A stretch of DNA of 64,000 bases, taken from positions 4,780 to 68,779 of the IMG/VR virus record IMGVR_UViG_3300015242_000024. The stretch is one strand, 5' to 3'. The translations under genes were made by a program, and so were the position numbers. How positions within the stretch are numbered: position 1 is the stretch's first letter; every line of letters begins with the position of its first letter. The notes beneath the pieces were generated by a model. That model did no database searches and had not been told where the DNA came from. It saw nothing but the letters and a program-made list of their open reading frames with translations. Positions 1 to 64,000 of this stretch are shown here, one piece after another. The DNA comes from a virus.

Positions 1-1
1 T

Positions 2-247
2 TTCGTCGCGGTTCCGGATTTCATCACGGAATACAACACGAACGATGGTTCTTCGGAAATCATCGGGGCGGACGCATTCCACAACTTGCGCCGTATGTTT
101 CGGCGTGACCCGGATTACCGCATTCACCGGCATTTCTGCGGTGACGCAAAGGTCCATTCGGTAATGTATATCGGAAAGGGTGAACCGGTTCTTTCGTCCT
201 ACGTTTGGCACGTTCCCTTTGGGAGTGACGAACTGTACGGCGGTTAA
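2..247 (+). CDS. hypothetical protein, 5'-truncated by window edge
   Basis: Open frame from nt 2 (FVAVPDFITEYNTNDG...) to TAA 245-247; same strand as neighbours; not in ORF track. Confidence 0.6.
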   Translation, partial: FVAVPDFITEYNTNDGSSEIIGADAFHNLRRMFRRDPDYRIHRHFCGDAKVHSVMYIGKGEPVLSSYVWHVPFGSDELYGG

Positions 248-399
248 GCAATTCGGCACTAGATGGAAAGGGGGTGGTTACCTTGCGCAGAAAGCGTAAG
301 CGTAAATTACCCTAGGCACTAAGCCAAGCTAGCGGGATTTGAGTTCCGGGCATTCCGAAAGGGTGTCCGGGCTAATGTCCAACTAGAAAGGTGGAAACA

Positions 400-561
400 A
401 TGCAGACTCTCAAGTTTGCCGCAATGCGTGCGGGTAATGACCCGGACCGTGATTCTGTTGACCACGGAACGTATTACGCGAATAACCTTCCCGGTATTCG
501 AAAGTACCGAAAGGAAGTTCGGGTGACGCGTGGCGCATGGCGAAAGAGGGGAAGCAAGTAA
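400..561 (+). CDS. small hypothetical protein (53 aa)
   Basis: ATG 400 after AGAAAGGTGG RBS; MQTLKFAAMRAG...; stop overlaps the next start (TAATG). Confidence 0.65.
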   Translation: MQTLKFAAMRAGNDPDRDSVDHGTYYANNLPGIRKYRKEVRVTRGAWRKRGSK

Positions 562-803
562 TGCGGGAATATCTCGTGTGGAATGAATCGGGAGATTTGA
601 TTTCCGGTCCACACAGAAAAAGGGAAGTTGCTGAAAGGCAGCAAGCTAAGGCAATGACCGACTGTGAACAGAATTTTTGTGAAACGGACGGTCAAGAGGA
701 AACGCCCGGTCGTGGCAATTTCAAGTGTGGCGTACTTTCACCGCACGGAATCCACATTCAAGTAACCGAGAATGGTTACGACATTACCGGGCATGATTAC
801 TGA
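561..803 (+). CDS. hypothetical Cys/His-containing protein
   Basis: ORF 537..803; start at 561 is coupled to the upstream stop. Confidence 0.65.
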   Translation: MREYLVWNESGDLISGPHRKREVAERQQAKAMTDCEQNFCETDGQEETPGRGNFKCGVLSPHGIHIQVTENGYDITGHDY

Positions 804-817
804 CATTCTGTGTGTCT

Positions 818-871
818 GGTCATTGTCAGTGCGGAGTCTGACAGTGTCCAAATGCATTGACGGTCAATGCA
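818..871 (+). promoter_or_regulatory. tandem two-hairpin element, copy 1
   Basis: GGTCATTGTCAG-TGCGGAGT-CTGACAGTGTCC, then TGCATTGA-CGG-TCAATGCA, then RBS. Confidence 0.7.
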
Positions 872-888
872 GAGAAAAGGGGCTCAAA

Positions 889-1050
889 ATGCGTACTGCC
901 ATCGTTGACGGTCGTTCGGGTGTCGTTGCTGCCACCGGTTCGGCGCAGAATGCCGGTAAGGTGTTCGTCCTTTTCGATGATGAGCGTTTCACCGGTGACA
1001 CGTCCGCCGATTGGTTCCCCGCGTCGGTCGTTACGTCCGACAACGGCTGA
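889..1050 (+). CDS. small hypothetical protein
   Basis: ATG 889 with GAAAAGGGG RBS (MRTAIVDGRSG...). Confidence 0.65.
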   Translation: MRTAIVDGRSGVVAATGSAQNAGKVFVLFDDERFTGDTSADWFPASVVTSDNG

Positions 1051-1154
1051 CAACGTGTGTGGGGGAGCGTCTGAGAGGTTTTCAGCGCTCCCCCGGTCCA
1101 TCGGTCCAACCAAGCTACGAACGGCCGTTAGAACGGCACTGAGAGGGTTTCGCC

Positions 1155-1379
1155 ATGGCGCGTACCAAGTGGGAAATCCTGTCCGCTCAACTCGAAACCG
1201 CGCGTGCGGAAGTTGAGCGGCTGGAAAGCTACATGCGAGGAATGGAAAACACCCCGGATAACGTCAAGTGTTCCGGATGCGGTGAACAATTCCGCGTGAA
1301 TGCAGATTTCGCGCGGCATTTCAAGATTCCGAATGAACAATTGCTCAACATGGGATATTGCCCGAACAATCCGCGATAA
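1155..1379 (+). CDS. hypothetical protein, coiled coil plus zinc-finger-like motif
   Basis: CSGC...H...C motif; GAGAGG RBS. Confidence 0.7.
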   Translation: MARTKWEILSAQLETARAEVERLESYMRGMENTPDNVKCSGCGEQFRVNADFARHFKIPNEQLLNMGYCPNNPR

Positions 1380-1398
1380 AGACTGACGCTTATACGTC

Positions 1399-1453
1399 CG
1401 GGCATTCTCAATGCAGAGTTTGAGAGTGTCCGAATGTCCTAAGGGTTAGGGCA
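1399..1453 (+). promoter_or_regulatory. tandem two-hairpin element, copy 2
   Basis: CGGGCATTCTCAA-TGCAGAGT-TTGAGAGTGTCCG, then TGTCCTAA-GGG-TTAGGGCA, then RBS. Confidence 0.7.
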
Positions 1454-1465
1454 GGAAAGGAAACA

Positions 1466-1900
1466 ATGGAGATTCGCAACGTGACCAATCCGAGCAACAT
1501 CGGAACGGCCATTCTCCAGACTTCCGCAAAGTGGGGAGACAACATCACTTCCCGTGGCATTACGTCGAATGTCCGGCGCAATGGCAATTACAATGCGCGG
1601 GTAAGGCTTGTGGCGCATTCGTCGTTTGGTGACGGAACGCGCGAAAGCGCAAGCGGTAGGCGCGGCCCGTGGGTTTGCTGGCATGCGCAGCGCGATTTTT
1701 TCCGCGCGCTGTTCGCCATTGAGCCTACGGCAACGGTTCGAACGGGCCTAGGACGTGATGGGGTGACCTATTCGGCCGCAAGCTTTGAGAGCACGTTTCC
1801 GGGCACGTACAACACGAATGCGGGAAGTCTGTACTACCCGCGAGAGTTTGGCGGGTTGTGCGGTCACGGTGGACGTGAGGCAGTGAACGGCACTTATTAA
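1466..1900 (+). CDS. hypothetical protein
   Basis: 144 aa ORF with GGAAAGGA RBS. Confidence 0.8.
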   Translation: MEIRNVTNPSNIGTAILQTSAKWGDNITSRGITSNVRRNGNYNARVRLVAHSSFGDGTRESASGRRGPWVCWHAQRDFFRALFAIEPTATVRTGLGRDGVTYSAASFESTFPGTYNTNAGSLYYPREFGGLCGHGGREAVNGTY

Positions 1901-1907
1901 ACGGTTC

Positions 1908-1964
1908 GGGGGAATGGCAATGGAGAGTTTGCCATTCCCTCAATCCGCTTAAGGTGAGTGGATT
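1908..1964 (+). promoter_or_regulatory. tandem two-hairpin element, copy 3
   Basis: GGGGGAATGGCAA-TGGAGAGT-TTGCCATTCCCTC, then AATCCGCTTA-AGG-TGAGTGGATT, then RBS. Confidence 0.7.
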
Positions 1965-1978
1965 AGAAAGGCAATACA

Positions 1979-2368
1979 ATGTCGGGACACATTTTCGCTT
2001 TCATGACCGCAACGGCCGTGGAAATTGCCCCGGAAGATGAAAACGGAGGAATTGAGCTTAACGGTTGGGTTGACAGGGAATGGTCTATGACTGCATTGCA
2101 CGATTCCCGCAACGACGTTTCTCCGCTCATGTCGCTTGACGAAAGCGACACGGAAGCTTTGGCGGACGAAATCCGAGACATTCTCGGTGACGCTTCGCTG
2201 TATTTCGACAATGGGGACGGGAATTTTTACATTCACGATTCCCGTACGGAAGATGGAATGGAATTCACGTACTGCGTGAATTTCAAGCGTAAGTTTCTCG
2301 GCTCGAATGGTTGGGCTGAGGAATCTTGGCACCCTGAGAATGACGGGGGCATTTCGCTTTCTGAGTAG
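1979..2368 (+). CDS. acidic hypothetical protein
   Basis: 129 aa, D/E-rich, AGAAAGG RBS. Confidence 0.8.
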   Translation: MSGHIFAFMTATAVEIAPEDENGGIELNGWVDREWSMTALHDSRNDVSPLMSLDESDTEALADEIRDILGDASLYFDNGDGNFYIHDSRTEDGMEFTYCVNFKRKFLGSNGWAEESWHPENDGGISLSE

Positions 2369-2426
2369 TTGAATGTCCGGGGCACAATGTGCCCCGTGGC
2401 ATTGTCTATTTAGAAAGGTGGCCAAA

Positions 2427-2675
2427 GTGGCTATCGTTCGGTTGACAGGCATTCCCACAAATCGACGGGAAATCGAAATCGAGTGGGAGTGTGAGGTAAG
2501 GGGATTTCGTGGCGCTACTGCGGTAGTGGCGCGGGATTTGAGGCACACAGCAACAAACGACTTTCGGCATAAGGTCATGCGCCTATGGGCCGAACACGGA
2601 AAGTCGGGCGGTTTCGCTATCAAGGAAAAGCACAGTGATTCATGGTGGCTTTTCGAGTATGTAGAGGGGAAGTAA
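2427..2675 (+). CDS. hypothetical protein
   Basis: GTG 2427 after AGAAAGGTGG RBS, within ORF 2373..2675. Confidence 0.65.
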   Translation: MAIVRLTGIPTNRREIEIEWECEVRGFRGATAVVARDLRHTATNDFRHKVMRLWAEHGKSGGFAIKEKHSDSWWLFEYVEGK

Positions 2676-2679
2676 GACA

Positions 2680-2775
2680 ATGGCAATCACAACATGGATT
2701 ATCCGTTGTGTGAACTGCCGCCGGTTGATTTTTGCTGGGCAAACGTGCGTTTGCGGAACTCGCAACGGTGTATGA
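2680..2775 (+). CDS. small Cys-rich protein (31 aa)
   Basis: MAITTWIIRCVNCRRLIFAGQTCVCGTRNGV; fills the gap between coupled genes. Confidence 0.45.
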   Translation: MAITTWIIRCVNCRRLIFAGQTCVCGTRNGV

Positions 2776-2786
2776 AAGGTAGAAAA

Positions 2787-3047
2787 GTGAAGGAAATCAT
2801 GCGGGTTTGCCTTTCCGACAATGGAAAGGAAATCCTGATGTATTCCGAGAATGGCGAAACCCTGGAAAGGGTATACGCCGTTCGTGACTTTGCCGCGATT
2901 GCTGAAACGGCAAGGGAAGCTGTGGAATCCGCTTTCCAGGATGACTACATGGAAAGGAACGGACGGCATTTCAATAACTGCCTAGGCTATGAGGATTGCC
3001 GGGCGGGTATGTGTGATGAGCATTACGAGAATGAAGGGACGTACTGA
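2787..3047 (+). CDS. hypothetical protein
   Basis: GTG 2787 after GAAAGG, within ORF 2694..3047. Confidence 0.6.
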   Translation: MKEIMRVCLSDNGKEILMYSENGETLERVYAVRDFAAIAETAREAVESAFQDDYMERNGRHFNNCLGYEDCRAGMCDEHYENEGTY

Positions 3048-3048
3048 A

Positions 3049-3414
3049 ATGCGTTGGATTCCCATTGGCCGAAAGGCTTTTGCCGAAATCCAGTCGGAAG
3101 CTACAGAAACCGTCACTGACGAATACGAGGGAATCACCCTGTACTTTGGGGAAACGATTTCCGCTATTCGTCGCATGGGTGAGCGGCTGTACATGTACGA
3201 AACGAATTTTCGTGAGGCAATCCAGGAAGTTGACGTTACCGAATTGCAGGAAGGTGATGTTATTTGGTATTGCCTCAATGACGGACCGGTAAGGGCACAT
3301 CGTCCGCACGTCGAATATCCCAATACCGAAATGGTTTTCTGGCATTCCGGTATGAAGGATGCATTCGGTTCGCCCCAAAAGTTGGAAGTATTGCGGGGCG
3401 GACAGTTCGCCTAG
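3049..3414 (+). CDS. hypothetical protein
   Basis: ATG 3049 directly after upstream stop (MRWIPIGRK...). Confidence 0.7.
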   Translation: MRWIPIGRKAFAEIQSEATETVTDEYEGITLYFGETISAIRRMGERLYMYETNFREAIQEVDVTELQEGDVIWYCLNDGPVRAHRPHVEYPNTEMVFWHSGMKDAFGSPQKLEVLRGGQFA

Positions 3415-3516
3415 GTAGTAGAGGGGTACACAGTGGTTGGTACAATAAATCCCTGTGTGCCTCTCTAAGGCACTCGGAATCGGTCCGGGTGTCATTGCCT
3501 AGGGAAGGGTCTAGCG

Positions 3517-4107
3517 ATGCGTCACGTAGCCACACACGGGCACAACGGGTACTTTGGGTGTGAGCGGGAAGGGTGTAAGAACCTTCCTGCCGTTCATGGC
3601 ACCCATACGCGTTGCCGTTGTGAGGGTTGGCAGACTCAAAACAAGGGATTGTGTACGGCGTGCAATTCGCCGGTATTGGCGGATTGGGAATGGGAACTCT
3701 TGACGGATAATGTCCATTGGGCTAATTCGTGCCTAGGGGATGGTTTCAATTCCTATGGTATGGAGTGCCCCGGATATGCACGTTCAGAATGGCCGTGCTC
3801 GGTATGCTCAGATAGGCAGGCATCGGAAGTGCAGAATTCGGCCGGGTTTGTAGAGACCCTAGATAGAATGGTAAGCAATATGCAGAATAGGGAAGAAAAG
3901 GAAACAGACAACTTCCCTATTACCCTAGTAGCACATAGGGGAGATAAGACTATCCCTGTAGTGCATGTAAGGGCAGATAGCATTACCGCAGTAGAGAGTA
4001 AGACAAAGGGATATGTAGACCTTTCCTTTGAGTATTACGGTAATGACATCATTGGCTATGTGCCTATGGTGGATTACTACACAACCGAGTCTGATAGTGA
4101 CTACTGA
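3517..4107 (+). CDS. Cys-rich hypothetical protein
   Basis: 196 aa with several CxxC motifs; AGGGAAGGG RBS. Confidence 0.65.
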   Translation: MRHVATHGHNGYFGCEREGCKNLPAVHGTHTRCRCEGWQTQNKGLCTACNSPVLADWEWELLTDNVHWANSCLGDGFNSYGMECPGYARSEWPCSVCSDRQASEVQNSAGFVETLDRMVSNMQNREEKETDNFPITLVAHRGDKTIPVVHVRADSITAVESKTKGYVDLSFEYYGNDIIGYVPMVDYYTTESDSDY

Positions 4108-4379
4108 TAGGGGGTAAATAGACGCTAACTAATAGTTAGTGTAGATAGAGGGATATTGTGCAGCCTTTATGGTGCATTTATGTCGCATTTCTTTATAGAA
4201 TTCAATTTAATTCAAAGAAAGTGGGGCAGAATGCGGCCATTCCTGCTAATAACAGCCCTATTCCTGATAGGGGCCTATATGGTGGGGGTATTGCCAGGGG
4301 GTATTACCTACTAGGGTATAGGCAAGGGTATATAGGGGGTGCATATAGTACCCCCGCATATAGAGAGTAGGGATATACA

Positions 4380-4655
4380 GTGTTCGCATTGCAGTATGTA
4401 GATAGGCCGGGTAATGGGTATGGTGGATATGTAGTGAATGACGGTACACATACCGTATTCATTGCGGCTACCACATCTAGTGATATCGGTAAGCTGTATA
4501 GGTGGCTAGGTAAGGGGGATATGGCCAAGGGTAGGGATGAATACCAGAGTGATGCACTCACCTTGCCTAGTGTGTCTCTCAATCCCATGCAATACAATGA
4601 CATGGTTAACCCTATGTCTAAGGGTAATGAGGTTGCATATATCAAAGAGGGTTAA
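4380..4655 (+). CDS. hypothetical protein
   Basis: 91 aa ORF, GTG start. Confidence 0.5.
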   Translation: MFALQYVDRPGNGYGGYVVNDGTHTVFIAATTSSDIGKLYRWLGKGDMAKGRDEYQSDALTLPSVSLNPMQYNDMVNPMSKGNEVAYIKEG

Positions 4656-4836
4656 GCAATCCCCCGAAATCCCGCCGGAAAAGGAATCGATTAATATAAA
4701 GGCAATTGGTGTAGGGGTTGCCGGTGGCACTGCCTTTATTGGATTCTCTGCATTCTTTATCGCAGTGATTTCCCTTATCGGTTTCCTTGCATGGGTATTG
4801 ATATACGGATTGGCAATTGTATTCGAGACTATCTAG
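4537..4836 (+). CDS. putative membrane protein (start uncertain)
   Basis: Long hydrophobic C-terminal segment. Confidence 0.4.
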   Translation: MNTRVMHSPCLVCLSIPCNTMTWLTLCLRVMRLHISKRVKQSPEIPPEKESINIKAIGVGVAGGTAFIGFSAFFIAVISLIGFLAWVLIYGLAIVFETI

Positions 4837-5061
4837 AAAGGAATTGTTGTGGGGGTCCTTCCATTTAATTCGGAATGGGTCCCCCGGAATTTAAATTCAA
4901 TTCCGAATTGAATTCCCTTTTATGGGCGCACTAATTGCAATTGCAAATCTTATTTGCCGGCCTATATCATACATATTCAAATATTTTTAACATTTTGAAT
5001 TTCATAAGTAAGTGACTCTAAGTAGTTGTAGATTACTGTGTGTAATTCGCCGTAAACGCAG

Positions 5062-5087
5062 AAAAGCCCCTCCCCGAAGGGAGGGGC
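5062..5087 (-). terminator. intrinsic terminator ending the minus-strand block
   Basis: Minus strand GCCCCTCCC-TTCG-GGGAGGGGC-TTTT. Confidence 0.85.
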
Positions 5088-5092
5088 AAATT

Positions 5093-5311
5093 CTACTTAT
5101 CAGAATCTTCTTCTAGTGCAAATGCGGGAGCTGGAGTGAATGTAAGACCAGCCTCATGCATCTCCGCAAGCTCCATAGCCTTTTGCGGATTGTCTACTGC
5201 CAGCAGTGCAAGGAGGATATCGTAAGTGCGCATCATTTGAATGAGCAGCACCATCTGAAAATTTTCGGGCGCAAATGCGTCTCTACTGTCTTCAGAGTTC
5301 TTGGGATTCAT
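5093..5311 (-). CDS. hypothetical protein
   Basis: 72 aa; GGAG RBS; tightly packed operon. Confidence 0.7.
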   Translation of the reverse strand: MNPKNSEDSRDAFAPENFQMVLLIQMMRTYDILLALLAVDNPQKAMELAEMHEAGLTFTPAPAFALEEDSDK

Positions 5312-5483
5312 CCATTCTCCTCTCTACTGATACAATCATATCGTTTGTATCTAGGTTGATTTGCCAGTCATCGACATAAATCCCGCCGTCGAATGACTCG
5401 ATTTCAACCCCGCCCTTCTTTGCCCAGTAAACGATTTCTTCCTTGTTTACCAGACGCTCTAGTGTATCCTTTTGTGTAGCCAT
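5292..5483 (-). CDS. hypothetical protein
   Basis: 63 aa ORF in operon. Confidence 0.65.
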   Translation of the reverse strand: MATQKDTLERLVNKEEIVYWAKKGGVEIESFDGGIYVDDWQINLDTNDMIVSVERRMDESQEL

Positions 5484-5492
5484 AATTCTATC

Positions 5493-5657
5493 TTACTTGA
5501 TGTAGTTGAATTTGTCACCATTCATCACGCAGGTCCAGCGTCCTACTGTCAGCTCGTTTCCTGTGCGATTAACGTGAAGACCATGCTTGCGACCAAAGTT
5601 ACGTAGGTCTGCATCTGTCTTACACTTGAGCAAGTCTTTCTGTTTTGCTTCAGCCAT
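5493..5657 (-). CDS. small hypothetical protein (54 aa)
   Basis: MAEAKQKDLLKCKTDADLRNFG...; fills the gap; below the ORF-track cutoff. Confidence 0.6.
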   Translation of the reverse strand: MAEAKQKDLLKCKTDADLRNFGRKHGLHVNRTGNELTVGRWTCVMNGDKFNYIK

Positions 5658-5862
5658 TATTATCCTCATCGTATAGTCTTACAATCAAATCTGACAAGGT
5701 ACGATTAGCGATACCCGCCGCAGAAGTGAGTGGCGAATACATCACCTTGTCAGACATATGAAGCTTCGCATTTGCTTCATTTTGAGTTTCCAGATAATCT
5801 ACAACGCTGTCTAGTACGTCGCTGACCTTCTGAAGCTCCCTGATTACATCTGAGCTTTCCAT
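5650..5862 (-). CDS. hypothetical protein
   Basis: 70 aa; AGGAG RBS. Confidence 0.7.
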   Translation of the reverse strand: MESSDVIRELQKVSDVLDSVVDYLETQNEANAKLHMSDKVMYSPLTSAAGIANRTLSDLIVRLYDEDNNG

Positions 5863-6491
5863 TGCTCTCCTAGGTATTTTGTATAGGCTGGTGGAATTGC
5901 CTCATTGATTTCTTTATGAATCATCCAGTCAATGCCCATTGCTTTGCGCTTTTCTGCAATGCTGGCATTACCGCCACCTGTTACTTGGACAAACATCTCT
6001 TCCGACATAGCCCGCCCGAAATGATTTTTCCGCTTATCAAAGGTATAGACCAATGCTTTATGCTTCGGGTGTTCTGGCGCTACCAGGTCAAAATTCGATT
6101 CAAACAGTCTATGCCTGTAGACTCTCAACCCTGAGAACATTCCACCACATAGCATGATGGGGTCTTTTAGCGGAGCCGTATCCACGTTCTCGATAATGTA
6201 CGGCAATCCAGAGTCCTCAAGCATTTCTCTGGTCGGACCAATAAGGTCCGGGTACTCCTTGCCTGTGCGCTTTTGCAAGTCGCTGTACCTTTGACAGGGA
6301 GGTGATGCGTGGACCAAATCAAATCGTCCTGACATCATCATGCGCCATCCTACAGAAAGTGCGTCACCCAATACAAAGTTGTAAGGATAACGCACCTGAA
6401 TTCTATTGTCTACACCGACAACTTCGAAACCAGCTTGGTGGTAGCCTGTAGAAGCTCCACCAGCGCCACAATATAGGTCTAGTATTCTCAC
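5844..6491 (-). CDS. short DNA (cytosine-5) methyltransferase-like protein
   Basis: Motif I LDLYCGAGG, motif IV SPPCQ, motif VI ENV, motif VIII-like YRHRLF, motif X-like EAIPP. Confidence 0.8.
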   Translation of the reverse strand: MRILDLYCGAGGASTGYHQAGFEVVGVDNRIQVRYPYNFVLGDALSVGWRMMMSGRFDLVHASPPCQRYSDLQKRTGKEYPDLIGPTREMLEDSGLPYIIENVDTAPLKDPIMLCGGMFSGLRVYRHRLFESNFDLVAPEHPKHKALVYTFDKRKNHFGRAMSEEMFVQVTGGGNASIAEKRKAMGIDWMIHKEINEAIPPAYTKYLGEQWKAQM

Positions 6492-6507
6492 ATCCCTATT
6501 GTAGCAG

Positions 6508-7203
6508 TTATGACTTCTTAATAGTATCCATACACACAGGGAAATGTTCGTGGGTCAAATCATATACCGCCCGCGCATAATCCTGAATCTCCTTTTGTGC
6601 ATCATGTTCTAGACGCTGATGAAGGAAATGAGTTACAGAGCCTAGTGAAGCTGTCCAACGCCAACGTACATATAGCCCGTATGCAGGCAAGAAGAGCCGA
6701 GCCTGTTCTGCACAGATACCACGTGCCATTGCCTCTTCGTACAACTTGAGTCCCTGATTAATATACCAAACCATAGAGTCAGTCATTACTTCACCGTGGT
6801 CGATTGATACCGCTTCACCAGAACCCTGCTTGCGATTTTCTGGAGCAGAGCGCCACTCAACTGAAGACGGAACATAGAACTCTGGAGTCTCAGTTACATA
6901 ACGACGACTCGATTCATTCCATCCATTCTGGTCTTCAAGGTGAGTAGAGGCTACTGCATACTTCCACCACTGCCTAGCTACGAAGAGTGGTGCATAAACC
7001 TCAAAAGTGAGAGCGGAATGACGGAACACCGAGGAGTGCTCTTCACGTTGAAGAAAGGCGAGAAGTCTTGCTTCTCTATCCCCAAACTCTACACTCTCCT
7101 TTGCGAAAGAAACCTTGGCTGAGTTAACAGGGTCAAGGTCATCGCCCATGTGCTTAATATATCTTACGTATCCTTTATCAAGGACTTCAATCTTATCTGT
7201 CAT
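6508..7203 (-). CDS. thyX: flavin-dependent thymidylate synthase
   Basis: EHSSVF, APLFVARQW, NESSRRY, EQARLFLP and HAQ-like DAQKEI motifs. Confidence 0.9.
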   Translation of the reverse strand: MTDKIEVLDKGYVRYIKHMGDDLDPVNSAKVSFAKESVEFGDREARLLAFLQREEHSSVFRHSALTFEVYAPLFVARQWWKYAVASTHLEDQNGWNESSRRYVTETPEFYVPSSVEWRSAPENRKQGSGEAVSIDHGEVMTDSMVWYINQGLKLYEEAMARGICAEQARLFLPAYGLYVRWRWTASLGSVTHFLHQRLEHDAQKEIQDYARAVYDLTHEHFPVCMDTIKKS

Positions 7204-7355
7204 ACTAGTCCGTCCAACTCCTTTTGATATCCGTCTATCTTCTTCTGAGCCTTCTTTGCGCCAAGCTCATTTCCTTCTTTTTCGAATTGAGCCTTAATTC
7301 TCTTTTGGCTAGCAATTTGACCTTGAAGTCTTTCAGCTCTCTTCTGTGGGTCCAT
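7200..7355 (-). CDS. small coiled-coil protein (51 aa)
   Basis: MDPQKRAERLQGQIASQ...; stop overlaps thyX ATG. Confidence 0.6.
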   Translation of the reverse strand: MDPQKRAERLQGQIASQKRIKAQFEKEGNELGAKKAQKKIDGYQKELDGLV

Positions 7356-7470
7356 TCACAATCTCCTCAAACTTCTGACTGGTATCAGTCTTTTCCTGAG
7401 TGACGTAGAATGCTCCATCGTCGCTTTGCTCTACCGGAAGCCCATTGCTTCCAATGTATATGTTTGCCAC
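7333..7470 (-). CDS. small hypothetical protein
   Basis: GTG with AGGAGGAG RBS. Confidence 0.55.
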   Translation of the reverse strand: MANIYIGSNGLPVEQSDDGAFYVTQEKTDTSQKFEEIVNGPTEES

Positions 7471-7642
7471 TACTCCTCCTTTTGGTAACAATCCATCCAT
7501 CTTCTTGACACTGCCAGCAAGGTTGAAACACATAGTTTTCAAGGTCGAGAACAGACTTACGCAATGAGCAAACTGCGCAAGCGTGGTCATGGCTTACCCA
7601 TTGTCCTCCGTCTGTCCTTATTCTTGGCTTATGCATCTTCAT
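7385..7642 (-). CDS. zinc-ribbon hypothetical protein
   Basis: CAVC...CWQC. Confidence 0.55.
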   Translation of the reverse strand: MKMHKPRIRTDGGQWVSHDHACAVCSLRKSVLDLENYVFQPCWQCQEDGWIVTKRRSSGKHIHWKQWASGRAKRRWSILRHSGKD

Positions 7643-7794
7643 TTATTTGGGTCTTTCCCGTTGAACTTTCCGTCAGTTAGTTCTAGCAATTTCTTGAAAG
7701 CCCTTCTACGTCCTACTTCGTCACCAGATTCTTTTGCATCTAGATATTTTCGGAACCAAAGCTTTCTGTCCTGATAATACCTCTTATCAGACAT
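7639..7794 (-). CDS. small hypothetical protein
   Basis: MSDKRYYQDRK...; coupled overlaps. Confidence 0.55.
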   Translation of the reverse strand: MSDKRYYQDRKLWFRKYLDAKESGDEVGRRRAFKKLLELTDGKFNGKDPNK

Positions 7795-7999
7795 AATGCT
7801 CCCGCACAACCGCCTTAATCTGGTCGTACATATCAAGACCGGGCAAGATTTTAGTATCGCAAGCAATGCACCAAAGAATTGGGTCGTTGTTTTCATCTGC
7901 CTGAGTAAACAACTGATTATCACAATCAGGACACGTCAGTGGCTTGGCCTTGCCATCTTGGGCAAGTCGCCTATAGTTATGAAAAATTGACCATTCCAT
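7787..7999 (-). CDS. zinc-ribbon hypothetical protein
   Basis: CPDC...CIAC; start moved to avoid the tRNA. Confidence 0.65.
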   Translation of the reverse strand: MEWSIFHNYRRLAQDGKAKPLTCPDCDNQLFTQADENNDPILWCIACDTKILPGLDMYDQIKAVVREHYV

Positions 8000-8055
8000 C
8001 AAAAACACAAAAGCCACCGCGAAAGCGATGGCTGTCTCCCTTTCTGTTATTAGAG

Positions 8056-8127
8056 AGCCTAGTTTGGGAATCGAACCCAAGACCACTTCCGTACCAAGGA
8101 AGAATTCTACCACTGAACTAACTAGGC
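8056..8127 (-). tRNA. tRNA-Thr(GGU)
   Basis: Cloverleaf; anticodon arm CTTCC-TTGGTAC-GGAAG; GGTTCGATTCC T-arm; no encoded CCA. Confidence 0.9.
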
Positions 8128-8182
8128 ATGAATTGCTAAGCTTGGCGGTCCCCAAAAGGTAGAAGAAAAAGAACCGCCTGCG

Positions 8183-8254
8183 AGCCAGATAACGGAATCG
8201 AACCGTTGATTAGTCATTACGAAAGACTTGTGTTACCACTACAACTAATCTGGC
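8183..8254 (-). tRNA. tRNA-Thr(CGU)
   Basis: Cloverleaf; anticodon loop TTCGTAA; U-U mismatch closing the loop; TTCGATT T-loop. Confidence 0.8.
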
Positions 8255-8345
8255 AAAGGCCGTTCCCCTGCAACTGGGTACTAGACCGTCCTCGTGCAAC
8301 AGAGGCAAGTTCGGTTGCATTCTCCCCTGCATACTTGCCCGATTG

Positions 8346-8418
8346 AGCCGCCTGTCAGACTCGAACTGACTACCTCGTGTTTACAAGACACGTGCTCTGC
8401 CTGGTGAGCTAAGGCGGC
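8346..8418 (-). tRNA. tRNA-Thr(UGU)
   Basis: Cloverleaf; CGTGT-CTTGTAA-ACACG; TTCGAGT T-loop. Confidence 0.9.
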
Positions 8419-8447
8419 AATGTCAGTATAACATACTGACAGAAAAA

Positions 8448-8522
8448 GTGCACCCCCGCTGACTTAAACACCGGACTACCCGCGTATCAGGCAAGGCGTA
8501 CTAATCGTTATACTAGGGTGCA
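8448..8522 (-). ncRNA. atypical tRNA-like element (GAU anticodon, Ile-like)
   Basis: Acceptor TGCACCC/GGGTGCA, D stem GTAT/GTAC, loop CTGATAC; non-canonical T arm (TTTAAGT); D loop lacks GG. Confidence 0.55.
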
Positions 8523-8584
8523 AGTGGTCCGAAAGGACCAAGCTTAGGATAGTATTTATAGCCCCATCCCAAGGCGATAACTAC

Positions 8585-8613
8585 ATCTTAACACGACAGG
8601 GTATGCGTGTCAA
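8585..8613 (-). promoter_or_regulatory. sigma70/HrdB-type promoter for the tRNA cluster and minus block
   Basis: TTGACA-17 bp-TAAGAT on minus strand. Confidence 0.75.
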
Positions 8614-8616
8614 GAA

Positions 8617-9285
8617 TCAGTAGCCACACTTTCCAGCAGTCACCCACTGACTAGCGCCACGACCATTGTTCCACAACTTGTAGAATGCTGCATCCTGTTG
8701 TGCAGGAGAGTAATTCATAGCTCTTCCCGGAAGACCTGTTACAGCCTGCCAAGTTGAATCAAGGAACTGGTAAGCTCCCGAAGCAGTAGAACTTGGATTC
8801 TGTGCTCTGTAATTACCACCAGATTCGTACTTCCTAATGCACGCAGCAATTCCACCAGGGGCTACGTGATTTTGAACTGGCTGCTGGACCTTCGGCTTAT
8901 ATACGCGAGGCTTGGAATTTGCCTCACGCTGCTTCCTGGCCTTCTCAGCAGCAACCGCTAGGGCTGCCTTACGTTCTGCTTCTTGCTTCGCAGCTTCACG
9001 GGCCTTCTTTTCTTTAGCCCGCTTTTCTGCTTCAATTCTTTCTTGCAATTGCTTTTCTTCAATTGCCTTTTGATTGGCTCGCTTATCGATTGCCATTTGT
9101 TCAATTTCTGAAACAAGTGGCTGCCGCGTTTCGCTTCTTGAAGCCCTACTATGGTCCTCATCACCACGGTCCGACTGGCTGTCGGCTGCTACGACAGGTC
9201 TTTCTGTATTACTTTCCACAACTACAAACGATGTAGTTCCTGCAACTGCCAGGACTGTGGCCAGTGTTGCGAATGTTCTCTTCAT
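8617..9285 (-). CDS. secreted Rpf-like lytic transglycosylase
   Basis: Signal-peptide-like N-terminus, coiled-coil linker, C-terminal CIRKYESGGNY...GAYQF..STW...QQD. Confidence 0.8.
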   Translation of the reverse strand: MKRTFATLATVLAVAGTTSFVVVESNTERPVVAADSQSDRGDEDHSRASRSETRQPLVSEIEQMAIDKRANQKAIEEKQLQERIEAEKRAKEKKAREAAKQEAERKAALAVAAEKARKQREANSKPRVYKPKVQQPVQNHVAPGGIAACIRKYESGGNYRAQNPSSTASGAYQFLDSTWQAVTGLPGRAMNYSPAQQDAAFYKLWNNGRGASQWVTAGKCGY

Positions 9286-9309
9286 GAGACCTCCTTTGTC
9301 AGCAACGAT

Positions 9310-9410
9310 TCATCTAATGTACCAGACGTGTAACAGCAAAGCAAGTATGATGTTGATAAACCCGCCGGGATTGCTACTTGACAGCAAAGGAGAGGAGCTG
9401 TTAGAGTAAG
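9310..9410. promoter_or_regulatory. divergent promoter region
   Basis: Minus strand TTGCTT-17-TACATT; plus strand TTGACA-18-TAGAGT; gene orientation switches here. Confidence 0.6.
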
Positions 9411-9447
9411 TATTACACTAGAAACAAAAGGAAGAGAAGTTAAACAA

Positions 9448-10449
9448 TTGAGAGTAAGTTTTTATACAGTTAAGTCTAACCTTAAAGTAGATAATGGCTA
9501 TGGCTATGCCGGACAGAACATCCGAAGCAGTCTTGAAAAGCTTGGTCATACTGTAGGTTTCCATGATGAGAATGCTGATATCCAATTGGATTTCTGTCAG
9601 CCTAATCTCTATTCCCATTTCAAGAATCAATACAAGATTGGATATACTCCTTGGGAGTCATCTGAACTGCCAAGCAATTGGATGTCTGGCTTTGATTCAG
9701 TAGATGAGGTATGGACTACGTCACAGAAGTGTAAAGAATGGTATGAGGATGCTGGAGTCAAGAAGCCTGTTCGAATCTACGAACACGGTATCGAAGATAT
9801 CTGGTATGCAAAGCAAAGAAAGCCTCAAGCCAAGATTCGCTTCTTGCACGTAGGAGAGCCTGCACCAAGAAAGGGTGGACAAATTGCCCTGGAAGCATTC
9901 AGACTAGCCTTTGCTAATCAAGATGATGTTCATCTAACGATTAAGGCAAATGGACATAGCACAGTCCGTGCCTATGCTTCTACATTTCATCGCGGTGGCC
10001 CAAGGTCCATCCTTGGCCTTCCACACGATGTATACCCCAACGTAAGCTTGATTGATGACAGTCTATCTGTTGAAGAGCTTGTTGGACTGTATCATAGCCA
10101 TCACGCCCTTGTCTACCCATCTTGGGGAGAGGGTTTTGGATTGATTCCACTACAGGGTCTTGCTACTGGTATGCCGACAATTTGTACCGGAGCTTGGGCA
10201 CCCTATGAAAGATTCTTGGGTAACCTGTCTTTGGATTCAATTGAGTGTCCGTCTCGTTGGCCAGACATTCATCCTGGCAATATGTACCAGCCGGATGTTG
10301 AACATCTTGTTGAATTGTACAGATATACATATGAGAATTATGCTGCTCTTTCGAAAATACATTTCGATAATGCAGAAGATGTCCATTCAGAATATAACTG
10401 GGACACTCTAACTGAAAACGCTTTTAAGCATTTGGAGAATAAGTTTTGA
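9448..10449 (+). CDS. glycosyltransferase, GT-B/GT4-like
   Basis: FLHVG..RKG and YPSWGEGFGLIPLQ motifs. Confidence 0.88.
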   Translation: MRVSFYTVKSNLKVDNGYGYAGQNIRSSLEKLGHTVGFHDENADIQLDFCQPNLYSHFKNQYKIGYTPWESSELPSNWMSGFDSVDEVWTTSQKCKEWYEDAGVKKPVRIYEHGIEDIWYAKQRKPQAKIRFLHVGEPAPRKGGQIALEAFRLAFANQDDVHLTIKANGHSTVRAYASTFHRGGPRSILGLPHDVYPNVSLIDDSLSVEELVGLYHSHHALVYPSWGEGFGLIPLQGLATGMPTICTGAWAPYERFLGNLSLDSIECPSRWPDIHPGNMYQPDVEHLVELYRYTYENYAALSKIHFDNAEDVHSEYNWDTLTENAFKHLENKF

Positions 10450-11435
10450 AGATTTCCTTTCACACAGTAAAGGACAACCTTGATACTACTCGGGGTTATG
10501 GTGTTGCCGGATTCAAGATGGTCACTTCTTTGCAGGAGCTTGGTCACGAAGTCCCGTTTGATGATGCTAGTGCACCTGTACAGATTTCCTGGAACCCGCC
10601 GCACTGGTACAAGTTCCACGATGGACAGTACCGTATCGGATACACACCGTGGGAGTCAACAGCTCTACCAGACGGTTGGGTGAAGACCATGAACGAATGT
10701 GATGAGGTCTGGGCAACGTCAGAATGGGTTGCAAACGTCTACGAAATGGCCGGGGTTAAAAGACCCGTACATGTATATGAGCATGGACTAGACAAAAGAT
10801 GGCAGCCCAAGAGAAGGCATGCAGGGGATGTCATCAAGTTCCTTCATGTTGGAGAACCAGCCCTTCGCAAGGGTGGGCAGATGGCTGTCGATGCTTTCCG
10901 TGAAGTCTATGGAGATAGAACAGATGTTCATCTGACTGTCAAGGCATACCACCAGCATTTCTTGCGGGTATGGCATAACGGTAAGATTACGACTCCAGAA
11001 AAAGTCTACAATAATGTAAGTGTAATTACTGAGCAATTGCATTTCAATGAATTGCTTGATTTGTATTACGAACACGATGTTCTAGTTTATCCATCATATG
11101 GAGAAGGCTTTGGGTTTATTCCATTGCAGGCATTGGGAACTGGAATGCCAGTCATGTCAACATATGCATGGGCACCTTACAAGAGATTCATGAAGGAGAT
11201 GCCAATTGGCACACGGCGTGATAGAAGCATTTGGGCTCTACATCCTGGGGATGTTCTATATCCTGACTATGTCCAGCTCAAGGGTCATTTGTATAACATG
11301 CAAGACCGTGAACGACTTGACGAATACCAGAAGAGATTCTTCCTAAGAGCAAATGAAGTGCATAAAGAATACGATTGGGTAAATAGAACAGAAAAGGCAT
11401 TCGCCCATCTGGTCAGCAAGTTTACCGAATCTTGA
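10446..11435 (+). CDS. glycosyltransferase, GT-B/GT4-like, tandem paralogue
   Basis: Same motifs (YPSYGEGFGFIPLQ); colinear with the upstream gene. Confidence 0.88.
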   Translation: MKISFHTVKDNLDTTRGYGVAGFKMVTSLQELGHEVPFDDASAPVQISWNPPHWYKFHDGQYRIGYTPWESTALPDGWVKTMNECDEVWATSEWVANVYEMAGVKRPVHVYEHGLDKRWQPKRRHAGDVIKFLHVGEPALRKGGQMAVDAFREVYGDRTDVHLTVKAYHQHFLRVWHNGKITTPEKVYNNVSVITEQLHFNELLDLYYEHDVLVYPSYGEGFGFIPLQALGTGMPVMSTYAWAPYKRFMKEMPIGTRRDRSIWALHPGDVLYPDYVQLKGHLYNMQDRERLDEYQKRFFLRANEVHKEYDWVNRTEKAFAHLVSKFTES

Positions 11436-11546
11436 CATAGAAAGTTAGTTTTCACCCCCGCCCACTAAGGACGGGGGTGTTACTATAGAAGAACCACAAT
11501 ATATAGGACGAGGCCCTGCACGGGCTCAAGGAGGAGTTTACTTTTT

Positions 11547-13490
11547 ATGGATTTCATCGACGCTACGGGCCGAATCAGCGACCCCTATCGTAACTTTATT
11601 CACCTATCTCGATACTCAAGGTGGCTTGATGACGAAGGCCGCAGAGAGACTTGGGTAGAGACGGTTGATAGATACATCAACTTTATTACCAATCATCTAA
11701 AGACGAACAACGGATATGAAGCTCCTTCTGAGCACGTTGAACTTGTTCGTTCGTACATTATGGAGCATAAGGCACTTCCGTCTATGCGTGCTCTGATGAC
11801 AGCAGGTCCAGCACTAGAGCGTAACAACATTGCAGGATACAACTGTTCATATGTAGTTCTTGATAACCCAGTAGCTTTCGATGAGATTCTTTACATTCTT
11901 ATGAATGGAACCGGAGTAGGATTCTCCTGTGAAGAGCGTTATGTTTCTCAGCTTCCACTAATCCCCCAGCTTCATGATTCAGAGAACGTTATCGTAGTTG
12001 AGGATTCAAAGGAGGGTTGGGCAAATGCATACCACGAGCTTGTTGCAGGACTTTACAACGGAGTTATTCAGAGTTGGGATGTAAGCAAGGTTAGACCAGC
12101 AGGTGCAAGACTTAAGACTTTTGGTGGTCGTGCTTCTGGTCCTGACCCACTTGTTGAGCTATTCGAATTCACTGTAGACACATTCCTTCGTGCACAGGGC
12201 CGCAAGCTAACCGACCTTGAGGCTCACGACATCGTGTGTGAAATTGCAAGCGTCGTAGTTGTTGGCGGGGTTCGTCGTTCAGCTCTAATCTCCCTTGGTG
12301 ACCTCAATTCAGATGGACACCGTACAGCCAAGTCAGGCTCTTGGTGGGAGAAGGATGGACAGCGTGCACTAGCCAATAACTCAGCAGTATTTGATTCAAA
12401 GCCTTCTCGTGAGCGTTTCGATTCCGAATGGCAGTCACTTATCGATTCTGGTTCTGGAGAGCGTGGCATTTTTAGTCGCGAGGCTTCTCAGAAGCAGGCA
12501 GCAAGATTCGGTCGTCGTCCAGCAGATATCGATTATGGCACGAACCCTTGCTCTGAAATCATTCTTCGTCCTAACCAGTTCTGCAATCTAACTACTGTTG
12601 TTGTTTCTGGAGATGACAATTACCTTACCCTTTCAAAGAAGGTTGAGGCAGCAACAATCCTTGGTACGTGGCAGTCAACAATGACGAATTTCAAGTATCT
12701 TCGTCAGCTCTGGAAGCACAACACTGAGGAAGAGCGTCTTCTTGGAGTTTCCATGACAGGGCCATTCGGTAATAAGTTGCTTAATGGTGCTCTTGGAATG
12801 CGAAAGACTGAAGAAGTTCTTTATGCGCTCCGCGCGCACGCTGTAAAGGTCAACAAGATTGTTGCTGAGGATATCGGAATTCAGCAGGCAGCCGCAGTTA
12901 CTTGCGTCAAGCCTGAAGGAACTTCTTCTCAGCTCACGCTTACTTCTTCTGGTCTGCATACTTGGCACAATCCAGAGTACATTCGTACCGTTCGAATGGA
13001 CATGAAGGACCCGCTAACTAAGTTTATGATGGATTCCGGTTTCCCATGGGAGCCAGATGTAATGAATCCAGAGAATACAGCAGTCTTCTCATTCCCAATT
13101 AAGGCTCCTGAGGGTGCCCTAACAAGAAGTGACCTGTCTGCAACACAGCATTTGGACCTTTGGATGGCATATCAGCGTATGTGGTGTGAACACAAGCCTT
13201 CTGTGACCATTTACGTTAAGCCAGATGAGTGGGAGATTGTTGGAAATTGGGTTTATGACAATTTCGATGAGGTTTCTGGAATTTCATTCCTTCCGCACAG
13301 CGAACATACTTATCAGCAGGCTCCTTATCAGGACATTACAGCCGATGAGTACGCAGAATGGATTGAAAGAATGCCTCAGGATGTTGATTGGGACATGCTT
13401 TCTTCATATGAGCTTGAGGATACAACCACTGGAACTCAGGAACTTGCTTGTGTAGCTGGTGCCTGTGATGTAGTAGATGTAGTTCGTTAA
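11547..13490 (+). CDS. nrdJ: class II (B12-dependent) ribonucleotide reductase, RTPR-like
   Basis: NPCSEI active-site loop, CVKPEGT, C-terminal CVAGAC; no small subunit nearby. Confidence 0.88.
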   Translation: MDFIDATGRISDPYRNFIHLSRYSRWLDDEGRRETWVETVDRYINFITNHLKTNNGYEAPSEHVELVRSYIMEHKALPSMRALMTAGPALERNNIAGYNCSYVVLDNPVAFDEILYILMNGTGVGFSCEERYVSQLPLIPQLHDSENVIVVEDSKEGWANAYHELVAGLYNGVIQSWDVSKVRPAGARLKTFGGRASGPDPLVELFEFTVDTFLRAQGRKLTDLEAHDIVCEIASVVVVGGVRRSALISLGDLNSDGHRTAKSGSWWEKDGQRALANNSAVFDSKPSRERFDSEWQSLIDSGSGERGIFSREASQKQAARFGRRPADIDYGTNPCSEIILRPNQFCNLTTVVVSGDDNYLTLSKKVEAATILGTWQSTMTNFKYLRQLWKHNTEEERLLGVSMTGPFGNKLLNGALGMRKTEEVLYALRAHAVKVNKIVAEDIGIQQAAAVTCVKPEGTSSQLTLTSSGLHTWHNPEYIRTVRMDMKDPLTKFMMDSGFPWEPDVMNPENTAVFSFPIKAPEGALTRSDLSATQHLDLWMAYQRMWCEHKPSVTIYVKPDEWEIVGNWVYDNFDEVSGISFLPHSEHTYQQAPYQDITADEYAEWIERMPQDVDWDMLSSYELEDTTTGTQELACVAGACDVVDVVR

Positions 13491-13501
13491 GATTCACTTA
13501 G

Positions 13502-13530
13502 AACCCCGCCAATTTGGCGGGGTTTCTTTG
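13502..13530 (+). terminator. intrinsic terminator
   Basis: AACCCCGCCA-ATT-TGGCGGGGTT-TCTTT. Confidence 0.85.
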
Positions 13531-13578
13531 TGTTCTGACTAGTTTAGCGTTATACTAGACCTATCAAACAGAAAGGAA

Positions 13579-14517
13579 GTGATTACCCTGTCAACAGGAC
13601 CACAGAAGTATCCAGGAGCAGTATCTAGCGGTGCGTATTGGTTCCAGGACAATTATGGCGGTGACAAGCAGGAAGTCAACGTAATTGTTCTCCATACCAC
13701 AGAAGGTACGAGCCTTGTTAATTATAGTGGCGGTGCAGTAGCTCCAAACTTTACCGCTGTCCCCGACTTTGCGAACAAGAAGTTGAAGTGGTACCAGCAC
13801 TTTGATTTTGACACTTCATCTCGTGCACTTGTAAATCTATCCGGCGGCGTTCAGACAAACACGAATAACGTATGTCAGGTAGAGCTTGTAGGTACATGCG
13901 ACCCTGGCACTCACAAGAAGTGGGCTAACTACCAGCACATTTACTGGCCAGAGGCTCCATCTTGGGCGCTTGATGAACTAGCCAAGTTCCTTGCTTGGGC
14001 TAATAAGAATCATGGCGTTCCTCTAGTAGGACCAGCCAAGTGGGCTCCATACCCATCTTCTTACGCAAATGGCGCGGGCCAGAGAATGACTGGAACACAG
14101 TGGAACGCTTTTAAGGGAATTTGTGGACACCAGCACGTTCCAGAGAATGTACACGGTGACCCAGGTGCTATCGACTTCAAGACTTTGGTAGCGAAGGCAA
14201 AGGCTCTGGTTGCTCCAGTAAAGCCACCTACAACACCTACAAAGCCTACGACTCCAACGAAGCCAACCACACCAGCAAAGCAGACCGTAACTCTTGCTAA
14301 CTTGAAGTACGGAAAGTCTAACGCTGATGTTAAGAAGGTACAGCTTGCGCTTATTGCTAAGGGATTCAAGATTCCTAATGGTGCAACTGGCGGATATTGG
14401 GACCAGACAAAGGCTGCGTACAAGAAGTTCCAGCAGTCTCTTGGATACTCAGGAAATGATGCAGACGGAATTCCAGGAACAACTTCTCTTAAGAAGCTTG
14501 GATTCAGCGTCAAGTAA
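13579..14517 (+). CDS. endolysin: N-acetylmuramoyl-L-alanine amidase plus peptidoglycan-binding domain
   Basis: LHTTEG, GHQHVP..HGDPG; (T/P/K) repeat linker; FQ..LG...ADGIPG tail. Confidence 0.88.
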   Translation: MITLSTGPQKYPGAVSSGAYWFQDNYGGDKQEVNVIVLHTTEGTSLVNYSGGAVAPNFTAVPDFANKKLKWYQHFDFDTSSRALVNLSGGVQTNTNNVCQVELVGTCDPGTHKKWANYQHIYWPEAPSWALDELAKFLAWANKNHGVPLVGPAKWAPYPSSYANGAGQRMTGTQWNAFKGICGHQHVPENVHGDPGAIDFKTLVAKAKALVAPVKPPTTPTKPTTPTKPTTPAKQTVTLANLKYGKSNADVKKVQLALIAKGFKIPNGATGGYWDQTKAAYKKFQQSLGYSGNDADGIPGTTSLKKLGFSVK

Positions 14518-14532
14518 TGCTATAATCTAAGT

Positions 14533-14637
14533 ACAACCTATGGAAATGAGTCCAGGTTGTCTAGGGCGCTGCGTGCAGCATACCTTAGGATGATTATAAT
14601 TACCGACTTTACCCCTGCCTTCGGGCGGGGGTTTTGT
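14533..14637 (+). ncRNA. candidate structured small RNA with its own promoter and terminator
   Basis: TTGGAT-17-TATAAT upstream; two multi-part stems; UUCG terminator 14611-14635. Confidence 0.45.
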
Positions 14638-14679
14638 CGTTTCTGGCGTTAATTCTTATATTGCGATATACTTTAAGTT

Positions 14680-16410
14680 ATGACCTACATTTACTATGCA
14701 CTCAAGGATGGACCTATCGGGCTATGGTCATTCGATTCAATCCCACTGAATGATGCTTCCGGATATGGGAACAATGCCACCTACACAGGCACTCCAAACA
14801 CAACCCGCCCAATTGTCGCAGGCGGGGTATCTGCGCAGCTCATTGACTCAGGCGACACAATCAATTACCCGATTAACTCCGTAATGATTCAGGGCAGAGA
14901 GACGCGTGCGTTTTCTCTGGAAGCTTGGATTAAGCCACAGAGCGGTACGGCCGCTGTGATGGCTCGTAACAACAGCGGTCTCTTCCTTGATGGTCTCGTG
15001 CTTAGATTCTCAGCCGAGTTCAGCTCTCTAGTAAGCGTAACGTTCAATCACCTTAAGGCTGGGAACGTTTATCACGTAGTTGGAGTTTATGATGGACAGT
15101 CTCTATCCCTTTACCTAAATGGAAAGGTTGTAGCAAGTACCGAGATTGATGATGACGTTGTAGCTTCAGGCTTTACTGATACTGCTTCTGTTCTGAAGAC
15201 AACCATGGGAGCTTCTATGGTTGTAGACACTCCAGCGGTATATAATTACGCAATTGATTCGGTTGCCGTAAATAGACATTATCTATATGGAATTCAATAT
15301 CCAGGAGTTGTAAATCTTTCTCTTATCAATGGAGGGAAGTATTATATCTTCTCTGATGAATGGAGCCATGTATATGATTCTGTTTCATTCGGAGATACAG
15401 ATGACTGGAATCTTGGATTGTACTCAGGAAACGTCTCTTCTGTAGATAACAGATTGGTAAACCTCTATGACGAGACTGCTGAACAGTGGCTCGGAGGAAC
15501 ATGGACGTATCAATACTCTGTGGCAAGTGATGAAGGCGTTGGCCTCACACTTAATGGCTCTAGAATCACATGGGATACTACAGATGCAATCACTGTACAG
15601 GTTTCCGAGGATGATACTACGTGGACCACAGTAACTAATGGTGGACAGATTGTCGCTACCCAGAGTCTTTCGGCCGGGTATGCCATTGCTGTCAGAGTCA
15701 CTGTACCAGACACGACAGTAGCACAGGCAGTCATCAGCAACCTCAAGATTGTATTCTACACTGACAAGACTGTCAAGGGCTCAGACGAAGCTCTACCAAC
15801 CACATTCGTTGATGCTCTAGCAGTTACCTTGTCAGAGAATTCATATGCTCCAGCTAGTTTTAATGACAATGCTGGGGTTATTCTGCCTGCCAACAATGGA
15901 TTTACCATTGCAGCAGATACGGATTTCGGTGGATACTTCGCTGTAGAGATGACAGTAAAGTTTGATACAAGTACGATTAATAAAACAGTAATGGTTGTTG
16001 ACACACCAAGTGCAAACCCCACCATTACATCTAATGGTTCTGGTCAGTGGGTCTTCTCAAATTTGACGGCTCTGTACATTGATGGTGTGGCTGTCACGAG
16101 TCCGTTCTCTATCGACGCGGGACGTTGGCACCACGTGCTAGCCGTATTCCCTGAGTCTCTTGCTCAGGTAATTGTCGGAAACAACGTAGCACATTCGGCG
16201 GGGTACCCAATGAGGGTTGGATATCTAGCATTGTATTCAGATACCATTACAGCGACTATGGCGGATGCCATTTTTGATACTTGGGTTGGCACAGCAGCTA
16301 TTCGAGTAGTAGATGAAGATACATCTAACATTCACGAGCATTCATTCGCTGAAACAACGTCTCCATTTAGGGCTTATGCCTTTGATTGGTCAATCACGGG
16401 TGCTGGATAA
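14680..16410 (+). CDS. LamG/concanavalin-like domain virion protein
   Basis: FSLEAWIKP, YHVVGVYDG..LYLNG; second LamG-like segment (WHHVLAV). Confidence 0.75.
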   Translation: MTYIYYALKDGPIGLWSFDSIPLNDASGYGNNATYTGTPNTTRPIVAGGVSAQLIDSGDTINYPINSVMIQGRETRAFSLEAWIKPQSGTAAVMARNNSGLFLDGLVLRFSAEFSSLVSVTFNHLKAGNVYHVVGVYDGQSLSLYLNGKVVASTEIDDDVVASGFTDTASVLKTTMGASMVVDTPAVYNYAIDSVAVNRHYLYGIQYPGVVNLSLINGGKYYIFSDEWSHVYDSVSFGDTDDWNLGLYSGNVSSVDNRLVNLYDETAEQWLGGTWTYQYSVASDEGVGLTLNGSRITWDTTDAITVQVSEDDTTWTTVTNGGQIVATQSLSAGYAIAVRVTVPDTTVAQAVISNLKIVFYTDKTVKGSDEALPTTFVDALAVTLSENSYAPASFNDNAGVILPANNGFTIAADTDFGGYFAVEMTVKFDTSTINKTVMVVDTPSANPTITSNGSGQWVFSNLTALYIDGVAVTSPFSIDAGRWHHVLAVFPESLAQVIVGNNVAHSAGYPMRVGYLALYSDTITATMADAIFDTWVGTAAIRVVDEDTSNIHEHSFAETTSPFRAYAFDWSITGAG

Positions 16411-16504
16411 CCAATTAGTGGACAAAACTTGCCTCTAGAACTGAATTATGACGCAAAAATTGCCTTAATTTGCTCATAGGCAAGGATAAAGGTATAATTC
16501 TGCT

Positions 16505-16822
16505 ATGAAGACTACAAGAAAGCAGATTGTTGAAGAGGTTCCTTGGGGAGTGTATGTCTGGGAAATGCCTAACGGCCAGTGGATTGGCGACGACCAAGGC
16601 AATTTCCTTAACATTGCTGCCATTAAGGGTGACAAGAAGCGAATTCAAGAACTTAAGGACACTGTACGTTCTTATGGTATTACCGAAGGTAAGCCGTTTT
16701 ACCTCTCCGGTCACCGACAGGTGAATGATGAGGAATTTGAAAACCAGAAGCGACGCATGGCATTCGGTCTTGTCCCAGATGAGCTAGATGTTGCTGCGTT
16801 TAGAGAGGAAAATACTAAGTAA
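16505..16822 (+). CDS. hypothetical protein preceding portal
   Basis: 105 aa; stop overlaps portal start. Confidence 0.8.
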   Translation: MKTTRKQIVEEVPWGVYVWEMPNGQWIGDDQGNFLNIAAIKGDKKRIQELKDTVRSYGITEGKPFYLSGHRQVNDEEFENQKRRMAFGLVPDELDVAAFREENTK

Positions 16823-18405
16823 TGGTAAGTAAGGTTGTATCAGCAGAAGAGGAGGCCAAGGAGATTGAGGTAAGAGTTGGCTCGGTCATTGAATATGGAG
16901 CTTCCTCAAAGGAGCTAGACGTATTCTCAAGGTCTGCCGATGAAGTCCGCAAGATGGACGGAATCACCCCTGCCATGAAGCGAAAGACGACACGAGAGCT
17001 ACAGAAGTTCCAGCGTGGAACTGGTGGTGCAGGCACTAAGCGCGAAGAGCGCGATGAGATTACGGGATACAACCTATTTGAAGTAGTGATGCCACCTTAC
17101 AACCTGGACTATCTTGCAGCTCTATACGAGAAGTCATCGCCTCACGCAGCAGCCGTAAAGGCTAAGGTAAAGAATATCGCCGGGTTGGGATATTCATTCG
17201 TAGAGTCTGAATTGACTAAGGAGACACTTGACCGCGCCGAAGGAGACGAAAAGAAGCTTTCTTCTATGCGTAGAAAGCTATCCCGAGGTAAGCGAGAGCT
17301 TAACGACTGGCTAGATTCATGTAACGAAGAGGATACATTTGATGAGACCCTTTCAAAGATTTGGACCGACTACGAGACAACAGGAAATGCATATATCGAA
17401 ATTGGTCGAAAGAACACTGGTGAGATTGGCTATGTAGGCCATATTCCATCAACAACTCTTCGTATTCGAAAGCAAAGAGACGGCTTCGTTCAGATTATTT
17501 CTAACCGCGCCGTTTTCTTCAGAAACTTCGGGGACAAGAAGACAACTGACCCAATTGGTCACGACCCTCGCCCTAACGAAATCATTCACCTTAAGAAGTA
17601 CACACCTACGCACGGATATTACGGTATCCCAGACGTTATTGCTGCTATGTCGGCAGTAACAGGTAACGAATTCTCATCGAGATTCAACCTTGATTACTTC
17701 GAGAACAAGGCTGTTCCCCGTTATGTTATCGTTATTAAGGGTGGTAATCTCTCTGCAAGGTCAGAGCAGCAGATTCTAGAGTTTTTCCAGGCTTCTCTAA
17801 AGGGTAAGAATCACAGGACACTCTACGTTCCTCTGCCAGCAGATGAAGAAGGCAAGAAGGTCTCATTCGAGATGAAGCCTGTTGAGACTGGAACTCAGGA
17901 CTCTTCATTCAATAACTACCGAAAGGGAAACCTGAATGAAATCCTTATGGCACACGGTGTTCCTATTTCCAAGGTATCGCTTGGTGAAGGCGTTTCTCTG
18001 GCGGCTGCTAGAGATGCAGACAAGACTTTCAAGGAACAGGTATGTCGTCCAGAACAGAGAATTCTCGAAAAGAAGCTCAACAAGATGGTAAAGGAGCTTA
18101 CTGACGTATTCACCTTGAAGTTGAACGAGCTTTCATTGACTGACGAAGATACTCAGTCAAAGATTGATGAGCGTTACCTACGTCTTGGCACATACGTACC
18201 AAATGAGGTTCGTGCGCGTCAGGGTCTACCCGGTTTGAAGGGTGGAGACAAGCCAGTGGAACTTAAGCCTCAGCAGGCGGCAGAGCAAAAGACACAGGCT
18301 TCGGGAAACAGGAAGAGGGACCAGGAACGTACAGCAAATTCAACGGACTCCGCTTCTTCTACAAATTCAAGAAATCCTCAAGGAGAGGGGAGACAGTCCG
18401 CCTAA
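16822..18405 (+). CDS. portal protein
   Basis: GNAYIE, YYGIPD, YFEN.A.P, AHGVP, NEVR..GLP motifs; position in head module. Confidence 0.9.
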   Translation: MVSKVVSAEEEAKEIEVRVGSVIEYGASSKELDVFSRSADEVRKMDGITPAMKRKTTRELQKFQRGTGGAGTKREERDEITGYNLFEVVMPPYNLDYLAALYEKSSPHAAAVKAKVKNIAGLGYSFVESELTKETLDRAEGDEKKLSSMRRKLSRGKRELNDWLDSCNEEDTFDETLSKIWTDYETTGNAYIEIGRKNTGEIGYVGHIPSTTLRIRKQRDGFVQIISNRAVFFRNFGDKKTTDPIGHDPRPNEIIHLKKYTPTHGYYGIPDVIAAMSAVTGNEFSSRFNLDYFENKAVPRYVIVIKGGNLSARSEQQILEFFQASLKGKNHRTLYVPLPADEEGKKVSFEMKPVETGTQDSSFNNYRKGNLNEILMAHGVPISKVSLGEGVSLAAARDADKTFKEQVCRPEQRILEKKLNKMVKELTDVFTLKLNELSLTDEDTQSKIDERYLRLGTYVPNEVRARQGLPGLKGGDKPVELKPQQAAEQKTQASGNRKRDQERTANSTDSASSTNSRNPQGEGRQSA

Positions 18406-18410
18406 CATAA

Positions 18411-18845
18411 ATGCTAACACTTCTTAGAAGGGCTTTGGAAACTCTGGCAATCGCATTGTCAAGACCAATCAACAAAGTCGCGGCTGTGACTTTGTCAATC
18501 TACACATTTCTCTGGGGGTGTTGGATTGCCAACCCCTTCTGGAATGTGTTTGAGCACGCAAAGGTTTACTCATGGCTTTCGGGCATCGCCCCGGAAACAG
18601 TTTGGGGTGGAATTGCTATCGCCGTAGGAATCATTATGACTTACGGCGTAATCCGCAGTTCATACAATTCATTGACGATTGGAGCGTTCATCGGTTTTAT
18701 TCATTGGTTGGTTATTTCAATGGGATATTTCGCCGGGGATTGGCAGAACACAGGTGGTCTAACCTCTGCTGCTATGGCAATTTACTGCGCCGCTATCTAC
18801 CTAAACGTGCGATTCATTCATTTCCAAGAAACTCACCAGGAATAA
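18411..18845 (+). CDS. four-TM membrane protein
   Basis: Four hydrophobic segments. Confidence 0.7.
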   Translation: MLTLLRRALETLAIALSRPINKVAAVTLSIYTFLWGCWIANPFWNVFEHAKVYSWLSGIAPETVWGGIAIAVGIIMTYGVIRSSYNSLTIGAFIGFIHWLVISMGYFAGDWQNTGGLTSAAMAIYCAAIYLNVRFIHFQETHQE

Positions 18846-18881
18846 TTTGCCTTTTTAAAAGGCGACTGATATTATCTAATC

Positions 18882-20201
18882 ATGGAGATTAAGAAGGCTC
18901 AGTGGACTTCCGATGGCGACAATGTTCGTCTTACGATGCCACTTTCCAAGGTTGACAAGGAGAACCGCCTGGTTTCAGGTTGGGCTTCTCTCGACAACGC
19001 TGACAGCCAAGGAGACGTAGTTCTCAAGGAGGCCAACCAGCGTGCATTCAGCCGTTTCCGTGGAAACATCCGTGAAATGCATCAGCCTATTGCTGTTGGA
19101 CGCATGGTTGATTTCAGGGAAGACTCCTACTTCGACCAGGAGACACAGAAGTTCTATAACGGAATTTTCGTTACGGTATATGTGTCTAAGGGCGCGCAGG
19201 ATACTTGGGAGAAGGTTCTTGATGGAACGCTCCAGGGATTTTCTATCGGCGGTGCGATTAAGGATGCTGAAACTCAGTGGGTAAAGGACGCTAACGCGAC
19301 CATTCGCTTTGTTAAGGATTATGAGCTAGTCGAGCTAAGCTTGGTAGATTCTCCAGCTAACCAATTGGCTAATGTATTCAGCATTACCAAGGCTGCCGAT
19401 GGTAGTCAGGTAATGAAGGGTATGGTAGCAGATACTCGCTCAGAGAACGTATTCTATTGCGAGTCAGATGGGATTGCTAAGACATCCTCCGAAGATTCAG
19501 CATCTTGCGGGAACTGCGGTTCCTCAATGCAGAATATCGGATGGTTTGAGTACGGTACCGAAGAAGAGAAGACTGAAAAGTTTAAGACTCTTCTTGCTGG
19601 TCGTAATTCTTCTAACACGAGCGGTTCAGAAGAACCAATCGCTAAGCAGGAAAATCCTGCACAAAACGAAGGAGGTGTAATCGTGGCAGAAGAGAACAAG
19701 ACTCCTGAGACTGAGGTTGAGGCTGGCTCTACGACAACTGAGGTAAACGAGGTTGCTGAAGAGGGTAAGGCTGAGACGGAGGTTGAGTCAAGCACGGAAG
19801 CAGTAGCAGAGAAGGCCGATGAGGAAAAGGCTGAGAAGGCAGCGGACAATTCAGAAGTAGAGCCAGAGGCTGATATTTCAAAGATGTTTGGTGACCTACA
19901 GAGTGCTATTGAGTCTGGCCTTGAGAAGAATGCAAAGGCAGCCGATGAGGCTATCGAGAAGGCAACTAAGGCATTCGAGAGCAAGGTAGAAGAGCTAGTC
20001 GCTAAGCACGACGAGCTAACCAATAAGTTTGAGTCTCTAAAGACTGACATTGGCGGCGTTGAAAAGCGTCTTGACAGTGTAGAATCTGAGACTGCGATTA
20101 AGAAGTCCGGCGACCTTGGCGGGTCAACGGAAGATACCCTACAGAAGAGTAAGGGTTCTAAGTGGGGCGGGCGCTTCCTCGGCCTTTCCGACCTACAGTA
20201 A
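18882..20201 (+). CDS. capsid maturation protease fused to scaffold
   Basis: HK97-type protease motifs (MH, GFSIGG, ELSLVD.PAN); acidic coiled-coil C-terminus. Confidence 0.88.
   Translation: MEIKKAQWTSDGDNVRLTMPLSKVDKENRLVSGWASLDNADSQGDVVLKEANQRAFSRFRGNIREMHQPIAVGRMVDFREDSYFDQETQKFYNGIFVTVYVSKGAQDTWEKVLDGTLQGFSIGGAIKDAETQWVKDANATIRFVKDYELVELSLVDSPANQLANVFSITKAADGSQVMKGMVADTRSENVFYCESDGIAKTSSEDSASCGNCGSSMQNIGWFEYGTEEEKTEKFKTLLAGRNSSNTSGSEEPIAKQENPAQNEGGVIVAEENKTPETEVEAGSTTTEVNEVAEEGKAETEVESSTEAVAEKADEEKAEKAADNSEVEPEADISKMFGDLQSAIESGLEKNAKAADEAIEKATKAFESKVEELVAKHDELTNKFESLKTDIGGVEKRLDSVESETAIKKSGDLGGSTEDTLQKSKGSKWGGRFLGLSDLQ
19683..20201 (+). CDS. nested in-frame scaffolding protein
   Basis: AAGGAGGTG RBS followed by in-frame GTG 19683 (VAEENKTPETEV...). 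Confidence 0.6.
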   Translation: MAEENKTPETEVEAGSTTTEVNEVAEEGKAETEVESSTEAVAEKADEEKAEKAADNSEVEPEADISKMFGDLQSAIESGLEKNAKAADEAIEKATKAFESKVEELVAKHDELTNKFESLKTDIGGVEKRLDSVESETAIKKSGDLGGSTEDTLQKSKGSKWGGRFLGLSDLQ

Positions 20202-20236
20202 TAAATTCCTAGGAAATATGGAGGTGACACAAACGA

Positions 20237-21238
20237 ATGAGCAATAACACAGAAATGCTAGAGAAGGTTATCCGTACTACCGAGGTTGGTTCCGGTGGTG
20301 GTGGTCTTCTTAATGCAGAACAGGCAGACCGTTTCATTGACTACATGTGGGACGCTACGGTACTTGGTTCACAGGTACGTACAATCCGCATGCGTGCAAC
20401 GGAGCAGGACATCGACAAGGTTGGTGTTGGTGAGCGTCTAATGAGAGTTGCTACCGAGGCTGTTGACGATGGTGTCAACGCAGGAGCAACATTCACGAAG
20501 ATTTCCCTAACGACCAAGAAGTTGCGTCTTGACTGGGAGCTTTCAACAGAGTCTCTTGAAGACAACATTGAGGGCGACGCTCTTGAGGACCACATTGCGC
20601 GTCTCATGGCTACTCAGGCAGGTAACGACATTGAGGACGTTGCTATCAACGGTAACACCGCACTCACATCAGACCCGCTAATGAAGGCATTCGACGGATG
20701 GCGTAAGCTAGCCGTTGCGGGTGGACACGTTGTTGACCACGCTGGTGGCGCACTTAACCGTGCTGCTGCTAACAAGGCCCTTAAGGCTATGCCACGTAAG
20801 TACATGCAGCGTCGTAATGGACTTAAGTTCTTCACCGGTTCAAACCTAATTCAGGATTACCTATACGGTCTTACTCAGACTGCATCTGGCCTAATTAGCC
20901 TTGAGCAGGTTGCACAGAATGTAACCCAGAATGGTGTACGCACCGAAGGTGCTGCTGGATTTACTAGCCAGTCTATCTTTGGAGTACCTGTACAGGAAGT
21001 TCCACTGTTCCTTGAGACTGTTGACGGAGATTACTCCGGAGCCGCTGGTGACCACGGTGACCTATGGCTAACATTCCCACAGAACATGCTTTGGGGAGTA
21101 AAGCGAGAGATTCAGGTCTATCGTGAGTTCAAGCCAAAGAAGGACACCATCGAGTACACAATGTACTGCCGTGTTGGTACACAGATTGAGAACGCTGACG
21201 CTTTCGTTGTTGTAAAGAACATCAAGGTTTCTGCATAA
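20237..21238 (+). CDS. major capsid protein
   Basis: 333 aa after scaffold; GGAGGTG RBS; terminator follows. Confidence 0.88.
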   Translation: MSNNTEMLEKVIRTTEVGSGGGGLLNAEQADRFIDYMWDATVLGSQVRTIRMRATEQDIDKVGVGERLMRVATEAVDDGVNAGATFTKISLTTKKLRLDWELSTESLEDNIEGDALEDHIARLMATQAGNDIEDVAINGNTALTSDPLMKAFDGWRKLAVAGGHVVDHAGGALNRAAANKALKAMPRKYMQRRNGLKFFTGSNLIQDYLYGLTQTASGLISLEQVAQNVTQNGVRTEGAAGFTSQSIFGVPVQEVPLFLETVDGDYSGAAGDHGDLWLTFPQNMLWGVKREIQVYREFKPKKDTIEYTMYCRVGTQIENADAFVVVKNIKVSA

Positions 21239-21252
21239 GATTCTGTCCAATG

Positions 21253-21291
21253 AAACCCCGCCCCTTAATCCGGGCGGGGTTTCGTCTTTTT
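21253..21291 (+). terminator. intrinsic terminator
   Basis: AAACCCCGCCC...GGGCGGGGTTT followed by T-run. Confidence 0.85.
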
Positions 21292-21339
21292 CTAAATCGT
21301 CTGCTATAATGAAATCAATACAGGAGGATATACCTAAAA

Positions 21340-21729
21340 ATGAGTTTTGAATCACTGAAGAAGGAAGACCTTCTCAAGATTGCCGATGAGTATGGCGTAG
21401 ACGCAAAGCCTAGTGACAACAAGGCTGTAATCATTGCTGCCCTGGCAGAGGATGGTGTTGTTTGGGATGACGTTGCCAAGATGGACAATGTTGTTGCAGA
21501 ACAGGATGCGCTACTTAAGGAAGAGAAGGCTGAGGCAAAGGCCAATGGCCCAAAGCAGCTTTTGAAGATGCTCCGCGCCAATAGTTCTTATGAGATTCGT
21601 GGAATCAAGTTCACGAGAGAGCACCCGTTCGCTCTTGTCGCTGAGGACGACGCTGAGTACATCGTAGAGAATGACCCTAATGGATTCCGTTACGCAACGC
21701 CTAAGGAGGCAGCGGAATACTATGGCTGA
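21340..21729 (+). CDS. hypothetical protein with Rho-N/HeH-like N-terminus
   Basis: LKKEDLLKIADEYGV..KAVII pattern. Confidence 0.7.
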   Translation: MSFESLKKEDLLKIADEYGVDAKPSDNKAVIIAALAEDGVVWDDVAKMDNVVAEQDALLKEEKAEAKANGPKQLLKMLRANSSYEIRGIKFTREHPFALVAEDDAEYIVENDPNGFRYATPKEAAEYYG

Positions 21730-22108
21730 TATTGTCTTTCCAGGAATGGCAGCAGGGGGTCCTCTAGGACAGGATTACCTTCCTGCCAATTATGACCTCG
21801 TGCTGTACAAGGGAGACTATTTCAGCATGAGCCTTACGTTCAAGAATCCAGACGATAGTCCAATGGACCTAACTGGATATACCGCGCAATGCAGTATTAG
21901 AACTGGCATTGGCGTAGACGAATCTTTCGATGCAACACTTACCATCACCCCATTGCAGGGAAAGGTTGATGTTCTCTTTCCTAGCACTGTAACTACCACA
22001 ATTGCCGCCGGGGATTATGTCTGGGACTTCCAGCTAACAAATCCTGATGATAATGTGCGTACATATTTCGCGGGTGATGTGAAGGTTTACGGAGAGGTGA
22101 CACAGTGA
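21722..22108 (+). CDS. Ig-like (BppU-N-like) virion protein
   Basis: YKGD...DLTGYTA...GDYVWDFQL...G pattern. Confidence 0.65.
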   Translation: MADIVFPGMAAGGPLGQDYLPANYDLVLYKGDYFSMSLTFKNPDDSPMDLTGYTAQCSIRTGIGVDESFDATLTITPLQGKVDVLFPSTVTTTIAAGDYVWDFQLTNPDDNVRTYFAGDVKVYGEVTQ

Positions 22109-23625
22109 CGACCCCAACAGGTCCAATCACCGTAGAGATTACCACACAGGAGTCTGGGACAGTTCATGTAACCCAGACTCCTGCTCCGGGTCTTTCACTA
22201 GCTACAAGTGGGCCACAAGGTGCTCCGGGAACGCGAATCTTCAAGACGAATGGACAGCCAAGTAATAGCGTAGGTCTCGCAGGTGATTATGCGATTGACA
22301 CGAATACTGGCAGATTCTATGGACCCAAGGTATCCAACACATGGCCAACCTGGTCACAAATCCCAACCATCACGGAAACCGGATGGCATCCTGCTGGTCA
22401 GGCTGCATTTAACAGCGCTGATATTTACCTCACAGAGGCAGGCGGAGGCTTTGGTGGTGGAGCCCTGTGGTTCGGTTCATCGCAGGCTTCTAATGGAGTA
22501 GATGTAACCTTTGACTTCGAAATGAGCGGTGGCTCGGGTGCTGACGGTATCGCATTTGCATTTGCTGATTCTGCCACATCAAATACATTTGTTGGTGGTG
22601 GAGGTGGAGACCTAGGTATTGTCGGAGTAAATTCCGTGGCGGTGGCTTTTGTTTCCTCTCCAACAGAGAAGGCAAAGATTGTTACCACTACAGCTACTAC
22701 AATGACTACAGTAGTCGAGTCAGGAACTCTTGACCTACGACCAAATCCAGTAACAGTAAGAATTAAGTACGATGGAACAAAGCTTACTGTTTGGATTGAT
22801 GGTACTCAGACATTTGACCAGACAATTTCTATTCCTGCGAATTCTAAGCTTGGATTCACTGCTGCCAATGGTGGTTCGGATGATAACCACATTGTAAGAA
22901 ACGTTTCCTTCGTTCCTTCTGGCGGAATGCTTATGAAGGGTGATAAGGGAGATTCTGGACCTACAGGAGCTACCGGCGCAGCGGGTACCGATGGAACAAA
23001 TGGTTCTGCTGGACCAGCGAACACGCTTTCAATTGGAACGGTAACCACAGGAGCGGCGGGTTCTTCTGCTAGCTCCTCTATTACAGGCACATCGCCCACA
23101 CAGACTTTGAATCTCACTATTCCAAGAGGGGATGCTGGGGTTAAGGGAGATAAGGGTGACACTGGAGATACCGGAACGAACAACACAATCATTGTTCGAA
23201 AGACAGCAGATGAAGCAGTAACCAGTTCGACTACAGTTCAGGATGACGACCATTTGGTAATTGCTGTTGCCGCTAATTCAGTTTATGCAATTGATTCATT
23301 CATGATGTTTGATTCAGACCCCGCAGCAGATATCAAATTTACATTCACTGGACCAGCAGGCTCAACTATTTACTACACTTCTGATGGTGTTTCTGCCGGA
23401 AATACAAATAACATCGGAAGCATCAAGATGGATGCAAATGCCGGTGGCGTAGAAACAGTCCTTGGTGGATTTGTTGGCACAAGAACAACGATGCGTCCAG
23501 CAGGAGTCTTGGTAACCAGCGGAACCGCAGGAAATCTCACGTTCCGATGGGCACAGAATGCTTCATCAGCCACACCAACAAACCTCTACGCCAATTCATG
23601 GCTAAGAGCACAGAAAATGGCGTAA
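22105..23625 (+). CDS. collagen-repeat fibre protein with legume-lectin-like domain
   Basis: G-X-Y runs (GDKGDSGPTGATG); GADGIAF and LGFTAANGG lectin-like motifs. Confidence 0.7.
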   Translation: MTTPTGPITVEITTQESGTVHVTQTPAPGLSLATSGPQGAPGTRIFKTNGQPSNSVGLAGDYAIDTNTGRFYGPKVSNTWPTWSQIPTITETGWHPAGQAAFNSADIYLTEAGGGFGGGALWFGSSQASNGVDVTFDFEMSGGSGADGIAFAFADSATSNTFVGGGGGDLGIVGVNSVAVAFVSSPTEKAKIVTTTATTMTTVVESGTLDLRPNPVTVRIKYDGTKLTVWIDGTQTFDQTISIPANSKLGFTAANGGSDDNHIVRNVSFVPSGGMLMKGDKGDSGPTGATGAAGTDGTNGSAGPANTLSIGTVTTGAAGSSASSSITGTSPTQTLNLTIPRGDAGVKGDKGDTGDTGTNNTIIVRKTADEAVTSSTTVQDDDHLVIAVAANSVYAIDSFMMFDSDPAADIKFTFTGPAGSTIYYTSDGVSAGNTNNIGSIKMDANAGGVETVLGGFVGTRTTMRPAGVLVTSGTAGNLTFRWAQNASSATPTNLYANSWLRAQKMA

Positions 23626-23652
23626 TAAGTTCTTAGGAGGTATACTTTTATT

Positions 23653-24579
23653 ATGGAAATTTACAGAAATGACCCGGCTAATATTGATTTGAAGGTGCCA
23701 GTCACCGCAGTCAACGGAACTTTCGAGGTTACTGCCTACGAAGGTAATACATTGCTGTACACTTTTCCGACACCAAATGCGATTCCGGGCGGTGGTGGCT
23801 ATAGAGTAGCCATGCCATTCAGCCTTGTTCAGGCAGATAAGTCTATTGACATTAGATGGAAGTTTAACTACCTGGAGTTTTCACAGGCGAAGACCTATAA
23901 CTACACAACGAGAGTGGATGTCGTTACTCCGTATGTAACCCTTGATGAAATCAAGGAAGCTATTCCAGAGGTACTGACTATGTTTGATAGTGATGCTCGA
24001 ATGAACATTGAGCTTGTACGTCTCGAAAGGCGAATCCGTGGAATTATCGATAACTTTACTGGACAGTCGTTCGGAAGGTACATTGGAACTAGAGAAGTAA
24101 TTGCTTCAGGTGAAGAAGAGCTTAAGCTTTCAGACAGGCTAGTCAGACTTGATAATATTACTGGTGCAAACATTATCTATTCAGAAGACGGCATCTCGTC
24201 ACCAGGACTATACACATCTCGTGGCGATGGCTGGTATGTAGGATTCTCTGCCCCAATTCCAACAGGTGATTATGTATTCGAGAATGTTATTCGAGACCCA
24301 GACTCAACTTATAAGCGCGGGTTCCGAGACAATGTCGTTTACACAGTTACAGGTACATGGGGATGGGATGACGTTCCAGCAGAAGTAAGAGAAGCAGCCC
24401 TATCACTTTGTGAAGATGAGCTTTGCCCACAGTCAGAGTACCGAGACAGGTATCTAAAGAGTATTTCTGGTGATGGATGGAGATATGAATTCAATCCAAA
24501 CGCCTACTATGGAACAGGAAGCGTCATTGCTGACCAACTTCTTGAGCCTTTCCGTCGTAGCACAATGACGGTGATTTAA
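23653..24579 (+). CDS. head-to-tail adaptor
   Basis: YVTLDEIK...IDNFTG...GWDDVPAEVREAA; synteny. Confidence 0.7.
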   Translation: MEIYRNDPANIDLKVPVTAVNGTFEVTAYEGNTLLYTFPTPNAIPGGGGYRVAMPFSLVQADKSIDIRWKFNYLEFSQAKTYNYTTRVDVVTPYVTLDEIKEAIPEVLTMFDSDARMNIELVRLERRIRGIIDNFTGQSFGRYIGTREVIASGEEELKLSDRLVRLDNITGANIIYSEDGISSPGLYTSRGDGWYVGFSAPIPTGDYVFENVIRDPDSTYKRGFRDNVVYTVTGTWGWDDVPAEVREAALSLCEDELCPQSEYRDRYLKSISGDGWRYEFNPNAYYGTGSVIADQLLEPFRRSTMTVI

Positions 24580-25068
24580 TTGATTAGATGCCTGAACAGT
24601 GCAAAGTTCAGCATGCTGGCAGACATTGTAAAGCCAGATGCAGCACCAGACGATTCATCTTCAACTGAAGGACACTGGGAATGGGTACAGGACCCTGACT
24701 CAGGTGCCTTTATTCAGGTTTGGGTAACAGACGACCCAAATACACCTGATGTTGAGGGGCACGTGGTAACGCTTAAGTGTCGAGCAAAGGCAGCATTGAC
24801 CGGAAGCATTCGGTCAGCAGAACATTTCGGCTCAGAGTATTTGAATGAAGAATGGGTTAAGCTCGAACTTCCATACAATGCCGACATTACTTTGAGAGAC
24901 AGAGTAACAAATATCAGAACACTCCGTGGCCAGTCACTCTGGTCAGAGGAAGAGTCTGATGGAAACCCACCTACAACATTCGATGTTTTCCGGGTTTCTC
25001 CAGAGATTGATGGATTCGGAAATCTCATTGGAAAGATTGCTCTAGTCAAGAGGGCGGTGGTTCAGTAA
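24580..25068 (+). CDS. head-to-tail stopper (putative)
   Basis: Synteny and size. Confidence 0.55.
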   Translation: MIRCLNSAKFSMLADIVKPDAAPDDSSSTEGHWEWVQDPDSGAFIQVWVTDDPNTPDVEGHVVTLKCRAKAALTGSIRSAEHFGSEYLNEEWVKLELPYNADITLRDRVTNIRTLRGQSLWSEEESDGNPPTTFDVFRVSPEIDGFGNLIGKIALVKRAVVQ

Positions 25069-25892
25069 TGGCCGGAAAGCCATACGTCGGTTTCAATGCC
25101 GATATTGCAGAAGCCTCCGCCCTCTCCGGGTTTCTTACATCATTGTCTGCTCAGATTAAGACTGACAGACATATTTCACCTGTTTTGAAGATGACTCATG
25201 CAATTATGTCAGATGAGTTTACAGCCTATATGTCTGTAGTTGCTCCAGCACAGATGTCCAGATTCCACCACGTGTATGAGTGGGGACAGATTGGAGACCC
25301 TACAGCAAAGCTTTGGGATGACGTTCTAATTGGTTCAGGCTCCGTGAGGACGGCTACATTTAAATGGCGGGCGTCAAAGCAATCTGTGCCCGTCCGAGAG
25401 GACTTCAAGGCTAAGGGTGTAAAGCAGATTCACGTCTTTGTCTGGAAGGCTCCCGTTATGGAGTATGGAAAGAATATTGTGATTGCCCCTAAGAGAGGAA
25501 AATTTCTCGCCTACTTTACTGGACCAACAAACCCAGAAAGTAAGTATGCAATGCAGGTCACTCAGAATCCAATTCAGGTAACTGACCCTGGTGGTCCAAT
25601 GGTAAAGGGTTCCTTTACCAGAGAATATGTATCTTGGTGGGGTGGCACTGGAGCACAAGGAGTCTTTGAAACAAAGCTTCGAAAGGTTCTAGAAGAAGAC
25701 CTAGGTCGTATGCCTATTGAAGAGGTTACGCGACCATTCAGAAGAGCACGAAATAAGAAGTTTGCTTTCCAGGCAATTGCAGATGCAGAGGCAGCGGAGA
25801 GAGCAGGAGCAATGGCTGCAAAGAAGTTTTTGGAGACCCGCTCAAGAAAGTATATTGAGGCTGCCAAGGCTAGAGAGAGGTTGATTGGATAA
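25068..25892 (+). CDS. neck or tail-completion protein (putative)
   Basis: Synteny; coupled starts. Confidence 0.5.
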   Translation: MAGKPYVGFNADIAEASALSGFLTSLSAQIKTDRHISPVLKMTHAIMSDEFTAYMSVVAPAQMSRFHHVYEWGQIGDPTAKLWDDVLIGSGSVRTATFKWRASKQSVPVREDFKAKGVKQIHVFVWKAPVMEYGKNIVIAPKRGKFLAYFTGPTNPESKYAMQVTQNPIQVTDPGGPMVKGSFTREYVSWWGGTGAQGVFETKLRKVLEEDLGRMPIEEVTRPFRRARNKKFAFQAIADAEAAERAGAMAAKKFLETRSRKYIEAAKARERLIG

Positions 25893-26437
25893 TGGCAGAT
25901 TACAGAGTTGTTGGTGCTCATGAAATCAACAAATGGCTGTGGTTCATGCTCAAGGATTTTGAGTATAAGCCTGGTGTAAAGGCTTTCAAGGACTACAAGG
26001 ACTCCGGTAATTCTGCCGGGTATTCGATTGTACCTTTGATTCCTGGTTACCAATGGCCACAAATGAGCGATATCACGAAGAACAAGAGCCCGTATATCGT
26101 TTACAACTACATCATGTCATCTTACTCATCTGAATGGTGGATTTGCAGAGAGCAGTGTGCCTATGTCATCTACGACTTCGATGAAGAAAGATTGCGTGCA
26201 ATTCATACGTATATGGTTGACCTACTAAAGAGAATGGACTGGACAGCGCGGGATATCAATAACAGTGGAAAGGCTGCTCCTAACTTTGACATTAAGTTTG
26301 TGCAGCTAACCAGTGCTAGTGGTCCTGATGATTTTGCTGTGACAACTGAGTTGACTCTCAGAGGTGCCATGGTGGTAGTTAACTATGAATATACAACAGA
26401 CATGAATACATCAGAAGGAAATGGCTTTAGAGTATAA
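25892..26437 (+). CDS. tail terminator (putative)
   Basis: PYIVY motif; directly before major tail. Confidence 0.55.
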   Translation: MADYRVVGAHEINKWLWFMLKDFEYKPGVKAFKDYKDSGNSAGYSIVPLIPGYQWPQMSDITKNKSPYIVYNYIMSSYSSEWWICREQCAYVIYDFDEERLRAIHTYMVDLLKRMDWTARDINNSGKAAPNFDIKFVQLTSASGPDDFAVTTELTLRGAMVVVNYEYTTDMNTSEGNGFRV

Positions 26438-26539
26438 CCGGGAATTTGGCTTTTTGAAGCTAATCACGATAATATACTCTTAGAGGAAGTGCCTAGCCAG
26501 CACAAAATTTTTTAACCCAAATGGAGGTGACATTCAAAA

Positions 26540-27166
26540 ATGGCATATCAGGTACGTAACATTATCATTGGTGCAGCAGCTCTGTACATTTCTTCAGGCG
26601 ACAGCACTGATTCAGGATGGAACGGTGGCCCAGCGCTACCAGCAGCATCATCTGGACAGTCTTTCACGACTGCTATGGACGCTTCTGCTAATTTCCGCCA
26701 CACCGGTTTCACGACTGAAGGTCTTGAGGTTTCTTATGAGCCAGACTACGGTGAGGTAGAGGTTGACCAGCTTCTTGACTCAGCTAAGTTGTTCAAGCAG
26801 TCTATGAAGGTGACGGTTAACACCACACTTGCAGAGGCAGCCCTAGAGAATCTTCTAGTTGCTTGGGGACAGCAGTCAGCAACCCTTGCTTCTACGGCAA
26901 GTACGACAGACCTCGGAATTGCAGCAGGTGCTCTAGGTGATGAGCCTGTAGAGCGCGCTTTTGTAGCTGTTGGTCCTGGACCAAAGACAGCAGCAGGAGC
27001 AAAGCGTGAGCGTATTTACCACGCACGCCGAGTTCTATCTGTAGAGTCTTCTGCCCACAGCGTGAAGCGTAATGAAGCTACGGTATTCCCAGTTTCATTC
27101 CGACTTCTACCAGACCCTAACTTCACGGGTCAGGAGTACGGCGTAATTCGCGACCGTAACATCTAA
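26540..27166 (+). CDS. major tail tube protein
   Basis: GFTTEGLEVSY..EVDQ; strong RBS; terminator after. Confidence 0.8.
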   Translation: MAYQVRNIIIGAAALYISSGDSTDSGWNGGPALPAASSGQSFTTAMDASANFRHTGFTTEGLEVSYEPDYGEVEVDQLLDSAKLFKQSMKVTVNTTLAEAALENLLVAWGQQSATLASTASTTDLGIAAGALGDEPVERAFVAVGPGPKTAAGAKRERIYHARRVLSVESSAHSVKRNEATVFPVSFRLLPDPNFTGQEYGVIRDRNI

Positions 27167-27182
27167 GATTCAGCTTATGGAA

Positions 27183-27210
27183 GGCCCCACCGAAAGGTGG
27201 GGCTCTTCTA
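27183..27210 (+). terminator. terminator-like hairpin
   Basis: GGCCCCACC-GAAA-GGTGGGGCT-CTTC. Confidence 0.7.
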
Positions 27211-27269
27211 TTTGGACCTTTTCCGGATTCGTGGTAAACTAGAATCACTAATGGAAGGAAAGGTTTAAA

Positions 27270-27620
27270 TTGGCAACGACAGTTTATACTACTGAGGAAG
27301 TCCAGCTTCAGGATGGTTCTACAGTAACACTCAAGCCGCTGGTTATTAAGGCTCTACGTAAGTTTATGAAGATTATGGAGTCCTTTGGTGAGGCTGAGAA
27401 TGACGACGAGAGCTTTGAGATTCTTCTTGATGCCTCTGCTGTCTGTCTAAAGGGAGAGCGTCCAGAATTCTGGGACGACAAGGAAAACAAGCACTCCGAG
27501 GCTTACGAAGATGTTGCAGATATGCCGACGATTTACAAGGTGATTGATGTTTGTGGTGGTATCAAGCTCAATGACCCAAATCTTCTAGCGATGGCTCAGG
27601 AGGCTCTTGGTCAGAACTAG
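27270..27620 (+). CDS. tail assembly chaperone (G-like)
   Basis: Lies between major tail and tape measure. Confidence 0.8.
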   Translation: MATTVYTTEEVQLQDGSTVTLKPLVIKALRKFMKIMESFGEAENDDESFEILLDASAVCLKGERPEFWDDKENKHSEAYEDVADMPTIYKVIDVCGGIKLNDPNLLAMAQEALGQN

Positions 27621-27919
27621 ACCTTGCTGGTCTAGAGGCCGAGGTTTTTCTCCTAGGCCAATGGAAAAACTTTGAGGAGATTGAGGACAACCTCACTCTC
27701 GATGAACTTCAAGCAATTCTAGAGGCATCGCGCAAGCAGGAGTATGACAGGCACAAGTTCGCGGCTGCTCTTAAGGGAGTAGATTTGGACGCTGAAAGAA
27801 AGAGTGAATCTTCATTTGAGGAAGTGAAGAGAAGAGCGGAAGCAAAACTGCGCGGTATTACCGAAGAGCAGATTGAGTTTTCCGACATTGGTATCGCAAT
27901 GGTTGAAGAAGAAAATTAA
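27575..27919 (+). CDS. tail assembly chaperone -1 frameshift extension (GT-like)
   Basis: Slippery C CCA AAT at 27575-27581; -1 frame opens there and runs to TAA 27919 (...WSELDLAGLEAEVFLLGQWK...). Confidence 0.75.
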   Translation, partial: PKSSSDGSGGSWSELDLAGLEAEVFLLGQWKNFEEIEDNLTLDELQAILEASRKQEYDRHKFAAALKGVDLDAERKSESSFEEVKRRAEAKLRGITEEQIEFSDIGIAMVEEEN

Positions 27920-27931
27920 GGACTGAGACAA

Positions 27932-30900
27932 ATAGAAAATATCCAGATTCGATTTAGTGGCTCTGCAAACTTTAGTGAGGTTTCCAGAGAAGTAGCCCGC
28001 CTGAATGCGCAGTTGCAGACAATGCAGCGCAACATGTCTGCGGGTGCTTTGTCGATGAGCGATGTTAACTCTCAGCGTGCAGCTTTCAACCAGCGAATTA
28101 ACCAGACGGGCAGCCTAGCTACACAGGCTGTCCAAGCTAGAACTGCAACAACAGTTCTTACAGAGGCATTGATTAAGCAGGATGTTTCCCTGCGTCAGTC
28201 AATGCAGGTTCGTAAGCAGTTTACGAATATCCTTAGAGAACAGTATCAGCTCCAGAGAGCAATGGCTGTTCAGTATACGACTTCAACGTCCGGCCGAATG
28301 AGCGCGGACATGATTATTCCACGAGACGCATCAGCTAGAGTAAGCCAGATGACAGGTTCTTTGGCAGCAAACTCGCGTGCGCTTGTGACCAATTTGAGAA
28401 ATACAGCCCTGCTGAGTGAAGCATGGGGCGTTATGCGTGTCCGAATTGGTCTTGCAGCAGCAGCAATGAATGCCGCATCTGCTTCCATGATTAAGTGGGG
28501 TAAGAATACCCAGTGGGCTGGTCGTCAGCTTATGGTTGGTTTCACAGTCCCCCTTATGGCATTTGGCGCGGTGGCTGGAAAGGCTGCCTATGACGTAGAC
28601 GCTGCAATGACTCGTATTGCAAAGGTTTACGATACAACAGCCACAACAGTTGCCGGAAGACAGAGAGAAATGGACCAGCTTAGAATTCAGTCCATGTCTA
28701 TGGCTACTCAGGTAGCCAAGCTTTATGGTCAGTCAATGAAGGACACCCTCGGTATTGAGGCCGACCTTGCTGCGACAGGTCTAAAGGGTGCTCAGCTACA
28801 GCAGTCTACCGTAGCTGTTACTCGTGCCGCAACTCTTGGTGAATTGGATAAGCAGCAGGCTATTAAGGCCACCATCGCTTTGCAGTCCGTTTATGGTGAT
28901 AGTTCCGAGCAGCTAGCTAAGGACTTCAACTACATGAACGCAATCGAGAATGCGACAAGCCTTTCTATGCAGGACTTCGTTGATGCTATCCCTCGTGGTG
29001 CTGGTGTTATGAAGAATCTTGGTGTTGACCTTCGTGAAATGGGTATTATCCTTGTAGCCCTTAAGCAGAATGGTATTTCTGCTGCCGAAGGTATGAACGG
29101 TATGCGTTCCGCCTCTCAGCGTCTCCTTATGATTACTCCAAAGGCTGAAAAGACTTGGCATCAGCTACTTCCAGATGCCGGGAATCTTCAGAAGATTGTT
29201 GATGTAAATAAGGGAGAGTTCATCCCCATCCTTCAGCAGATGGGTGAGGAAATGAAGAACCTTGACAATTACCAGAAGCAGGAAATCATTGCCCGAGTAT
29301 TTGGTGTCTACCAGGCCAACAAGATTTATGGTGTTCTTGACGGACTTATCAATAGAACTGGTCAGGTAAAGACTGCATATGGCGTAATGAATCAGGATAT
29401 CAAGGATTCCGGAAAGAGCGCGGATATTGCACAGAACGAGCTTTCTAAGATGGCCGAGTCTGCATCAGGTAAGTTCAAGAGAGCGCTGGAAAGCATTAAG
29501 GCACAGCTAGCCAAGGTCGGGGAACCGTTCCTTGAGATTGGTGCTAAGATTCTTGGATTTGTTGGCGGGTTGTTCGATATGTTCAATTCAATGCCAGGAA
29601 TGTTCAAGAAGGTTCTAGCAGCCCTAGTAATTGGTGGTGCCATTCTAGGTCCAATCATTATGCTAGTCGGTTTGTTCGGTAACCTTATCGGACACATCAT
29701 GAAGCTTGGTGGTCTAATCACTGGTCTATTCTCAAGATTCCGCCCATTGACAGTAGAACAAAGAGCGCAGGCAATGCTTGCAGAGCGCTCTACTTTGGCA
29801 TGGAACAACCAGGGAAGAGCCGCACAGGCCCTTGCTGGTCAGCTTGCAATGCTTACCACTCAGATGGAGCGTCAGGCACTTGCACAGATGCAGGCCAACG
29901 GAACAGCAATTACGCGCTTTGGTAATACTACTCCAAATTACGCCACAAACATTGGTGGAATTGGTCCAGCAGCGCCAGTTGCAGGACAGTACCGACAGAC
30001 AGCGAATGGCCGTTACCAGAATACCTCAACAGGTCGATTTGTTTCTTCAAGAGAAGCAAACGCCTATGCAGCAGCTCAGGCAGCAGCAGCTAGGTCATCT
30101 GCACAGACAGCCGCAACCACAGCAACCACCTCAAGAAACTGGGGAAGAATTGCTATGGCAATGGGTGGTGTCGGAATTGTAGCGGCATCAATGTCCGCAG
30201 CTTCCGGTGAGACAAGCAAGATGATGAATTACCTCATGACTGCATTGTTCACTGCTTCCCTCATTGGTCCAGCAATCATGAAGGGTATTAGGAATGCCGG
30301 AATTGCTCAGGCATTCGCTAACATGACTTCAGCGTTTGGATTCGGTCGTGGAGTCGCCGCCGCAGGTGGCGCGGGCGCAGCCGGAAGACTTGGAACTGGT
30401 CTAGCAGCAGCCGCAGCACCAGCCGGACGATTGGTTATGCTCTTTACCAGATTCGCTGGACCTGCTGGTCTGCTAATTACCGCCGGGTATCTTGCATTCA
30501 AGCTTTATGGAAACATGAAGAAGGGTGTAGAAACCCAGAAGAGAATCAATGAATCAGCAAAGGACTGGGCTAGCGTTCTGGGATTTGTTTACCAGGAAGC
30601 TGGAGCCATTGAGAAGAAGAATGGTGACATTGTCCTTACCATTGATGCTCAGGTAACTAAGCTTAAGGAAAAGAACAAGGAGCTTGTTAAGAGTCTTCAG
30701 CTAGCTAAGGAGAACGGCAAGGAGCAGGACGCCATCAACCTTGCCATTGCCGAAGGTCTCAAGGTCAAGAACCATGGCGGTTCTGCTGATGAGGCTACCA
30801 CAGCTACCAAGGTTTCTCTCCGTGCTGCTGGATATAGCACACAGCAGATTGAGACCATGATGATTAAGGTCAAGGCTCAGGTTGATTTCTCTGACGCCAA

Positions 30901-33900
30901 GAGCACCATCAACAAGCAGATGGACCAGTTCAAGACTGACTTCAACAAGATTGCCAATAACAAGTTTGGTCAGGGAAGCTGGGAGGGATTCTCCCGTGCA
31001 TTCTCTGGTCGTGGTGAAATTAATAAGAATGCTGCCGAGCGTGGTAAGGGAATGGCTAACGAATTCTGGACCGGATTCCAGGCTACCTCTGATATGAAGT
31101 CTCGTCGCGACTACTTCGATTCATTCTTCAAGAATGTAGAGAAGGAGCAGCACACTGCTTGGGGTCGTCTTGGTAACTCTAACCGTGCAGACCTAAAGAA
31201 GGTCGGAATTGATTCCTGGAAGGAATTTGCACAGGCTTACACTGATGCCCAGAGTATGACAGACGTTGAATTCAAGGACACATGGGGGCAGGGAAATCTT
31301 GAGCAGGCTAACAAGATGAAGCAGGCTCTCCGTGGACTTGGTGGAGAAACCACTCGTTATGCGGAAAAGCACATCGATGCTGAGAAATACATTGCTCAGG
31401 CCATTGCTAAGAAGAACAACATGTCTGACGAAGATGTCAAGAATGTAAAGACTCTAGAAGACCTTTACGGAAAGCTTGACATGGCTACCATGACTGTTGC
31501 TGACGCACAGGCTGTATATAAGCGAGTTCTTATGCAGGCTTATCGTGACCAGGGCAATCTCTCAAAGGCTGAGCAGCTTCGTATCCTTAACATTTACCGA
31601 GTTAACGCCGGTTTGGAAAAGGCTGGAAACGTAACTGACCAGTTTGGTGCTGCTACTGATGCAACTACCGGAAAGGTAAAGGCCAATGCAGATGCAATGG
31701 CTGATGCTGCTCTTACAATTGATGACCTAAACAACGCCCGACAGAAGTCAATGTCTGGTGCTCAGGATTATGCCTTGGGCGCAGCCGATGAAATCTGGTC
31801 AGAGCGTGCAGACGCAGAGGTTCAGGCAATTGAAGACCGTGGACAGCGACGTGAAGATGCTCTAGACGCAGCCGCAGAAAAGCAGGACGCAAGATTTGAT
31901 GCTCGTGGAGAAGCTGCTGACAAGCGATTCGATAAGCGCTCAAAGAATCTCGACAAGCGCTGGGATAAGATTATGGATGATTTCGATAATCGTTGGGATG
32001 CCCGTCTAAAGAAGGAAGAGGACGGATATAACAAGAGAATCGATAACATCAAGAAGGCTATCGATGCTGAGGAGAAGGCTGAAGAGGCACGGCAGAAGAT
32101 TTTCGAGGCTGAGAAGACTCGTATGGAAAGAATGGCTACAATTGCTAATCAGAGAATTGATTTCAATACAGCTATTAACACTGGAAACCTTGACGAAGCC
32201 GCTAAGGTAATGAACAACATCAGTTCAACCCAGGATTCCTGGACATTGGACGATGCTGCTAACTCTAGCCAGTCTCAGTCTGACGCTAACAAGGCTAAGA
32301 TGGAAGGTCAGATTACCACCATTGAAGCCGCTCGTGATAAGCGTCTAGAGTCTTTGAAGAAGGTCGAAGAGGCTGAAAAGAAGGCTCTAGAGGCCAAGAA
32401 GGAGCGCGAGACTGAGGCACTTGCCGCAGAGCGTGAGCGTTACCAGAAGGCTTTGGATGCTGAAAGAGAGCGCTACCGTAAGGGTATTGAGGCTCAGAAG
32501 AAGGCTATCCAGGAGCAGACTCAGCGTGATTCAGAGGCTAAGCGTAAGGAGCTTGAGCGTGCAAAGAAGACTCTTGAGCTTGAGTTGCTTGCTGTTCGTG
32601 CTTCTATTCCTCGTAATAAGAAGGAATATCAGAAGCAGATTTCCACAATTGAGGGTCTTTACAAGAAGTACGGAATCAATCTAAAGGCTCAGGGTAATGG
32701 ATGGTCTAAGACAATTGGTGACGGACTTACAGCCCACATCAAGGAAGCATCTGCTGACCTTAAGAACACAATCAACTGGAAGTCTATTGGTAACTCTGTA
32801 ACTCAGAGCATGGTTGATGGTGGATTCGGAATGTCCACATCAGAATTCATGAAGTGGGTTACGACTGGTGACCTTCCAAAGAACTACAAGGCTCCGTCTA
32901 AGCCAAAGACTCGACACAAGGGTGGTCCTGTTTCTGGAAACTCCAAGTACGATAACCGTGGTGGACGTAACTGGGGAACTGGAATCCGCCGTGACGAATC
33001 ATTCGCACTGCTAAAGAATGACGAATATGTTCTTAGTGGAAAGGCTCACAAGTCTCTCGGAACCCGCGCTCTTGACCAAATCAATAGCGGAAAGGGCACC
33101 GGAGGAATTGGTGGCGCTGATAATACCCAGATGGGTCTTGTGGGAGCTTACGCTTCTGGCCTTGCTGGAATGTTTGAAGCAGCAGCAGAAATGGGTGTTC
33201 AGGCCGCAGGTGACCAGGCAGCCGGATTTGGTATCGATGGAATGGGAATTCCTGGTAAGGCCGGAATGTACGGCGGTATCAATCTAAATTCTGAGCAGAT
33301 GAAGAATGCAGCAACCATTATTGGTGTCGGTAAGGGAATGGGAGCAACAAACTCTGACCTTATCGTATCGATTATGACTGCTATGCAGGAATCTACACTG
33401 CGTAACCTTCCATATGGTGACCGTGACTCTATTGGTCTATTCCAGCAGCGTCCTAGCCAGGGTTGGGGAACAAAGGAGCAGATTATGAATCCTTCATACT
33501 CTGCCCACAAGTTCTTCGATTCCTTGCTCGCAATGAAGGGCCGACACAAGCTCAGCCTAACTCAGCAGGCTCAGGCAGTTCAGCGTTCTGGATTCCCAGA
33601 GGCTTATGCTAAGTGGCAGGCAATGGCTCAGCAGGTTGTTGCTGGAACTGGATTTGAAGCATTCTCCGGAGCAGGAAGCGGAAAGAAGCAGAAGCCTGTT
33701 TCTGGTCCTGTCTCTCGTGACTGGTACCACCACAGCAACCTTCCTCGCGCTACCGACTTTGGTGTAGGTGTTGGAACTCCAGTTAGAGCAGCCATGAATG
33801 GTCGCGTTGTAACTTCTACTGACCTTCGTGGTGCAGGAAACGGCGGGTATCGTTCATACGGCCGATACATTGTTGTTCAGTCTGGAAACGAAAAGACTCT

Positions 33901-34318
33901 ATATGCTCACCTTTCTAAGAGAGGCGTAAGCGCAGGAAGCAATGTTCGTGCAGGACAGCTAATTGGTTCATCTGGTAATACAGGTAATTCAACTGGTCCT
34001 CACCTTCACTTTGAGACATGGCGTGGAGGAAAGACTGTTCCACCAGGTACATTCGGTATTCCTGGATTGAAGAAGGGCGGGTTCACCATGAATGATGGAT
34101 ACGCAATGCTTCACAAGAATGAAGCCGTTCTAACCGCTCCTTTGACAGAGCAGCTTAAGAATGGAATTCAGAATATTGACCAGGGCGTAAATAACGATTA
34201 CAATGTAAATGTGAACTTCTATGGACCAGTCAATACAGAAATTGACGTAGAGAAGGCTGTAACGACAGCCCTCAATAAGAGAGACAGTAAGCTAGGAAGG
34301 AATAGGCAGATTACATGA
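27932..34318 (+). CDS. tape measure protein with C-terminal lysozyme-like and M23 peptidase domains
   Basis: Over 2100 aa, Ala-rich helical; MQES..GLFQQR and YAHL..GPHLHFE; start probably ATA 27932 (track uses TTG 28013). Confidence 0.9.
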   Translation: MENIQIRFSGSANFSEVSREVARLNAQLQTMQRNMSAGALSMSDVNSQRAAFNQRINQTGSLATQAVQARTATTVLTEALIKQDVSLRQSMQVRKQFTNILREQYQLQRAMAVQYTTSTSGRMSADMIIPRDASARVSQMTGSLAANSRALVTNLRNTALLSEAWGVMRVRIGLAAAAMNAASASMIKWGKNTQWAGRQLMVGFTVPLMAFGAVAGKAAYDVDAAMTRIAKVYDTTATTVAGRQREMDQLRIQSMSMATQVAKLYGQSMKDTLGIEADLAATGLKGAQLQQSTVAVTRAATLGELDKQQAIKATIALQSVYGDSSEQLAKDFNYMNAIENATSLSMQDFVDAIPRGAGVMKNLGVDLREMGIILVALKQNGISAAEGMNGMRSASQRLLMITPKAEKTWHQLLPDAGNLQKIVDVNKGEFIPILQQMGEEMKNLDNYQKQEIIARVFGVYQANKIYGVLDGLINRTGQVKTAYGVMNQDIKDSGKSADIAQNELSKMAESASGKFKRALESIKAQLAKVGEPFLEIGAKILGFVGGLFDMFNSMPGMFKKVLAALVIGGAILGPIIMLVGLFGNLIGHIMKLGGLITGLFSRFRPLTVEQRAQAMLAERSTLAWNNQGRAAQALAGQLAMLTTQMERQALAQMQANGTAITRFGNTTPNYATNIGGIGPAAPVAGQYRQTANGRYQNTSTGRFVSSREANAYAAAQAAAARSSAQTAATTATTSRNWGRIAMAMGGVGIVAASMSAASGETSKMMNYLMTALFTASLIGPAIMKGIRNAGIAQAFANMTSAFGFGRGVAAAGGAGAAGRLGTGLAAAAAPAGRLVMLFTRFAGPAGLLITAGYLAFKLYGNMKKGVETQKRINESAKDWASVLGFVYQEAGAIEKKNGDIVLTIDAQVTKLKEKNKELVKSLQLAKENGKEQDAINLAIAEGLKVKNHGGSADEATTATKVSLRAAGYSTQQIETMMIKVKAQVDFSDAKSTINKQMDQFKTDFNKIANNKFGQGSWEGFSRAFSGRGEINKNAAERGKGMANEFWTGFQATSDMKSRRDYFDSFFKNVEKEQHTAWGRLGNSNRADLKKVGIDSWKEFAQAYTDAQSMTDVEFKDTWGQGNLEQANKMKQALRGLGGETTRYAEKHIDAEKYIAQAIAKKNNMSDEDVKNVKTLEDLYGKLDMATMTVADAQAVYKRVLMQAYRDQGNLSKAEQLRILNIYRVNAGLEKAGNVTDQFGAATDATTGKVKANADAMADAALTIDDLNNARQKSMSGAQDYALGAADEIWSERADAEVQAIEDRGQRREDALDAAAEKQDARFDARGEAADKRFDKRSKNLDKRWDKIMDDFDNRWDARLKKEEDGYNKRIDNIKKAIDAEEKAEEARQKIFEAEKTRMERMATIANQRIDFNTAINTGNLDEAAKVMNNISSTQDSWTLDDAANSSQSQSDANKAKMEGQITTIEAARDKRLESLKKVEEAEKKALEAKKERETEALAAERERYQKALDAERERYRKGIEAQKKAIQEQTQRDSEAKRKELERAKKTLELELLAVRASIPRNKKEYQKQISTIEGLYKKYGINLKAQGNGWSKTIGDGLTAHIKEASADLKNTINWKSIGNSVTQSMVDGGFGMSTSEFMKWVTTGDLPKNYKAPSKPKTRHKGGPVSGNSKYDNRGGRNWGTGIRRDESFALLKNDEYVLSGKAHKSLGTRALDQINSGKGTGGIGGADNTQMGLVGAYASGLAGMFEAAAEMGVQAAGDQAAGFGIDGMGIPGKAGMYGGINLNSEQMKNAATIIGVGKGMGATNSDLIVSIMTAMQESTLRNLPYGDRDSIGLFQQRPSQGWGTKEQIMNPSYSAHKFFDSLLAMKGRHKLSLTQQAQAVQRSGFPEAYAKWQAMAQQVVAGTGFEAFSGAGSGKKQKPVSGPVSRDWYHHSNLPRATDFGVGVGTPVRAAMNGRVVTSTDLRGAGNGGYRSYGRYIVVQSGNEKTLYAHLSKRGVSAGSNVRAGQLIGSSGNTGNSTGPHLHFETWRGGKTVPPGTFGIPGLKKGGFTMNDGYAMLHKNEAVLTAPLTEQLKNGIQNIDQGVNNDYNVNVNFYGPVNTEIDVEKAVTTALNKRDSKLGRNRQIT

Positions 34319-34716
34319 GCATGACTTTTATCAAGCCGAGACTGATGCGCTGGAATGGTAATGCAATTACCGACCACAATCGTGCTCAGCTAACAATCGA
34401 TGTCGAAAGAATCGAGAAGAAGCAGCGTATGTCAAACGGAACAATGAGAAAGTATATCATTGCTGACAAGCGCACTTTCAGTACATCATGGACTATGCTT
34501 CCTAAGTTGACAGTACAGACAGTCGATGGTTTCTGGGGAGGAGAGGCAATTGAGGCATTCTACAATACAGTGCCTGGTAACTTCTCCCTGGAAATCACTG
34601 ACGGAGATGGCGATATTTCTGAGTACACCGTAATGATGGGTGACTTCTCAAAGAACATCGTAAAGCGCGGTAGCACAGACTTTTGGGAAATCTCTGTCAG
34701 CCTGGAAGAGGTCTGA
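34315..34716 (+). CDS. minor tail protein (distal-tail-like)
   Basis: Directly follows tape measure. Confidence 0.65.
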   Translation: MSMTFIKPRLMRWNGNAITDHNRAQLTIDVERIEKKQRMSNGTMRKYIIADKRTFSTSWTMLPKLTVQTVDGFWGGEAIEAFYNTVPGNFSLEITDGDGDISEYTVMMGDFSKNIVKRGSTDFWEISVSLEEV

Positions 34717-34717
34717 C

Positions 34718-37700
34718 ATGCAGAGTGCTTCGCTGTTTTACCAGAACGCCCTCAAGCAGGGCGAGGCTCTTTTCCCCAGCGCCCGTGTAATTGCTGAGTG
34801 GAACCACAACCGATACACAAAGGTTACGACCGTAGATAATTATCAGTACGATGAGAAGACCAACGGTTATGACCTTGACATGTATCCTATCGATACCATC
34901 ATCGACCCTATCCGACCAACGGCGGGTTTGCTGAAGGCTCGTGCTGGTGAAGGTGCAGTAGTTCAGGGATACTCAGACACAGTCCGTGGATATAGAACGT
35001 ATACGGCTGACCCAGATTCCAAGTACAAGTATTGGACTGGTCCAGCTCAGGCAAATGACACGCCTTACACAGGTGGTGGTTGGACTTTGCCCGAACCTAT
35101 TAGGCCACATATTGTTTATGAAGCCAATGTGTTGACAAACAAGATTTATATCGCTATTGAAGATTCTTGGGCGGGTCCAGAAAAGTGGGATATTCAGATT
35201 ACCACTAATGGAACTACCTGGACTACAGTAGCTTCAGACCTGAACCTAAACAGTAAGGGTCAGCTCTTGCTCTATCTACAGGATGACAATTCCTGGACAA
35301 CAACAGAAAACCGTGCGAATGGAATGCAGCTTCGTGGTCTAAAGTTGGTCGTAAAGTCTATGGACAGACACAACTCTTGGTTCAACTTGATTGAGCTTGG
35401 ATGTCGTCTGGAGAAGGATTTGTCTGACAGGCTTATGGATTATGATATCAAGAATGAGCTTGGCGATACAGACTTCATCACTCCTCTTGGAACAATTAGT
35501 TCTAATACCGGTTCAATTACGCTATCTAATATTGATGGAATCTTTAATAACGATAATGCAGATTCTCCTTATAAGGGAATTATTGATGCTAATGTAAAGT
35601 TTACTGTTGATTTCGCAATTGATGTAACTGACTGGGGTGGCTCAGGAATGGAATACATTCGTCAGGCCACAATGTATTCGGAAGCATGGTCCGGTGGTGA
35701 GGAATCAGTTTCGATTCCACTAAAGGATGCTTCAAAGTTTCTTCAGGAAGTCAAGCCTCTACCAGAATTGATGCAGGATGTCACTATTGGTATGGCTATC
35801 TGGCGCATGCTGGATTCTATCGGGTTTATTGATTATCAGTACACACGTAGTGCAGAGGTAGCTTCAAACCAGATTCAATTCTTCTGGACAGATGACCAGA
35901 AGACTGTATGGGATAACATTCAGGAGCTTTGCCGTGTAACACAGTCGGCAGCTTACTTTGATGAGCACGGTATTCTACAGATTAAGTCACGAGATTCAGC
36001 ATTCGATAAGAGCAAGCCTGTTACATGGACATTTGACTATGCGCAGAATGGCTCAAAGATGCCAGACATTGTTGACCTTACTGTAGGAAGTGCTTTCGAG
36101 GCTAACAAGGTCACTGTCAAGTACCAGAAGACCAATCTTGCACAGGATGCTCAGGGACGACCAATCTCTGAAATCGTTTGGCAGCCAGACGACACTATTG
36201 TTCTTCGTAGCTCTAATTTGACTACAGCTATTCTTAAGACTGATATGCGCTTCTGGATTGACAAGAAGGATATTGATACATGGCCTTATGAAGGTATGGT
36301 CAATATGCGTGGTGAGCTTATCAAGTACAAGGGTAAGGGATATCGTTACTATAAGAAGGGCGGTACCTACACAGGCAACATTGACAATGACACAATCTTC
36401 AAGGTCATTTACACAAGTGATGAGAAGTTGCAGATTGATAATGAGCTTTCTAACCCAGAGCATTCCTGGAGGAATTATTTCACCGGGTATATGCGATGTG
36501 AAGAGCGTGGCTACGATAGCACAACTGCTCAGGACCATGACCTTGTTCAGAATGTATGGTTGACCAATGGCTCTTATTATGGAACCTCTGGAACGCAGAA
36601 GTTGTGGAATGGTGGAACCAAGTTTATGGTATCGGATGGAATTCTTCGTCTCCAGTCTACTGGAAAGAAGGCAACAAGCAAGCACTGGTACACAGCCCGT
36701 CGTGGTGCGTGGACTGGTGAGTCTCCAAAGTTCATTGGTACCAGAATGAGATTCCCTACCAGCCCAAAGGGGAAGAACATGAATGCCGGAATTTGGGTCT
36801 GGGGAAATACAGCCCAGAACCAGATGTATGGAATTGATATCACTGCGACGACTCACGTAGACCGTAAGGTTGGAAATGAGATTCGTATCCTTAAGAGGAA
36901 GAGTAACGGAACGGTAACTCAGCTTTCTAAGGGTGCAGCATTCGCTATTAATGAGAATGCTTGGTATGACATTGATGTTGTTGTGACTAGCACTGCTAGA
37001 TTCACTGTCTTTGTAAACGGTCAGCTTGTTATCAATGTAATTGATAATGGAACAGACATTCCTGTGTCTGGTCGTGCTGGACTTTATGTCCGTGGTGATG
37101 GCGTTGCTGATTACGAATATTTCTACATGATGGCCGATGGTGGAATTCAAGAAACCGACCTGGATAATGAATCATATCTGGACATTATTCGCGGCGGGTA
37201 TTTCTCTAACCAGTATTATCGTGACTTTGTTACCCGTACACGAGTAGCACAGAAGCGTAGAGGAAAGAAGACCATCAAGTATACACAATGGTATGACCAG
37301 AGGTACTTCGATGAATTTGGTATGCAGGTTCATGAATACCGACCTTATGAAGTAACATTTGATAAGTCTCCGGTTCTCTACTCAAGTCTTTATGTCAGCA
37401 ATGAAGACCAAGTTGTACAGGATGAGTATGTTGGATACCCGTTTGGTGCACACTTTATCATTGCCAATGCATCCCGCTGGAACTCAGTAGTAAATGGTGA
37501 GGACACCCTCACTTATGGTTCGGACAACCCAGTAGACCAGAAGATTATGATTACTGGTAGAACAATTCAGCAGGCTGAGGCTACGGATTACGTGGTCACT
37601 GATGAACAGGCTGTCCGAGCAAGAGGAGAGATTGCACTTGAATTCAATTCTCAGTGGATTCAGTCAGAAGCAGCAGCAAAGTCTCTTGGAGACTGGATTG

Positions 37701-37906
37701 TAGCAAACTGGGCTGAGCCAGCAGACGAAATTGAAGTAGAGGTATTTGGTAATGCTCTCATTCAGATTGGTGATATTGTAGCCATTAACTATCCACCTAA
37801 GGATATGGTTGCCTCTACCCATAAGTATTTTGTCACATCAGTTTCAAACACTTGGGATAATGGATTGTCAACGACCCTGAATCTCAGGAGAGCTAGACTC
37901 GTATAA
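34718..37906 (+). CDS. minor tail or baseplate hub protein
   Basis: 1062 aa; C-terminal GNALIQIGDIV hub-like motif. Confidence 0.7.
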   Translation: MQSASLFYQNALKQGEALFPSARVIAEWNHNRYTKVTTVDNYQYDEKTNGYDLDMYPIDTIIDPIRPTAGLLKARAGEGAVVQGYSDTVRGYRTYTADPDSKYKYWTGPAQANDTPYTGGGWTLPEPIRPHIVYEANVLTNKIYIAIEDSWAGPEKWDIQITTNGTTWTTVASDLNLNSKGQLLLYLQDDNSWTTTENRANGMQLRGLKLVVKSMDRHNSWFNLIELGCRLEKDLSDRLMDYDIKNELGDTDFITPLGTISSNTGSITLSNIDGIFNNDNADSPYKGIIDANVKFTVDFAIDVTDWGGSGMEYIRQATMYSEAWSGGEESVSIPLKDASKFLQEVKPLPELMQDVTIGMAIWRMLDSIGFIDYQYTRSAEVASNQIQFFWTDDQKTVWDNIQELCRVTQSAAYFDEHGILQIKSRDSAFDKSKPVTWTFDYAQNGSKMPDIVDLTVGSAFEANKVTVKYQKTNLAQDAQGRPISEIVWQPDDTIVLRSSNLTTAILKTDMRFWIDKKDIDTWPYEGMVNMRGELIKYKGKGYRYYKKGGTYTGNIDNDTIFKVIYTSDEKLQIDNELSNPEHSWRNYFTGYMRCEERGYDSTTAQDHDLVQNVWLTNGSYYGTSGTQKLWNGGTKFMVSDGILRLQSTGKKATSKHWYTARRGAWTGESPKFIGTRMRFPTSPKGKNMNAGIWVWGNTAQNQMYGIDITATTHVDRKVGNEIRILKRKSNGTVTQLSKGAAFAINENAWYDIDVVVTSTARFTVFVNGQLVINVIDNGTDIPVSGRAGLYVRGDGVADYEYFYMMADGGIQETDLDNESYLDIIRGGYFSNQYYRDFVTRTRVAQKRRGKKTIKYTQWYDQRYFDEFGMQVHEYRPYEVTFDKSPVLYSSLYVSNEDQVVQDEYVGYPFGAHFIIANASRWNSVVNGEDTLTYGSDNPVDQKIMITGRTIQQAEATDYVVTDEQAVRARGEIALEFNSQWIQSEAAAKSLGDWIVANWAEPADEIEVEVFGNALIQIGDIVAINYPPKDMVASTHKYFVTSVSNTWDNGLSTTLNLRRARLV

Positions 37907-37943
37907 TTTGACTTTCGCTTGACCGAAAGATATAATTAACGAT

Positions 37944-38339
37944 ATGGACCAAATCAAAACCACTAACGTTATTCAGGCACCTGAAGTTGTGCTTAATCCG
38001 GCCTTTTTCCTTCCGCCGGATGTTGTTGACGTGCGTGTGGGGGATACGTCAGACCCTACAGAAGAGGATGGCGTAACCTATGATGATGTTGTCGATGCCG
38101 ACGATGTTCTGGTAAATGATGATGGTACATCAACGGATGACGGAAGTACAGGAACTCCGAGCGTCCCAGAAGACGATGATGGGGAGGGAGCAGAAATGCT
38201 CCCTACTCCACAATGGATGAACATCATTGACCAGCAGGTACGAATTGCCCCTGACGGTAAGGCTGTCGTTGATGTTGTAATTGAGCTTGAAGATACTCCA
38301 GGCGCAACAGAATACGACGTGAGGATTACTAAGACATGA
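37944..38339 (+). CDS. acidic tail-associated protein
   Basis: D-rich 131 aa; synteny. Confidence 0.65.
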   Translation: MDQIKTTNVIQAPEVVLNPAFFLPPDVVDVRVGDTSDPTEEDGVTYDDVVDADDVLVNDDGTSTDDGSTGTPSVPEDDDGEGAEMLPTPQWMNIIDQQVRIAPDGKAVVDVVIELEDTPGATEYDVRITKT

Positions 38340-39232
38340 GAGGCATTTACCGTTTTTACCAGGATGGCAAGCTAATTAGCGAGCAAAAGAATCTTCTTAC
38401 CACTGAGGGTAAGAGGCTTATTTTGCGTTATCTCGCTGGGCAATCCCCATCATTGGGAGCAGCCATCGGTCTTGGCGTTTCCTCTGTAGCAGCAACAGTT
38501 AACGATGTCTCGCTTGGTTTTGAAATCAAGCGGGTTTCCGTTGACCTTAAGAACGCAGACTACACAAACAACGTTGTTCTTTTCAAGGGAACTATCGAGC
38601 AGGATGTTGTATTCAGCATTTATGAGGCGGGTTTGTGGAGTTCAGCAGCTAATAATCTCAGTGGTGAATTCGATTCACGCACATTGACTACCTTTGATAC
38701 AGACCTTGAGGACTGGACAAATGTAACTGTAGACACTACAGCAAATAGAACCAGTGAAGACGCTGTAAAGGTTAGCGCTGCAATCAGCTCAACAACTCAG
38801 ACTCGTCTAGATACTGATATGGATTTGTCAGGCTACTCAGCCAATGACACATTCTATCTTGCGTTCAGTAAGCCAAACAATAACATCTCAACAATCAAGA
38901 TGATTTTTGAAGACACCATTTCGAGTGGGTCTCTTTCCTTGACAAAGACAGTCTCAGCACTTCCAACAGGATATAATATCCTAGCCTTTAGAAAGGGAGA
39001 CTTCACTTCAACAGGAACAGTTAATTGGGATAATATTAATCGATTTGGATTCGATGTAACTGCTGGAGGAACGGCGGGTTACGTAATCCTTGATGGACTA
39101 AGAGTAGAAGACCTAGATACACCTAACCAGGATTTTGTATTGGTATCACACACAATTCTTGGCTCACCATTGGTAAAGACAAACACAGCTCCAATGGATG
39201 TCGAATATGCATTGGACTTTAACGTATCATGA
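38336..39232 (+). CDS. minor tail protein
   Basis: KNLLTTEG..IYEAGL pattern; synteny. Confidence 0.65.
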   Translation: MRGIYRFYQDGKLISEQKNLLTTEGKRLILRYLAGQSPSLGAAIGLGVSSVAATVNDVSLGFEIKRVSVDLKNADYTNNVVLFKGTIEQDVVFSIYEAGLWSSAANNLSGEFDSRTLTTFDTDLEDWTNVTVDTTANRTSEDAVKVSAAISSTTQTRLDTDMDLSGYSANDTFYLAFSKPNNNISTIKMIFEDTISSGSLSLTKTVSALPTGYNILAFRKGDFTSTGTVNWDNINRFGFDVTAGGTAGYVILDGLRVEDLDTPNQDFVLVSHTILGSPLVKTNTAPMDVEYALDFNVS

Positions 39233-42200
39233 CCCGAATCCTTCTAAGAGACCTTGAACCAGGAAGACTCTACCACCTACAGGCAAGAGCTACCAATGGA
39301 GAGCAGACTTCTCAGTGGTCCCAGCTTTGGGACCTTCAGACAACTAGCGACATTATGCCACCAGCCGCACCAACCGGTCTAACATGGACTGTTGAAGGTA
39401 CGGCTTTTAAGGCTGTCTGGACTGGCCCAACAACAAATAACGATGGCACCCCTCTAAAGGATTTCAAGGATTTCCAGGTCAAGGTTTACTCACCTGCGAA
39501 CACTGGAATCGTTGCCACCTACTACACGACTTCAGCCCGTTTCGATTTCCCATTTGAGCTTAACGTAAATGCTCTGGGAACTCCTCGTGCACAAGTAACT
39601 ATTGAGGTTAAGGCAAGAGACAATACAGGAAATCTTTCAACATCTGCAACACTTACAGTAGCGAATCCAGCGCCTGCAAATGTCGCCGGGTTTACAGCAA
39701 CAGGTGTCACAGATGCTATTGCCTTGAAGTGGGACCAGAACGCTGACACAGACCTTAAGTATTACCAGGTCTATCAGGGAACTGTGTCTGGCTCAGAGAA
39801 TACCCTAGTCTATACAGGACTAGGAAATTCTTATGTATTCAATACATTGTCTACGAATCCACAGTATTTCAAGATTCTCGCAGTAGATGTATTCAATACC
39901 CCTTCTGCATCGGCATCCACAGCAAATGCTACAGCAAGAAGTTCTCTTGGCGTAGATACAACCGCCCCAGCCGCACCAACCGGTGTCACGGTTACTTCGG
40001 CTGTTGATACTTCTGATGCTTCTGGTGGACGAGCTTACATTGATGTCTCATGGACTGGTGTAGCTGATACTGACCTTCAGTATTACAGCGTTCGATACAG
40101 CACAGCAACAGCTTGGGAATACATCAATGTTCCTGAAGGCGTTACGACTGCGCGAATTAATGGTCTCCGCCCAAATACAGCATATAACGTTGCGGTTTCT
40201 GCGGTAGACTTCCAGGGTAATTCAAGTGCATACACGAACGCCGGAACTTATCCAATTACTACAGCCAAGGATACTACGGCTCCTGCTGCTCCCACTGGAG
40301 TAACGGTTGGTCCTGGTGTCACGACAATGACTGTCTACTGGACCGAGAACACCGAAAATGACGTAAAGAATGGTGTCGGTACGTATGAGGTTCAGATTGA
40401 CACAGCTAACACATTCAATACCGGAAACCTGCTGACAAAGCAGACTGGTGGAACTATTGTTGCATTCTCCAATCTTACCTCTAATACGACTTACTACACG
40501 CGCGTGCGCGCTGTAGACGCAACAGGAAATGTCGGCTCTTATTCTTCCATTGTTTCTGGTGTTCCTCGCTATATTGCTAATGGTGATATTCAGGCAGGAA
40601 CTATCAATGGTGACCGCATTACCGCAGCTACAATTAATGGTGACCGAGTAATCGCTAACAGCCTTGATGCAAATACCATCAAGGCTAATTCGACGTTCTC
40701 ACAGAACCTCACAGTTGGTTCTACCTTCACCATGAACGCTAGCGGTATTATGCAGAGCAGCAATTATTCGGCTGGTGTCGCAGGATGGCGTCTTTCTAAT
40801 ACAACCCTTGAGATTAACCAAGGTACTATCAAGGCAGCAGCTCTACAGCTTCAGAACGGGCATAACATGCTCCATCCTGCCTTTGCCGACTTTGAGTTTG
40901 TTCCATCATGGTACACATCAAACCTAATCGTATTCAACGATGGTGGTGTGTCTACATGGGCTATCTCAGATGCAGTAGATGTTATTGGAAAGTACAATGG
41001 ACAGTGCATCAAGACTTCATGGACTGGTGTTGGAACATTCTCAAGAACTTACCTTGGCCCTTCATTCACTGGATATAATGTCCAGCTTGAGGCAAATACA
41101 GATTACATCTTCTCTGGTTGGGTCTATGTAAAGACTGGCGCTGGTGCAAAGACAGCAGCTCTTGGAATCAAGCTTGCCGATGCCTCATTCCCTGGTCCAG
41201 TAGGAAATACTTCAATTCCTGCTACATCGACCTGGACTAGAATTTGGGGAACGTTCAATTCTGGAACTCAGACAAGTGCAGTTCTTTATCTTTCACAGTA
41301 TACCTCAGGAGATATGTACTGGGATGGTCTACAGCTTGAAAAGAAGATTACTGCGGACACCGTACCTTCTCAGTGGAAGCCACCCGGTTCTACCTCAATT
41401 GATGGTGGCATCATCCGCACGGGTCAGATTCAGTCTACCGCCTCAGCTAATGGCTTGGGTGGTCAGCCAGCATGGTCTATTAACATGGCGGGTAACGCAC
41501 AATTTGGTGATGCGCTTGTGCGTGGGCGTCTCGTTGTTGGTGACCCAAGCAACCCATCAGCAGATGGTGTAAACAGTCGAATCCACTCAGCGAATTATTC
41601 GGCGGGTACGGCTGGATGGACAATTCGTAATGATGGATATGCAGAATTCCGTCAGCTAGCAGTTAACTCCATTAAGGTTACTGCATTTGACTCTCCATTC
41701 CAGCAGTCAGCGAATGCCAAGATGTTCGACTACATGCAGGACTCCACACTTTGGTTGACATACGGTTCTGTTCTTCAGAAGACCGACCCTGGTGCTTACT
41801 CTGCTGAATCACTATTCGAATTCACTGGACCAGGACTTGTATTCCGTAACGGTACTGGTGTTAAGCAGGTAGCTTACGACCCAACGATTCTTTACAGGAT
41901 TTCAGCTCGTGTCCGTGCATACGACGTTGCTACGATTAACACAAACGCCGGGTTTGAAACAAATACCACGGGTTGGTTCGCTTATGGTTCAAACTCTATT
42001 ACAAGAGATACTACAAAGCATTATGCTGGTGTAGCCTCTGTTAGATGGGACCAGGTAGGTACCTCTGTTGGTGTCTATGGAATGGGAACCGTTGTGAACG
42101 TCAAGGAAGGGTACACGTATACCTTTGGTGCTCGTGTACTTCCTAACAGCACAGTAATCCGTGACAACCTTAAGATGAATATCGTTTGGAAGAACTCTGG

Positions 42201-45200
42201 TGGAACGACTATTTCCACTACATTCAACGATATGGCCCCTCCTGTAGATGGTAGTGGTGTAGCAATTCCTATCGACGGAATTACTTGGATTCCATTCTCT
42301 TCACAGGGAACTGCACCCATTGGTGCGGTAACAGCATCCTTCGAAATTCAGGCGGGTATCACTGGAACTCAGACTACTGGAATTCAGGGATGGTTCGATG
42401 AAGTAACAATCACAACCCCACCTAGAATTAAGATGGGTCTGTTTGGTATGGACAATGCTAATTACATTATCGACTATGATTATGTCGATGTTGCTACTAC
42501 GCCCACCAAGCGTCACATCATGCCTACTGACTATAGCCTTCTTTCAACGTATACAGCCTCTCAGTATATGATGGGTGCGAATAATCTTGAAATGCCTACA
42601 GCTTCTCCGGGTTCTTCTGGAACTACTGCTGACTGGATTACCATTACTGGTTACATCAAGGGTCGTGGTGGTAATGGAGCAACAGGTAAGTTCGGTACCG
42701 CTGGACAGTACCTTGACCCATACACTCCAGCTTCCTTTAACCAGGAAGTTCGATACATGGTCCCTTACGTTGAGTTCGATGTTGCTACTGGTTCTATCGC
42801 TCAGCTTGACCAGTTCTCTATTGAGGCTTATGACTCTGGTGCCCCTGCAAAGGTGGACACTACTGGTAATTCACAGAGTGTAAAGTCTGTGTCTATTGAG
42901 AATATTCAGGATGGTACAGAGTTTGACCATGCAGTGAGATTCTGGACTGGAGAGGTTGACGAAAAGAAGCCGGGTATGATTGGACATATCACTGATGGTG
43001 ATAGCAATGATGCCGGACACCTTCGAATCATTCCACCACTACTCAACTCTTTGAGTGACTACAATGCTGGACCATACATTGGTATCTGGGACCAGAATCC
43101 AAACTACCTATACGATGCTTCATTCCAGTCTGGAATTAGTGGTTGGACAGGAATGGCGAATACAACCCTATCCTGGAATCAGACAACTGGACGAGAAGAT
43201 GACACATCACTTCAGATTCAGGCTGTTGGAACAATTTCCAGCCCATCTACCACAGAGCTTCTAGGTAAGTATCAGGTCTCAGTTCTTGGTAATCAGGAAT
43301 TGGTTGGACAGATGATTACTGTTTCTGGTTATGCAATGATGGGAACTGCTACTGGTCGAGATGTTCGATTGGTTGTTAAGTTCCTTGATGAAGCAGGTGC
43401 AATGATTAGTGGATACTTCGTATCAAAGTCTATTACCAATACTGGTTGGACTTACTATGCATTCGTAACTCCAGTCGTTACACCAGATACATGCTATACA
43501 ATTGAATTCTCATTCTCTTGGTTCAATGGTGCCACTGGTGACATTGTCCTTATTGAAGATGTCCAGCTTGAGGCTAATAACCAGAAGACAGATTTCCGTT
43601 CTGGTTCTGCAAGCAGGATTGAATTGAATGCTGAAACAATTCGTGCACGTGGTGCTGTAATTTCGGCGGATTCTGACTTTATTCTTCCATCTGGTCTTGT
43701 GGGAGCTAGCGGAAAGCCAGACGCTCCATACTACAAGGGATTCGTTGCTCAGTCTCAGGCGGGTACAGCAGCTTGGAGAATGATTGACTACACTGACTCT
43801 AGTGGTCAGCGTGCTTCTGCATGGATGACATTCTGGGGTCCTGATGCTGATGAGCAACAGTCTATTCGACTTTACGGTTTGAACGATGCTTCATTCCCTG
43901 GCCAGACTGCTATCACTGGTCCAGACGGAGCATTCGCTATTGCTACAAAGCCTAATCCGGACTCATCAGTCACTACAATGGATACCCGCATTTATGGAAA
44001 TCTTATTACTGATGGAGATATGGTTTGGACAAGGCCAACGCTTACCAACATCACTGAGTTTGACACCAACCGTGCCATTGCTTATGCAAAGAATCACGGA
44101 AGGGTTTATCTAAGAGGCGCTGGTTCAGCACTTGGTGCAGTCGGTAGCACACTGTTCACGCTTCCGGCGGGTTATCGCCCACCATCATTCTACTACGTAA
44201 CTGGTACCTGTTGGAATGGTACTACAACCTCTGGTGTTATGACGCTTCAGATTCAGCCAACTGGTCCAGTTATCATTTATGCTGGTCCTGTAATGAATAA
44301 CATTTCCTTTGATATGATTTCATTCCCAATCAATGCTGTAACAACTGCATCTACTCCGGGAACTGATACTACTGCTCCTGGAACACCTTCCAGTTTCGCA
44401 ATTTCTGCGGTATCTTCTGGTACCTCAACAGGTTCATACAAGCTTTCTTGGACGAACCCAAGCGCATCTGATACGAAGGGTGTCAAGATTATCTGGAGGT
44501 CTGACCGTTACCCAACAGTTACCATTGCATCTTCTGGCGTCAAGACCTTGACAACTGATGGTACAGTGCTTAACGTAACTGGTACTGCTTCACAGGCAAA
44601 GACCTACACGCACTCTGGTCTTCCAGTCAACAAGACAATTTACTATCGCGTGGTTTCTTACGATGCGACAGGCAACCACTCAACATATGTAAGCGCGTCA
44701 CGCTATTTGCTAGCTAGCCCAGTGAGCATTTCTCCATCTAGCTCTGGCTCATACCGTCTAGGCTACGGCGGTATGTGGAGAAACGATGGTGACGAGGTCT
44801 ATCAGGGTGACTGGACAGGAAATGACAACCATAGAGGATTGTATTTCTATGGGGCTAATATCTATTCAAAGCTATCAACAGGTGGCGTTGTTAGAACTCC
44901 AACAAAGGTGACTATCTATCTGAAGAGACTTTCAACTTCTCACGGTAATAACGCCGGGGTTGGAATCAATCTTCGTGGACACCTTTACCAGAGCAAGCCA
45001 TCCGGTGACCCTGTAGGTGGAATGACCAATGAAGGTTCAGACGGTGATGATATCGTATTCTTGAGTCGTGGTGAGGCAGCGACCGTAACGGTTCCATCAT
45101 CATGGTACAATAACATCGTAGACGCTACCTCAGCAAACCGTATTGAAGGATTCGGTGTCTATGGTAGCACAACCTCAGATTATGCAGTTCTGTACGGCAA

Positions 45201-45249
45201 GAGCAGCAGCTCTTCTTACGGAAAGCTAACAATCTATCACAAGGGTTGA
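39229..45249 (+). CDS. large tail fibre/receptor-binding protein (FN3 repeats, CBM-like domains)
   Basis: 2006 aa; repeated DTTAPAAPTG FN3 starts; NAGFETNTTGW and WDGLQLE CBM4/9-like motifs; FTLPAGYRP. Confidence 0.8.
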   Translation: MTRILLRDLEPGRLYHLQARATNGEQTSQWSQLWDLQTTSDIMPPAAPTGLTWTVEGTAFKAVWTGPTTNNDGTPLKDFKDFQVKVYSPANTGIVATYYTTSARFDFPFELNVNALGTPRAQVTIEVKARDNTGNLSTSATLTVANPAPANVAGFTATGVTDAIALKWDQNADTDLKYYQVYQGTVSGSENTLVYTGLGNSYVFNTLSTNPQYFKILAVDVFNTPSASASTANATARSSLGVDTTAPAAPTGVTVTSAVDTSDASGGRAYIDVSWTGVADTDLQYYSVRYSTATAWEYINVPEGVTTARINGLRPNTAYNVAVSAVDFQGNSSAYTNAGTYPITTAKDTTAPAAPTGVTVGPGVTTMTVYWTENTENDVKNGVGTYEVQIDTANTFNTGNLLTKQTGGTIVAFSNLTSNTTYYTRVRAVDATGNVGSYSSIVSGVPRYIANGDIQAGTINGDRITAATINGDRVIANSLDANTIKANSTFSQNLTVGSTFTMNASGIMQSSNYSAGVAGWRLSNTTLEINQGTIKAAALQLQNGHNMLHPAFADFEFVPSWYTSNLIVFNDGGVSTWAISDAVDVIGKYNGQCIKTSWTGVGTFSRTYLGPSFTGYNVQLEANTDYIFSGWVYVKTGAGAKTAALGIKLADASFPGPVGNTSIPATSTWTRIWGTFNSGTQTSAVLYLSQYTSGDMYWDGLQLEKKITADTVPSQWKPPGSTSIDGGIIRTGQIQSTASANGLGGQPAWSINMAGNAQFGDALVRGRLVVGDPSNPSADGVNSRIHSANYSAGTAGWTIRNDGYAEFRQLAVNSIKVTAFDSPFQQSANAKMFDYMQDSTLWLTYGSVLQKTDPGAYSAESLFEFTGPGLVFRNGTGVKQVAYDPTILYRISARVRAYDVATINTNAGFETNTTGWFAYGSNSITRDTTKHYAGVASVRWDQVGTSVGVYGMGTVVNVKEGYTYTFGARVLPNSTVIRDNLKMNIVWKNSGGTTISTTFNDMAPPVDGSGVAIPIDGITWIPFSSQGTAPIGAVTASFEIQAGITGTQTTGIQGWFDEVTITTPPRIKMGLFGMDNANYIIDYDYVDVATTPTKRHIMPTDYSLLSTYTASQYMMGANNLEMPTASPGSSGTTADWITITGYIKGRGGNGATGKFGTAGQYLDPYTPASFNQEVRYMVPYVEFDVATGSIAQLDQFSIEAYDSGAPAKVDTTGNSQSVKSVSIENIQDGTEFDHAVRFWTGEVDEKKPGMIGHITDGDSNDAGHLRIIPPLLNSLSDYNAGPYIGIWDQNPNYLYDASFQSGISGWTGMANTTLSWNQTTGREDDTSLQIQAVGTISSPSTTELLGKYQVSVLGNQELVGQMITVSGYAMMGTATGRDVRLVVKFLDEAGAMISGYFVSKSITNTGWTYYAFVTPVVTPDTCYTIEFSFSWFNGATGDIVLIEDVQLEANNQKTDFRSGSASRIELNAETIRARGAVISADSDFILPSGLVGASGKPDAPYYKGFVAQSQAGTAAWRMIDYTDSSGQRASAWMTFWGPDADEQQSIRLYGLNDASFPGQTAITGPDGAFAIATKPNPDSSVTTMDTRIYGNLITDGDMVWTRPTLTNITEFDTNRAIAYAKNHGRVYLRGAGSALGAVGSTLFTLPAGYRPPSFYYVTGTCWNGTTTSGVMTLQIQPTGPVIIYAGPVMNNISFDMISFPINAVTTASTPGTDTTAPGTPSSFAISAVSSGTSTGSYKLSWTNPSASDTKGVKIIWRSDRYPTVTIASSGVKTLTTDGTVLNVTGTASQAKTYTHSGLPVNKTIYYRVVSYDATGNHSTYVSASRYLLASPVSISPSSSGSYRLGYGGMWRNDGDEVYQGDWTGNDNHRGLYFYGANIYSKLSTGGVVRTPTKVTIYLKRLSTSHGNNAGVGINLRGHLYQSKPSGDPVGGMTNEGSDGDDIVFLSRGEAATVTVPSSWYNNIVDATSANRIEGFGVYGSTTSDYAVLYGKSSSSSYGKLTIYHKG

Positions 45250-45306
45250 CAGACCCCAGTGGTCTGTGGTTATAATATTAAAGAGAGAAAGAAGTTAAAA
45301 GAATTT

Positions 45307-45525
45307 ATGAATAACACTAAGAAGTTGGAACTAACTATTACTGCTCTTAAGCAGAGTCTTGCAGCAAAGGTAGCGGACTATGAAGAGCAGCTAGCCAGCA
45401 TTCGAGCAGAGGCATCCTTGCTCCTAGAGGAGCAGGCAGAGAAGATTACTGAGCTACAGACTCAGATTGAATCTGCTAAGGAGGTTCCAGCGGAAGATGT
45501 GGCCGTTTCGTCGCAAGACGCCTGA
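45307..45525 (+). CDS. coiled-coil hypothetical protein
   Basis: Heptad pattern; likely ATG 45307. Confidence 0.65.
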   Translation: MNNTKKLELTITALKQSLAAKVADYEEQLASIRAEASLLLEEQAEKITELQTQIESAKEVPAEDVAVSSQDA

Positions 45526-45904
45526 ACTGCCACCCATTCCAACTACTCGAACTGATTACCCGTATGGCCTCTTTGTCATTACTGAGGCCGGGTTTTTCAT
45601 GATTCGTGAGAATGGGAGGTATCGCGTCAAGACTCAAAGAGCAATGGTGAGCTGGAGTGCACCAATTGTCCAGAGCACAGAAGCAGCAATTAAGCACTTG
45701 AAGATTGTAGGAACCATGGGTTTTCGCGATGGTGCCCTCATTCAGAATATCTCTGATTCAAAGACTTACCTGATTTCAAAGAATAGGAAGCGTCATATCC
45801 AATCTCCAGATGTTTATGATAAGTACGGTTTGAATCGGGATTTGATTATTGTTGTTTCCCAAGAGGAAGCAAATCTACACATGGATGGGGAGGTGCTAAT
45901 TTAA
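45497..45904 (+). CDS. hypothetical protein
   Basis: ATG 45497 within ORF 45467..45904. Confidence 0.7.
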   Translation: MWPFRRKTPELPPIPTTRTDYPYGLFVITEAGFFMIRENGRYRVKTQRAMVSWSAPIVQSTEAAIKHLKIVGTMGFRDGALIQNISDSKTYLISKNRKRHIQSPDVYDKYGLNRDLIIVVSQEEANLHMDGEVLI

Positions 45905-46345
45905 TTGGCTGTTTCAAGTTTTAAGGATGTTAATTGGGGTGCCAATGAGTATCTAGCAACTGACAAGTTGATGACTATGGTCAACAATACTCGTTACCTC
46001 TTTGAGCGGGCTCCGAAGTTGTATTACAACTCGTATTCGCTGAAGAAGGATAGCGGTATTAAGATTGCCTGTGGTACAGCTACAATTGCTCCGGGAAAGG
46101 CTCACTACTACACAAAGAACATTATGTTTGGTTCTTTCTTTACAGTTGGGTCTAAGCCAGTAATTGTTACAAGCGTTACCTCTCCATATAACCGAAGAAT
46201 GATTCTTTCGCATTGGGGAATTCAAGGTACTGGATATGTTCCAGACCATAGAGGCTTTACCGTATGTGCAGCTACGGCTACACTAGAGAAGTCTCACTAC
46301 TTGTCTAAGCAGATTTACATCAACTGGATTGCGATGGGATACTAA
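45905..46345 (+). CDS. H-type-lectin-like fibre tip protein (putative)
   Basis: F...F...PVIV...GFTV...INWIAMG pattern. Confidence 0.55.
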   Translation: MAVSSFKDVNWGANEYLATDKLMTMVNNTRYLFERAPKLYYNSYSLKKDSGIKIACGTATIAPGKAHYYTKNIMFGSFFTVGSKPVIVTSVTSPYNRRMILSHWGIQGTGYVPDHRGFTVCAATATLEKSHYLSKQIYINWIAMGY

Positions 46346-46363
46346 TTGGAAGGAGGCGTGTCT

Positions 46364-46645
46364 ATGAGGTACATTCCACTACAGAAGTGGCATAGACGCG
46401 ACCGACGCCTTAACCCTAATGGATACATTCTGGTCTGGGTACCAGAGCATCCAAAGAGTTTTTCGGGCGGGTGGTATTACGAACATAGACTTGCAGCCGA
46501 GAAGGGTGTAGGAAGAATCCTGAAGTCTTGGGAGACGGTACATCATATCTCTGGAGATAAGACGGATAATTCATGGTGGAACTTGTTCGTATGCACGCGC
46601 AAGGAGCATGACCGTGCTGATAGATTGACACTGAAAGTAGCCTGA
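46364..46645 (+). CDS. HNH endonuclease
   Basis: YEHRL...VHHISGDKTDNSWWNL..EH. Confidence 0.8.
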   Translation: MRYIPLQKWHRRDRRLNPNGYILVWVPEHPKSFSGGWYYEHRLAAEKGVGRILKSWETVHHISGDKTDNSWWNLFVCTRKEHDRADRLTLKVA

Positions 46646-46659
46646 GTTATACTGAGATA

Positions 46660-47310
46660 ATGAAGAAGGCGCTTATCGCGATAGGACTGGCGCTGCTGGT
46701 CCTATTCGCATTTCCGAGTAGTGCTCAAGCCCAAGAGTGTGAATCTTCCACTTTGGGTCAAATCTGTGTCAGTCTATCAGGTAACGATGTTGTTGTAACC
46801 CTTCTTGGTCAGGAGCTAGTAAGAATTCCTGCTCCAATTAAGGAAGTCAGAATTCAGGTTCCAGGACCGACCGTTACGATTCAGGGTCCAACAATCAGAG
46901 TGCCTGTTCCTGGTCCAACAAGAACTGTTGAGGTTCCTGGTGTAGGTGTTCCAGGGCCAACCGTTACGGTCACAGTTCGTCCAGGTGGACAGAACCGGGC
47001 TCCAGGTGTTACAGTAGAACCATCAAGCTCTTCAACAAAAACCGGCGGGGCGCGAACAGTGTCTCCTACAATCACAGAGAACGTGACTGCTACTCCTGCT
47101 GCAAAGGTACGGGTAGAAGAAAAGGAAGTGCGAGTCAGTGTCCCCCAAGCAATTGGATTCTCCATTGGCGTATTTTTGCTGGGTGTAATCCTAGGTCTCC
47201 TAGCTATCTTTGCTGCTTACACTGTAGGGTACAAGAACTCAGAGCAGTCAGAACTGAAGACTTGGGAAGCTTTCCGCAACGAAATTCTCGGCGGAACACG
47301 TAAGCATTGA
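46660..47310 (+). CDS. secreted, membrane-anchored Pro/Thr/Val-rich protein
   Basis: Signal peptide, VPGPT repeats, C-terminal TM. Confidence 0.75.
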   Translation: MKKALIAIGLALLVLFAFPSSAQAQECESSTLGQICVSLSGNDVVVTLLGQELVRIPAPIKEVRIQVPGPTVTIQGPTIRVPVPGPTRTVEVPGVGVPGPTVTVTVRPGGQNRAPGVTVEPSSSSTKTGGARTVSPTITENVTATPAAKVRVEEKEVRVSVPQAIGFSIGVFLLGVILGLLAIFAAYTVGYKNSEQSELKTWEAFRNEILGGTRKH

Positions 47311-47329
47311 CTATTTGGAGGTGATGCAA

Positions 47330-48169
47330 ATGAGCGACCCTAACATGATTAAATGGGCGTTTGTTTGAGTAGGCGACTTGCAGATTCCTTATCATGATAA
47401 GAGGGCACTCGCACTTTTCATGAAGGCTATGAAGTCTTGGAAGCCTGACGCAATGGACATTACTGGTGATATTGATGACCAGCTAGAGTACAGTTCATTC
47501 TCAGATGGAACTACAGATGAATTCTTCAATCAGCTAAAGAAAGAGAAGCAGGCAGAAGGCGAGTCGGACGAAGAGTTTCGTCGTAGGCTTTCCCCTCTTC
47601 CCTTTGTGAAGGAGAATGCTCTAGGAGCACGAGCGTTTTATACAGACCTTAGAAGCAATCATAAGAATTGCGATATCCATGTAAGTCTAGGAAATCATGA
47701 TATTCGGATTTTCAAGTATATGGATAAGAAGGCTCCTGGATATATTGACGAGATTACACCAAATATGCTGTGGGGTTTGGATGACCTAGGAATTTCCTGG
47801 AGACTCTATGACCTTCCTCCGATGGAAAGATTCGGCGGGATTCATGTACATCATGGAGCGACGACAACAACGACTGGTCTAGCCGTAAAGGCAGACATCG
47901 ACAACTACAATATCTCGCTCGCACGTGGTCATGACCATAGAGGCGGTGTAGTATTTAAGTCTTACCCTATGACTGGTGCAACGCTAGTTGGTCTAGGCAC
48001 TGGACATATGTGTGACCCGAATGCCTACGGGCTAAGGTACACAATCAACCCTTCATGGGAACTTGGATTCGGAATTGGGCATGTCGTAAATGGCATTGCT
48101 CGACTCCAATTCGTTCCTATCACTCCTGATTACACTTGTGTAGTCGATGGAAAGATTTTCCAGGGCTGA
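47330..48169 (+). CDS. calcineurin-like metallophosphoesterase with in-frame TGA at 47366-47368
   Basis: GDLQ, GDIDD, GNHD, HHG and GHDH motifs; GGAGGTG RBS precedes 47324/47330; the first motif is interrupted. Confidence 0.75.
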
Positions 48170-48233
48170 TTGCGCTTAGGAAGGCAAGCCTGCTATAATG
48201 GGCGTAGATGAATGTAAAGGAGGTATAACCTAT

Positions 48234-48578
48234 ATGGCTTATGCCAAGTCTCTATTTGCAGTTCTAGCCACCGTGGTTACTGCAATTGTTGCTGCTATGA
48301 CAGACAACGTTGTTAGTAACGTAGAGTGGATTAACGTAGGAATTGCTGCTGCTGGTGCTGCTGCTGTTTTTGCAGCCCCTAACGTTCCAGGTTCACGTTA
48401 CACAAAGGCAGTTCTTGCTGTTATCACTACAGTTCTGACTTTCTTCGTAACCGCTGTAACGGATGGCGTTTCAACTGCTGAGTTGCTTCAGGTTCTTGTT
48501 ATTGCGCTCGGTGCTGTTGGTGTTTATGCTGTGCCTAACAAGCCAGCCAACACGATTGGCGCACCTGGTGTACTGTAA
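48234..48578 (+). CDS. holin (putative)
   Basis: Internally duplicated two-TM unit ending VFAAPN/VYAVPN; AAGGAGGT RBS. Confidence 0.7.
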   Translation: MAYAKSLFAVLATVVTAIVAAMTDNVVSNVEWINVGIAAAGAAAVFAAPNVPGSRYTKAVLAVITTVLTFFVTAVTDGVSTAELLQVLVIALGAVGVYAVPNKPANTIGAPGVL

Positions 48579-48759
48579 CAAATGCTCAGGAAGGGTCTTT
48601 CTAGACCGAGTTTACTCTGAGAAGAAGCACGTAGAACTGTTTTGCATCGGATGCGGTGAACGCTGGATGCTAGACAAGACGAAGAATAGGTTTGCTGCAT
48701 GGCTATGGAAAACAGAAGTAAGCCACGCTCACGCCGCAACCGTAAGTCTCCCAAGCTGA
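48568..48759 (+). CDS. zinc-ribbon protein
   Basis: CNKC...CIGCG. Confidence 0.65.
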   Translation: MYCNKCSGRVFLDRVYSEKKHVELFCIGCGERWMLDKTKNRFAAWLWKTEVSHAHAATVSLPS

Positions 48760-49235
48760 GGTATTTCTACCTCAATGGAGACCTGCACAAAGTCCTGAGT
48801 GTCACTCGCGCTCAGGACTTTGTTGTTTGTTGGAACTTCCCTCAGGGAAAGCGCGTGGGCTATGTCTGGTCTGATGTTCGTAAGCGACATGGCCGGGCTT
48901 TTAGACTAAAGCAAGTGGCTGAAATGATTGGACGAAATGTAACCACAATTAAGTGGGATATCATTAAGGGAAACATTGTAAGGCCACAAAGAATCTACAC
49001 TCTAGATGGTAATAAAAATCCTGGTACATACTACTTCTCTGAAGAGGATGTGTATGGATTGCATGATTACATTATGACTGTTCATAGGGGAAGACCCCGT
49101 AGAGATGGTCAAATTACCCCGGCTAGCATTCCATCCAAGATGGAGTTGCGAGCGATGATGCGACATGATATTGTCACATACATCAAGTCGGAGAGCGGGG
49201 AGTTCATCCCCATGTGGAAGGAGCAAGATTGGTAA
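48699..49235 (+). CDS. helix-turn-helix DNA-binding protein
   Basis: FRLKQVAEMIGRNVTTIK...YYFSEEDV (MerR/Xis-like HTH). Confidence 0.7.
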   Translation: MAMENRSKPRSRRNRKSPKLRYFYLNGDLHKVLSVTRAQDFVVCWNFPQGKRVGYVWSDVRKRHGRAFRLKQVAEMIGRNVTTIKWDIIKGNIVRPQRIYTLDGNKNPGTYYFSEEDVYGLHDYIMTVHRGRPRRDGQITPASIPSKMELRAMMRHDIVTYIKSESGEFIPMWKEQDW

Positions 49236-49534
49236 AGGTTAAGACCCCTACATACGAGCCCATTGGAGATGACCTCAACGGTAGTGTCGCTCTTTTGCAG
49301 GCTGCTGCCACGCTTGACGCGGCGGTGTATCTAGCGGTAGAATCAAAGAATGTTGAAAAGTTGATGGATGCTGCTGCCATGTGGATTGGACTCGCTGAAC
49401 GTCTTGGTGTTGTCGTTGATGACGAAGATGAAGATGATGAGGACGAACCAGAGGGTAAGAAGCGTATCTTTGGATTTACTACTGATTCAAAGATTGATGA
49501 ACCTACTAAGGAGGTAATTGCAGAAGATGCATGA
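49214..49534 (+). CDS. hypothetical protein
   Basis: ORF with acidic tract. Confidence 0.65.
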   Translation: MEGARLVKVKTPTYEPIGDDLNGSVALLQAAATLDAAVYLAVESKNVEKLMDAAAMWIGLAERLGVVVDDEDEDDEDEPEGKKRIFGFTTDSKIDEPTKEVIAEDA

Positions 49535-49745
49535 AATGGAAAAGCCGGGTCATCGTGTAAAGGTGACTCTGGGATATACTCGTAATATGGGAAACTTTGA
49601 ATCCCTTCGTGTTGACATTGGCCTTGAGGCTGATGGTACTGGCAACCCCAACGTGACCTTTGATAAGGTATATGCTTGGACCGAGCAGAAGTTGCTTGAG
49701 AAGGTTGCTGAGGTTGAATCTGAGCTGAAGGCGAATAAGGAGTAA
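49518..49745 (+). CDS. hypothetical protein
   Basis: LGYTRNMGNFESLRVD; strong RBS. Confidence 0.7.
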   Translation: MQKMHEMEKPGHRVKVTLGYTRNMGNFESLRVDIGLEADGTGNPNVTFDKVYAWTEQKLLEKVAEVESELKANKE

Positions 49746-49746
49746 G

Positions 49747-50088
49747 ATGGCCACTAACACGGTAGCAAAGCAGGCGTACGGCCTTATTTCTCTTTACGAG
49801 AAGTGTTTCGAAGAAAAGTATCTTCGTAAGCCTCTGGTGAACCGCTTCCGTGTGAAGTGGGGATTTCAAGACATGGTGACTGACCTTGGCTACGAAGATT
49901 CACGGACTGTGGTAGAGTATTATTTCAGAACGGCAAAGCAAGGTCACCCTGTCGATTTCCTTCTTCAGAACTATGATAGAGTTTATCAGTTCATGGAGGA
50001 GCGCATGGAGGACGAAGCAAAAAGAGCAGAACTGCGCAAGCAGACTGAGCAAAAGGTAAAGGAGTGGGATTCTAAGAATGACCGCTGA
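49747..50088 (+). CDS. hypothetical protein, possible helicase loader
   Basis: Immediately upstream of DnaB. Confidence 0.65.
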   Translation: MATNTVAKQAYGLISLYEKCFEEKYLRKPLVNRFRVKWGFQDMVTDLGYEDSRTVVEYYFRTAKQGHPVDFLLQNYDRVYQFMEERMEDEAKRAELRKQTEQKVKEWDSKNDR

Positions 50089-51295
50089 GGCAAAGGTAAT
50101 TAGCGCAGTCTGCAAGAACAAGGATATCTCTGTCCTCTATGCAGATAATGTAGATGACCTATTCGTTGCACATGGTGATGTTTGGGAGGGTCTACGAGAC
50201 TATTATGACCGATACAAGTCAGTTCCAGATGTTGACCATCTTGTGGAACGTTTCAAAGAATTCGAGCCGGAAGAAGTAAAGGCTGAAACCGAGTTCTATC
50301 TTGATGAACTAAAGAACGATTACCTTAAGGCAAGAATTAAGAATGTATTCCTTAAGGCTAACACTGCTCTGAAGGATGGTGACGCACCTGGTCACGTCCT
50401 GGACCGAGCCAATACCGCTCTGTCAAAGTTGGGGCGGTTTACAAATAACGTTCGAGACGTTGACGTGACTGACTTTCTCGCTGCTGAGCAGCATTTTGCA
50501 GCAGTGAAGGAGCGTAGCGCAGCACTCGGTAGTCCTGGTATCCCAACCACCTTCAAGTCTATTGACTCTGTATACCCTACTGGTATGGCACCTGGCCACC
50601 TCATTGTGGCTATTGGTTGGCCTGGTAAGGGAAAGACGTGGTTCACCTCTTACCTTGCATGTAAGGCATGGGAGCAGGGCTTTAAGCCGATGATTGTTTC
50701 TCTTGAGATGTCACCTGAAAATATGCGTGACCGAATCTACACCATGATGGGTTCCGGCCTTTTCCGAGCAAGCGATTTCGCAAAGGGAGACGTCAATATT
50801 GACGATTTCCACGCTTGGGGTAAGCGAAGGTTTGATAACAAGAGTGGTTTCGTGGTAGTATCAAATGAGGGTCTAAGTGATGTGACCCCGAACACGGTTC
50901 AGGCTAAGATTGACCAGCATAAGCCAGATTTGGTAATCTGCGACTATCACCAGCTCTTCCAGAATAATGGAAAGAGCAATAGCCCGACCGAGCGAGGAAT
51001 GGCGGTTTCGCGAGAGTTTAAGATGCTCGCTGTTACTAACAATATCCCGCTTATCGATATTACGGCTGCTACTCAGTCTGATTTGTCTGACCGTGACTCG
51101 CCTCCGATGATGAGTCAGGTTGCTTGGTCAAAGGCAATTGAATATGATGCCGACATGGCATTCGCTGTGCACCGCAATGAAGAATCGAATCTGATTGAAA
51201 TTGTGTGTCGCAAGAATCGTCACGGTGGAATGTTCGACTTCTATCTCGACTGGGATATCGACCGGGGTATCGTTGAAGAGAAGTTTGCACTTTGA
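50078..51295 (+). CDS. dnaB: replicative DNA helicase
   Basis: Walker A GWPGKGKT, SLEMS, DYHQL, IEYDAD, KNRHG. Confidence 0.9.
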   Translation: MTAEAKVISAVCKNKDISVLYADNVDDLFVAHGDVWEGLRDYYDRYKSVPDVDHLVERFKEFEPEEVKAETEFYLDELKNDYLKARIKNVFLKANTALKDGDAPGHVLDRANTALSKLGRFTNNVRDVDVTDFLAAEQHFAAVKERSAALGSPGIPTTFKSIDSVYPTGMAPGHLIVAIGWPGKGKTWFTSYLACKAWEQGFKPMIVSLEMSPENMRDRIYTMMGSGLFRASDFAKGDVNIDDFHAWGKRRFDNKSGFVVVSNEGLSDVTPNTVQAKIDQHKPDLVICDYHQLFQNNGKSNSPTERGMAVSREFKMLAVTNNIPLIDITAATQSDLSDRDSPPMMSQVAWSKAIEYDADMAFAVHRNEESNLIEIVCRKNRHGGMFDFYLDWDIDRGIVEEKFAL

Positions 51296-51298
51296 TAC

Positions 51299-51619
51299 AT
51301 GCACAAGACTATTAAGAAGTTCGGACTGTCAGGCGAAATTGGTGATGATGCTGATTTCGCCCGGCTCCGTTCTCTATACGAGAGCATCATCGTAAAGGAA
51401 ATGAGAGAGCTAGGCTATGTACCCGTACTAGACCTAGGTCCTTATTGGTCAACATCTTACATTAGACCTAAAGAATCGTATGAATTCATTCTTTCGGTGT
51501 ACGGTGTATATATTGGAAGGAGGCGTTCATGGGAAGTAGAAGGGATGGTGAATGGGACCGAAGTTATGAGACCTACACCCCCAATCAAGTCGAAGCCACC
51601 ATCAAAGCCTGTGGAGTAG
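51299..51619 (+). CDS. hypothetical protein
   Basis: 106 aa between helicase and primase. Confidence 0.65.
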   Translation: MHKTIKKFGLSGEIGDDADFARLRSLYESIIVKEMRELGYVPVLDLGPYWSTSYIRPKESYEFILSVYGVYIGRRRSWEVEGMVNGTEVMRPTPPIKSKPPSKPVE

Positions 51620-52626
51620 ATGTTGAGGGCGAGACCACGAATGACTTCCTGTGTTTCTGCCCATTCCACGGAAATCGATTTACACCATCATTCAGTGTGT
51701 CCAGGACTAGCGGAGCGTATATTTGCTTCAATCACTCTTGCAACTTGTCTGGCACATTGGTAGACTTGGTAAAGAAGATTCCGATGCGAGACGGCTCATA
51801 CAGAAATGAGTTTGCCGCAAGACGACTGATTCTTAAGAAGGCTGGTGAAACTGAACAAGCATATGAAGAGCAGTTTGCTAAGTCTCTCGAACCTGTAGTT
51901 GACTTTATCGAATTTCCAAAAACTACGCTGGACAGGATGTACCAAGACTTCTGGGAGAATCCGGAAGCTGTTAGGTATATGGTAGAAGAGCGCGGGTTCG
52001 AAGAAGAAATTCTTGAATTCTTTAGAATCGGATTCTCTGCCAAGAAAGACATCATTGCAGTTCCCATGCATAATGGGAAGGGATTGCCAGTAGGTGTAAT
52101 TGGAAGACCTGCCGATACAGAGAACAAGTTCTTCAAGAACTCTCGTGGTCTTCCAACCAGTAAGACCTTGTGGAATATGCACAGGGCAAAGAAGCACGGT
52201 GACACAGTAATTGTGTGCGAAGCCTCTTTCGATGCGATGCGAATTCATCAGGCTGGATATCCAAACGTGGTTGCTTGTCTTGGTGGAAACTTTAGTCCTT
52301 ACCATTTCGACCAACTGAATAAGCATTTCTCAACAATTGTAATTATGACTGATTTCGATAAGAAAGAAAAGCATCTTTATAAGAATTGTCAGAAGTGCAA
52401 GAAGCGTGGTCTGACTCTATGTGCAGGCCACAATCCTGGAAGAGACCTAGGTGCCACAATTGCGGCGGGTCTCCACATGAAGGATATCCTTTGGGCATCA
52501 TATTCAGATGGCATTGTATATCCGAATAGTGCAAAGGACGCTGGTGATATGACAGATGATGAAATTCGCCAGTGCCTCAAGAACGCAGTTGACCATTATG
52601 AATATAGTGAATGGGGCGTATACTGA
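51529..52626 (+). CDS. dnaG: DNA primase
   Basis: CPFH..C..C zinc finger; TOPRIM CEASFDA and TDFD; KDAGD. Confidence 0.88.
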   Translation: MGSRRDGEWDRSYETYTPNQVEATIKACGVDVEGETTNDFLCFCPFHGNRFTPSFSVSRTSGAYICFNHSCNLSGTLVDLVKKIPMRDGSYRNEFAARRLILKKAGETEQAYEEQFAKSLEPVVDFIEFPKTTLDRMYQDFWENPEAVRYMVEERGFEEEILEFFRIGFSAKKDIIAVPMHNGKGLPVGVIGRPADTENKFFKNSRGLPTSKTLWNMHRAKKHGDTVIVCEASFDAMRIHQAGYPNVVACLGGNFSPYHFDQLNKHFSTIVIMTDFDKKEKHLYKNCQKCKKRGLTLCAGHNPGRDLGATIAAGLHMKDILWASYSDGIVYPNSAKDAGDMTDDEIRQCLKNAVDHYEYSEWGVY

Positions 52627-52733
52627 GGGAAGGGAGGGTCAACCTCCCAAGCTTGTATCGGGCATCCCAGTCTGGTACAATGGTAGAAGAAGCCTCGCTG
52701 AAGGCTCAAACATACTAGGAGATTAAAACAAAA

Positions 52734-53447
52734 ATGGCTAAGACGATTAAGGGACTCGCGTCCATCAAGGCAAACCAGCAGGCTCAGCAGGAGCGTGCTG
52801 AGGCGGGTAACCGCCCAAAGGCAGATTGGTTCAAGTTCGGTAAGGGACAGACGAGTGTTATTATTCGTTTCCTTCAGGAGCTTGACCCTGAGATGGAGAA
52901 TTACCGCGAGGACCGTGGCGTTGGATTCATCGCGACCGAGCACAATGCTCCTGGTCCTGATGGTTGGAAGCGTCGTGGACTTTGCACTACCGACGATGGT
53001 GAGTGCTACGCTTGCGAGCGTCACAAGATGAATTACAAGGAGGGATGGCGTCAGAAGCAGAACCTTTACATCAATGTCCTTGCAGACCTTGGTGATGGTC
53101 CTAAGGTTTACATTATGACTCGTAACGCCAACTCCAGTTTCGCACAGGCTCTCATTGAAGAGGCTGTTGATGAGGGTAGCATCACGAATGCTAATTACCG
53201 AATCAACAAGACCGGTGAGGGTACGACCACTCAGTGGCTTTTGAAGCGTCTGAGGGATGAGCCTCTTGACGACAGTAAGGTTGAGGTCTTTGACCTTGAC
53301 GTGGCTGCTGTTCGTGAGGTAGAGTACGAGAAGCAGGCCGAATACTACGGTGCTGTTTACCAGGAGGATTCTGCTCCTGCTGCTTCTTCCGGTACTGCTC
53401 AGACTTCTCGTCCTTCCCCTGCTGCTTCCATGGATGACGAGTGGTGA
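52734..53447 (+). CDS. single-stranded DNA-binding protein
   Basis: IRFL, C..C.AC, acidic tail DDEW; position in replication module. Confidence 0.7.
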   Translation: MAKTIKGLASIKANQQAQQERAEAGNRPKADWFKFGKGQTSVIIRFLQELDPEMENYREDRGVGFIATEHNAPGPDGWKRRGLCTTDDGECYACERHKMNYKEGWRQKQNLYINVLADLGDGPKVYIMTRNANSSFAQALIEEAVDEGSITNANYRINKTGEGTTTQWLLKRLRDEPLDDSKVEVFDLDVAAVREVEYEKQAEYYGAVYQEDSAPAASSGTAQTSRPSPAASMDDEW

Positions 53448-53461
53448 CATGACTTTGTGAA

Positions 53462-53493
53462 GACCCCGAGGATTGATTTCCTCGGGGTTCTTT
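53462..53493 (+). terminator. terminator overlapping the next promoter
   Basis: ACCCCGAGGA/TCCTCGGGGT plus TCTTT; TTGATT-17-TATAGT embedded. Confidence 0.7.
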
Positions 53494-53508
53494 GCTATAG
53501 TGAAGCTT

Positions 53509-53808
53509 ATGAGCTTTGAGTTCACACAAGAGTACAAGACATATATCAGAAGCCCACGGTGGAAAGCTGTGTGTGGTAGGTATTGGGCATTGTATGGTAG
53601 AAAGTGCCAGGCGTGCGGCTCCAGAAAACAACTGCACGTTCACCATAATACATATGACCGTTTCGGTCGTGAGATTATGTCAGACCTCACTGGGGTTTGT
53701 CAGCCATGTCACAGACTGATTCATCAGATGCATCGAGCTAACAGAAAGATTAGCCTGAAGGTCGTCACGATGAATTTTGTAGTGGCGAAGAAACTAAAGA
53801 AGCTGTGA
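53509..53808 (+). CDS. HNH endonuclease
   Basis: CQACG...LHVHH..Y...CQPCH..IH. Confidence 0.8.
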   Translation: MSFEFTQEYKTYIRSPRWKAVCGRYWALYGRKCQACGSRKQLHVHHNTYDRFGREIMSDLTGVCQPCHRLIHQMHRANRKISLKVVTMNFVVAKKLKKL

Positions 53809-53854
53809 CCGATTAGCCTATAACTGTCACAGAGAATTTTAAGGAGAAAAGGCT

Positions 53855-56800
53855 TTGGCTTACACAGAACTACATTTGCATGATTACTATTCCACTCTGG
53901 ATGGACTGAATTCCCCAGAGGAATATATGGTCAGGGCAAAGGAACTGGGCATGACCCACCTTTCCCAGACTAATCACGGAACTCTTCTTGGTCACCGTGA
54001 ATTCCAGAAGGCAGCCAAGGATGCTGGTATTGTTCCTATTCTTGGTGTTGAGGCTTACATTTCGCCTACCGACCGCTTTGACCGTCGTGCCAAGAACAAG
54101 CGTTCTGATGGTACCAACATCTATAACCACCTTATCATCTTGGCTCAGGGGGAAACGGGTCTAAAGACTCTGAATAAGCTGAACGAGGCTGCGTGGACCG
54201 AAGGTTTTTACTCCAAGCCACGAATTGATATGGAGCTTCTTGAGGAGCACAACGAAGGTCTCATCGTTCTGTCTGGTTGCCTCAACAGCATGCTGTGCAA
54301 GGCAATTGAGGCGGGTAACGTTGATGAGGCTCACAACATTGCCCTCAGATTCAAGGATATTCTGGGAGACCGGTTTTACATTGAAGTTCAGGCACATAAT
54401 CCAAAGGCAATGAATGAGGCTCTATTCGAGATTGCCGATAGAAATGGTATTCCGCCGGTTGTAACTTCCGACTGCCATTACGCGCGTAAGGAAGACCTGT
54501 GGATTGAAGAGGCTATGCTGATTCTCTCTACCAAGCCTAAGTTTGGTAAGGAGTTCGAGTTCAGTAAGTCTCAGAAGATGGATATGCTGGAGCGATTCAA
54601 CTATCTATATCCTGACCGAATGATGTCTTTCGAAGAAATCCAGATTTATCTCAAGTCTGCTGAAGAGCAGCTTAATGATTTTGCGAATAATGGATTTAAT
54701 CGGGAAGACATTGTAACGAATACTGAAGTAATTGCTTCTCGAATTGAAGAGTATCCATTCCATCAGAATCTTGACCTGCTTCCTAGGCCAAAGAATGGTA
54801 ATCCTGATGACCTTCTGGAAAAGAAGGCCCGAGCCGGTTTGCGTAATCGTGGTCTCGACAAGGAGCCTGAGTATGTAGCACGCCTTGATGAAGAGCTTGA
54901 AATCATCAAGAACAAGGATTTCTCAACCTACTTTCTCATTGTGGCTAACACCATTAAGTGGGCAAAGGACCAGGGAATTCTTGTTGGTCCTGGTCGTGGT
55001 TCTGGTGCGGGTTCTCTCGTTAACTACGCTCTTGGTATTACTGAAGTTGACCCTATCAAGTATGGGCTTCTGTTCTTCCGATTCATTAACCCGGAACGAA
55101 ATGACTTCCCTGACATTGATACAGACTTTGAGGACCGTAGGCGCAATGAGGTAAAGGATTACCTAACCAGGAAGTTCACTCACGTTGCATCTATTGCTAC
55201 AGTGGGTTACTTCAAGGATAAGGGTGTTGTCCGCGACGCTGCTCGTGTATTCCGAATTGAGCAGGCAGAGACGGATGAAGCACTCAAGACAATCTCTACC
55301 TTTGAGGAGTATCAGACTTCTTCTGCAACTGAGGCTTACCGTAAGAAGTATCCTGAGGTTGAGAAGTTGGCTCTGGAGCTTCGTGGTCGTATTCGTCAGA
55401 CTGGTATGCATGCGGCTGGTATTGTTATCTCAAAGGAGCCTATTTCAAAGTATGCTCCGATGGAGACTGCTGCCGACCCAAAGGATAAGACGGCTCCACG
55501 TAGGGCTCTAGTGGCCCTAGACATGAATGAGGCGGCCGACCTTGGTCTGATTAAGTTGGACGCACTTGGTCTAAAGACTCTTGCAGTTATTGGTGACGCT
55601 ATTGAAATGGTTGAAAAGAACCACAATCGAAAGATTGTTCTGACCGACATTCCTCTTGAGGATAAGAAGGTCTACGACATGATTTCGGCGGGTCACACAA
55701 AGGGAGTGTTCCAGTGTGAGGCTGGTCCTTATACAGGACTGATTACTACTATGGGTGGAGTTCACTCGTTTGCTGAACTTGCTGCGTCTAACGCTCTTGT
55801 TCGTCCGGGTGCAATGAATACCATTGGTGCTGAGTACATCGCTCGAAAGAATGGTGAATCTCAGGTTACGTATCCTCACGAGGTTATGCGGTCCTTCACT
55901 GAAGAGACCTATGGTGAGGTTCTGTATCAGGAGCAGGTCATGCTCGCTATGACTGAATTGGCTGGAATGTCAATGGCAACCGCCGATAAGGTTCGTAAGA
56001 TTATTGGTAAGAAGAAGGATGTTAGCGAGTTTGAGCAGTATAAGGCTGAATTCGTAAATGGTGCTTCTGAAAAGGTTGACAGGAAGGTCGCTGAGAAGTT
56101 GTGGCATGACTTTGAGGCTCACGCGGGCTATTCGTTCAATAAGTCCCATGCTGTTGCATACTCCATGGTTTCATACTGGACTGCATGGCTGAAGGTCTAC
56201 TATCCAGTAGAATTCGTTTATGCTATGATGCGCAACGAGGAAAAGAAGGAAGCGCTCACGACATACCTCATTGAGGCAAAGCGTATGCGGGTTCCGATTA
56301 AGTTGCCTCACGTCAACAGTTCTGAGATTGACTTCACCATTGAGGGTGATGGCATCAGATTCGGTTTGGCAGACATTAAGTTTATCTCAACGAACCTTGC
56401 TACGAAGTTGATTGCTCAAAGACCGTATGCAAACTATGCGGAATTGGAAGCCAAGGTTAAAGAGAAGGGAAACGGACTCAATGTTCGTGTTTTGACATCA
56501 ATGAATGCGATTGGTGCAGCAACATTCCCTGACAATCCTAAGCGTGGAGATGAGCGTCACTATTTCTACGAATACCTAAATATTCCTGCATTCCGAATTC
56601 CTGATATGCCTGATGGAGTGAGGGCACAATTTACTCCATTGAATCAGTTCCGTGAAGGTGACACATGCGCTGTCATGGGAATGGTAAAGAATGTAAAGCG
56701 TGGTCAGGGATGGTCTCGAATTGAGATTGTTGATGAGACTGGAGAGGCTTCATTCTTCCATAAGGAAGACACTCTGGTTTCGCCTGGTAACTTTTATGCT

Positions 56801-57145
56801 ATGCTTATTGCTAACAAGCGATTGGCTCGGTATGTAGAAATCAGTGATTTCACGCGGGATGCAAATAACACTTTCGTAAGGTACATGTACACCAAGAAGT
56901 TCGCTCAACTTACTGAAGGCTTCTACTACGTTGTTTCCAATCAGACTCGAAAGACGAAGGCTGGAAAGAACATGGCGGACCTAGTCCTTGCGGATGAAGA
57001 GAAGAACCTGTATCCTGTACTAGTGTTCCCACAAATGTTCCACAAGGCTTATGGCTTCTGTAAGGAAGGCGCAATCATTGAGGCGACATTGAAGCAGACA
57101 CAAGACGGAGATTCATATTTCCTTGATGAGGTTATCCTCCGATAA
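53855..57145 (+). CDS. dnaE: DNA polymerase III alpha subunit
   Basis: PHP (HLH..YS.LDG, SDCHY), GRGSGAGSLV, PDIDTD, HAAG, YSFNKSH; no intein visible. Confidence 0.93.
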   Translation: MAYTELHLHDYYSTLDGLNSPEEYMVRAKELGMTHLSQTNHGTLLGHREFQKAAKDAGIVPILGVEAYISPTDRFDRRAKNKRSDGTNIYNHLIILAQGETGLKTLNKLNEAAWTEGFYSKPRIDMELLEEHNEGLIVLSGCLNSMLCKAIEAGNVDEAHNIALRFKDILGDRFYIEVQAHNPKAMNEALFEIADRNGIPPVVTSDCHYARKEDLWIEEAMLILSTKPKFGKEFEFSKSQKMDMLERFNYLYPDRMMSFEEIQIYLKSAEEQLNDFANNGFNREDIVTNTEVIASRIEEYPFHQNLDLLPRPKNGNPDDLLEKKARAGLRNRGLDKEPEYVARLDEELEIIKNKDFSTYFLIVANTIKWAKDQGILVGPGRGSGAGSLVNYALGITEVDPIKYGLLFFRFINPERNDFPDIDTDFEDRRRNEVKDYLTRKFTHVASIATVGYFKDKGVVRDAARVFRIEQAETDEALKTISTFEEYQTSSATEAYRKKYPEVEKLALELRGRIRQTGMHAAGIVISKEPISKYAPMETAADPKDKTAPRRALVALDMNEAADLGLIKLDALGLKTLAVIGDAIEMVEKNHNRKIVLTDIPLEDKKVYDMISAGHTKGVFQCEAGPYTGLITTMGGVHSFAELAASNALVRPGAMNTIGAEYIARKNGESQVTYPHEVMRSFTEETYGEVLYQEQVMLAMTELAGMSMATADKVRKIIGKKKDVSEFEQYKAEFVNGASEKVDRKVAEKLWHDFEAHAGYSFNKSHAVAYSMVSYWTAWLKVYYPVEFVYAMMRNEEKKEALTTYLIEAKRMRVPIKLPHVNSSEIDFTIEGDGIRFGLADIKFISTNLATKLIAQRPYANYAELEAKVKEKGNGLNVRVLTSMNAIGAATFPDNPKRGDERHYFYEYLNIPAFRIPDMPDGVRAQFTPLNQFREGDTCAVMGMVKNVKRGQGWSRIEIVDETGEASFFHKEDTLVSPGNFYAMLIANKRLARYVEISDFTRDANNTFVRYMYTKKFAQLTEGFYYVVSNQTRKTKAGKNMADLVLADEEKNLYPVLVFPQMFHKAYGFCKEGAIIEATLKQTQDGDSYFLDEVILR

Positions 57146-57184
57146 TCTCAGGCCCCTTCGGGGGCCAAGCTTTCCTAAGGAGGA

Positions 57185-57376
57185 ATGTTGGACGAACCAA
57201 CGCAGATTGACCTTGGTCCATTTCTCGCGGCTATTGTTGAAGAGTCTGGTGGAGAAGTAAAAATTCCATACGATGTATTCAAGAAGCAGGTTGGAACGAA
57301 GGCAATTTCAATTGATATTGAGGACGATGGCCAGACTCTCGTTCTCCGTGTAGTAGATGGGATTCCAAATGAGTGA
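57185..57376 (+). CDS. hypothetical protein
   Basis: 63 aa; AAGGAGG RBS. Confidence 0.65.
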   Translation: MLDEPTQIDLGPFLAAIVEESGGEVKIPYDVFKKQVGTKAISIDIEDDGQTLVLRVVDGIPNE

Positions 57377-57725
57377 TTATAGTCTGACGCTTGATGCTTA
57401 CCAAGCAGAGACCGCAGAGACAGCCGTTTATCCTGGTGCTGGTGAAGGTGGTCTAGATGCCATCGTGTACACCACACTTGGCCTGTCTGGCGAGGCTGGA
57501 GAAATTCCTAACAAGGTTAAGAAGATTCTTCGGGACGCTGGAGGCACGATTACAAACGAGACGCGTGACGCAATTTCTAAGGAGATTGGCGACACGCTCT
57601 GGTATGTGGCTCGGTTGGCTGATGAGCTTGGATACAGTCTTGGTGATATCGCTCAGGCAAATCTAGACAAGTTGAATTCCCGCGCTGAGCGGGGAGTTAT
57701 CGGTGGTAGCGGAGACTACCGCTGA
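57369..57725 (+). CDS. MazG-like nucleotide pyrophosphohydrolase
   Basis: LGLSGEAGE..KKI..EIGDTLWY..NLDKL. Confidence 0.88.
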   Translation: MSDYSLTLDAYQAETAETAVYPGAGEGGLDAIVYTTLGLSGEAGEIPNKVKKILRDAGGTITNETRDAISKEIGDTLWYVARLADELGYSLGDIAQANLDKLNSRAERGVIGGSGDYR

Positions 57726-57741
57726 ATGCTATAATAGGCAT

Positions 57742-57936
57742 ATGAACACAAGCGGCTACTTCCTCCGGGGAATCAATGAAGACCATATTTTGGTATTTCG
57801 TTCTGAGGACCCGGAGGAATTGTTGCGTATTATCCAGCGGCTATGCGCTAGTCGCGATAAACAAATCAGAGCGCTGGCTAAGCAACTTGAACTAGACTGG
57901 AACAGTCGAAACTACAATAAGGAAAATAAGAGATAA
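57742..57936 (+). CDS. hypothetical protein
   Basis: ATG 6 nt after TGCTATAAT. Confidence 0.6.
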   Translation: MNTSGYFLRGINEDHILVFRSEDPEELLRIIQRLCASRDKQIRALAKQLELDWNSRNYNKENKR

Positions 57937-58959
57937 GTGGCATTTGAAGATTTCATGTCAAAACTGGACCCTAAGACAGCCAAGCGTCTGAAGGTAGCTC
58001 AGGAGATTGAGCTTACGCGCTTTCCTTTGGCTAGCACGGGTCTAACTACAGCACTTGGTGGCGGTATCGGTGCTGGTAGAATTACGCTGGTCTATGGAAA
58101 TACCAGCAGTGGAAAGTCCGTCCTGATGATGCAGACCATTGGTTTGCTACAGAAGCAGGGCAAGGTTTGTGCTTGGGTAGACGTTGAAGGTACGTATGAA
58201 AAAACCTTTGGTGCCAAGTTGGGAATTAACAATGATGAGCTAATTCTTATCCAGAAGAGGTCTTTTGGTGCTATCACTGATAGCATTCTTCCGCTGATTC
58301 GGGCGGGTGTGGATATGATTGTCATCGATTCTATTAGTGATGCTCTACCAGAAGTCTTTGTAGACAGTGGTGGAGAGGCAGTAGAGTTTGATAAGATGAA
58401 GCAGCTTGGTGCTCATGCCAAGTCTTGTACAATGATGGTTAACGCCATTCACTATGAGAATGAAGAGACAGCAGTTGTTTTGATTTCTCAGACCACAACA
58501 AAGATTGAGTCAACCTACGTAAAGCAGGTTCCTCATGGTGGTCAGAAGGTACCGTTTGCCTCATCTCAGATTATCAAGTTGACTTCCTCAAATACAGAGA
58601 AGCAACAGAAGATGGGTAATACGTACATTGGTGACCTCATTATTCAGGCTCCAATTGGTCGCTCCGTAGAGTATTATGTAGAAAAGAACAAGATGGGTCC
58701 TCAGTCCCGAAAGGGTGAGTACGACCTTTTCTATGCAGGTGACTTTGTGGGTATTGATTCTGTTGGTGAAGTTCTTGACTCAGCAGAAAAGTACGGTGTT
58801 GTCAGGAAGTCTGGTGCATGGTACTATGTTGAGGATGAGAAGTTTCAGGGACGAGACACGACAGTTGCGGCTCTCCGTGAAAATGATATTCTCCTAAAGA
58901 CAATTACAGAGAAGGTGAATCTCGTCCTAACCGGCGAACTACCTGATGACGAAGTTTAG
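57937..58959 (+). CDS. recA: RecA-like recombinase
   Basis: GNTSSGKS, VIDSI, GGQKV.F, KNK..P, KSGAWY. Confidence 0.88.
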   Translation: MAFEDFMSKLDPKTAKRLKVAQEIELTRFPLASTGLTTALGGGIGAGRITLVYGNTSSGKSVLMMQTIGLLQKQGKVCAWVDVEGTYEKTFGAKLGINNDELILIQKRSFGAITDSILPLIRAGVDMIVIDSISDALPEVFVDSGGEAVEFDKMKQLGAHAKSCTMMVNAIHYENEETAVVLISQTTTKIESTYVKQVPHGGQKVPFASSQIIKLTSSNTEKQQKMGNTYIGDLIIQAPIGRSVEYYVEKNKMGPQSRKGEYDLFYAGDFVGIDSVGEVLDSAEKYGVVRKSGAWYYVEDEKFQGRDTTVAALRENDILLKTITEKVNLVLTGELPDDEV

Positions 58960-59140
58960 TGATTTCGTTGCACAAACTCAGGAGGCTGAGACACCCAGAG
59001 GTATGCCTGTCGATGGTGCCTTTGGGTGTCAGACCTGTCATGAGCAGTGTGACGATGCAGAGTATTTCAGAGTAGAAAAGATTCTACGATGGAAGTGTTC
59101 AGAAGGACATGTCTCATACATTGAAGACTTTGTTCTCTGA
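58946..59140 (+). CDS. zinc-binding hypothetical protein
   Basis: CQTC...CSEGH. Confidence 0.7.
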   Translation: MTKFSDFVAQTQEAETPRGMPVDGAFGCQTCHEQCDDAEYFRVEKILRWKCSEGHVSYIEDFVL

Positions 59141-59153
59141 AATCGAGAATGAC

Positions 59154-59255
59154 GTGAGCCTATTTCTAGGCGGTATGCTTATTGGGGTGGCTATGGGAAT
59201 CATGGTCACCCTTATTTGCGTTACAGCTTATATCAGTAAGGATAAAGATGTCTGA
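59154..59255 (+). CDS. small membrane protein (33 aa)
   Basis: MSLFLGGMLIGVAMGIMVTLICVTAYISKDKDV. Confidence 0.45.
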   Translation: MSLFLGGMLIGVAMGIMVTLICVTAYISKDKDV

Positions 59256-59565
59256 AGCAGATGAGATTAAGCGAGATGGAGCAACGCCGGTAAAGAATTC
59301 CGGGCGCTCTAAGGGTATTGCCAAGGGCGATGCTATCCTTGAGCCGTTCCTTATTGATTATAAGGAATACAATAAAACGTTTGGTGTAAGCAAGGATTTC
59401 TGGGCTAAGATTTCCAGTGATGCAATCAATAATGGTCGTCGTATGCCTGCACTTAAGCTGGTAATTCGAGATGACGATAATCCTGGACCTGCCACCAGAC
59501 TTTGGGTAATTGGCGATTCTATGTTCCATGAAATGTTGGAAGCGTGGAAGGAAAAATATGAGTAA
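59248..59565 (+). CDS. Holliday junction resolvase-like PD-(D/E)XK nuclease
   Basis: NSG..KGD...IDYK. Confidence 0.7.
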   Translation: MSEADEIKRDGATPVKNSGRSKGIAKGDAILEPFLIDYKEYNKTFGVSKDFWAKISSDAINNGRRMPALKLVIRDDDNPGPATRLWVIGDSMFHEMLEAWKEKYE

Positions 59566-59938
59566 GTATTTCGTCCAGGCTGAGGATGGAGTTGGGCCGG
59601 GTGGTGATGTTATCTTCAGAAATGGTCATCCAGAATATAACTGGTATGACGTCTATCTTGATGATACGAAGATAGGCAAGGTAATGGAAACTGGTCACGG
59701 AAGCCGTCGTAGATGGACTGGCCTTTCTTACGCACAGGACAGCGAATTCTTCAAAACGAGAATGCTTGAGGGGTTCGCAACTCGATGGGACGCAGCAGTC
59801 TTTGTATTCAAGCATCATGGATATTGGATGCATACTGAACGTAGACACATTGAGGACGGAGTCCGTTTTGAGAAGAGGTTTGCTCAAAACAGGATGAAGA
59901 AGGCTTATGAAATTATGAAGGGAATTGAAGACATTTGA
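59558..59938 (+). CDS. hypothetical protein
   Basis: Coupled ORF. Confidence 0.65.
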   Translation: MSKYFVQAEDGVGPGGDVIFRNGHPEYNWYDVYLDDTKIGKVMETGHGSRRRWTGLSYAQDSEFFKTRMLEGFATRWDAAVFVFKHHGYWMHTERRHIEDGVRFEKRFAQNRMKKAYEIMKGIEDI

Positions 59939-60336
59939 GGTACAGAGCAAAGCCGGTAGAGACTGAGGCAATTCAGTTCACTGGAGAAAACTGGGATGAT
60001 GTAAGAAAGTTTTCGGGAACGCATTGGATTGATATCGATGTGTTTATGGAAAATTTTCTTCACGCTGAAGAAATGTGGACAGATATTCCAGACGGTATTG
60101 TTGGCATTGTTTGGGTTGAACCTAGTAAGCAATGGGCTGGTGTAAAGATTGGTGACTACATCGTTCAAGACCTTGAGGGTGATGTGTACCCTTGTGAGAG
60201 GACTATCTTTGAGCGAAAGTATGAGCCTGCTGAAATTACGGTGGAGGTTGAGCTTGGAGATGGTGTTATAACGGCAGAGCAAATTAACAGGGCCGTTGGA
60301 CACAGCATTCAGCAGAGCAGGAGGTTCCAGGGTTGA
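59935..60336 (+). CDS. conserved phage protein
   Basis: YRAKPVETEAIQFTG...GDYIV...YPC...FERKYE. Confidence 0.75.
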   Translation: MRYRAKPVETEAIQFTGENWDDVRKFSGTHWIDIDVFMENFLHAEEMWTDIPDGIVGIVWVEPSKQWAGVKIGDYIVQDLEGDVYPCERTIFERKYEPAEITVEVELGDGVITAEQINRAVGHSIQQSRRFQG

Positions 60337-60662
60337 ACGATGAAAACCCACTGGAGACAGTATCAACCATCACAGAGTTCAATGACCTGACAGATTTTAT
60401 GAAGGACCCTGAGTTGGATAGGGCACTACACCTTGCAATTAGATGTATTGCTGACCCCGATATTGCTGCGGTGAAGGCTCCGAGACTCATTGTGGAGCTT
60501 CAGGCAATTTCATTCAAGTTCGCTGTAAAGGCTGTTGAATACGCTACCATCAAAAAGGACCGTGCTGGGACGACAAACAATCATCGAAAGAACGTTTATT
60601 ATTCAACCAAGGAAGCACTCGACAGACTTGTGGATGCATTGAAGTACGCTGCAAGAGCCTAA
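60333..60662 (+). CDS. hypothetical helical protein
   Basis: 109 aa coupled ORF. Confidence 0.7.
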   Translation: MNDENPLETVSTITEFNDLTDFMKDPELDRALHLAIRCIADPDIAAVKAPRLIVELQAISFKFAVKAVEYATIKKDRAGTTNNHRKNVYYSTKEALDRLVDALKYAARA

Positions 60663-60718
60663 ACTAGTCAACCACAAAGTTCAGTGTTATAATGGTTATA
60701 CAATAAACGAAACTAAGG

Positions 60719-61507
60719 ATGAAATTGACAAGAGATATTGTGCAGGGTCTGAAGTTTCGTAAGCAGCCCAAGGGTTTCGATGCTAATAAACTGGCTGAAA
60801 CTCTTGAGGCTGCTTATATGCAGCAGCGCAGACCCGACAAGCACACACAGAAGAAGACCTTTTCCCCAAGCACTATTGGTTATGGGCATGGAACGTGTCC
60901 GCGATATTGGTTCCTCGCTTTTACTGGTGGACCTTATATTGATACAGTAGATGCCTTGGGAATTGCTAACATGGCTAATGGTACTCAGGCGCACGAGCGC
61001 ATTGAGGCACTTTTTGATGCCTCTGGAATCCGACTCGGAAACGAAATTGAGATTCTTCATTCCGACCCGCCAATTCGCGGGTTTGCTGACGTTGAAATCA
61101 TGTGGGACGGAGAAGAGGTAATTGGTGAGGTAAAGACAACTCGCCAGGAAGCCTTCCTTGTTCGTCAGTCAACTATGAAGCCAAGCCCCAATCACCTATT
61201 CCAGATTCTTACGTATATGAAGGTTCGTAATCGCAATCTGGGCTTTTTGCTGTACGAGAATAAGAACTCTCAGGAATTTCTTATCATTCCTATTGAGATG
61301 AACGAAACTAATGAAGGCATCATTAATAAGGCATGGGATTGGATGCGAACTGTCTATAAGTCCTATGAGGATGGGGAGGCTCCAAATATTCCATTCAGGT
61401 CTAATAGTAAGATTTGCAAGGCTTGCCCGTTTAAGAAGTGGTGCTGGAGTGAAGACTCTCCATCTGGAGTAGTAGATATTCCTGCAATGGAGGTTCCAAA
61501 GATTTGA
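60719..61507 (+). CDS. Cas4-like/RecB-family exonuclease
   Basis: CPR...G..H...GFAD..EVKT..Q..Y...CKACPFKKWC. Confidence 0.85.
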   Translation: MKLTRDIVQGLKFRKQPKGFDANKLAETLEAAYMQQRRPDKHTQKKTFSPSTIGYGHGTCPRYWFLAFTGGPYIDTVDALGIANMANGTQAHERIEALFDASGIRLGNEIEILHSDPPIRGFADVEIMWDGEEVIGEVKTTRQEAFLVRQSTMKPSPNHLFQILTYMKVRNRNLGFLLYENKNSQEFLIIPIEMNETNEGIINKAWDWMRTVYKSYEDGEAPNIPFRSNSKICKACPFKKWCWSEDSPSGVVDIPAMEVPKI

Positions 61508-61788
61508 GAACATGTGCATACGCTGAGTGTGGCCAAGAATTTGAGGCCAAGACTCACAACCAGAGATATTGCTCGGACGAATGCTGTCGTAAGGCAACTA
61601 ACGCCCGGCTAATGGAACAATACTACGAAAAGAAGGCCAGAAGGCAGGGCCACATTCGTGTATGCAACACTCCCGACTGCAATACTCGTCTGAATAGATA
61701 CAATGACAGTAATGTGTGTGGGAAGTGTGAAGCAACTCGAAAGAACGAAGAGCGAGTAGAGTTGCTATTCAAATTCGCGGGAATTTAA
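61504..61788 (+). CDS. Cys-rich zinc-finger protein
   Basis: CAYAEC..YCSDEC..C..C. Confidence 0.7.
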   Translation: MRTCAYAECGQEFEAKTHNQRYCSDECCRKATNARLMEQYYEKKARRQGHIRVCNTPDCNTRLNRYNDSNVCGKCEATRKNEERVELLFKFAGI

Positions 61789-61790
61789 AA

Positions 61791-62378
61791 TTGTCACTAG
61801 CAAATCTAACTAAGGCTAAGGCGAGTAGGGTCATGGGTATTGACTGTTCGACCCACTCGCTCGCATTCACAATCTTCTTCAACCGTAGACCAATCCAGTG
61901 GGGGAAGATTGAGTTTGAGGGTTCAGACGTTTTCGAAAGACTTGAAGACGCTGCCAACAAATTGCGGGCTGTAAAAGATAGTTTCGACGTTGATTACATT
62001 GCATTCGAAGGAGCAATCCTAGCTAAGACAAAGAATGCTGATGTAACCATTAAGTTGGCTATGGTCTACGGAGCCTGTATTGCAGAGCTTATGAGGAAAA
62101 ATGTCAAGGTAGTGACCGTCAAGCCTTTGTCCTGGCAGTCATACATTGGTAACCCAAACTTCAAACTGGCTGAGAAGAACGCCTTGAAGTTGCAATATCC
62201 TGGTAAGTCTGTTTCTTGGTATTCAACCAAGGTTCGCGAGATTCGTAAGCAGAGAACAATGGACTACTTCAATAAGAAGTGGCCACATATGGAACTCACC
62301 GATAATGATGTTGGTGATTCTGCGGGAATCGCGTACTATGCCTACTACATGCTGACCACTCGTGGTACAGTAGATTGA
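61791..62378 (+). CDS. RuvC-like resolvase
   Basis: MGIDCST, FE, DVGDS. Confidence 0.8.
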   Translation: MSLANLTKAKASRVMGIDCSTHSLAFTIFFNRRPIQWGKIEFEGSDVFERLEDAANKLRAVKDSFDVDYIAFEGAILAKTKNADVTIKLAMVYGACIAELMRKNVKVVTVKPLSWQSYIGNPNFKLAEKNALKLQYPGKSVSWYSTKVREIRKQRTMDYFNKKWPHMELTDNDVGDSAGIAYYAYYMLTTRGTVD

Positions 62379-62411
62379 GGCGCAAGGGCTTCGGCCCAAG
62401 CTGGAGGTAAT

Positions 62412-62900
62412 ATGTGGGTTGGAATTACGGGGCATCGTCCCGAACGACTTGAAGATAACGAAGATGCAGTTAAGGAGCTGGTCTCTGAAGCCCTTCTACA
62501 TTTTGGAGCTACCAGACTTTTTCAGGGCATGGCTGCTGGTGTTGACCTGTGGTCTGCCAAGGAGGCATGGAAGCTCAAGATTCCGTACACGGCTTGTAAG
62601 CCTTGGGCTGGTCATAATCCACGAGTTGGTGATATGATTGAATACACAAAGGTCATCAGACATGCTGATGAGATTGTAGATGTATCACCGAATTTCGATT
62701 ATCCAGGACCGTGGGTTTATGGTAAGAGAAATGAATTCATTGTGGACAATGCCAGGGCGATGATTGCAGTTTGGGATGGAAAGCCTTATGGTGGAACATA
62801 TAACTGCATTGAGTACGCATGGAAGAAGTCTATTCCCGTTCTGAGAATTGACCCTGAAGAAAGGACTATTGGCTATGTCAGTGAAGAAGTACCTTTCTAA
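62412..62900 (+). CDS. SLOG/YspA-like (DUF1273-like) protein
   Basis: GITGHRP, GMAAGVD, RNEFIVD, AVWDG..GGT. Confidence 0.8.
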   Translation: MWVGITGHRPERLEDNEDAVKELVSEALLHFGATRLFQGMAAGVDLWSAKEAWKLKIPYTACKPWAGHNPRVGDMIEYTKVIRHADEIVDVSPNFDYPGPWVYGKRNEFIVDNARAMIAVWDGKPYGGTYNCIEYAWKKSIPVLRIDPEERTIGYVSEEVPF

Positions 62901-63027
62901 GGATTGGCTCAGGCGACGATTTCTGATTGATGACAAATCAATTGATGAAATTGCTAAAGAATGTAATGTCCAGCCAATGACAATTCGTCGTCAGCTAAAG
63001 ACATTTGAATTGATTAAGAAAAGGTAA
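62875..63027 (+). CDS. small helix-turn-helix protein
   Basis: KSIDEIAKECNVQPMTIRRQL. Confidence 0.65.
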   Translation: MSVKKYLSKDWLRRRFLIDDKSIDEIAKECNVQPMTIRRQLKTFELIKKR

Positions 63028-63651
63028 ATGGAATACACAATTTTCAATGTTGACAGTTCTCGTCAACATTATATCGATATGATGAAACCTAAGTTGTCGG
63101 GTTGGGACAATCTGAATGTCTATTCTGTAGACGGCCGGATTCCAGAAACACTCAAGGTGTATCGTAAGAAGTATCCCTATGCAATTAACTATGAAGCTAG
63201 GGCCGGACAGCTAGGTATTTGGTATAGTGTCCTGAATGCACTTCAGGATGCTCCTATCGTCACTTTTGAGGACGATGCTCTGCTACACGACAACTTCAAA
63301 CGGGAGTTTGATGCTCGTGTTAACGAGTTGCCTGAGGATTTTGATTTCTTCTCACTCTTTGTCCCAAGAGACAGTGACCATCTATACACGACTGAGAAGT
63401 CTGCTGGATGGTTTGTTTGTAAAACTTACCAGAGATACGGCGGGGTTTCTATGTACTACTCAAAGAAGGGTGCAGAGAAAATTCAGGGCCTCCTTGAGAG
63501 AGATGGAATCACTGGACAGTATGACGATACTCTATATGAATATTCAAAGAATGGTGAGCTAAACGGATATTGTTCTAAGCCATCCATTCAAGACCTCGTG
63601 TATATTACAGGGGCAGAAGAAAGCATTGTACAAGAAACGGATTATGTATGA
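63028..63651 (+). CDS. glycosyltransferase, GT25-like
   Basis: IFNVDSSR, VDG, TFEDDA, YYSKKGAEK. Confidence 0.7.
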   Translation: MEYTIFNVDSSRQHYIDMMKPKLSGWDNLNVYSVDGRIPETLKVYRKKYPYAINYEARAGQLGIWYSVLNALQDAPIVTFEDDALLHDNFKREFDARVNELPEDFDFFSLFVPRDSDHLYTTEKSAGWFVCKTYQRYGGVSMYYSKKGAEKIQGLLERDGITGQYDDTLYEYSKNGELNGYCSKPSIQDLVYITGAEESIVQETDYV

Positions 63652-64000
63652 AGATGCTAGTAATTGTGCCTACCCGTGGTAGGCCAGAAAATATTGTTCG
63701 CCTAGAGCAGGCGATGCTTGACACGAAGGTAGACATTGATGTAGTCTACTGCGTAGACGACGATGACCCAATGCTTCCCGAGTATGTCAAGACTGGCATT
63801 CCTCTTGTATGTGGTCCACGTTTGCGCCTTGTAGGAACTCTGAATCTGATTGCTGGACACTACGCTCCAAACTATGATATCGTTGGGTTCCTCGGTGATG
63901 ATGTTCTTCCCAAGACTGATGGATGGGATGACATCATTCGAGACAACTTCAAGACAAATATGGTAGCCTATGGAAACGATGGGCACCAGGGCGAGGGTCT
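63648..64000 (+). CDS. glycosyltransferase, GT-A/GT2-like, 3'-truncated
   Basis: IVPTRGRP, VDDDD, FLGDDV. Confidence 0.75.
   Translation, partial: MKMLVIVPTRGRPENIVRLEQAMLDTKVDIDVVYCVDDDDPMLPEYVKTGIPLVCGPRLRLVGTLNLIAGHYAPNYDIVGFLGDDVLPKTDGWDDIIRDNFKTNMVAYGNDGHQGEG

What the first reader, a model, noticed from the sequence alone, without database searches (positions are those of the whole stretch)
332..63450. Dispersed GGCGGGT motif oriented with transcription
Seen: exact GGCGGGT on the + strand at 20118, 23055, 29564, 33842, 34076, 34921, 35170, 37193, 38626, 39073, 41487, 41601, 42351, 43758, 44166, 46466, 52464, 52802, 54310, 55687 and 58302. There are also many GCCGGGT/GCGGGW variants. 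A rough base-composition estimate gives only about 3 expected. The reverse complement is rare in + blocks (I saw ~14803 and ~61065) but appears in the minus-strand block (exact at ~5713, variants at ~5371 and ~5408). Both orientations overlap in ACCCGCCGGGA at ~9360, where transcription diverges. The motif occurs in different reading frames and uses GGG/GCG codons that these genes otherwise seem to disfavour, so it looks like a nucleic-acid signal. Inference: a Chi/KOPS-like, primase, nick, modification, antitermination or packaging signal.
Basis: partly seen in the sequence, partly recalled or inferred. Interest (0 to 1): 0.7.

Follow-up and report, generated by a model that had tools for sequence, protein, structure and literature searches.

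The report
Lineage-specific dispersed 7-mer in Streptomyces phage
A short DNA word, GGCGGGT, has been written many times into the genes of this Streptomyces phage by choosing otherwise rare codons, and related phages use slightly different words, so a phage-encoded protein probably reads it, though which one is still unknown.

Summary
GGCGGGT occurs 28 times in the window (23 on +, 5 on -) against 3.6 expected. With protein sequence and per-gene codon usage kept, the sense strand of coding sequence holds 25 copies against 1.9. With codon-junction dinucleotides also kept, it is 25 against 3.9, and 0 of 1000 shuffles reach 25.

All seven positions matter, and two reading frames are used. The strand bias is only partly real. 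The null itself gives about 70% sense, and antisense copies are also enriched, about 3-fold against about 7-fold for sense.

The window is about half of a Stanwilliamsviridae/Loccivirinae phage, and all relatives examined share the word. Sister lineages isolated on the same host use CGGCCGGT(A) or SCCGGTG instead. A Streptomyces genome shows no excess and no special skew.

Sites turn over while their number is kept. The mechanism is unresolved. My leading guess, at about 0.3, is a primase start word.

The parts
1850..1856 (+). GGCGGGT, sense in CDS 1466..1900, codon position 1
3002..3008 (+). GGCGGGT, sense in CDS 2694..3047, codon position 3
5713..5719 (-). GGCGGGT on - strand, sense in - strand CDS 5650..5862; orthologous copies in Faust and Gilson
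9360..9366 (-). GGCGGGT on - strand, in the divergent intergenic region just upstream of a TTGACA..TAGAGT promoter-like site
10594..10600 (-). GGCGGGT antisense in + CDS 10446..11435
14803..14809 (-). GGCGGGT antisense in + CDS 14680..16410
20118..20124 (+). GGCGGGT sense, CDS 18882..20201 (capsid maturation protease homologue), codon position 1
23055..23061 (+). GGCGGGT sense, CDS 22105..23625, codon position 3
29564..29570 (+). GGCGGGT sense, tape measure gene 28013..34318, codon position 1; unique to this phage among 7 aligned
33842..33848 (+). GGCGGGT sense, tape measure gene, codon position 1
34076..34082 (+). GGCGGGT sense, tape measure gene, codon position 1
34921..34927 (+). GGCGGGT sense, minor tail gene 34718..37906, codon position 3 (3 of 7 genomes)
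35170..35176 (+). GGCGGGT sense, minor tail gene 34718..37906, codon position 3
37193..37199 (+). GGCGGGT sense, minor tail gene 34718..37906, codon position 1 (kept in 6 of 7 genomes)
38626..38632 (+). GGCGGGT sense, CDS 38336..39232, codon position 3
39073..39079 (+). GGCGGGT sense, CDS 38336..39232, codon position 3 (4 of 7 genomes)
41487..41493 (+). GGCGGGT sense, minor tail gene 39229..45249, codon position 3
41601..41607 (+). GGCGGGT sense, minor tail gene 39229..45249, codon position 3
42351..42357 (+). GGCGGGT sense, minor tail gene 39229..45249, codon position 3
43758..43764 (+). GGCGGGT sense, minor tail gene 39229..45249, codon position 3
44166..44172 (+). GGCGGGT sense, minor tail gene 39229..45249, codon position 3
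46466..46472 (+). GGCGGGT sense, small HNH_3 endonuclease gene 46346..46645, codon position 1 (kept in 6 of 7 genomes)
52464..52470 (+). GGCGGGT sense, inside the primase gene 51529..52626, codon position 3 (kept in 6 of 7 genomes)
52802..52808 (+). GGCGGGT sense, CDS 52734..53447 (ssDNA-binding protein homologue), followed by AACCGCC (short hairpin)
54310..54316 (+). GGCGGGT sense, DnaE-like polymerase gene 53855..57145, codon position 3
55687..55693 (+). GGCGGGT sense, DnaE-like polymerase gene, codon position 3
58302..58308 (+). GGCGGGT sense, RecA/UvsX-like gene 57937..58959, codon position 3
61065..61071 (-). GGCGGGT antisense in Cas4-like nuclease gene 60719..61507; preceded on its strand by ACCCGC (hairpin)
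3841..3847 (+). variant GCCGGGT, uncalled/intergenic
4406..4412 (+). variant GCCGGGT, sense
15673..15679 (+). variant GCCGGGT, sense
17179..17185 (+). variant GCCGGGT, sense (portal gene)
23672..23678 (-). variant GCCGGGT, antisense
26015..26021 (+). variant GCCGGGT, sense
30482..30488 (+). variant GCCGGGT, sense (tape measure gene)
39685..39691 (+). variant GCCGGGT, sense
41947..41953 (+). variant GCCGGGT, sense
42969..42975 (+). variant GCCGGGT, sense
45587..45593 (+). variant GCCGGGT, sense
49544..49550 (+). variant GCCGGGT, sense
59596..59602 (+). variant GCCGGGT, sense
51529..52626 (+). DnaG-type primase gene: candidate reader, by inference only
   Evidence: CHC2 zinc ribbon (residues 36-85), Toprim (225-284); 84% identical to the Faust primase

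Best explanation
Shown, with about 0.85 confidence: (C)GGCGGGT(W), with the tolerated variant GCCGGGT, is a recognition word kept in the genome by selection acting on the DNA (or its transcript) and not on the proteins. Rare codons (GGG, GCG) are used specifically where they build the word. It is built in two reading frames, and one-letter neighbours are depleted. Non-coding DNA carries it at a similar density. What is kept is the number of copies, about 1 per 2.5 kb and spread evenly, not their places. It is enriched in both orientations, about 2.3-fold more on the sense strand. Sister lineages of the same phage family, isolated on the same host strain, carry a different word (CGGCCGGT(A); SCCGGTG) and lack this one. 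A Streptomyces chromosome does not favour it. Inferred, with about 0.3 confidence, and my single most likely mechanism: the word is a start site for the phage's own DnaG-type primase. It would be read on single-stranded template as 5'-..GGT-N-3', with the primer starting opposite the T (pppACCCGCC..). This follows the pattern of T7, 5'-(G/T)(G/T)GTC-3'. A GC-rich start word is rare by chance in a 47% G+C genome, so the genome must seed itself with it. On this reading the sense-strand excess would reflect forks that mostly move with transcription, and the weaker antisense excess would reflect forks that move the other way.
For: Enrichment. The window holds 28 copies against 3.6. It is the top 7-mer by order-3 Markov z in the contig. 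On the sense strand of CDS there are 25 copies against 1.89 +/- 1.33, with a maximum of 7 in 400 synonymous shuffles. Keeping codon-junction dinucleotides as well gives 25 against 3.88, maximum 10, with 0 of 1000 reaching 25.

Codon pairs. GGC-GGG occurs 16 times against 1.4, and GCG-GGT 22 times against 7.1.

Frames. Codon position 1 uses 8 of 25 possible contexts (expected 0.20). Codon position 3 uses 17 of 116 (expected 1.51).

Specificity. Every position matters. Neighbours are depleted, for example GGCAGGT 1 against 5.4.

Family-wide presence. Faust has 48 on + and 14 on -. Five further relatives have 14 to 20 on + and 1 to 3 on - in about 49 kb each. Ankus has 11 and 1.

Lineage words. 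In EGole, CGGCCGGT occurs 10 times against 0.35, and GGCGGGT only 1 on + and 3 on - in 83 kb. In KentuckyRacer, GGCCGGTG occurs 11 times against 0.86. In this contig, GGCCGGT occurs 1 on + and 0 on -. EGole, KentuckyRacer, Blueeyedbeauty and Comrade were all isolated on S. griseus ATCC 10137.

Host. S. venezuelae has 1752 and 1768 copies against 2094 and 2205 for the reversed control. In 800 kb the word is under-represented, and its skew is ordinary.

Turnover. 46 aligned sites in 7 genomes include 21 singletons. Retention is 26 of 65 against 0.32 for controls.

For the primase reading. The primase has a CHC2 zinc ribbon and a Toprim domain. T7 primase sites, Okazaki sizes of 1 to 6 kb and the switch of strand at the origin are described in PMC12839067 (passages). 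Minus-gene blocks carry the word on the - strand, 10 against 3.
Against: No primase is known to need 7 to 8 bases. In T7, the known pentamers leave only a weak mark under the same shuffle test: TGGTC 76 against 52, GTGTC 38 against 21.5, GGGTC 34 against 30. Such sites therefore need not be enriched.

The origin is unknown. No iterons were found near the replication genes or at the divergent region. The strand switch coincides exactly with the switch of gene orientation in three lineages. Any transcription-linked reading explains that without an extra assumption.

G/C degeneracy at positions 1 and 2 looks more like double-strand recognition. Spacing is no more regular than chance. Antisense enrichment (Q 4 against 0.82; Faust 9 against 2.44) is not predicted by a strictly polar signal. 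Most of the raw strand bias is compositional.

Gene calls are my own, and 4 doubtful ORFs were dropped. The relatives are not independent samples.
Confidence: 0.3

Rival explanations
1. Binding site on double-stranded DNA for a phage-encoded sequence-specific protein. This could be a polar roadblock or elongation control like the stoperators of cluster A mycobacteriophages, or an orientation-indifferent organiser or regulator. The site would co-evolve with its protein.
For: The word changes by single bases between lineages. The density of 0.4 to 0.9 per kb resembles the more than 20 stoperators found per genome, whose orientation follows transcription (PMC9283540, passages). Orientation follows gene orientation, including the minus-gene blocks. 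There is G/C degeneracy at positions 1 and 2. A weak AT-rich 5' flank makes a site of about 13 bp. Enrichment in both orientations fits double-strand binding. Relatives annotate a conserved helix-turn-helix protein just upstream of the helicase.
Against: Stoperators are 13-mers that lie in promoters and short intergenic spaces of temperate phages. Here 27 of 28 copies lie inside genes, and the places turn over. No repressor or integrase appears in the annotation of the relatives. The window's HTH homologue (48699..49235) has no Pfam match. No protein has been tied to the word.
Confidence: 0.22
2. Chi-like signal that tames a helicase-nuclease, either host AdnAB or a phage nuclease, and so protects or recombines phage DNA.
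For: The statistical picture matches that of Chi-rich phages. LLS has 23 Chi sites, 20 in one orientation, at 1 per 1.86 kb. P1 has 1 per 1.9 kb. [quoted passage not shown] Here the word is the top 7-mer, is enriched in both orientations with a skew, and turns over. The + strand orientation is the one met from its 3' side by an enzyme entering at the right end. The - strand copies in the left block face the left end.
Against: The word is not over-represented or specially skewed in S. venezuelae: whole-genome counts, and 800 kb of 8 Mb. Phages isolated on the same host strain use mutually exclusive words. No Chi is known for AdnAB (PMC5314763, passages). Chi-rich lambdoid phages lack their own recombination module (PMC12315714, abstract). 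This phage carries a RecA/UvsX-like gene, a Cas4-like nuclease and a RuvC-like gene. No AddAB- or RecBCD-like motor is annotated in the relatives. Only one host species was tested, and the natural hosts may differ from the isolation host.
Confidence: 0.1
3. Recognition site of a phage nicking endonuclease, giving localized single-strand interruptions as in T5, phiKMV-like phages and Pseudomonas phage tf.
For: Those phages carry an asymmetric 7- to 9-base consensus many times in one strand. Phage tf has 14 copies of TACT/RTGMC, all in the top strand of 46 kb. The T5 consensus is R/GCGCRGG (PMC3517423, passages). This phage family has several small HNH genes. Its sister subfamily has a T5-like layout: about 130 kb, long terminal repeats and many tRNAs (PMC5764925, passages).
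Against: In tf, every site is on one strand although its genes converge, and the places are similar among relatives. Here both strands carry copies, the strand flips with gene orientation, and the places turn over. The function of such nicks is unknown, so there is no reason for selection on their number. Nicks could not be looked for, because the only runs holding this DNA are kept as contigs.
Confidence: 0.08
4. No function: a by-product of codon-context bias, restriction-site avoidance, a sequence-specific repair or mutation bias, or a self-propagating recombination bias.
For: The genome has other strong word biases. GATC is absent, many GC-rich palindromes are absent, and GGA-GGN pairs are depleted. 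Retention of individual sites is close to neutral. Depleted neighbours plus an enriched word is also the signature of a repair 'sink'.
Against: Two reading frames and non-coding copies share one 7-mer. The enrichment survives a null that keeps junction dinucleotides. Avoiding palindromes should scatter GC-rich codons, not pair them. GGCC, CCGG and CGGCCG are not avoided here, yet GGCCGGT is nearly absent, while the sister lineage shows the reverse. Some copies were made by amino-acid changes. No candidate repair enzyme is known.
Confidence: 0.1
5. RNA-level element in the transcripts, or a non-template-strand element read during transcription (an ops/RfaH-like reloading site).
For: There is a sense-strand excess, and it flips with gene orientation. 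The first five bases equal those of the ops element; this is recalled from memory and not tested.
Against: No NusG/NGN or sigma-70 region 2 domain was found in Faust, EGole or this contig. Antisense copies are enriched too. G/C degeneracy does not fit base-pairing with a guide RNA. No phage RNA gene carries the complement; none of the - strand copies in Faust falls in the tmRNA or tRNA genes. No RNA data exist for this phage.
Confidence: 0.08

Closest known systems
Chi sites accumulated in phages (E. coli phage LLS, P1; Pseudomonas phage MD8)
   Same: A short G-rich asymmetric word that is the most over-represented oligomer. It occurs about 1 per 2 kb, mostly in one orientation, inside genes, and its sites come and go (PMC12315714, sections 6 and 15).
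   Different: Chi is the host's word, read by host RecBCD, and it is abundant in the host chromosome. Here the word is not favoured in a Streptomyces genome, it differs between phage lineages isolated on one host strain, and the phage has its own recombination genes.
Stoperators of cluster A mycobacteriophages
   Same: Phage-specific asymmetric sites numbering more than 20 per genome. Their orientation follows transcription, and a phage protein reads them (PMC9283540, passages). That they co-evolve with the repressor is recalled from PMC6550527, of which I saw the search listing only.
   Different: Stoperators are 13-mers in promoters and short intergenic spaces of temperate phages. Here the core is 7 to 8 bases, almost always inside genes, the places are not conserved, and no repressor is annotated.
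Primase recognition sites (T7 5'-(G/T)(G/T)GTC-3')
   Same: They end in GGT plus one more base. They are read on one strand, which switches at the origin. The spacing of sites in use is 1 to 6 kb (PMC12839067, passages). The phage has its own zinc-ribbon primase.
   Different: Known sites are 3 to 5 bases long. In T7 they are only 1.1- to 1.8-fold enriched under the same test. Here the word is 7 to 8 bases and 7- to 13-fold enriched.
Localized nick consensus sequences (T5, phiKMV-like phages, phage tf)
   Same: A 7- to 9-base asymmetric consensus repeated many times, far above chance, in lytic phages (PMC3517423, passages).
   Different: Those sites sit strictly on one strand, whatever the gene orientation, and at similar places in relatives. 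Here both strands carry copies, the strand flips with the genes, and the places turn over. Nicks were not tested.
KOPS/SRS (FtsK/SpoIIIE) and DNA uptake sequences
   Same: Dispersed, skewed or over-represented 7- to 10-mers that sit in coding DNA in several frames and are kept by number. This comparison is recalled knowledge.
   Different: No FtsK gamma domain was found in these phages. The host shows no special skew. No uptake process is known for Streptomyces phages.

Membership tests
Chi (host helicase-nuclease hotspot) | Over-represented in the host chromosome | tested here: not met
   S. venezuelae whole genome: 1752 and 1768 copies against 2094 and 2205 for the reversed control. In 800 kb: 231 against 281 (order-5 Markov), rank 14330 of 14523. 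One host species only.
Chi (host helicase-nuclease hotspot) | Skewed with replication in the host beyond other words of like composition | tested here: not met
   231:143, z 4.6, rank 297 of 7082 for its complement. This is the same ratio as other G-rich 7-mers, for example 1769:1053.
Chi (host helicase-nuclease hotspot) | One word per host, shared by phages of that host | tested here: not met
   Loccivirinae use GGCGGGT, EGole uses GGCCGGT(A), and KentuckyRacer uses SCCGGTG. All were isolated on S. griseus ATCC 10137.
Chi (host helicase-nuclease hotspot) | Dense and mostly one orientation in the phage | tested here: met
   26 on + and 6 on - in 68.8 kb; the top 7-mer.
Chi (host helicase-nuclease hotspot) | Attenuates the nuclease in vitro or in vivo | not testable with these tools
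   No Chi is known for AdnAB (PMC5314763, passages).
KOPS/SRS (FtsK-type translocase guide) | A translocase with a gamma (winged-helix) reader domain is present | tested here: not met
   PF09397 matched 0 of 4 records. PF01580 gave only E = 0.1 in KentuckyRacer and nothing in Faust, EGole or this contig. The EGole 'FtsK-like' protein has no tblastn match in Faust or this contig.
Stoperator (repressor roadblock site) | Asymmetric site whose orientation follows transcription | tested here: met
   24 sense, 3 antisense and 1 intergenic in the window. Minus-gene blocks: 10 on - against 3 on +. About 70% sense is expected by composition.
Stoperator (repressor roadblock site) | 13-mer located in promoters or short intergenic spaces | tested here: not met
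   The core is 7 to 8 bases with a weak flank. 27 of 28 copies lie inside called genes.
Stoperator (repressor roadblock site) | Cognate immunity repressor encoded by the phage | not tested
   None is annotated in Faust. The HTH protein 48699..49235 has no Pfam match.
Primase recognition site | Phage encodes a primase with a zinc-binding reader domain | tested here: met
   Zn_ribbon_DnaG E = 6.8e-8; Toprim_4 E = 4.8e-11.
Primase recognition site | Sites lie on the lagging-strand template | tested here: inconclusive
   The origin was not found. The strand switch coincides with the gene-orientation switch. The long-terminal-repeat test was inconclusive because the repeats have 55% G+C.
Primase recognition site | Primers start at the site | not testable with these tools
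   This needs biochemistry or Okazaki-fragment mapping.
Localized nick site | Consensus confined to one strand of the whole genome | tested here: not met
   Faust has 48 on + and 14 on -. 5 of the 14 lie in the left minus-gene block.
Localized nick site | Physical single-strand break at the site | not testable with these tools
   All 11 runs listed are kept as contigs.
Intrinsic terminator stem | Complementary arm nearby and a T run after it | tested here: not met
   In Faust, of 62 copies, 4 have an upstream partner, 3 have a downstream partner and 3 have a T run of 3 or more.

The most novel reading that the evidence does not exclude
Stanwilliamsviridae phages carry a private, fast-evolving genome-wide 'word code'. 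A phage protein, most attractively the replicative primase, acts only at a 7- to 8-base word. This would be the first long, lineage-specific priming (or self-marking) code seen as a genome signature.
Probability: 0.3. Interest if true: 0.8.

Novelty: new variant of a known kind. Interest (0 to 1): 0.66.

Why it matters
Dispersed polar words such as Chi, KOPS, stoperators and nick sites are among the few genome-wide signals in which selection on DNA overrides codon choice. Each one led to a piece of machinery. Here a well-sampled family of large lytic Streptomyces phages shows such a word. It has three single-base variants in three lineages that grow on one host strain. That points to an unidentified phage-encoded reader, and it offers a natural specificity-swap experiment. 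In the literature I could search I found no description of it. A search for 'ggcgggt' listed only primer-type hits in the 15 shown of 2,925. Searches on Streptomyces phage, cluster and motif found nothing. The BE1 genome announcement does not contain the word 'motif'. The result also matters for recoding or engineering these phages, because synonymous changes are not neutral here.

Tried and rejected
1. Terminator-stem explanation: rejected.
2. Host Chi or KOPS: not supported.
3. FtsK-like reader: rejected for this lineage.
4. NusG/RfaH-like or sigma-like reader: none found.
5. Host AdpA site. The recalled consensus TGGCSNGWWY fits GGCGGGTW and GGCCGGTA. It comes from memory, not from a call. 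Rejected because the two words are mutually exclusive between lineages isolated on one host and the preceding base is C, not T.
6. Restriction avoidance forcing the word: GGCC, CCGG and CGGCCG are not avoided.
7. Regular spacing: not significant. CV is 0.72 to 1.05 against 0.94 to 0.99 for random placement.
8. Clustering near the ends: none.
9. Test on the long terminal repeats of EGole and KentuckyRacer. In raw counts the antisense share is higher in the repeats, 12:21 against 14:102, p = 0.003. But the repeats have 55% G+C, and the local Markov expectation explains this. Inconclusive.
10. Origin search by AT-richness and repeats: nothing convincing.
11. T7 control: the known primase pentamers are only weakly enriched.
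15. My first greedy gene calls put several spurious - strand ORFs inside + genes. They were replaced by calls supported by tblastn to Faust. Four ORFs were dropped: contig 2888-3238 (-), 12718-12900 (+), 12985-13125 (+) and 32695-32814 (-). ORF 51299..51619 was left out because it overlaps the primase gene.
16. In early notes I labelled the window 'BE-cluster'. That was wrong; the records place its relatives in Loccivirinae.

Full report
**What the window is.** The window is bases 4780 to 68779 of a single 68,779-base virus record. CheckV rates the record about 53% complete. Its DNA is about 77 to 80% identical to Streptomyces phages of Stanwilliamsviridae/Loccivirinae: Faust, TunaTartare, Blueeyedbeauty, Gilson, Comrade and others. 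These genomes are about 130 kb. The contig runs from the equivalent of the right end of Faust (about 121 to 130.4 kb) straight into its left end. In Faust almost all genes are on the + strand, except a left block, genes 2-17. The window has the same layout: - strand genes at 5093..9285 and + strand genes from 9448 on.

**Check of the observation.** GGCGGGT occurs 28 times, 23 on + and 5 on -. Dinucleotide shuffles give 3.6 (largest 11; 0 of 100 reach 28). In the whole contig there are 26 copies on + and 6 on -. It is the most over-represented 7-mer by an order-3 Markov model, 26 against 4.9.

I called genes from ORFs, choosing among overlapping frames by tblastn score to Faust and by codon-usage score. 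This left 82 genes after dropping four doubtful ORFs. Permuting synonymous codons within each gene keeps every protein, every dipeptide and each gene's codon usage.
- Under that null the sense strand of coding DNA holds 25 copies against 1.89 +/- 1.33 (maximum 7 in 400 shuffles). It is the top 7-mer by a wide margin.
- A stricter null also keeps every dinucleotide across codon junctions. It gives 25 against 3.88 +/- 1.59 (maximum 10; 0 of 1000 reach 25).
- GGG is 7% of Gly codons and GCG is 11% of Ala codons. Yet GGC-GGG occurs 16 times against 1.4 expected, and GCG-GGT 22 times against 7.1.
- The word is built in two frames. 8 of 25 possible Gly-Gly-x contexts carry it (expected 0.20), and 17 of 116 x-Ala-Gly contexts (expected 1.51). 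The third frame has only 3 possible contexts.
- Every one of the seven positions matters. Only C at position 2 (GCCGGGT, 11 against 2.0), C at position 1 and G at position 7 are tolerated. Synonymous neighbours are depleted, for example GGCAGGT 1 against 5.4.
- The preferred preceding base is C, and there is a weak AT-rich stretch 3 to 6 bases upstream.
- The enrichment therefore does not disappear.

**The strand bias, looked at properly.** In the window, 24 copies are sense, 3 antisense and 1 intergenic. But the null itself predicts about 70% sense, because Gly-Gly and Ala-Gly contexts are commoner than the contexts that could carry the complement. Antisense copies are also enriched: 4 against 0.82 here and 9 against 2.44 in Faust. 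I pooled five lineages, each scored with its own word. Sense is 115 against 17.3 (6.7-fold) and antisense is 22 against 7.7 (2.9-fold). The sense share is 0.84 against a null of 0.69 (p = 5e-5; without Faust, which shares sites with the window, p = 1.4e-4). So there is a real but moderate polarity, about 2.3-fold, on top of enrichment in both orientations.

In the minus-gene blocks of four Loccivirinae genomes the word lies on the - strand 10 times and on the + strand 3 times. That is about 6 against 2 distinct sites once orthologous copies are merged. For Faust alone, comparing the block with the rest gives p = 0.0016.

**It is a family trait, kept by number and not by place.**
- Faust has 48 copies on + and 14 on -. 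Five more relatives have 14 to 20 on + and 1 to 3 on - in about 49 kb each. Ankus has 11 on + and 1 on - in 32 kb.
- In 40 codon alignments of 7 genomes there are 46 aligned sites. 21 are present in one genome only, 10 in two, 7 in three, 4 in four and 4 in six.
- Where the three covering codons encode the same residues, a relative keeps this phage's copy in 26 of 65 comparisons. Control 7-mers score 0.32, and non-motif 7-mers of the same dipeptide classes score 0.22 to 0.35.
- Some copies were made by amino-acid changes.
- Spacing is close to random, and there is no clustering at the ends.
- Only 7 of 62 copies in Faust have a complementary partner nearby, and 3 have a T run. The word is therefore not a terminator stem.

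**Who reads it: not the host.** I reached S. venezuelae ATCC 10712 through a 16S primer match. It has 1752 forward and 1768 reverse copies, against 2094 and 2205 for the reversed control word. In two 400-kb samples from the two chromosome arms the word is under-represented: 231 against 281 by order-5 Markov, rank 14330 of 14523. Its skew (231:143) is the same as that of other G-rich 7-mers.

More telling are the sister lineages. In EGole (Boydwoodruffvirinae) the word is nearly absent, 1 on + and 3 on - in 83 kb. The top words there are CGGCCGGT (10 against 0.35), GGCCGGT (20 against 4.3) and GCCGGTA (25 against 5.8). In KentuckyRacer the top words are CCCGGTG (14 against 1.7) and GGCCGGTG (11 against 0.86). 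In this contig GGCCGGT occurs once, although GGCC, CCGG and CGGCCG are not avoided. EGole, KentuckyRacer, Blueeyedbeauty and Comrade were all isolated on S. griseus ATCC 10137.

Three lineages on one host strain thus carry three words that differ by single bases. This argues for a phage-encoded reader and against host Chi, host KOPS, a host transcription factor, the host ribosome or host RNA polymerase. One caveat remains: isolation hosts may not be the natural hosts.

**What it might do.** I found no NusG-like, sigma-70 region 2 or FtsK-gamma domain in Faust, EGole, KentuckyRacer or this contig. The phage has a DnaG-type primase with a CHC2 zinc ribbon, a DnaB-like helicase, small HNH proteins, a Cas4-like nuclease and a short C5-cytosine methylase homologue.

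The candidates I weigh are these:
- **A start word for the phage primase, about 0.3.** The word ends in GGT-N, like T7's (G/T)(G/T)GTC. Sites in use in T7 are 1 to 6 kb apart and switch strand at the origin (PMC12839067, passages). A GC-rich start word would be rare by chance in a 47% G+C genome. Against this: no primase is known to need 7 to 8 bases, the origin is unknown, and T7's own pentamers are only 1.1- to 1.8-fold enriched under my test.
- **A double-strand binding site for a phage protein, polar like stoperators or not, about 0.22** (PMC9283540, passages).
- **A Chi-like signal, about 0.1.** The statistics match Chi-rich phages (PMC12315714, sections 6 and 15), but the host tests fail, and AdnAB has no known Chi (PMC5314763, passages).
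- **A nick site as in T5 or tf, about 0.08** (PMC3517423, passages).
- **No function, about 0.1.**
- **An RNA-level or non-template-strand element, about 0.08.**

The strand switch coincides with the gene-orientation switch in all lineages, at 5.9 kb in Faust, 19.4 kb in EGole and about 18 kb in KentuckyRacer. I therefore could not separate replication from transcription. A test on the 11- to 12-kb terminal repeats of EGole and KentuckyRacer was confounded by their higher G+C.

**Verdict.** The finding is real, and the refuting test is not met for the enrichment. The 'oriented with transcription' part is weaker than it looks. The new information is the set of lineage-specific variants of the word, which points to a phage-encoded reader. 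I found no description of this in the searchable literature.

Noticed in passing
whole window (and Faust L001-L003, EGole L169/L170, Ankus L175): GATC is completely absent: 0 copies against about 264 expected in the contig, 0 against about 500 in Faust, 0 against about 324 in EGole and 0 in 32 kb of Ankus. Many 6-base palindromes are also absent, including AGATCT, AGGCCT, CAGCTG, CCCGGG, CCGCGG, CTCGAG, CTGCAG, GAGCTC, GGCGCC and GGGCCC. KentuckyRacer, by contrast, has TGATCA enriched (27 against 13.6). This looks like strong restriction avoidance that differs between lineages.
   Followed up: partly
window 1-4655: The contig joins the equivalent of the Faust right end (about 121 to 130.4 kb) directly to its left end; window 4380..4655 matches Faust gene 1. 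The record was therefore assembled across the terminal repeat or a concatemer junction, and it stops at the equivalent of Faust about 60 kb.
   Followed up: partly
window 8055-8418 (-): Three tRNA-Thr genes (anticodons GGT, CGT, TGT) lie in the minus-gene block, as in Faust, Blueeyedbeauty and Gilson.
   Followed up: yes
window 9381-9415 (+): A TTGACA .. TAGAGT promoter-like pair sits in the divergent intergenic region, immediately downstream of the - strand copy of the word at 9360.
   Followed up: no
Faust L002/L003 (e.g. record 85329, 97677, 101253, 122579, 123297); contig-wide for CCAAGCTT: A second enriched word, (CC)CAAGCTT, occurs 20 times on + and 6 on - as CCCAAGCT in Faust, and 8 and 8 times as CCAAGCTT in this contig. 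In Faust it often follows a small hairpin just upstream of a ribosome-binding site between small genes. It may be a promoter, processing or terminator element.
   Followed up: no
window 13579-14517 (+): The ORF at the endolysin position has a strong coding score but no tblastn match in Faust, so the lysis cassette appears to have been swapped.
   Followed up: no
coding regions of the contig: GGA-GGN codon pairs are strongly depleted (GGA-GGT 3 against 19.1; GGA-GGA 7 against 14.9), as expected if Shine-Dalgarno-like GGAGG is avoided inside genes. GCT-GGC (1 against 9.3) and GCC-GGC (0 against 3.9) are also avoided.
   Followed up: no
window 5844-6491 (-): The 'DNA methylase' homologue is only 215 residues long. 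It matches only the first 84 positions of the C5-cytosine methylase profile.
   Followed up: no
EGole record 75384-77198; KentuckyRacer record 74906-76717: The genes annotated 'FtsK-like DNA translocase' get at best E = 0.1 against Pfam FtsK_SpoIIIE and no gamma-domain match. They have no homologue in Faust or this contig.
   Followed up: partly
S. venezuelae G001:C1 1.5-1.9 Mb and 6.1-6.5 Mb: The top strand is G-rich in the left-arm sample (GC skew +0.049) and C-rich in the right-arm sample (-0.051). If the origin is central, which I did not verify, this is the reverse of the usual G-rich leading strand.
   Followed up: no

What the first reader, a model, noticed from the sequence alone, without database searches (positions are those of the whole stretch)
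818..1964. Repeated two-hairpin RNA element with conserved loops before early genes
Seen: three intergenic regions (818-871, 1399-1453, 1908-1964) share one architecture. Each has a 12-13 bp stem closed by an 8-nt loop (TGCGGAGT, TGCAGAGT, TGGAGAGT; consensus UGSRGAGU), an AA junction, a second 8-10 bp stem capped by A-NGG-U, and then the RBS. The stem sequences largely differ between copies but still pair, often through G-U. Structure and loops are conserved while stem sequence is not, which points to an RNA-level signal. A looser fourth copy lies at 3420-3493. Established analogues: HK022 put two-stem antiterminator RNAs, T7 early RNase III sites, and hairpins bound by translational regulators. 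Inference: an undescribed cis-regulatory system that processes, antiterminates or controls translation of the early transcript.
Basis: partly seen in the sequence, partly recalled or inferred. Interest (0 to 1): 0.8.

Follow-up and report, generated by a model that had tools for sequence, protein, structure and literature searches.

The report
Bistable hairpin connector between phage genes
Between several small genes at one end of a Streptomyces phage genome sits a repeated, undescribed RNA element that can fold in two alternative ways, and it probably marks where the long messenger RNA is cut or protected, although no experiment has yet shown what it does.

Summary
At 817-871, 1399-1453 and 1908-1964 a 12-13 bp hairpin with loop TGSRGAGT is followed by an 8-10 bp hairpin and then the RBS.

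A covariance model built from the three copies finds 22 copies at E<=1e-3 in the window and eight Loccivirinae (BK-type) Streptomyces phages. All are on the gene strand, and all lie between stop codon and RBS. In nine complete genomes all 25 hits lie within about 3 kb of one right-arm operon.

Both stems covary strongly. Rfam has no match.

The TGSRGAGT loop occurs in only 8 of 23 aligned copies. There is also a third conserved strand, X, which usually contains the upstream stop codon. X pairs with the 5' arm of hairpin 2 to form a 26-29 bp irregular hairpin that encloses hairpin 1. This pairing excludes hairpin 2, and both pairings covary.

My best reading is a bistable intercistronic mRNA element that serves as a T7-like endonuclease (RNase III-type) processing and stabilising site. 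That function is inferred, not shown. Put-like antitermination and terminator readings fit poorly.

The parts
800..816 (+). e1 strand X (5' module). It contains the TGA stop codon (801-803) of the upstream 80-aa ORF. The last base, C816, is the invariant C that faces the invariant A of the junction.
   Evidence: X:Y pairing.
817..850 (+). e1 hairpin P1: 13-nt arms with one T.T mismatch, 8-nt loop TGCGGAGT at 830-837.
851..871 (+). e1 junction AA plus hairpin P2 (853-860 / 864-871, loop CGG). The 5' arm and loop form strand Y; the 3' arm is strand X'. The purine-rich RBS follows at 875-882 and the ATG at 889.
1383..1398 (+). e2 strand X. The upstream stop codon TAA (1377-1379) lies 4 nt before it.
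1399..1432 (+). e2 hairpin P1: 13 bp, loop TGCAGAGT at 1412-1419.
1433..1453 (+). e2 junction AA plus hairpin P2 (1435-1442 / 1446-1453, loop GGG). The RBS is at 1454-1460 and the ATG at 1466.
1891..1907 (+). e3 strand X. It contains the upstream stop codon TAA (1898-1900).
1908..1941 (+). e3 hairpin P1: 13 bp, loop TGGAGAGT at 1921-1928.
1942..1964 (+). e3 hairpin P2: 10 bp, loop AGG, abutting P1 directly. The RBS is at 1965-1971 and the ATG at 1979.
346..371 (+). Degenerate relative of P1: a short stem with a GAAA loop, followed by AATG, with no P2. Its loop region resembles the P1 of TunaTartare L006:7340 and Sham L007:7348, which occupy the same place after the homologous upstream gene.
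   Evidence: Neither model hits it at E<=1.
3415..3516 (+). The 'fourth copy': two long hairpins enclosed by an outer stem that runs from the stop codon to the RBS. The layout is analogous, but it is not a detectable homologue.
   Evidence: No model hit.

Best explanation
WHAT IT IS (shown). The element is a cis-acting structured segment of the polycistronic mRNA of one right-arm operon of small ORFan genes. It occurs in Loccivirinae (BK-type) Streptomyces phages. Each unit fills the gap between a stop codon and the next RBS.

A unit has four strands: X - P1 - Y - X'. Y can pair with X' to form the local hairpin P2. Y can instead pair with X to form a 26-29 bp irregular hairpin that encloses P1. 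This is form B. At the base of P1, form B carries an invariant U-A pair and an invariant C.A mismatch. Form B is usually the more stable of the two. A ribosome terminating on the stop codon inside X would occlude X and so favour form A.

HOW IT WORKS (inferred). Form B is the substrate of a double-strand-specific endonuclease, most simply the host RNase III. In this it resembles the five RNase III signals between the early genes of T7. The mismatch at the base of P1 would direct a single-strand cut near the invariant junction. The upstream mRNA would then end in P1, a 3' stabiliser. The downstream mRNA would begin with the re-formed P2, a 5' stabiliser, just ahead of an RBS that is always open.

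SECONDARY CONSEQUENCE (inferred). The units also act as portable connectors at which gene cassettes are exchanged between phages.
For: Family and placement.
- Model R1, built from the three window copies, gives 22 hits at E<=1e-3 in 150 kb (both strands). All are on the + strand and all lie between stop codon and RBS.
- Model R2, run over nine complete genomes, gives 25 hits at E<=0.01. All are on the gene strand and lie within <=3.2 kb per genome. A further 15 hits occur in IMG/VR loci.

RNA structure.
- P1 and P2 covary.
- The + strand is favoured over its reverse complement in 23 of 24 copies.

Form B.
- It is the MFE structure in 18 of 24 copies.
- On a MAFFT alignment not fitted to any structure (A5, 23 copies), X:Y pairs in 84.1% of cells against 73.6% in shuffles (0 of 500) and 19-51% in slid controls. 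8 of 15 pairs have compensatory changes, and 37 cells change on both sides against 13.9 +/- 3.4 expected.
- On the same alignment P2 pairs in 96.1% of cells, with 5 of 8 pairs compensatory.
- Mean X:Y duplex energy is -12.0 kcal/mol for a copy's own partner, -7.9 for swapped partners and -6.0 for shuffled X.
- In the 15 later hits the values are -12.1 against -6.5. Three of these hits duplicate three others, and some come from near relatives of phages already used.

Invariant bases. All 23 copies have the U-A pair (columns 20/66), with C (column 21) facing A (column 65), at the base of P1.

Stop codon. It lies inside X in 19 of 23 copies, <=4 nt upstream in 2, and about 100 nt upstream in 2. 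I read this from the annotation tables and flanks.

Natural variants. Related strains carry 30-31 differences per 1401 nt. Only three of them fall in the elements, and all three are at positions unpaired in both forms.

Conservation. In 15 of 26 related records, the 72-79 nt element is the only part of the 4.2 kb query that megablast detects.

Precedent (passages read in PMC3867540).
- T7 has five RNase III signals in its polycistronic early precursor.
- Mismatches or loops at the target give single-strand cleavage.
- The resulting 3' hairpins stabilise the RNA.
- About 11 bp is the minimum substrate, and P1 is 12-13 bp.
Against: - No RNA data exist. Cleavage, RNA ends and even the timing of expression are untested.
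- The specificity of Streptomyces RNase III is not known to me. Nothing in the sequence identifies RNase III rather than another nuclease or a binding protein.
- Blocking X in silico leaves RBS accessibility unchanged: the unpaired probability of the SD is 0.54 against 0.52. The two forms therefore have no obvious translational read-out.
- Form B is not the MFE in 6 of 24 copies, e3 among them. The preferred form also changes with the amount of flanking sequence.
- The outer part of X:Y (columns 5-9 / 78-84) fails to pair in 3-7 of 23 copies per column pair. The small hairpin P0 pairs in only 73.9% of cells.
- P1 length is not fixed. It spans 30-43 nt across copies.
- The phages encode no RNase III of their own: 0 of 5 complete genomes match PF14622. 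A host enzyme would be needed.
Confidence: 0.4

Rival explanations
1. Passive insulator or stabiliser with no specific cleavage. The unit keeps the whole untranslated gap folded whether or not a ribosome sits on X. This shields it from single-strand nucleases, 3' exonucleases and Rho loading. It also keeps a standard purine-rich RBS free of pairing with whatever gene lies upstream. P2 is the fallback partner for Y when X is occupied.
For: - The RBS is equally open in both forms.
- 8 of 9 gaps in this operon fold stably even where the family is absent.
- Both pairings of Y are conserved.
- The stop codon lies inside X in 19 of 23 copies.
Against: - It does not explain the invariant U-A pair and C.A mismatch at the base of P1, or the invariant AAU junction.
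- It does not explain why the element is better conserved than the flanking genes across genera.
Confidence: 0.22
2. Translation-sensing or coupling switch. Termination of the upstream ORF inside X flips form B to form A. The looped-out hairpins then bring the stop codon and the next RBS close together, or change the fate of the mRNA. Expression of each gene would depend on translation of the gene before it.
For: - The position of the stop codon in X (19 of 23 copies).
- Two mutually exclusive pairings, both covarying.
- In a neighbouring gap (contig 4204-4286), the base of the long hairpin pairs the bases next to the stop codon with the SD. This is a classical coupling layout.
Against: - In the family itself the SD is not sequestered in either form.
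- In two copies the stop codon lies about 100 nt upstream of X.
Confidence: 0.15
3. Binding site for a phage or host protein. Examples are an N/boxB-like or put-like antitermination signal, or a translational repressor hairpin. The P1 loop or the junction would be the recognition element.
For: - Among the 8 copies with the TGSRGAGT loop, six of eight loop positions are invariant while the stem beneath covaries.
- The loop reads U-GNRGA-GU. I recall this as the GNR(N)A pentaloop pattern of lambda boxB.
- One orthologue replaces it with a GAGA tetraloop, and three copies have GAAA.
Against: - The loop is absent from 15 of 23 aligned copies and 14 of 15 later hits, and orthologous sites carry unrelated loops.
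- There are 2-5 intercistronic copies per genome, and none is next to a promoter-like site. Put and nut sites, as I recall, occur once behind each early promoter.
- No candidate binding protein was identified. The ten operon proteins match no Pfam or PHROG family at significance.
Confidence: 0.12
4. Tail-less intrinsic terminators or attenuators that grade transcription along the operon. The precedent is a report for the early region of actinophage phiC31. I saw only its title, in a reference list.
For: - Strong hairpins directly after stop codons.
- A published title reports Rho-independent terminators without poly-U tails in a Streptomyces phage early region.
Against: - No T-run follows P1, P2 or form B. 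The terminator scan finds none at the units.
- The title and abstract start of PMC3993855 state that mycobacterial RNA polymerase needs a U-tract.
- Termination does not explain conservation of X:Y together with P2, or the invariant junction.
Confidence: 0.07
5. A DNA-level feature only. The units would be repeated boundary sequences at which homologous recombination shuffles gene cassettes, with no function in the RNA.
For: - Mosaic breakpoints coincide with the gaps. Similarity to TunaTartare and Sham ends at 331, and similarity to Blueeyedbeauty and Faust starts at 1053-1055.
- Faust has an extra gene with its own unit.
- The window's e2 is most similar to the unit at the e1 position in Gilson-type phages.
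Against: - Recombination needs sequence identity, not complementarity. Compensatory changes, G.U pairs confined to one strand and the strand asymmetry of folding all point to selection on RNA.
Confidence: 0.04

Closest known systems
RNase III processing signals of the bacteriophage T7 early polycistronic mRNA (R0.3 to R1.3)
   Same: - Irregular hairpins placed between cistrons of a phage operon of small genes.
- A helix interrupted by a mismatch or loop.
- Cleavage in T7 leaves a 3' hairpin that stabilises the upstream mRNA (passages of PMC3867540).
- Several copies occur per transcript.
   Different: - No sequence relationship.
- The host is an actinomycete.
- Cleavage has not been shown here.
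- The present unit has an additional, mutually exclusive hairpin (P2) and a stop codon embedded in the 5' strand. I do not recall either feature for T7.
SAS/ESAS repeats of Cluster K mycobacteriophages (PMC3203893; abstract and passages read)
   Same: - Actinobacteriophage repeats in one orientation, just upstream of the start codons of a subset of non-structural genes.
- ESAS is an imperfect inverted repeat with a variable spacer.
- Its function is unknown and is suspected to be translational.
   Different: - ESAS arms follow a 17-bp sequence consensus. The arms here covary.
- SAS is a fixed 13-bp motif present in 11-19 copies across half the genome. Here there are 2-5 copies within about 3 kb.
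- The present unit has a third strand and a bistable fold.
HK022 put RNAs (recalled)
   Same: Two adjacent stem-loops of about 60-70 nt in a phage transcript, acting in cis.
   Different: As I recall, put sites lie once behind each early promoter. The present units lie between cistrons, in several copies, next to no promoter-like site. They include the X strand.
Lambda nut boxB (recalled)
   Same: The loop subtype U-GNRGA-GU fits a GNR(N)A pentaloop pattern.
   Different: - The stem is 12-13 bp rather than 5 bp.
- The loop is present in only 8 of 23 aligned copies.
- No N-like protein was identified.
T4-type PeSL mobile regulatory cassettes (recalled)
   Same: Repeated regulatory stem-loop modules that flank small genes in a hyperplastic region and coincide with cassette exchange.
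   Different: PeSL includes an early promoter. No promoter-like site is seen in the present units.

Membership tests
Any Rfam 15 family | Covariance-model score at or above the family's gathering threshold | tested here: not met
   In the whole window only three tRNAs pass. At E<=10 over 200-3600 only miRNA/snoRNA noise appears, the best being E 1.6 at 20 bits against a gathering score of 84.
T7-type RNase III processing signal | Double-helical hairpin of at least about 11 bp on the side of the target, with total length near two helical turns | tested here: met
   P1 is 12-13 bp. Form B totals 26-29 bp. The substrate length requirement comes from PMC3867540.
T7-type RNase III processing signal | Placed between cistrons of a polycistronic phage transcript | tested here: met
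   All copies lie between a stop codon and the next RBS, on the gene strand. That the genes form one transcript is inferred from their common strand, the short gaps and the absence of promoter-like or terminator-like sites.
T7-type RNase III processing signal | Site-specific cleavage by RNase III | not testable with these tools
   No RNA run holds the sequence. Enzymology is needed.
HK022 put antiterminator RNA | Located just downstream of an early promoter, one per early transcript (recalled) | tested here: not met
   There are 2-5 intercistronic copies per genome. No sigma-70-like site lies at or before the units on the + strand.
HK022 put antiterminator RNA | Suppresses downstream terminators in cis | not testable with these tools
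   Needs a reporter or a transcription assay.
Canonical intrinsic terminator | GC-rich hairpin followed directly by a U-tract | tested here: not met
   P1 is followed by AAU plus P2. P2 and form B are followed by a purine-rich RBS. The scan lists no terminator-like site at the units.
Cluster K SAS/ESAS | 13-bp SAS consensus overlapping the RBS, and 17-bp inverted-repeat arms with a sequence consensus | tested here: not met
   The SAS motif quoted in PMC3203893 is not seen in the units by eye. I ran no pattern search for it. The arms here vary with compensation rather than follow a consensus.
Lambda nut (boxA + boxB) | Short boxB hairpin with a GNR(N)A pentaloop, bound by an N-type peptide (recalled) | tested here: inconclusive
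   The pentaloop pattern fits 8 of 23 aligned copies. Stem length differs. No N-like protein was sought beyond the Pfam and PHROG scans of ten neighbouring proteins.

The most novel reading that the evidence does not exclude
The unit is a ribosome-sensing, bistable intercistronic switch. While the upstream gene is being translated, terminating ribosomes hold the RNA in the three-hairpin form. An idle message relaxes into the long double-stranded form, which a nuclease or protein recognises. The fate of each downstream cistron would then be tied to translation of its neighbour. The whole device travels with gene cassettes as a portable connector. This would be a self-contained post-transcriptional logic element not described for any phage.
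Probability: 0.18. Interest if true: 0.75.

Novelty: new variant of a known kind. Interest (0 to 1): 0.55.

Why it matters
Gene expression in large Streptomyces phages is almost unstudied, and this phage group has no described RNA element. The unit described here is compact (about 75 nt) and well supported by covariation.

Its two mutually exclusive, co-conserved folds, with a stop codon built into one strand, make it directly testable. It could show how an actinophage divides, stabilises or couples the cistrons of a long message.

If it is cleaved, it would be an actinobacterial counterpart of the T7 RNase III sites and a defined natural substrate for the Streptomyces enzyme. If it is not cleaved, it would be a natural 'insulator' for modular gene cassettes, which would be useful for building operons in Streptomyces.

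Its reach is narrow. It was found in one operon of one phage subfamily.

Tried and rejected
- RNA evidence. The look-up of sequencing runs listed no RNA holder, so expression and RNA ends could not be examined. Read laying gave DNA contigs only.
- The phiC31 tail-less terminator paper (PMC306685) is not held. I saw only its title, in a reference list.
- Promoter reading. The CTGAC/TTGAC at the start of X looks like a -35 box. No consistent -10 box follows at 16-18 nt by eye, and the scan finds no + strand site at the units. Rejected.
- Tandem gene duplication as the source of the repeats. The genes after e1, e2 and e3 are 53, 144 and 129 aa long and begin differently. I did not compare the proteins formally.
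- RBS gating by the switch. The unpaired probability of the SD is 0.54 with X free and 0.52 with X blocked. Rejected.
- Phage-encoded RNase III. 0 of 5 complete genomes match PF14622.
- Function of neighbouring genes. 10 of 10 operon proteins have no PHROG hit. The only Pfam hits are two sub-threshold matches.
- Wider distribution. A protein-anchored scan of IMG/VR gave 3 loci. A pattern scan gave 8 loci, of which 3 are new contigs of the same phage type. tblastn of the 144-aa protein finds distant homologues in Mycobacterium and Arthrobacter phages. I did not examine those for the element. Boydwoodruffvirinae (BE-type) phages were not searched.
- Loop complementarity to the anti-SD, or between loops. 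By eye there is only a 3-4 nt GGAG/GAG match and no consistent partner. Not pursued.
- Supplementary files of papers were not consulted.
Full report
CONTEXT

The window is bases 4780-68779 of a 68.8 kb viral contig. CheckV rates the contig 53% complete.

Window 1-4200 matches the right end of Streptomyces phages of Stanwilliamsviridae/Loccivirinae. These include Beuffert, Annadreamy, Blueeyedbeauty, Faust, TunaTartare, Sham, Gilson and Comrade. The matches lie at 121-129 kb of roughly 130 kb genomes, are patchy, and run at 77-84% identity.

The region is a run of small + strand ORFs downstream of a non-coding stretch of about 1.45 kb. Ten of ten ORF products match no PHROG family, and none reaches a Pfam threshold. 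Calling these genes 'early' is an inference from this layout. No call tests it.

OBSERVATION

The three sites are as described.
- Each has a 12-13 bp stem closed by TGCGGAGT, TGCAGAGT or TGGAGAGT.
- A two-base AA junction follows. In e3 these two bases pair into P2.
- An 8-10 bp stem with a 3-nt loop comes next.
- A purine-rich RBS follows, and the start codon lies 12-17 nt after the second stem.

Fold z-scores are -2.5, -4.2 and -5.2. Of the 36 TGNNGAGT words in the window (both strands), only these three have long flanking stems.

The site at 3420-3493 holds two strong hairpins in the same relative position. No model recognises it.

A FAMILY RESTRICTED TO ONE OPERON

A covariance model of the three copies (R1) was run over the window and eight 10-11 kb right-end loci. 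It found 22 hits at E<=1e-3 and 25 at E<=1. The 25 include one reverse-strand echo of the e3 palindrome and one truncated copy. All true hits are on the gene strand.

A second model (R2) was run over nine complete genomes, about 1.16 Mb. It gave 25 hits at E<=0.01. All are on the gene strand, and each genome's hits lie within <=3.2 kb. The window's own contig has only e1-e3.

An IUPAC pattern scan of IMG/VR returned eight loci. Five come from genomes already in hand and three from new contigs of the same phage type. R2 finds 15 more hits in those loci and in L011, again all on one strand.

In 15 of 26 related records the 72-79 nt element is the only part of the 4.2 kb query that megablast detects. 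There it aligns to the unit at the e1 position, not the e2 position.

THE STRUCTURE IS IN THE RNA

On the 22-copy alignment, which was fitted to the model:
- 95.8% of stem cells form standard pairs, against 70.8% in shuffles (0 of 500) and 31-50% when partners are slid;
- 16 of 21 pairs show compensatory changes;
- about 40 of 455 cells are G.U pairs, counted from the table.

The given strand folds better than its reverse complement in 23 of 24 copies. The sums are -872 and -662 kcal/mol.

Among e2 orthologues that keep the same loop type, the upper stem occurs in three different, fully complementary versions.

1. The loop is not a family trait. TGSRGAGT occurs in 8 of 23 aligned copies and 1 of 15 later hits. 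Orthologous sites in other phages carry unrelated loops. One has a GAGA tetraloop and three have GAAA. Within the 8 copies the loop reads U-GNRGA-GU, and only the N and R positions vary. I recall this as the GNR(N)A pentaloop pattern. It may be a stable cap or a subtype-specific ligand site.

2. A third conserved strand exists. About 16 nt ahead of P1 there is a conserved module, X. The upstream gene's stop codon lies inside X in 19 of 23 copies, <=4 nt before it in 2, and about 100 nt before it in 2. This comes from the annotation tables, the flanks and my ORF reading of the window.

3. X pairs with the strand that forms the 5' arm of P2. Folding X together with the element gives a long irregular hairpin in 18 of 24 copies. 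In it X pairs with Y, which is the junction, the P2 5' arm and the P2 loop, and the hairpin encloses P1. This is form B, 26-29 bp in all. The other 6 copies give separate hairpins, which is form A.

Evidence that the long-range pairing is selected:
- On a MAFFT alignment not fitted to any structure (A5), X:Y pairs in 84.1% of cells, against 73.6% shuffled (0 of 500) and 19-51% slid. 8 of 15 pairs are compensatory, and 37 cells change on both sides against 13.9 +/- 3.4 expected.
- On the same alignment P2 (Y:X') pairs in 96.1% of cells, with 5 of 8 pairs compensatory. A small hairpin within X (P0) pairs in only 73.9%.
- A swap test gives a mean duplex energy of -12.0 kcal/mol for each X with its own Y, -7.9 with other copies' Y and -6.0 for shuffled X.
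- The 15 later hits give -12.1 against -6.5. They are only partly independent: L019 and L020 are duplicates, and L013 resembles Gilson.
- One covariation is specific to X:Y, because the changed Y base lies in the P2 loop. It is seen in e3 against L008:8806 and L005:8675.

The bases invariant in all 23 copies come together in form B at the base of P1. They are a U-A pair and a C facing an A.

The two forms are close in energy. Which one is the MFE changes with the flanks. With X blocked, P2 forms, and the mean MFE rises from -44.7 to -37.1 kcal/mol.

NATURAL VARIATION

Contigs of three related strains differ from the window at 30-31 of 1401 positions. Only 862, 1382 and 1444 fall in the units. 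Two are the middle base of the P2 loop and one lies just 5' of X. None touches a pair of either form. The sample is small, so this is weak support.

MECHANISM

Shown: a strand-specific, covarying, bistable RNA unit that fills the gap from stop codon to RBS.

Excluded or unlikely:
- There is no U-tract and no terminator-like or promoter-like site at the units.
- There is no Rfam family.
- SD accessibility is the same in both forms, 0.54 against 0.52. The switch therefore does not gate the RBS.

Inferred best reading: form B is a substrate for a double-strand-specific endonuclease. This parallels the five RNase III signals of the T7 early precursor. Nicholson's review (PMC3867540, passages read) states three relevant points:
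- mismatches or loops at the target restrict cleavage to one strand;
- the resulting 3' hairpins stabilise the RNA;
- about 11 bp is the minimum substrate length.

A cut near the invariant junction would leave P1 at the 3' end of the upstream message. It would also let P2 re-form at the 5' end of the downstream one. This would account for the conservation of both pairings and for the position of the invariant bases.

The phages encode no RNase III (0 of 5), so the host enzyme would be needed. I give this reading 0.4. The rival readings are a passive insulator, a translation-coupling switch, a protein-binding site, tail-less terminators and a pure recombination boundary. They are set out with their tests in the Rival explanations section.

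CASSETTE EXCHANGE

Mosaic breakpoints fall at the gaps. Faust carries an extra membrane-protein gene with its own unit. TunaTartare and Sham lack the window's two ORFs at 400-803. At the corresponding place they have a single full unit, whose P1 resembles the window's degenerate copy at 346-371.

The types of P2 and X are not tied to position. The P2 of the window's e2 equals that of Gilson's unit at the e1 position.

The units therefore behave as portable connectors. I regard this as a consequence of their function, not the function itself.

COMPARISON AND NOVELTY

The unit works most like the T7 RNase III signals. In genomic behaviour it is most like the SAS/ESAS repeats of Cluster K mycobacteriophages (PMC3203893, abstract and passages). 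It is a member of neither; see the membership table.

Two literature searches listed nothing on such elements in these phages, by title or abstract start. I saw the listings only, and supplements are closed.

I rate it a new variant of a known kind, namely phage intercistronic RNA structures. Its unusual feature is the co-conserved alternative pairing with a stop codon built into one strand. Its distribution is narrow.

Noticed in passing
L012 (contig bases upstream of the window) 290, 572, 771, 1401, 1756; window 8540, 52649, 57167: A second repeated intergenic element: a GC-rich hairpin followed directly by AAGCTT. Five copies sit ahead of AGGAGA-type RBSs of small genes in the first 1.8 kb of the contig, and three more are in the window. 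The contig has 38 AAGCTT sites, against about 19 expected from base composition. These may be terminator/promoter units of another expression class.
   Followed up: partly
L012 1985-3430 (contig coordinates): A stretch of about 1.45 kb without convincing ORFs lies directly upstream of the operon. All eight relatives have an unannotated gap of about 0.9-1.8 kb at the same place. It may hold promoters, an origin or a non-coding RNA. The simple sigma-70 scan found nothing there.
   Followed up: partly
L012 4204-4286 (window -575 to -493): This gap forms a single long hairpin with loop TGTTGAGT, which resembles the TGSRGAGT loops. Its base pairs the bases next to the stop codon with the SD of the next gene. 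That is a classical translational-coupling layout. The fold energy is -40.4 kcal/mol, z -5.4.
   Followed up: partly
window 8056-8418 (-): Three tRNA genes in tandem on the minus strand.
   Followed up: no
L001 521-1027 (Beuffert gene 251); L006 2903-3376 (TunaTartare gene 250): Relatives annotate a serine/threonine kinase in the same right arm, a few kb upstream of the units. A reference title listed in PMC3867540 says the T7 protein kinase positively regulates RNase III. This is a parallel only. No link was tested.
   Followed up: no
window 1-4000 versus the rest: The operon has higher G+C (0.51-0.54) than the rest of the window (0.44-0.49).
   Followed up: no
window 1466-1897: The 144-aa ORF after e2 has distant homologues (35-40% identity) in Mycobacterium phage Fowlmouth and in Arthrobacter phages Racecar, Talia1610 and Mimi. 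Its function is unknown.
   Followed up: no
window 1051-1154 and 2369-2426: These are other gaps in the operon with their own strong hairpins, and the models do not match them. The gap at 1051-1154 begins with an X-like string that overlaps the stop codon, so it may be a diverged relative.
   Followed up: partly

What the first reader, a model, noticed from the sequence alone, without database searches (positions are those of the whole stretch)
47317..47380. Val-UGA-Val inside the first catalytic strand of the metallophosphoesterase: candidate ribosomal stop-hop
Seen: a strong GGAGGTG RBS, then ATG AGC GAC CCT AAC ATG ATT AAA TGG GCG TTT GTT TGA GTA GGC GAC TTG CAG, in frame with the otherwise intact 263-codon ORF. 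The track's TTG start (47378) lies after the metal-binding Asp and has no RBS, so it would give a dead enzyme. Removing exactly 6 nt gives KWAFVGDLQ, which matches the usual K-hhhh-(S/G)-D spacing of calcineurin-like enzymes. Simple read-through would leave two extra residues. The stop is flanked by synonymous Val codons (GUU, GUA) readable by one tRNA. Established: stop-hopping between matched codons occurs in E. coli constructs, T4 gene 60 uses bypassing, and bypassing has been proposed for some Streptomyces phage genes. Inference: programmed minimal bypass that limits or conditions expression. Alternatives are UGA read-through, a recent inactivating insertion, or a sequencing error.
Basis: partly seen in the sequence, partly recalled or inferred. 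Interest (0 to 1): 0.75.

Follow-up and report, generated by a model that had tools for sequence, protein, structure and literature searches.

The report
Retained in-frame stop in phage phosphoesterase
A soil phage's phosphoesterase gene carries six extra bases with a stop codon just before its first metal-binding residue, yet the gene is still kept intact by selection, so ribosomes probably get past the stop by hopping over it or reading through it.

Summary
ATG 47330 follows a 9-nt Shine-Dalgarno match and is in frame with GTT(47363) TGA(47366) GTA(47369) GGC GAC TTG(47378).

- **Not an artefact:** contigs from three other soil runs in two other studies span the site with 0 gaps. X2 and X3 are identical to the window over 47281-47415.
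- **Lineage-specific:** 0 of 19 IMG/VR relatives and 0 of 3 GenBank relatives inspected carry the insert. All read KW.F.GDLQ.
- **Still under selection:** window versus X2 differs by 18 synonymous and 1 non-synonymous change in the ORF.
- **Only real gene with an internal stop** when compared with relative G001.
- **Start signals:** ATG 47330 has the longest anti-SD match of 54 starts; TTG 47378 has only AGG.
- **Hairpin:** a lineage-specific hairpin ends at the stop.

So sequencing error is excluded and a private dead gene is unlikely. The enzyme most likely needs recoding at the UGA. I cannot separate a Val-to-Val 6-nt stop-hop (about 0.38) from UGA read-through (about 0.25). A young pseudogene (0.17) and restart at TTG (0.12) remain possible.

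This scan has noted similar short stop-led gaps in phage phosphoesterase genes on other DNA. Those are unchecked AI notes.

The parts
47317..47325 (+). Shine-Dalgarno GGAGGTGAT, lying in a lineage-specific insertion of about 23 nt
   Evidence: It is the longest anti-SD match among the 54 candidate starts of the window (rank 1, 9 nt). The closest clade lacks it and starts at a TTG that overlaps the upstream stop.
47330..47332 (+). ATG start of the full-length phosphoesterase reading frame (MSD...)
   Evidence: It is in frame with the ORF. ATG AGC GAC matches the TTG AGC GAC start of the closest relatives L005-L009.
47327..47367 (+). Predicted 13-bp RNA hairpin. The 5' arm holds the AUG. The 3' arm holds the take-off GUU and the UG of UGA.
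   Evidence: Energy is -14.3 kcal/mol, z = -4.04, and 1 of 200 shuffles folds as well. None of 19 relatives reaches it; their best is -10.2. However, 2.45% of 7,843 42-nt windows of this phage are as stable. I chose the boundaries after seeing a wider fold.
47363..47365 (+). GTT, Val, candidate take-off codon
47366..47368 (+). In-frame TGA
   Evidence: It is present in X1, X2 and X3.
47369..47371 (+). GTA, Val, candidate landing codon. The 6-nt excess lies within 47363-47371.
   Evidence: Megablast matches to all 28 related phage records begin at 47369 or 47375.
47372..47377 (+). GGC GAC, the invariant Gly-Asp of the first metal-binding motif (GDLQ.P)
   Evidence: G10, D11, L12, Q13 and P15 are invariant across the 19 sequences of alignment A1.
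47378..48169 (+). Rest of the phosphoesterase ORF. As annotated, it starts at TTG.
   Evidence: PHROG 221 metallo-phosphoesterase, E = 2.8e-56. There are 18 synonymous and 1 non-synonymous change against X2/X3. It has 1 private change at otherwise invariant columns.
46346..46645 (+). HNH endonuclease gene about 0.7 kb upstream
   Evidence: Pfam HNH_3, E = 2.9e-11. An HNH gene sits at the same place in relatives without the insert. A link to the insert is therefore not shown.
46660..47310 (+). 216-aa Pro-rich membrane or secreted protein gene between the HNH and phosphoesterase genes
   Evidence: A 229-aa gene with similar N- and C-terminal sequence lies at the same place in G001. No Pfam or PHROG hit.

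Best explanation
The phosphoesterase gene is alive. It carries a fixed 6-nt insert with a UGA between the first beta-strand (KWAFV) and the invariant Gly-Asp.

Proposed mechanism:
1. Ribosomes start at ATG 47330 behind the strongest Shine-Dalgarno sequence of the window and translate 12 codons.
2. They stall with peptidyl-tRNA-Val on GUU and UGA in the A site.
3. In a minority of ribosomes the Val-tRNA unpairs and re-pairs with GUA six bases on. This tRNA is probably a phage tRNA-Val with anticodon UAC, which would pair weakly with GUU and fully with GUA.
4. Decoding resumes at GGC GAC and gives the exact family sequence KWAFVGDLQ.

The other ribosomes terminate. The strong initiation signal would make up for the low yield.

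Shown here: the insert is real and shared by three haplotypes. The ORF is under strong purifying selection. The start signal and the matched codons are present.

Inferred: the hop itself, its efficiency, the tRNA involved and any role of the hairpin.
For: 1. The insert and TGA are real and occur in runs of three studies.
2. The ORF has 18 synonymous and 1 non-synonymous change between two insert-bearing haplotypes, over 175 synonymous and 614 non-synonymous sites. That is pN/pS of about 0.016. X4's protein differs by 1 residue. The window has 1 private change at otherwise invariant columns, within the 0-10 range of the relatives.
3. The identical tract around the insert in X2/X3 is at most 135 nt, which is no longer than other gaps between differences. 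A recent patch transfer of the insert is therefore unlikely.
4. ATG 47330 ranks 1 of 54 starts for anti-SD match. TTG 47378 has only AGG.
5. The flanking codons GTT and GTA are both Val. The closest complete relative, G001, encodes a single tRNA-Val with anticodon UAC among its 33 tRNAs.
6. No sense-codon version of the two-codon insert exists: 0 IMG/VR contigs, against 23 with the uninserted pattern. JGI metagenomes gave 1 chance hit. None of 124 homologous proteins has one. Despite three haplotypes, no TGA-to-sense change is seen. Together with the very strong SD, this fits a +2-residue product that is not good enough and a stop that is needed to trigger the hop. This last step is inference.
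7. A lineage-specific hairpin ends at the take-off codon.
8. Stop-hops over matched codons are established in E. coli constructs, and short bypassing has experimental support for Streptomyces phage Hau3 (passages of PMC5009743 and PMC10732093).
Against: - The gap is in frame, so read-through explains the same data, and UGA is the leakiest stop.
- Only one shallow lineage (about 1.6% divergence) carries the insert. There is no covariation and no conservation of the stop beyond what chance retention allows: about 0.3 changes are expected in 3 nt.
- Matched Val codons have a chance probability of roughly 0.07-0.16.
- The hairpin's energy is reached by 2.45% of windows, and its boundaries were chosen after the fact. 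Its 3' arm would lie inside the ribosome at take-off. It also buries the AUG, so it may simply regulate initiation.
- There is no 3' take-off stem-loop: z = -0.25 and -0.61.
- The phage's own tRNA genes lie beyond the contig end, so the Val-tRNA argument rests on a relative whose phosphoesterase is 87% identical in protein.
- The synonymous differences could have been imported by recombination from unsampled intact genes.
- No RNA or protein data exist.
- According to PMC5009743 (passage), no natural in-frame stop-hop was known in 2016, so the prior is low.
Confidence: 0.38

Rival explanations
1. UGA read-through. A near-cognate tRNA, most likely tRNA-Trp CCA, decodes UGA 47366 in a few percent of ribosomes. 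The product is KWAFV-W-VGDLQ, an enzyme with two extra residues at the end of the first beta-strand that still works.
For: The insert is in frame and the stop is UGA. A two-residue insert keeps the in/out register of a strand. AlphaFold2 models residues 2-9 (IKWAFVWV) as one continuous strand, with block pLDDT 75. Relative G001 encodes its own tRNA-Trp CCA, with a U11:A24 pair and an A31/C39 mismatch by my reading. Altered tRNA-Trp stems can raise UGA reading (PMC13092985, sections 17 and 20 read). The selection and SD evidence fits this as well as it fits the hop.
Against: No UCA suppressor is among the 33 tRNAs of G001. TGA ends 13 of 30 long ORFs, and TGAG ends 4 of those 13, so neither the codon nor its context is special here. 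No sense version of the insert is found anywhere, and no TGA-to-sense change has appeared, although one step would raise the yield greatly. In PMC13092985 the effective change is at the top pair 27:43, not at 31:39. The model is of low confidence overall (mean pLDDT 68.6).
Confidence: 0.25
2. Young pseudogene. The insert killed the gene recently. It is carried along by a successful phage lineage or was passed between haplotypes by recombination. The clean ORF reflects selection that acted before the insert, or in donor genes.
For: The insert is confined to one lineage about 1.6% diverged. This lineage's N-terminus has several other indels. Phage genomes are mosaic, and X4 shares only part of X2's variants.
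Against: Three haplotypes share the insert. The ratio of 18 synonymous to 1 non-synonymous change compares with about 15 non-synonymous changes expected among 19 under neutrality. The identical tract is at most 135 nt. There is no other stop or frameshift in 263 codons, and all invariant residues are kept. A newly acquired, strongest-in-window SD in front of a dead gene would go unexplained. The closest insert-free relative in the collections searched is only about 75-79% identical in DNA by megablast.
Confidence: 0.17
3. Termination-reinitiation. The 12-codon leader is translated from the strong SD. Ribosomes terminate at UGA and restart at TTG 47378. The selected product is an N-terminally shortened protein without the first strand and Asp.
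For: TTG lies 9 nt after the stop. Of the 23 sequences read at this Leu position, only the window has TTG, but TTG makes up 16% of the phage's Leu codons. The strong SD would also serve coupling. Gene callers chose this start.
Against: The product would lack the first strand and the invariant G-D of motif I. By established knowledge of the calcineurin-like fold, that Asp is a metal ligand. All other catalytic motifs (GDIDD, GNHD, HHG, GHDH) stay under selection, which is hard to explain for a dead enzyme. Only AGG serves as an SD.
Confidence: 0.12
4. Sequencing or assembly artefact.
For: The window is a metagenome-derived contig, 53% complete.
Against: An independent assembly of the probable source run and contigs of three other runs from two other studies all carry the 6 nt, with 0 gaps.
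Confidence: 0.01

Closest known systems
Synthetic 'stop-hops' in E. coli (Weiss et al. 1987, as described in passages of PMC5009743)
   Same: Matched synonymous codons flank a stop, so that 9 nt would specify one amino acid. The A-site codon is slow to decode.
   Different: Those are laboratory constructs of low efficiency. This is a natural gene under selection in a phage related to Streptomyces phages. No product has been measured. PMC5009743 states that no natural in-frame stop-hop was known.
Phage T4 gene 60 50-nt bypass and the MobA cassette (bioRxiv 10.1101/2022.08.31.505936, passages)
   Same: A take-off codon is followed by a stop, with a matching landing codon. An upstream stem-loop exists and an HNH gene is nearby.
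   Different: The gap is 6 nt, not 50 nt (20 nt in one clade). There is no take-off stem-loop 3' of the codon. The nascent chain is only 12 residues at take-off, so a gene 60-type peptide signal cannot act. The HNH gene is also present in relatives without the gap.
Proposed UUA-triggered 10-nt bypass in the terminase of Streptomyces phage Hau3 (PMC10732093, abstract and passages)
   Same: The host group is the same. It is a short gap after a slow A-site codon in a phage gene, and a 5' stem-loop is proposed as a stimulator.
   Different: The trigger there is the rare UUA codon and the gap shifts the frame. Here the trigger is a stop and the gap is in frame. This phage has no TTA at all in 14,498 codons.
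Natural UGA read-through by tRNA-Trp (recalled examples: the Q-beta A1 protein; low-level UGA-as-Trp in Bacillus subtilis)
   Same: An in-frame UGA is followed by a selected ORF.
   Different: Known cases extend a C-terminus. This one would sit at codon 13, inside a catalytic-core strand, and add two residues.

Membership tests
Calcineurin-like metallophosphoesterase superfamily | Sequence-profile match to the family | tested here: met
   PHROG 221 'metallo-phosphoesterase', E = 2.8e-56. Pfam gave no hit at E <= 0.01 for this protein. Two homologues carry a precomputed PF00149 hit.
Calcineurin-like metallophosphoesterase superfamily | Conserved metal-binding motifs (D-x-H/Q, GDxxD, GNH[DE], H, GHxH; the motif list is recalled) | tested here: met
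   GDLQ, GDIDD, GNHD, HHG and GHDH are invariant in alignment A1. The first motif is reached only if the UGA is passed.
Calcineurin-like metallophosphoesterase superfamily | Fold | tested here: inconclusive
   AlphaFold2 mean pLDDT 68.6, pTM 0.74. Foldseek gave no match at E <= 0.001. The best rows are SbcD (7dog_A, E = 2e-3, prob 0.98), LpxH and Vps29, all phosphoesterases. A PDB sequence-profile search gave 0 hits.
Stop-hop (matched-codon bypass over a stop) | Take-off and landing codons readable by one tRNA, flanking a stop | tested here: met
   GUU UGA GUA. The only tRNA-Val in the closest complete relative has anticodon UAC. This phage's own tRNA genes are not on the contig.
Stop-hop (matched-codon bypass over a stop) | Protein product lacking the residues of the gap | not testable with these tools
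   Needs mass spectrometry. No RNA holder was listed either.
Stop-hop (matched-codon bypass over a stop) | Gap kept in diverged relatives while the gene stays intact | tested here: inconclusive
   The gap is kept in three haplotypes about 1.6% apart, with 18:1 synonymous:non-synonymous changes. It is absent from all diverged relatives: 0 of 19 and 0 of 3. Pattern scans found none.
T4 gene 60-type programmed bypass | Take-off stem-loop with the take-off codon in its 5' side | tested here: not met
   Folds of 47345-47400 and 47360-47420 gave z = -0.25 and -0.61.
T4 gene 60-type programmed bypass | Nascent-peptide signal in the exit tunnel | tested here: not met
   Only 12 residues have been made at take-off.
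T4 gene 60-type programmed bypass | Gap arrives together with a homing endonuclease | tested here: inconclusive
   The HNH gene at 46346-46645 has a counterpart in relatives that lack the gap.
Programmed UGA read-through | Dedicated suppressor tRNA or a leaky context | tested here: not met
   None of the 33 tRNAs of relative G001 has anticodon UCA. TGAG ends 4 of 13 TGA-terminated long ORFs. There is no downstream structure. This phage's own tRNA set is unseen.

The most novel reading that the evidence does not exclude
This would be a natural, selected 6-nt 'stop-hop'. Peptidyl-tRNA-Val(UAC), supplied by the phage, leaves GUU when UGA enters the A site and lands on GUA, rebuilding the metal-binding motif exactly. 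The stop is kept by selection because it triggers the hop. The insert itself may be kept at the DNA level, for example as protection of this highly conserved motif-coding stretch against cleavage by a homing endonuclease of competing phages. The very strong SD pays for the low yield. Dependence on a phage tRNA would make expression conditional on the stage of infection.
Probability: 0.3. Interest if true: 0.85.

Novelty: new variant of a known kind. Interest (0 to 1): 0.62.

Why it matters
In-frame stop-hopping has been shown only in synthetic E. coli constructs. A 2016 review (PMC5009743, passage read) says no natural case was known. It also says some apparent read-through might really be hopping.

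This locus is a compact natural test case. It has 9 nt in a selected enzyme gene, and the two products differ by two residues, so one mass-spectrometry experiment decides between them.

It also warns annotators. The deposited TTG start gives a protein that lacks its first strand and metal-binding Asp. Gene callers on four assemblies made the same or a shorter call.

If the hop depends on a phage-encoded tRNA, it would be a new way for large tRNA-rich actinophages to time or limit expression.

Tried and rejected
**General TGA recoding: rejected.** TGA ends 13 of 30 long ORFs. The ORF map has no other gene broken by a stop. In a tblastn of G001's 76 conserved stop-to-stop ORFs, 44 had no stop, 15 had one and 17 had several. 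The multi-stop hits were not inspected one by one; I took them for antisense or alternative-frame shadows. Of the four + strand single-stop hits, two stops lie at index 2, upstream of the start. One is a 50%-identity alternative frame. Only the phosphoesterase has conserved residues on both sides of its stop.

**Frameshifting: rejected by reading the sequence.** The +1 frame hits TAG after one codon. The other frame stops after 10 codons.

**Selenocysteine and a 3' stimulatory structure:** no structure was found downstream.

**Pattern scans for the same or any two-codon insert:**
- Viral contigs gave 0 and 0.
- Metagenome contigs gave 1 hit, L024, which is a chance match in non-homologous DNA.

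**Other searches that led nowhere:**
- Rfam on the window found only 3 tRNAs.
- The 4.8 kb of G000 outside the window has no tRNA.
- A PDB sequence-profile search gave 0 hits.
- No RNA holder was listed for the stretch, so expression could not be examined.
- tblastn of the N-terminally short homologue P0035 against phage records did not find its source (best 83%). I could not see whether P0035, P0045, P0078 or P0118 hide other interruptions.
- A literature search for bypassing + phosphoesterase + homing endonuclease + phage returned 0 papers. 'stop-hop' returned 3 papers, one of them relevant. Supplements were not opened.

**Not run:** the second fold job, complex prediction, the search of protein representatives and the protein-atlas search. 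They would not separate the readings.

Full report
**What is there.**
The window is 64 kb of a 68,779-bp metagenome-derived virus record, 53% complete. It is related to the large, tRNA-rich Streptomyces siphoviruses of the Loccivirinae. A 1.7-kb query around the site matched 28 phage records, all Streptomyces phages, at 75-79% identity. The window has 46.7% G+C.

At 47317-47325 lies GGAGGTGAT. The sequence then reads ATG (47330) AGC GAC CCT AAC ATG ATT AAA TGG GCG TTT GTT TGA GTA GGC GAC TTG CAG. The TGA is at 47366-47368. Everything is in frame with the 263-codon ORF 47378-48169. The protein matches PHROG 221, metallo-phosphoesterase (E = 2.8e-56). It keeps GDLQ, GDIDD, GNHD, HHG and GHDH.

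**The six bases are an insert.**
- Three GenBank relatives read MKWA[FL][VI][GS]DLQIPYHD.
- All 19 IMG/VR relatives read KW.F.GDLQ without a stop.
- Of 124 stored homologues, 104 have the W-x3-GD spacing and none has two extra residues.
- All 28 megablast matches begin at 47369 or 47375, right after the TGA.
- ATG AGC GAC corresponds to the TTG AGC GAC start of the closest clade.

So 47330-47365 is the ancestral 5' end of the gene.

**It is real and not private.**
Logan contigs of four runs were laid on 46300-48300.
- The probable source run X1 reproduces 47072-47853 without any difference.
- X2 and X3 (study P2) and X4 (study P3) span the whole stretch with 0 gaps and 32, 32 and 35 substitutions.
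- All 32 differences of X2/X3 are listed and none lies in 47281-47415. The SD, ATG, hairpin, TGA and landing codon are therefore identical there.
- For X4, 13 differences were not printed. However, the gene call on a contig of the same length starts at the same TTG (P0001). That start is expected only if the stop persists.

**The gene is under selection with the stop in place.**
- Window versus X2/X3 shows 19 changes in the ORF: 18 synonymous and 1 non-synonymous (D135N), over 175 synonymous and 614 non-synonymous sites.
- X4's protein differs by one residue.
- The window has one private change (Y to F) at columns otherwise invariant in 18 relatives, within their range of 0-10.
- The tract around the insert that is identical in X2/X3 is at most 135 nt. 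That is no longer than other spacings between differences. A recent patch transfer of the insert is therefore unlikely.

One caveat is that the synonymous differences could have been imported from unsampled intact genes.

**It is a single site, not a code change.**
TGA ends 13 of 30 long ORFs, and TGAG ends 4 of those 13. Against the ORFs of the closest complete relative G001, the phosphoesterase is the only real gene with a stop flanked by conserved residues.

**Signals around the stop.**
- ATG 47330 has the longest anti-SD match of 54 candidate starts. TTG 47378 has AGG only.
- The SD lies in an insertion of about 23 nt that is absent from the closest clade. In that clade the gene starts at a TTG overlapping the upstream stop.
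- Positions 47327-47367 fold into a 13-bp hairpin (-14.3 kcal/mol, z = -4.04). Its 5' arm holds the AUG and its 3' arm ends in GUU-UG.
- None of 19 relatives has an equally stable fold at this place, but 2.45% of all 42-nt windows of the phage do. I chose the boundaries after seeing the fold.
- Nothing significant folds downstream.

**tRNAs.**
The contig ends before the tRNA cluster. G001's phosphoesterase is 87% identical in protein. It has 33 tRNA genes and none has anticodon UCA. It has one tRNA-Val (UAC) and one tRNA-Trp (CCA).

**How it most likely works.**
Selection on the ORF, the invariant G-D just after the stop and the new strong start all say that ribosomes starting at 47330 must pass the UGA.

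Frameshifts are unproductive. A restart at TTG would drop the first strand and the Asp.

Two routes remain, a GUU-to-GUA hop or UGA read-through. I rank the hop slightly higher for three reasons:
- the flanking codons match;
- no sense version of the insert exists anywhere;
- a very strong SD combined with a retained stop suggests that more protein is wanted, yet a one-step TGA-to-sense change has not been taken. That fits a +2 product that is inferior and a stop that is needed as the trigger.

This is inference. The time depth is shallow, and UGA plus an in-frame gap suit read-through equally well. AlphaFold2 models the +2 form with one continuous first strand (low confidence).

**Comparison with what is known.**
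Passages of PMC5009743 describe synthetic stop-hops and state that no natural in-frame stop-hop was known. PMC10732093 gives experimental support for short bypassing in Streptomyces phage Hau3.

The site lacks the T4 gene 60 take-off stem-loop and peptide signal. The nearby HNH gene is also present in relatives without the gap.

Earlier notes of this scan describe short stop-led gaps behind hairpins in phage phosphoesterase genes on other DNA. They made me test for a hairpin and for an HNH link here. They are not counted as evidence.

**Verdict.**
This is a real, retained in-frame stop in a selected gene and a good candidate for natural recoding. The mechanism is unresolved between hop and read-through, and one mass-spectrometry experiment would settle it.

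Noticed in passing
window, 30 long + strand ORFs (9448-63651): TTA is absent: 0 of 956 Leu codons in 14,498 codons, although the genome has only 46.7% G+C. This fits a Streptomyces host in which the UUA-reading tRNA is developmentally limited. That host property is recalled knowledge and is also described in the abstract of PMC10732093.
   Followed up: partly
L043:1210-1281 (relative G001): The phage-encoded tRNA-Trp (CCA) has, by my reading of the sequence, a U11:A24 pair and an A31/C39 mismatch at the bottom of the anticodon stem. U11:A24 is the pair of the E. coli Hirsh UGA suppressor, which is recalled. Whether it reads UGA is untested.
   Followed up: partly
L025:1585-1880 (relative G001): A phage-encoded tmRNA with an unusual tag peptide sits inside the tRNA cluster. 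This is known for cluster BE phages (abstract of PMC5764925, search listing).
   Followed up: no
L046:1501-1571 (relative G001): An Rfam tRNA hit (53.7 bits) was missed by ARAGORN. By eye it is a tRNA-Gly (UCC) with an odd T loop.
   Followed up: partly
window 46660-47310: A 216-aa protein with a signal-like N-terminus, Pro-rich VPGPT repeats and a C-terminal membrane segment. It has no Pfam or PHROG hit. It changes faster than its neighbours, with 5 synonymous and 3 non-synonymous changes against X2.
   Followed up: no
proteins P0035, P0045, P0078, P0118: These homologues were called with N-termini that start after or at motif I (MKWWKPD..., MKAMKTW..., MKVAKSW..., MVGDLQ...). They may be contig ends, or they may be further interrupted genes.
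   Followed up: partly
window 46903-47030 and 47824-47938: The probable source run holds second, lower-depth contig variants (5 and 7 differences). Some are shared with X2, which indicates at least two co-occurring strains.
   Followed up: no
window 47311-47351: Besides the 6-nt insert, this lineage's 5' end differs from the closest clade by an insertion of about 23 nt that creates the SD and ATG, and by 9 extra bases (SD-PNMI-KW against SD-M/F-KW). Several of these insertions supply bases of the hairpin.
   Followed up: partly
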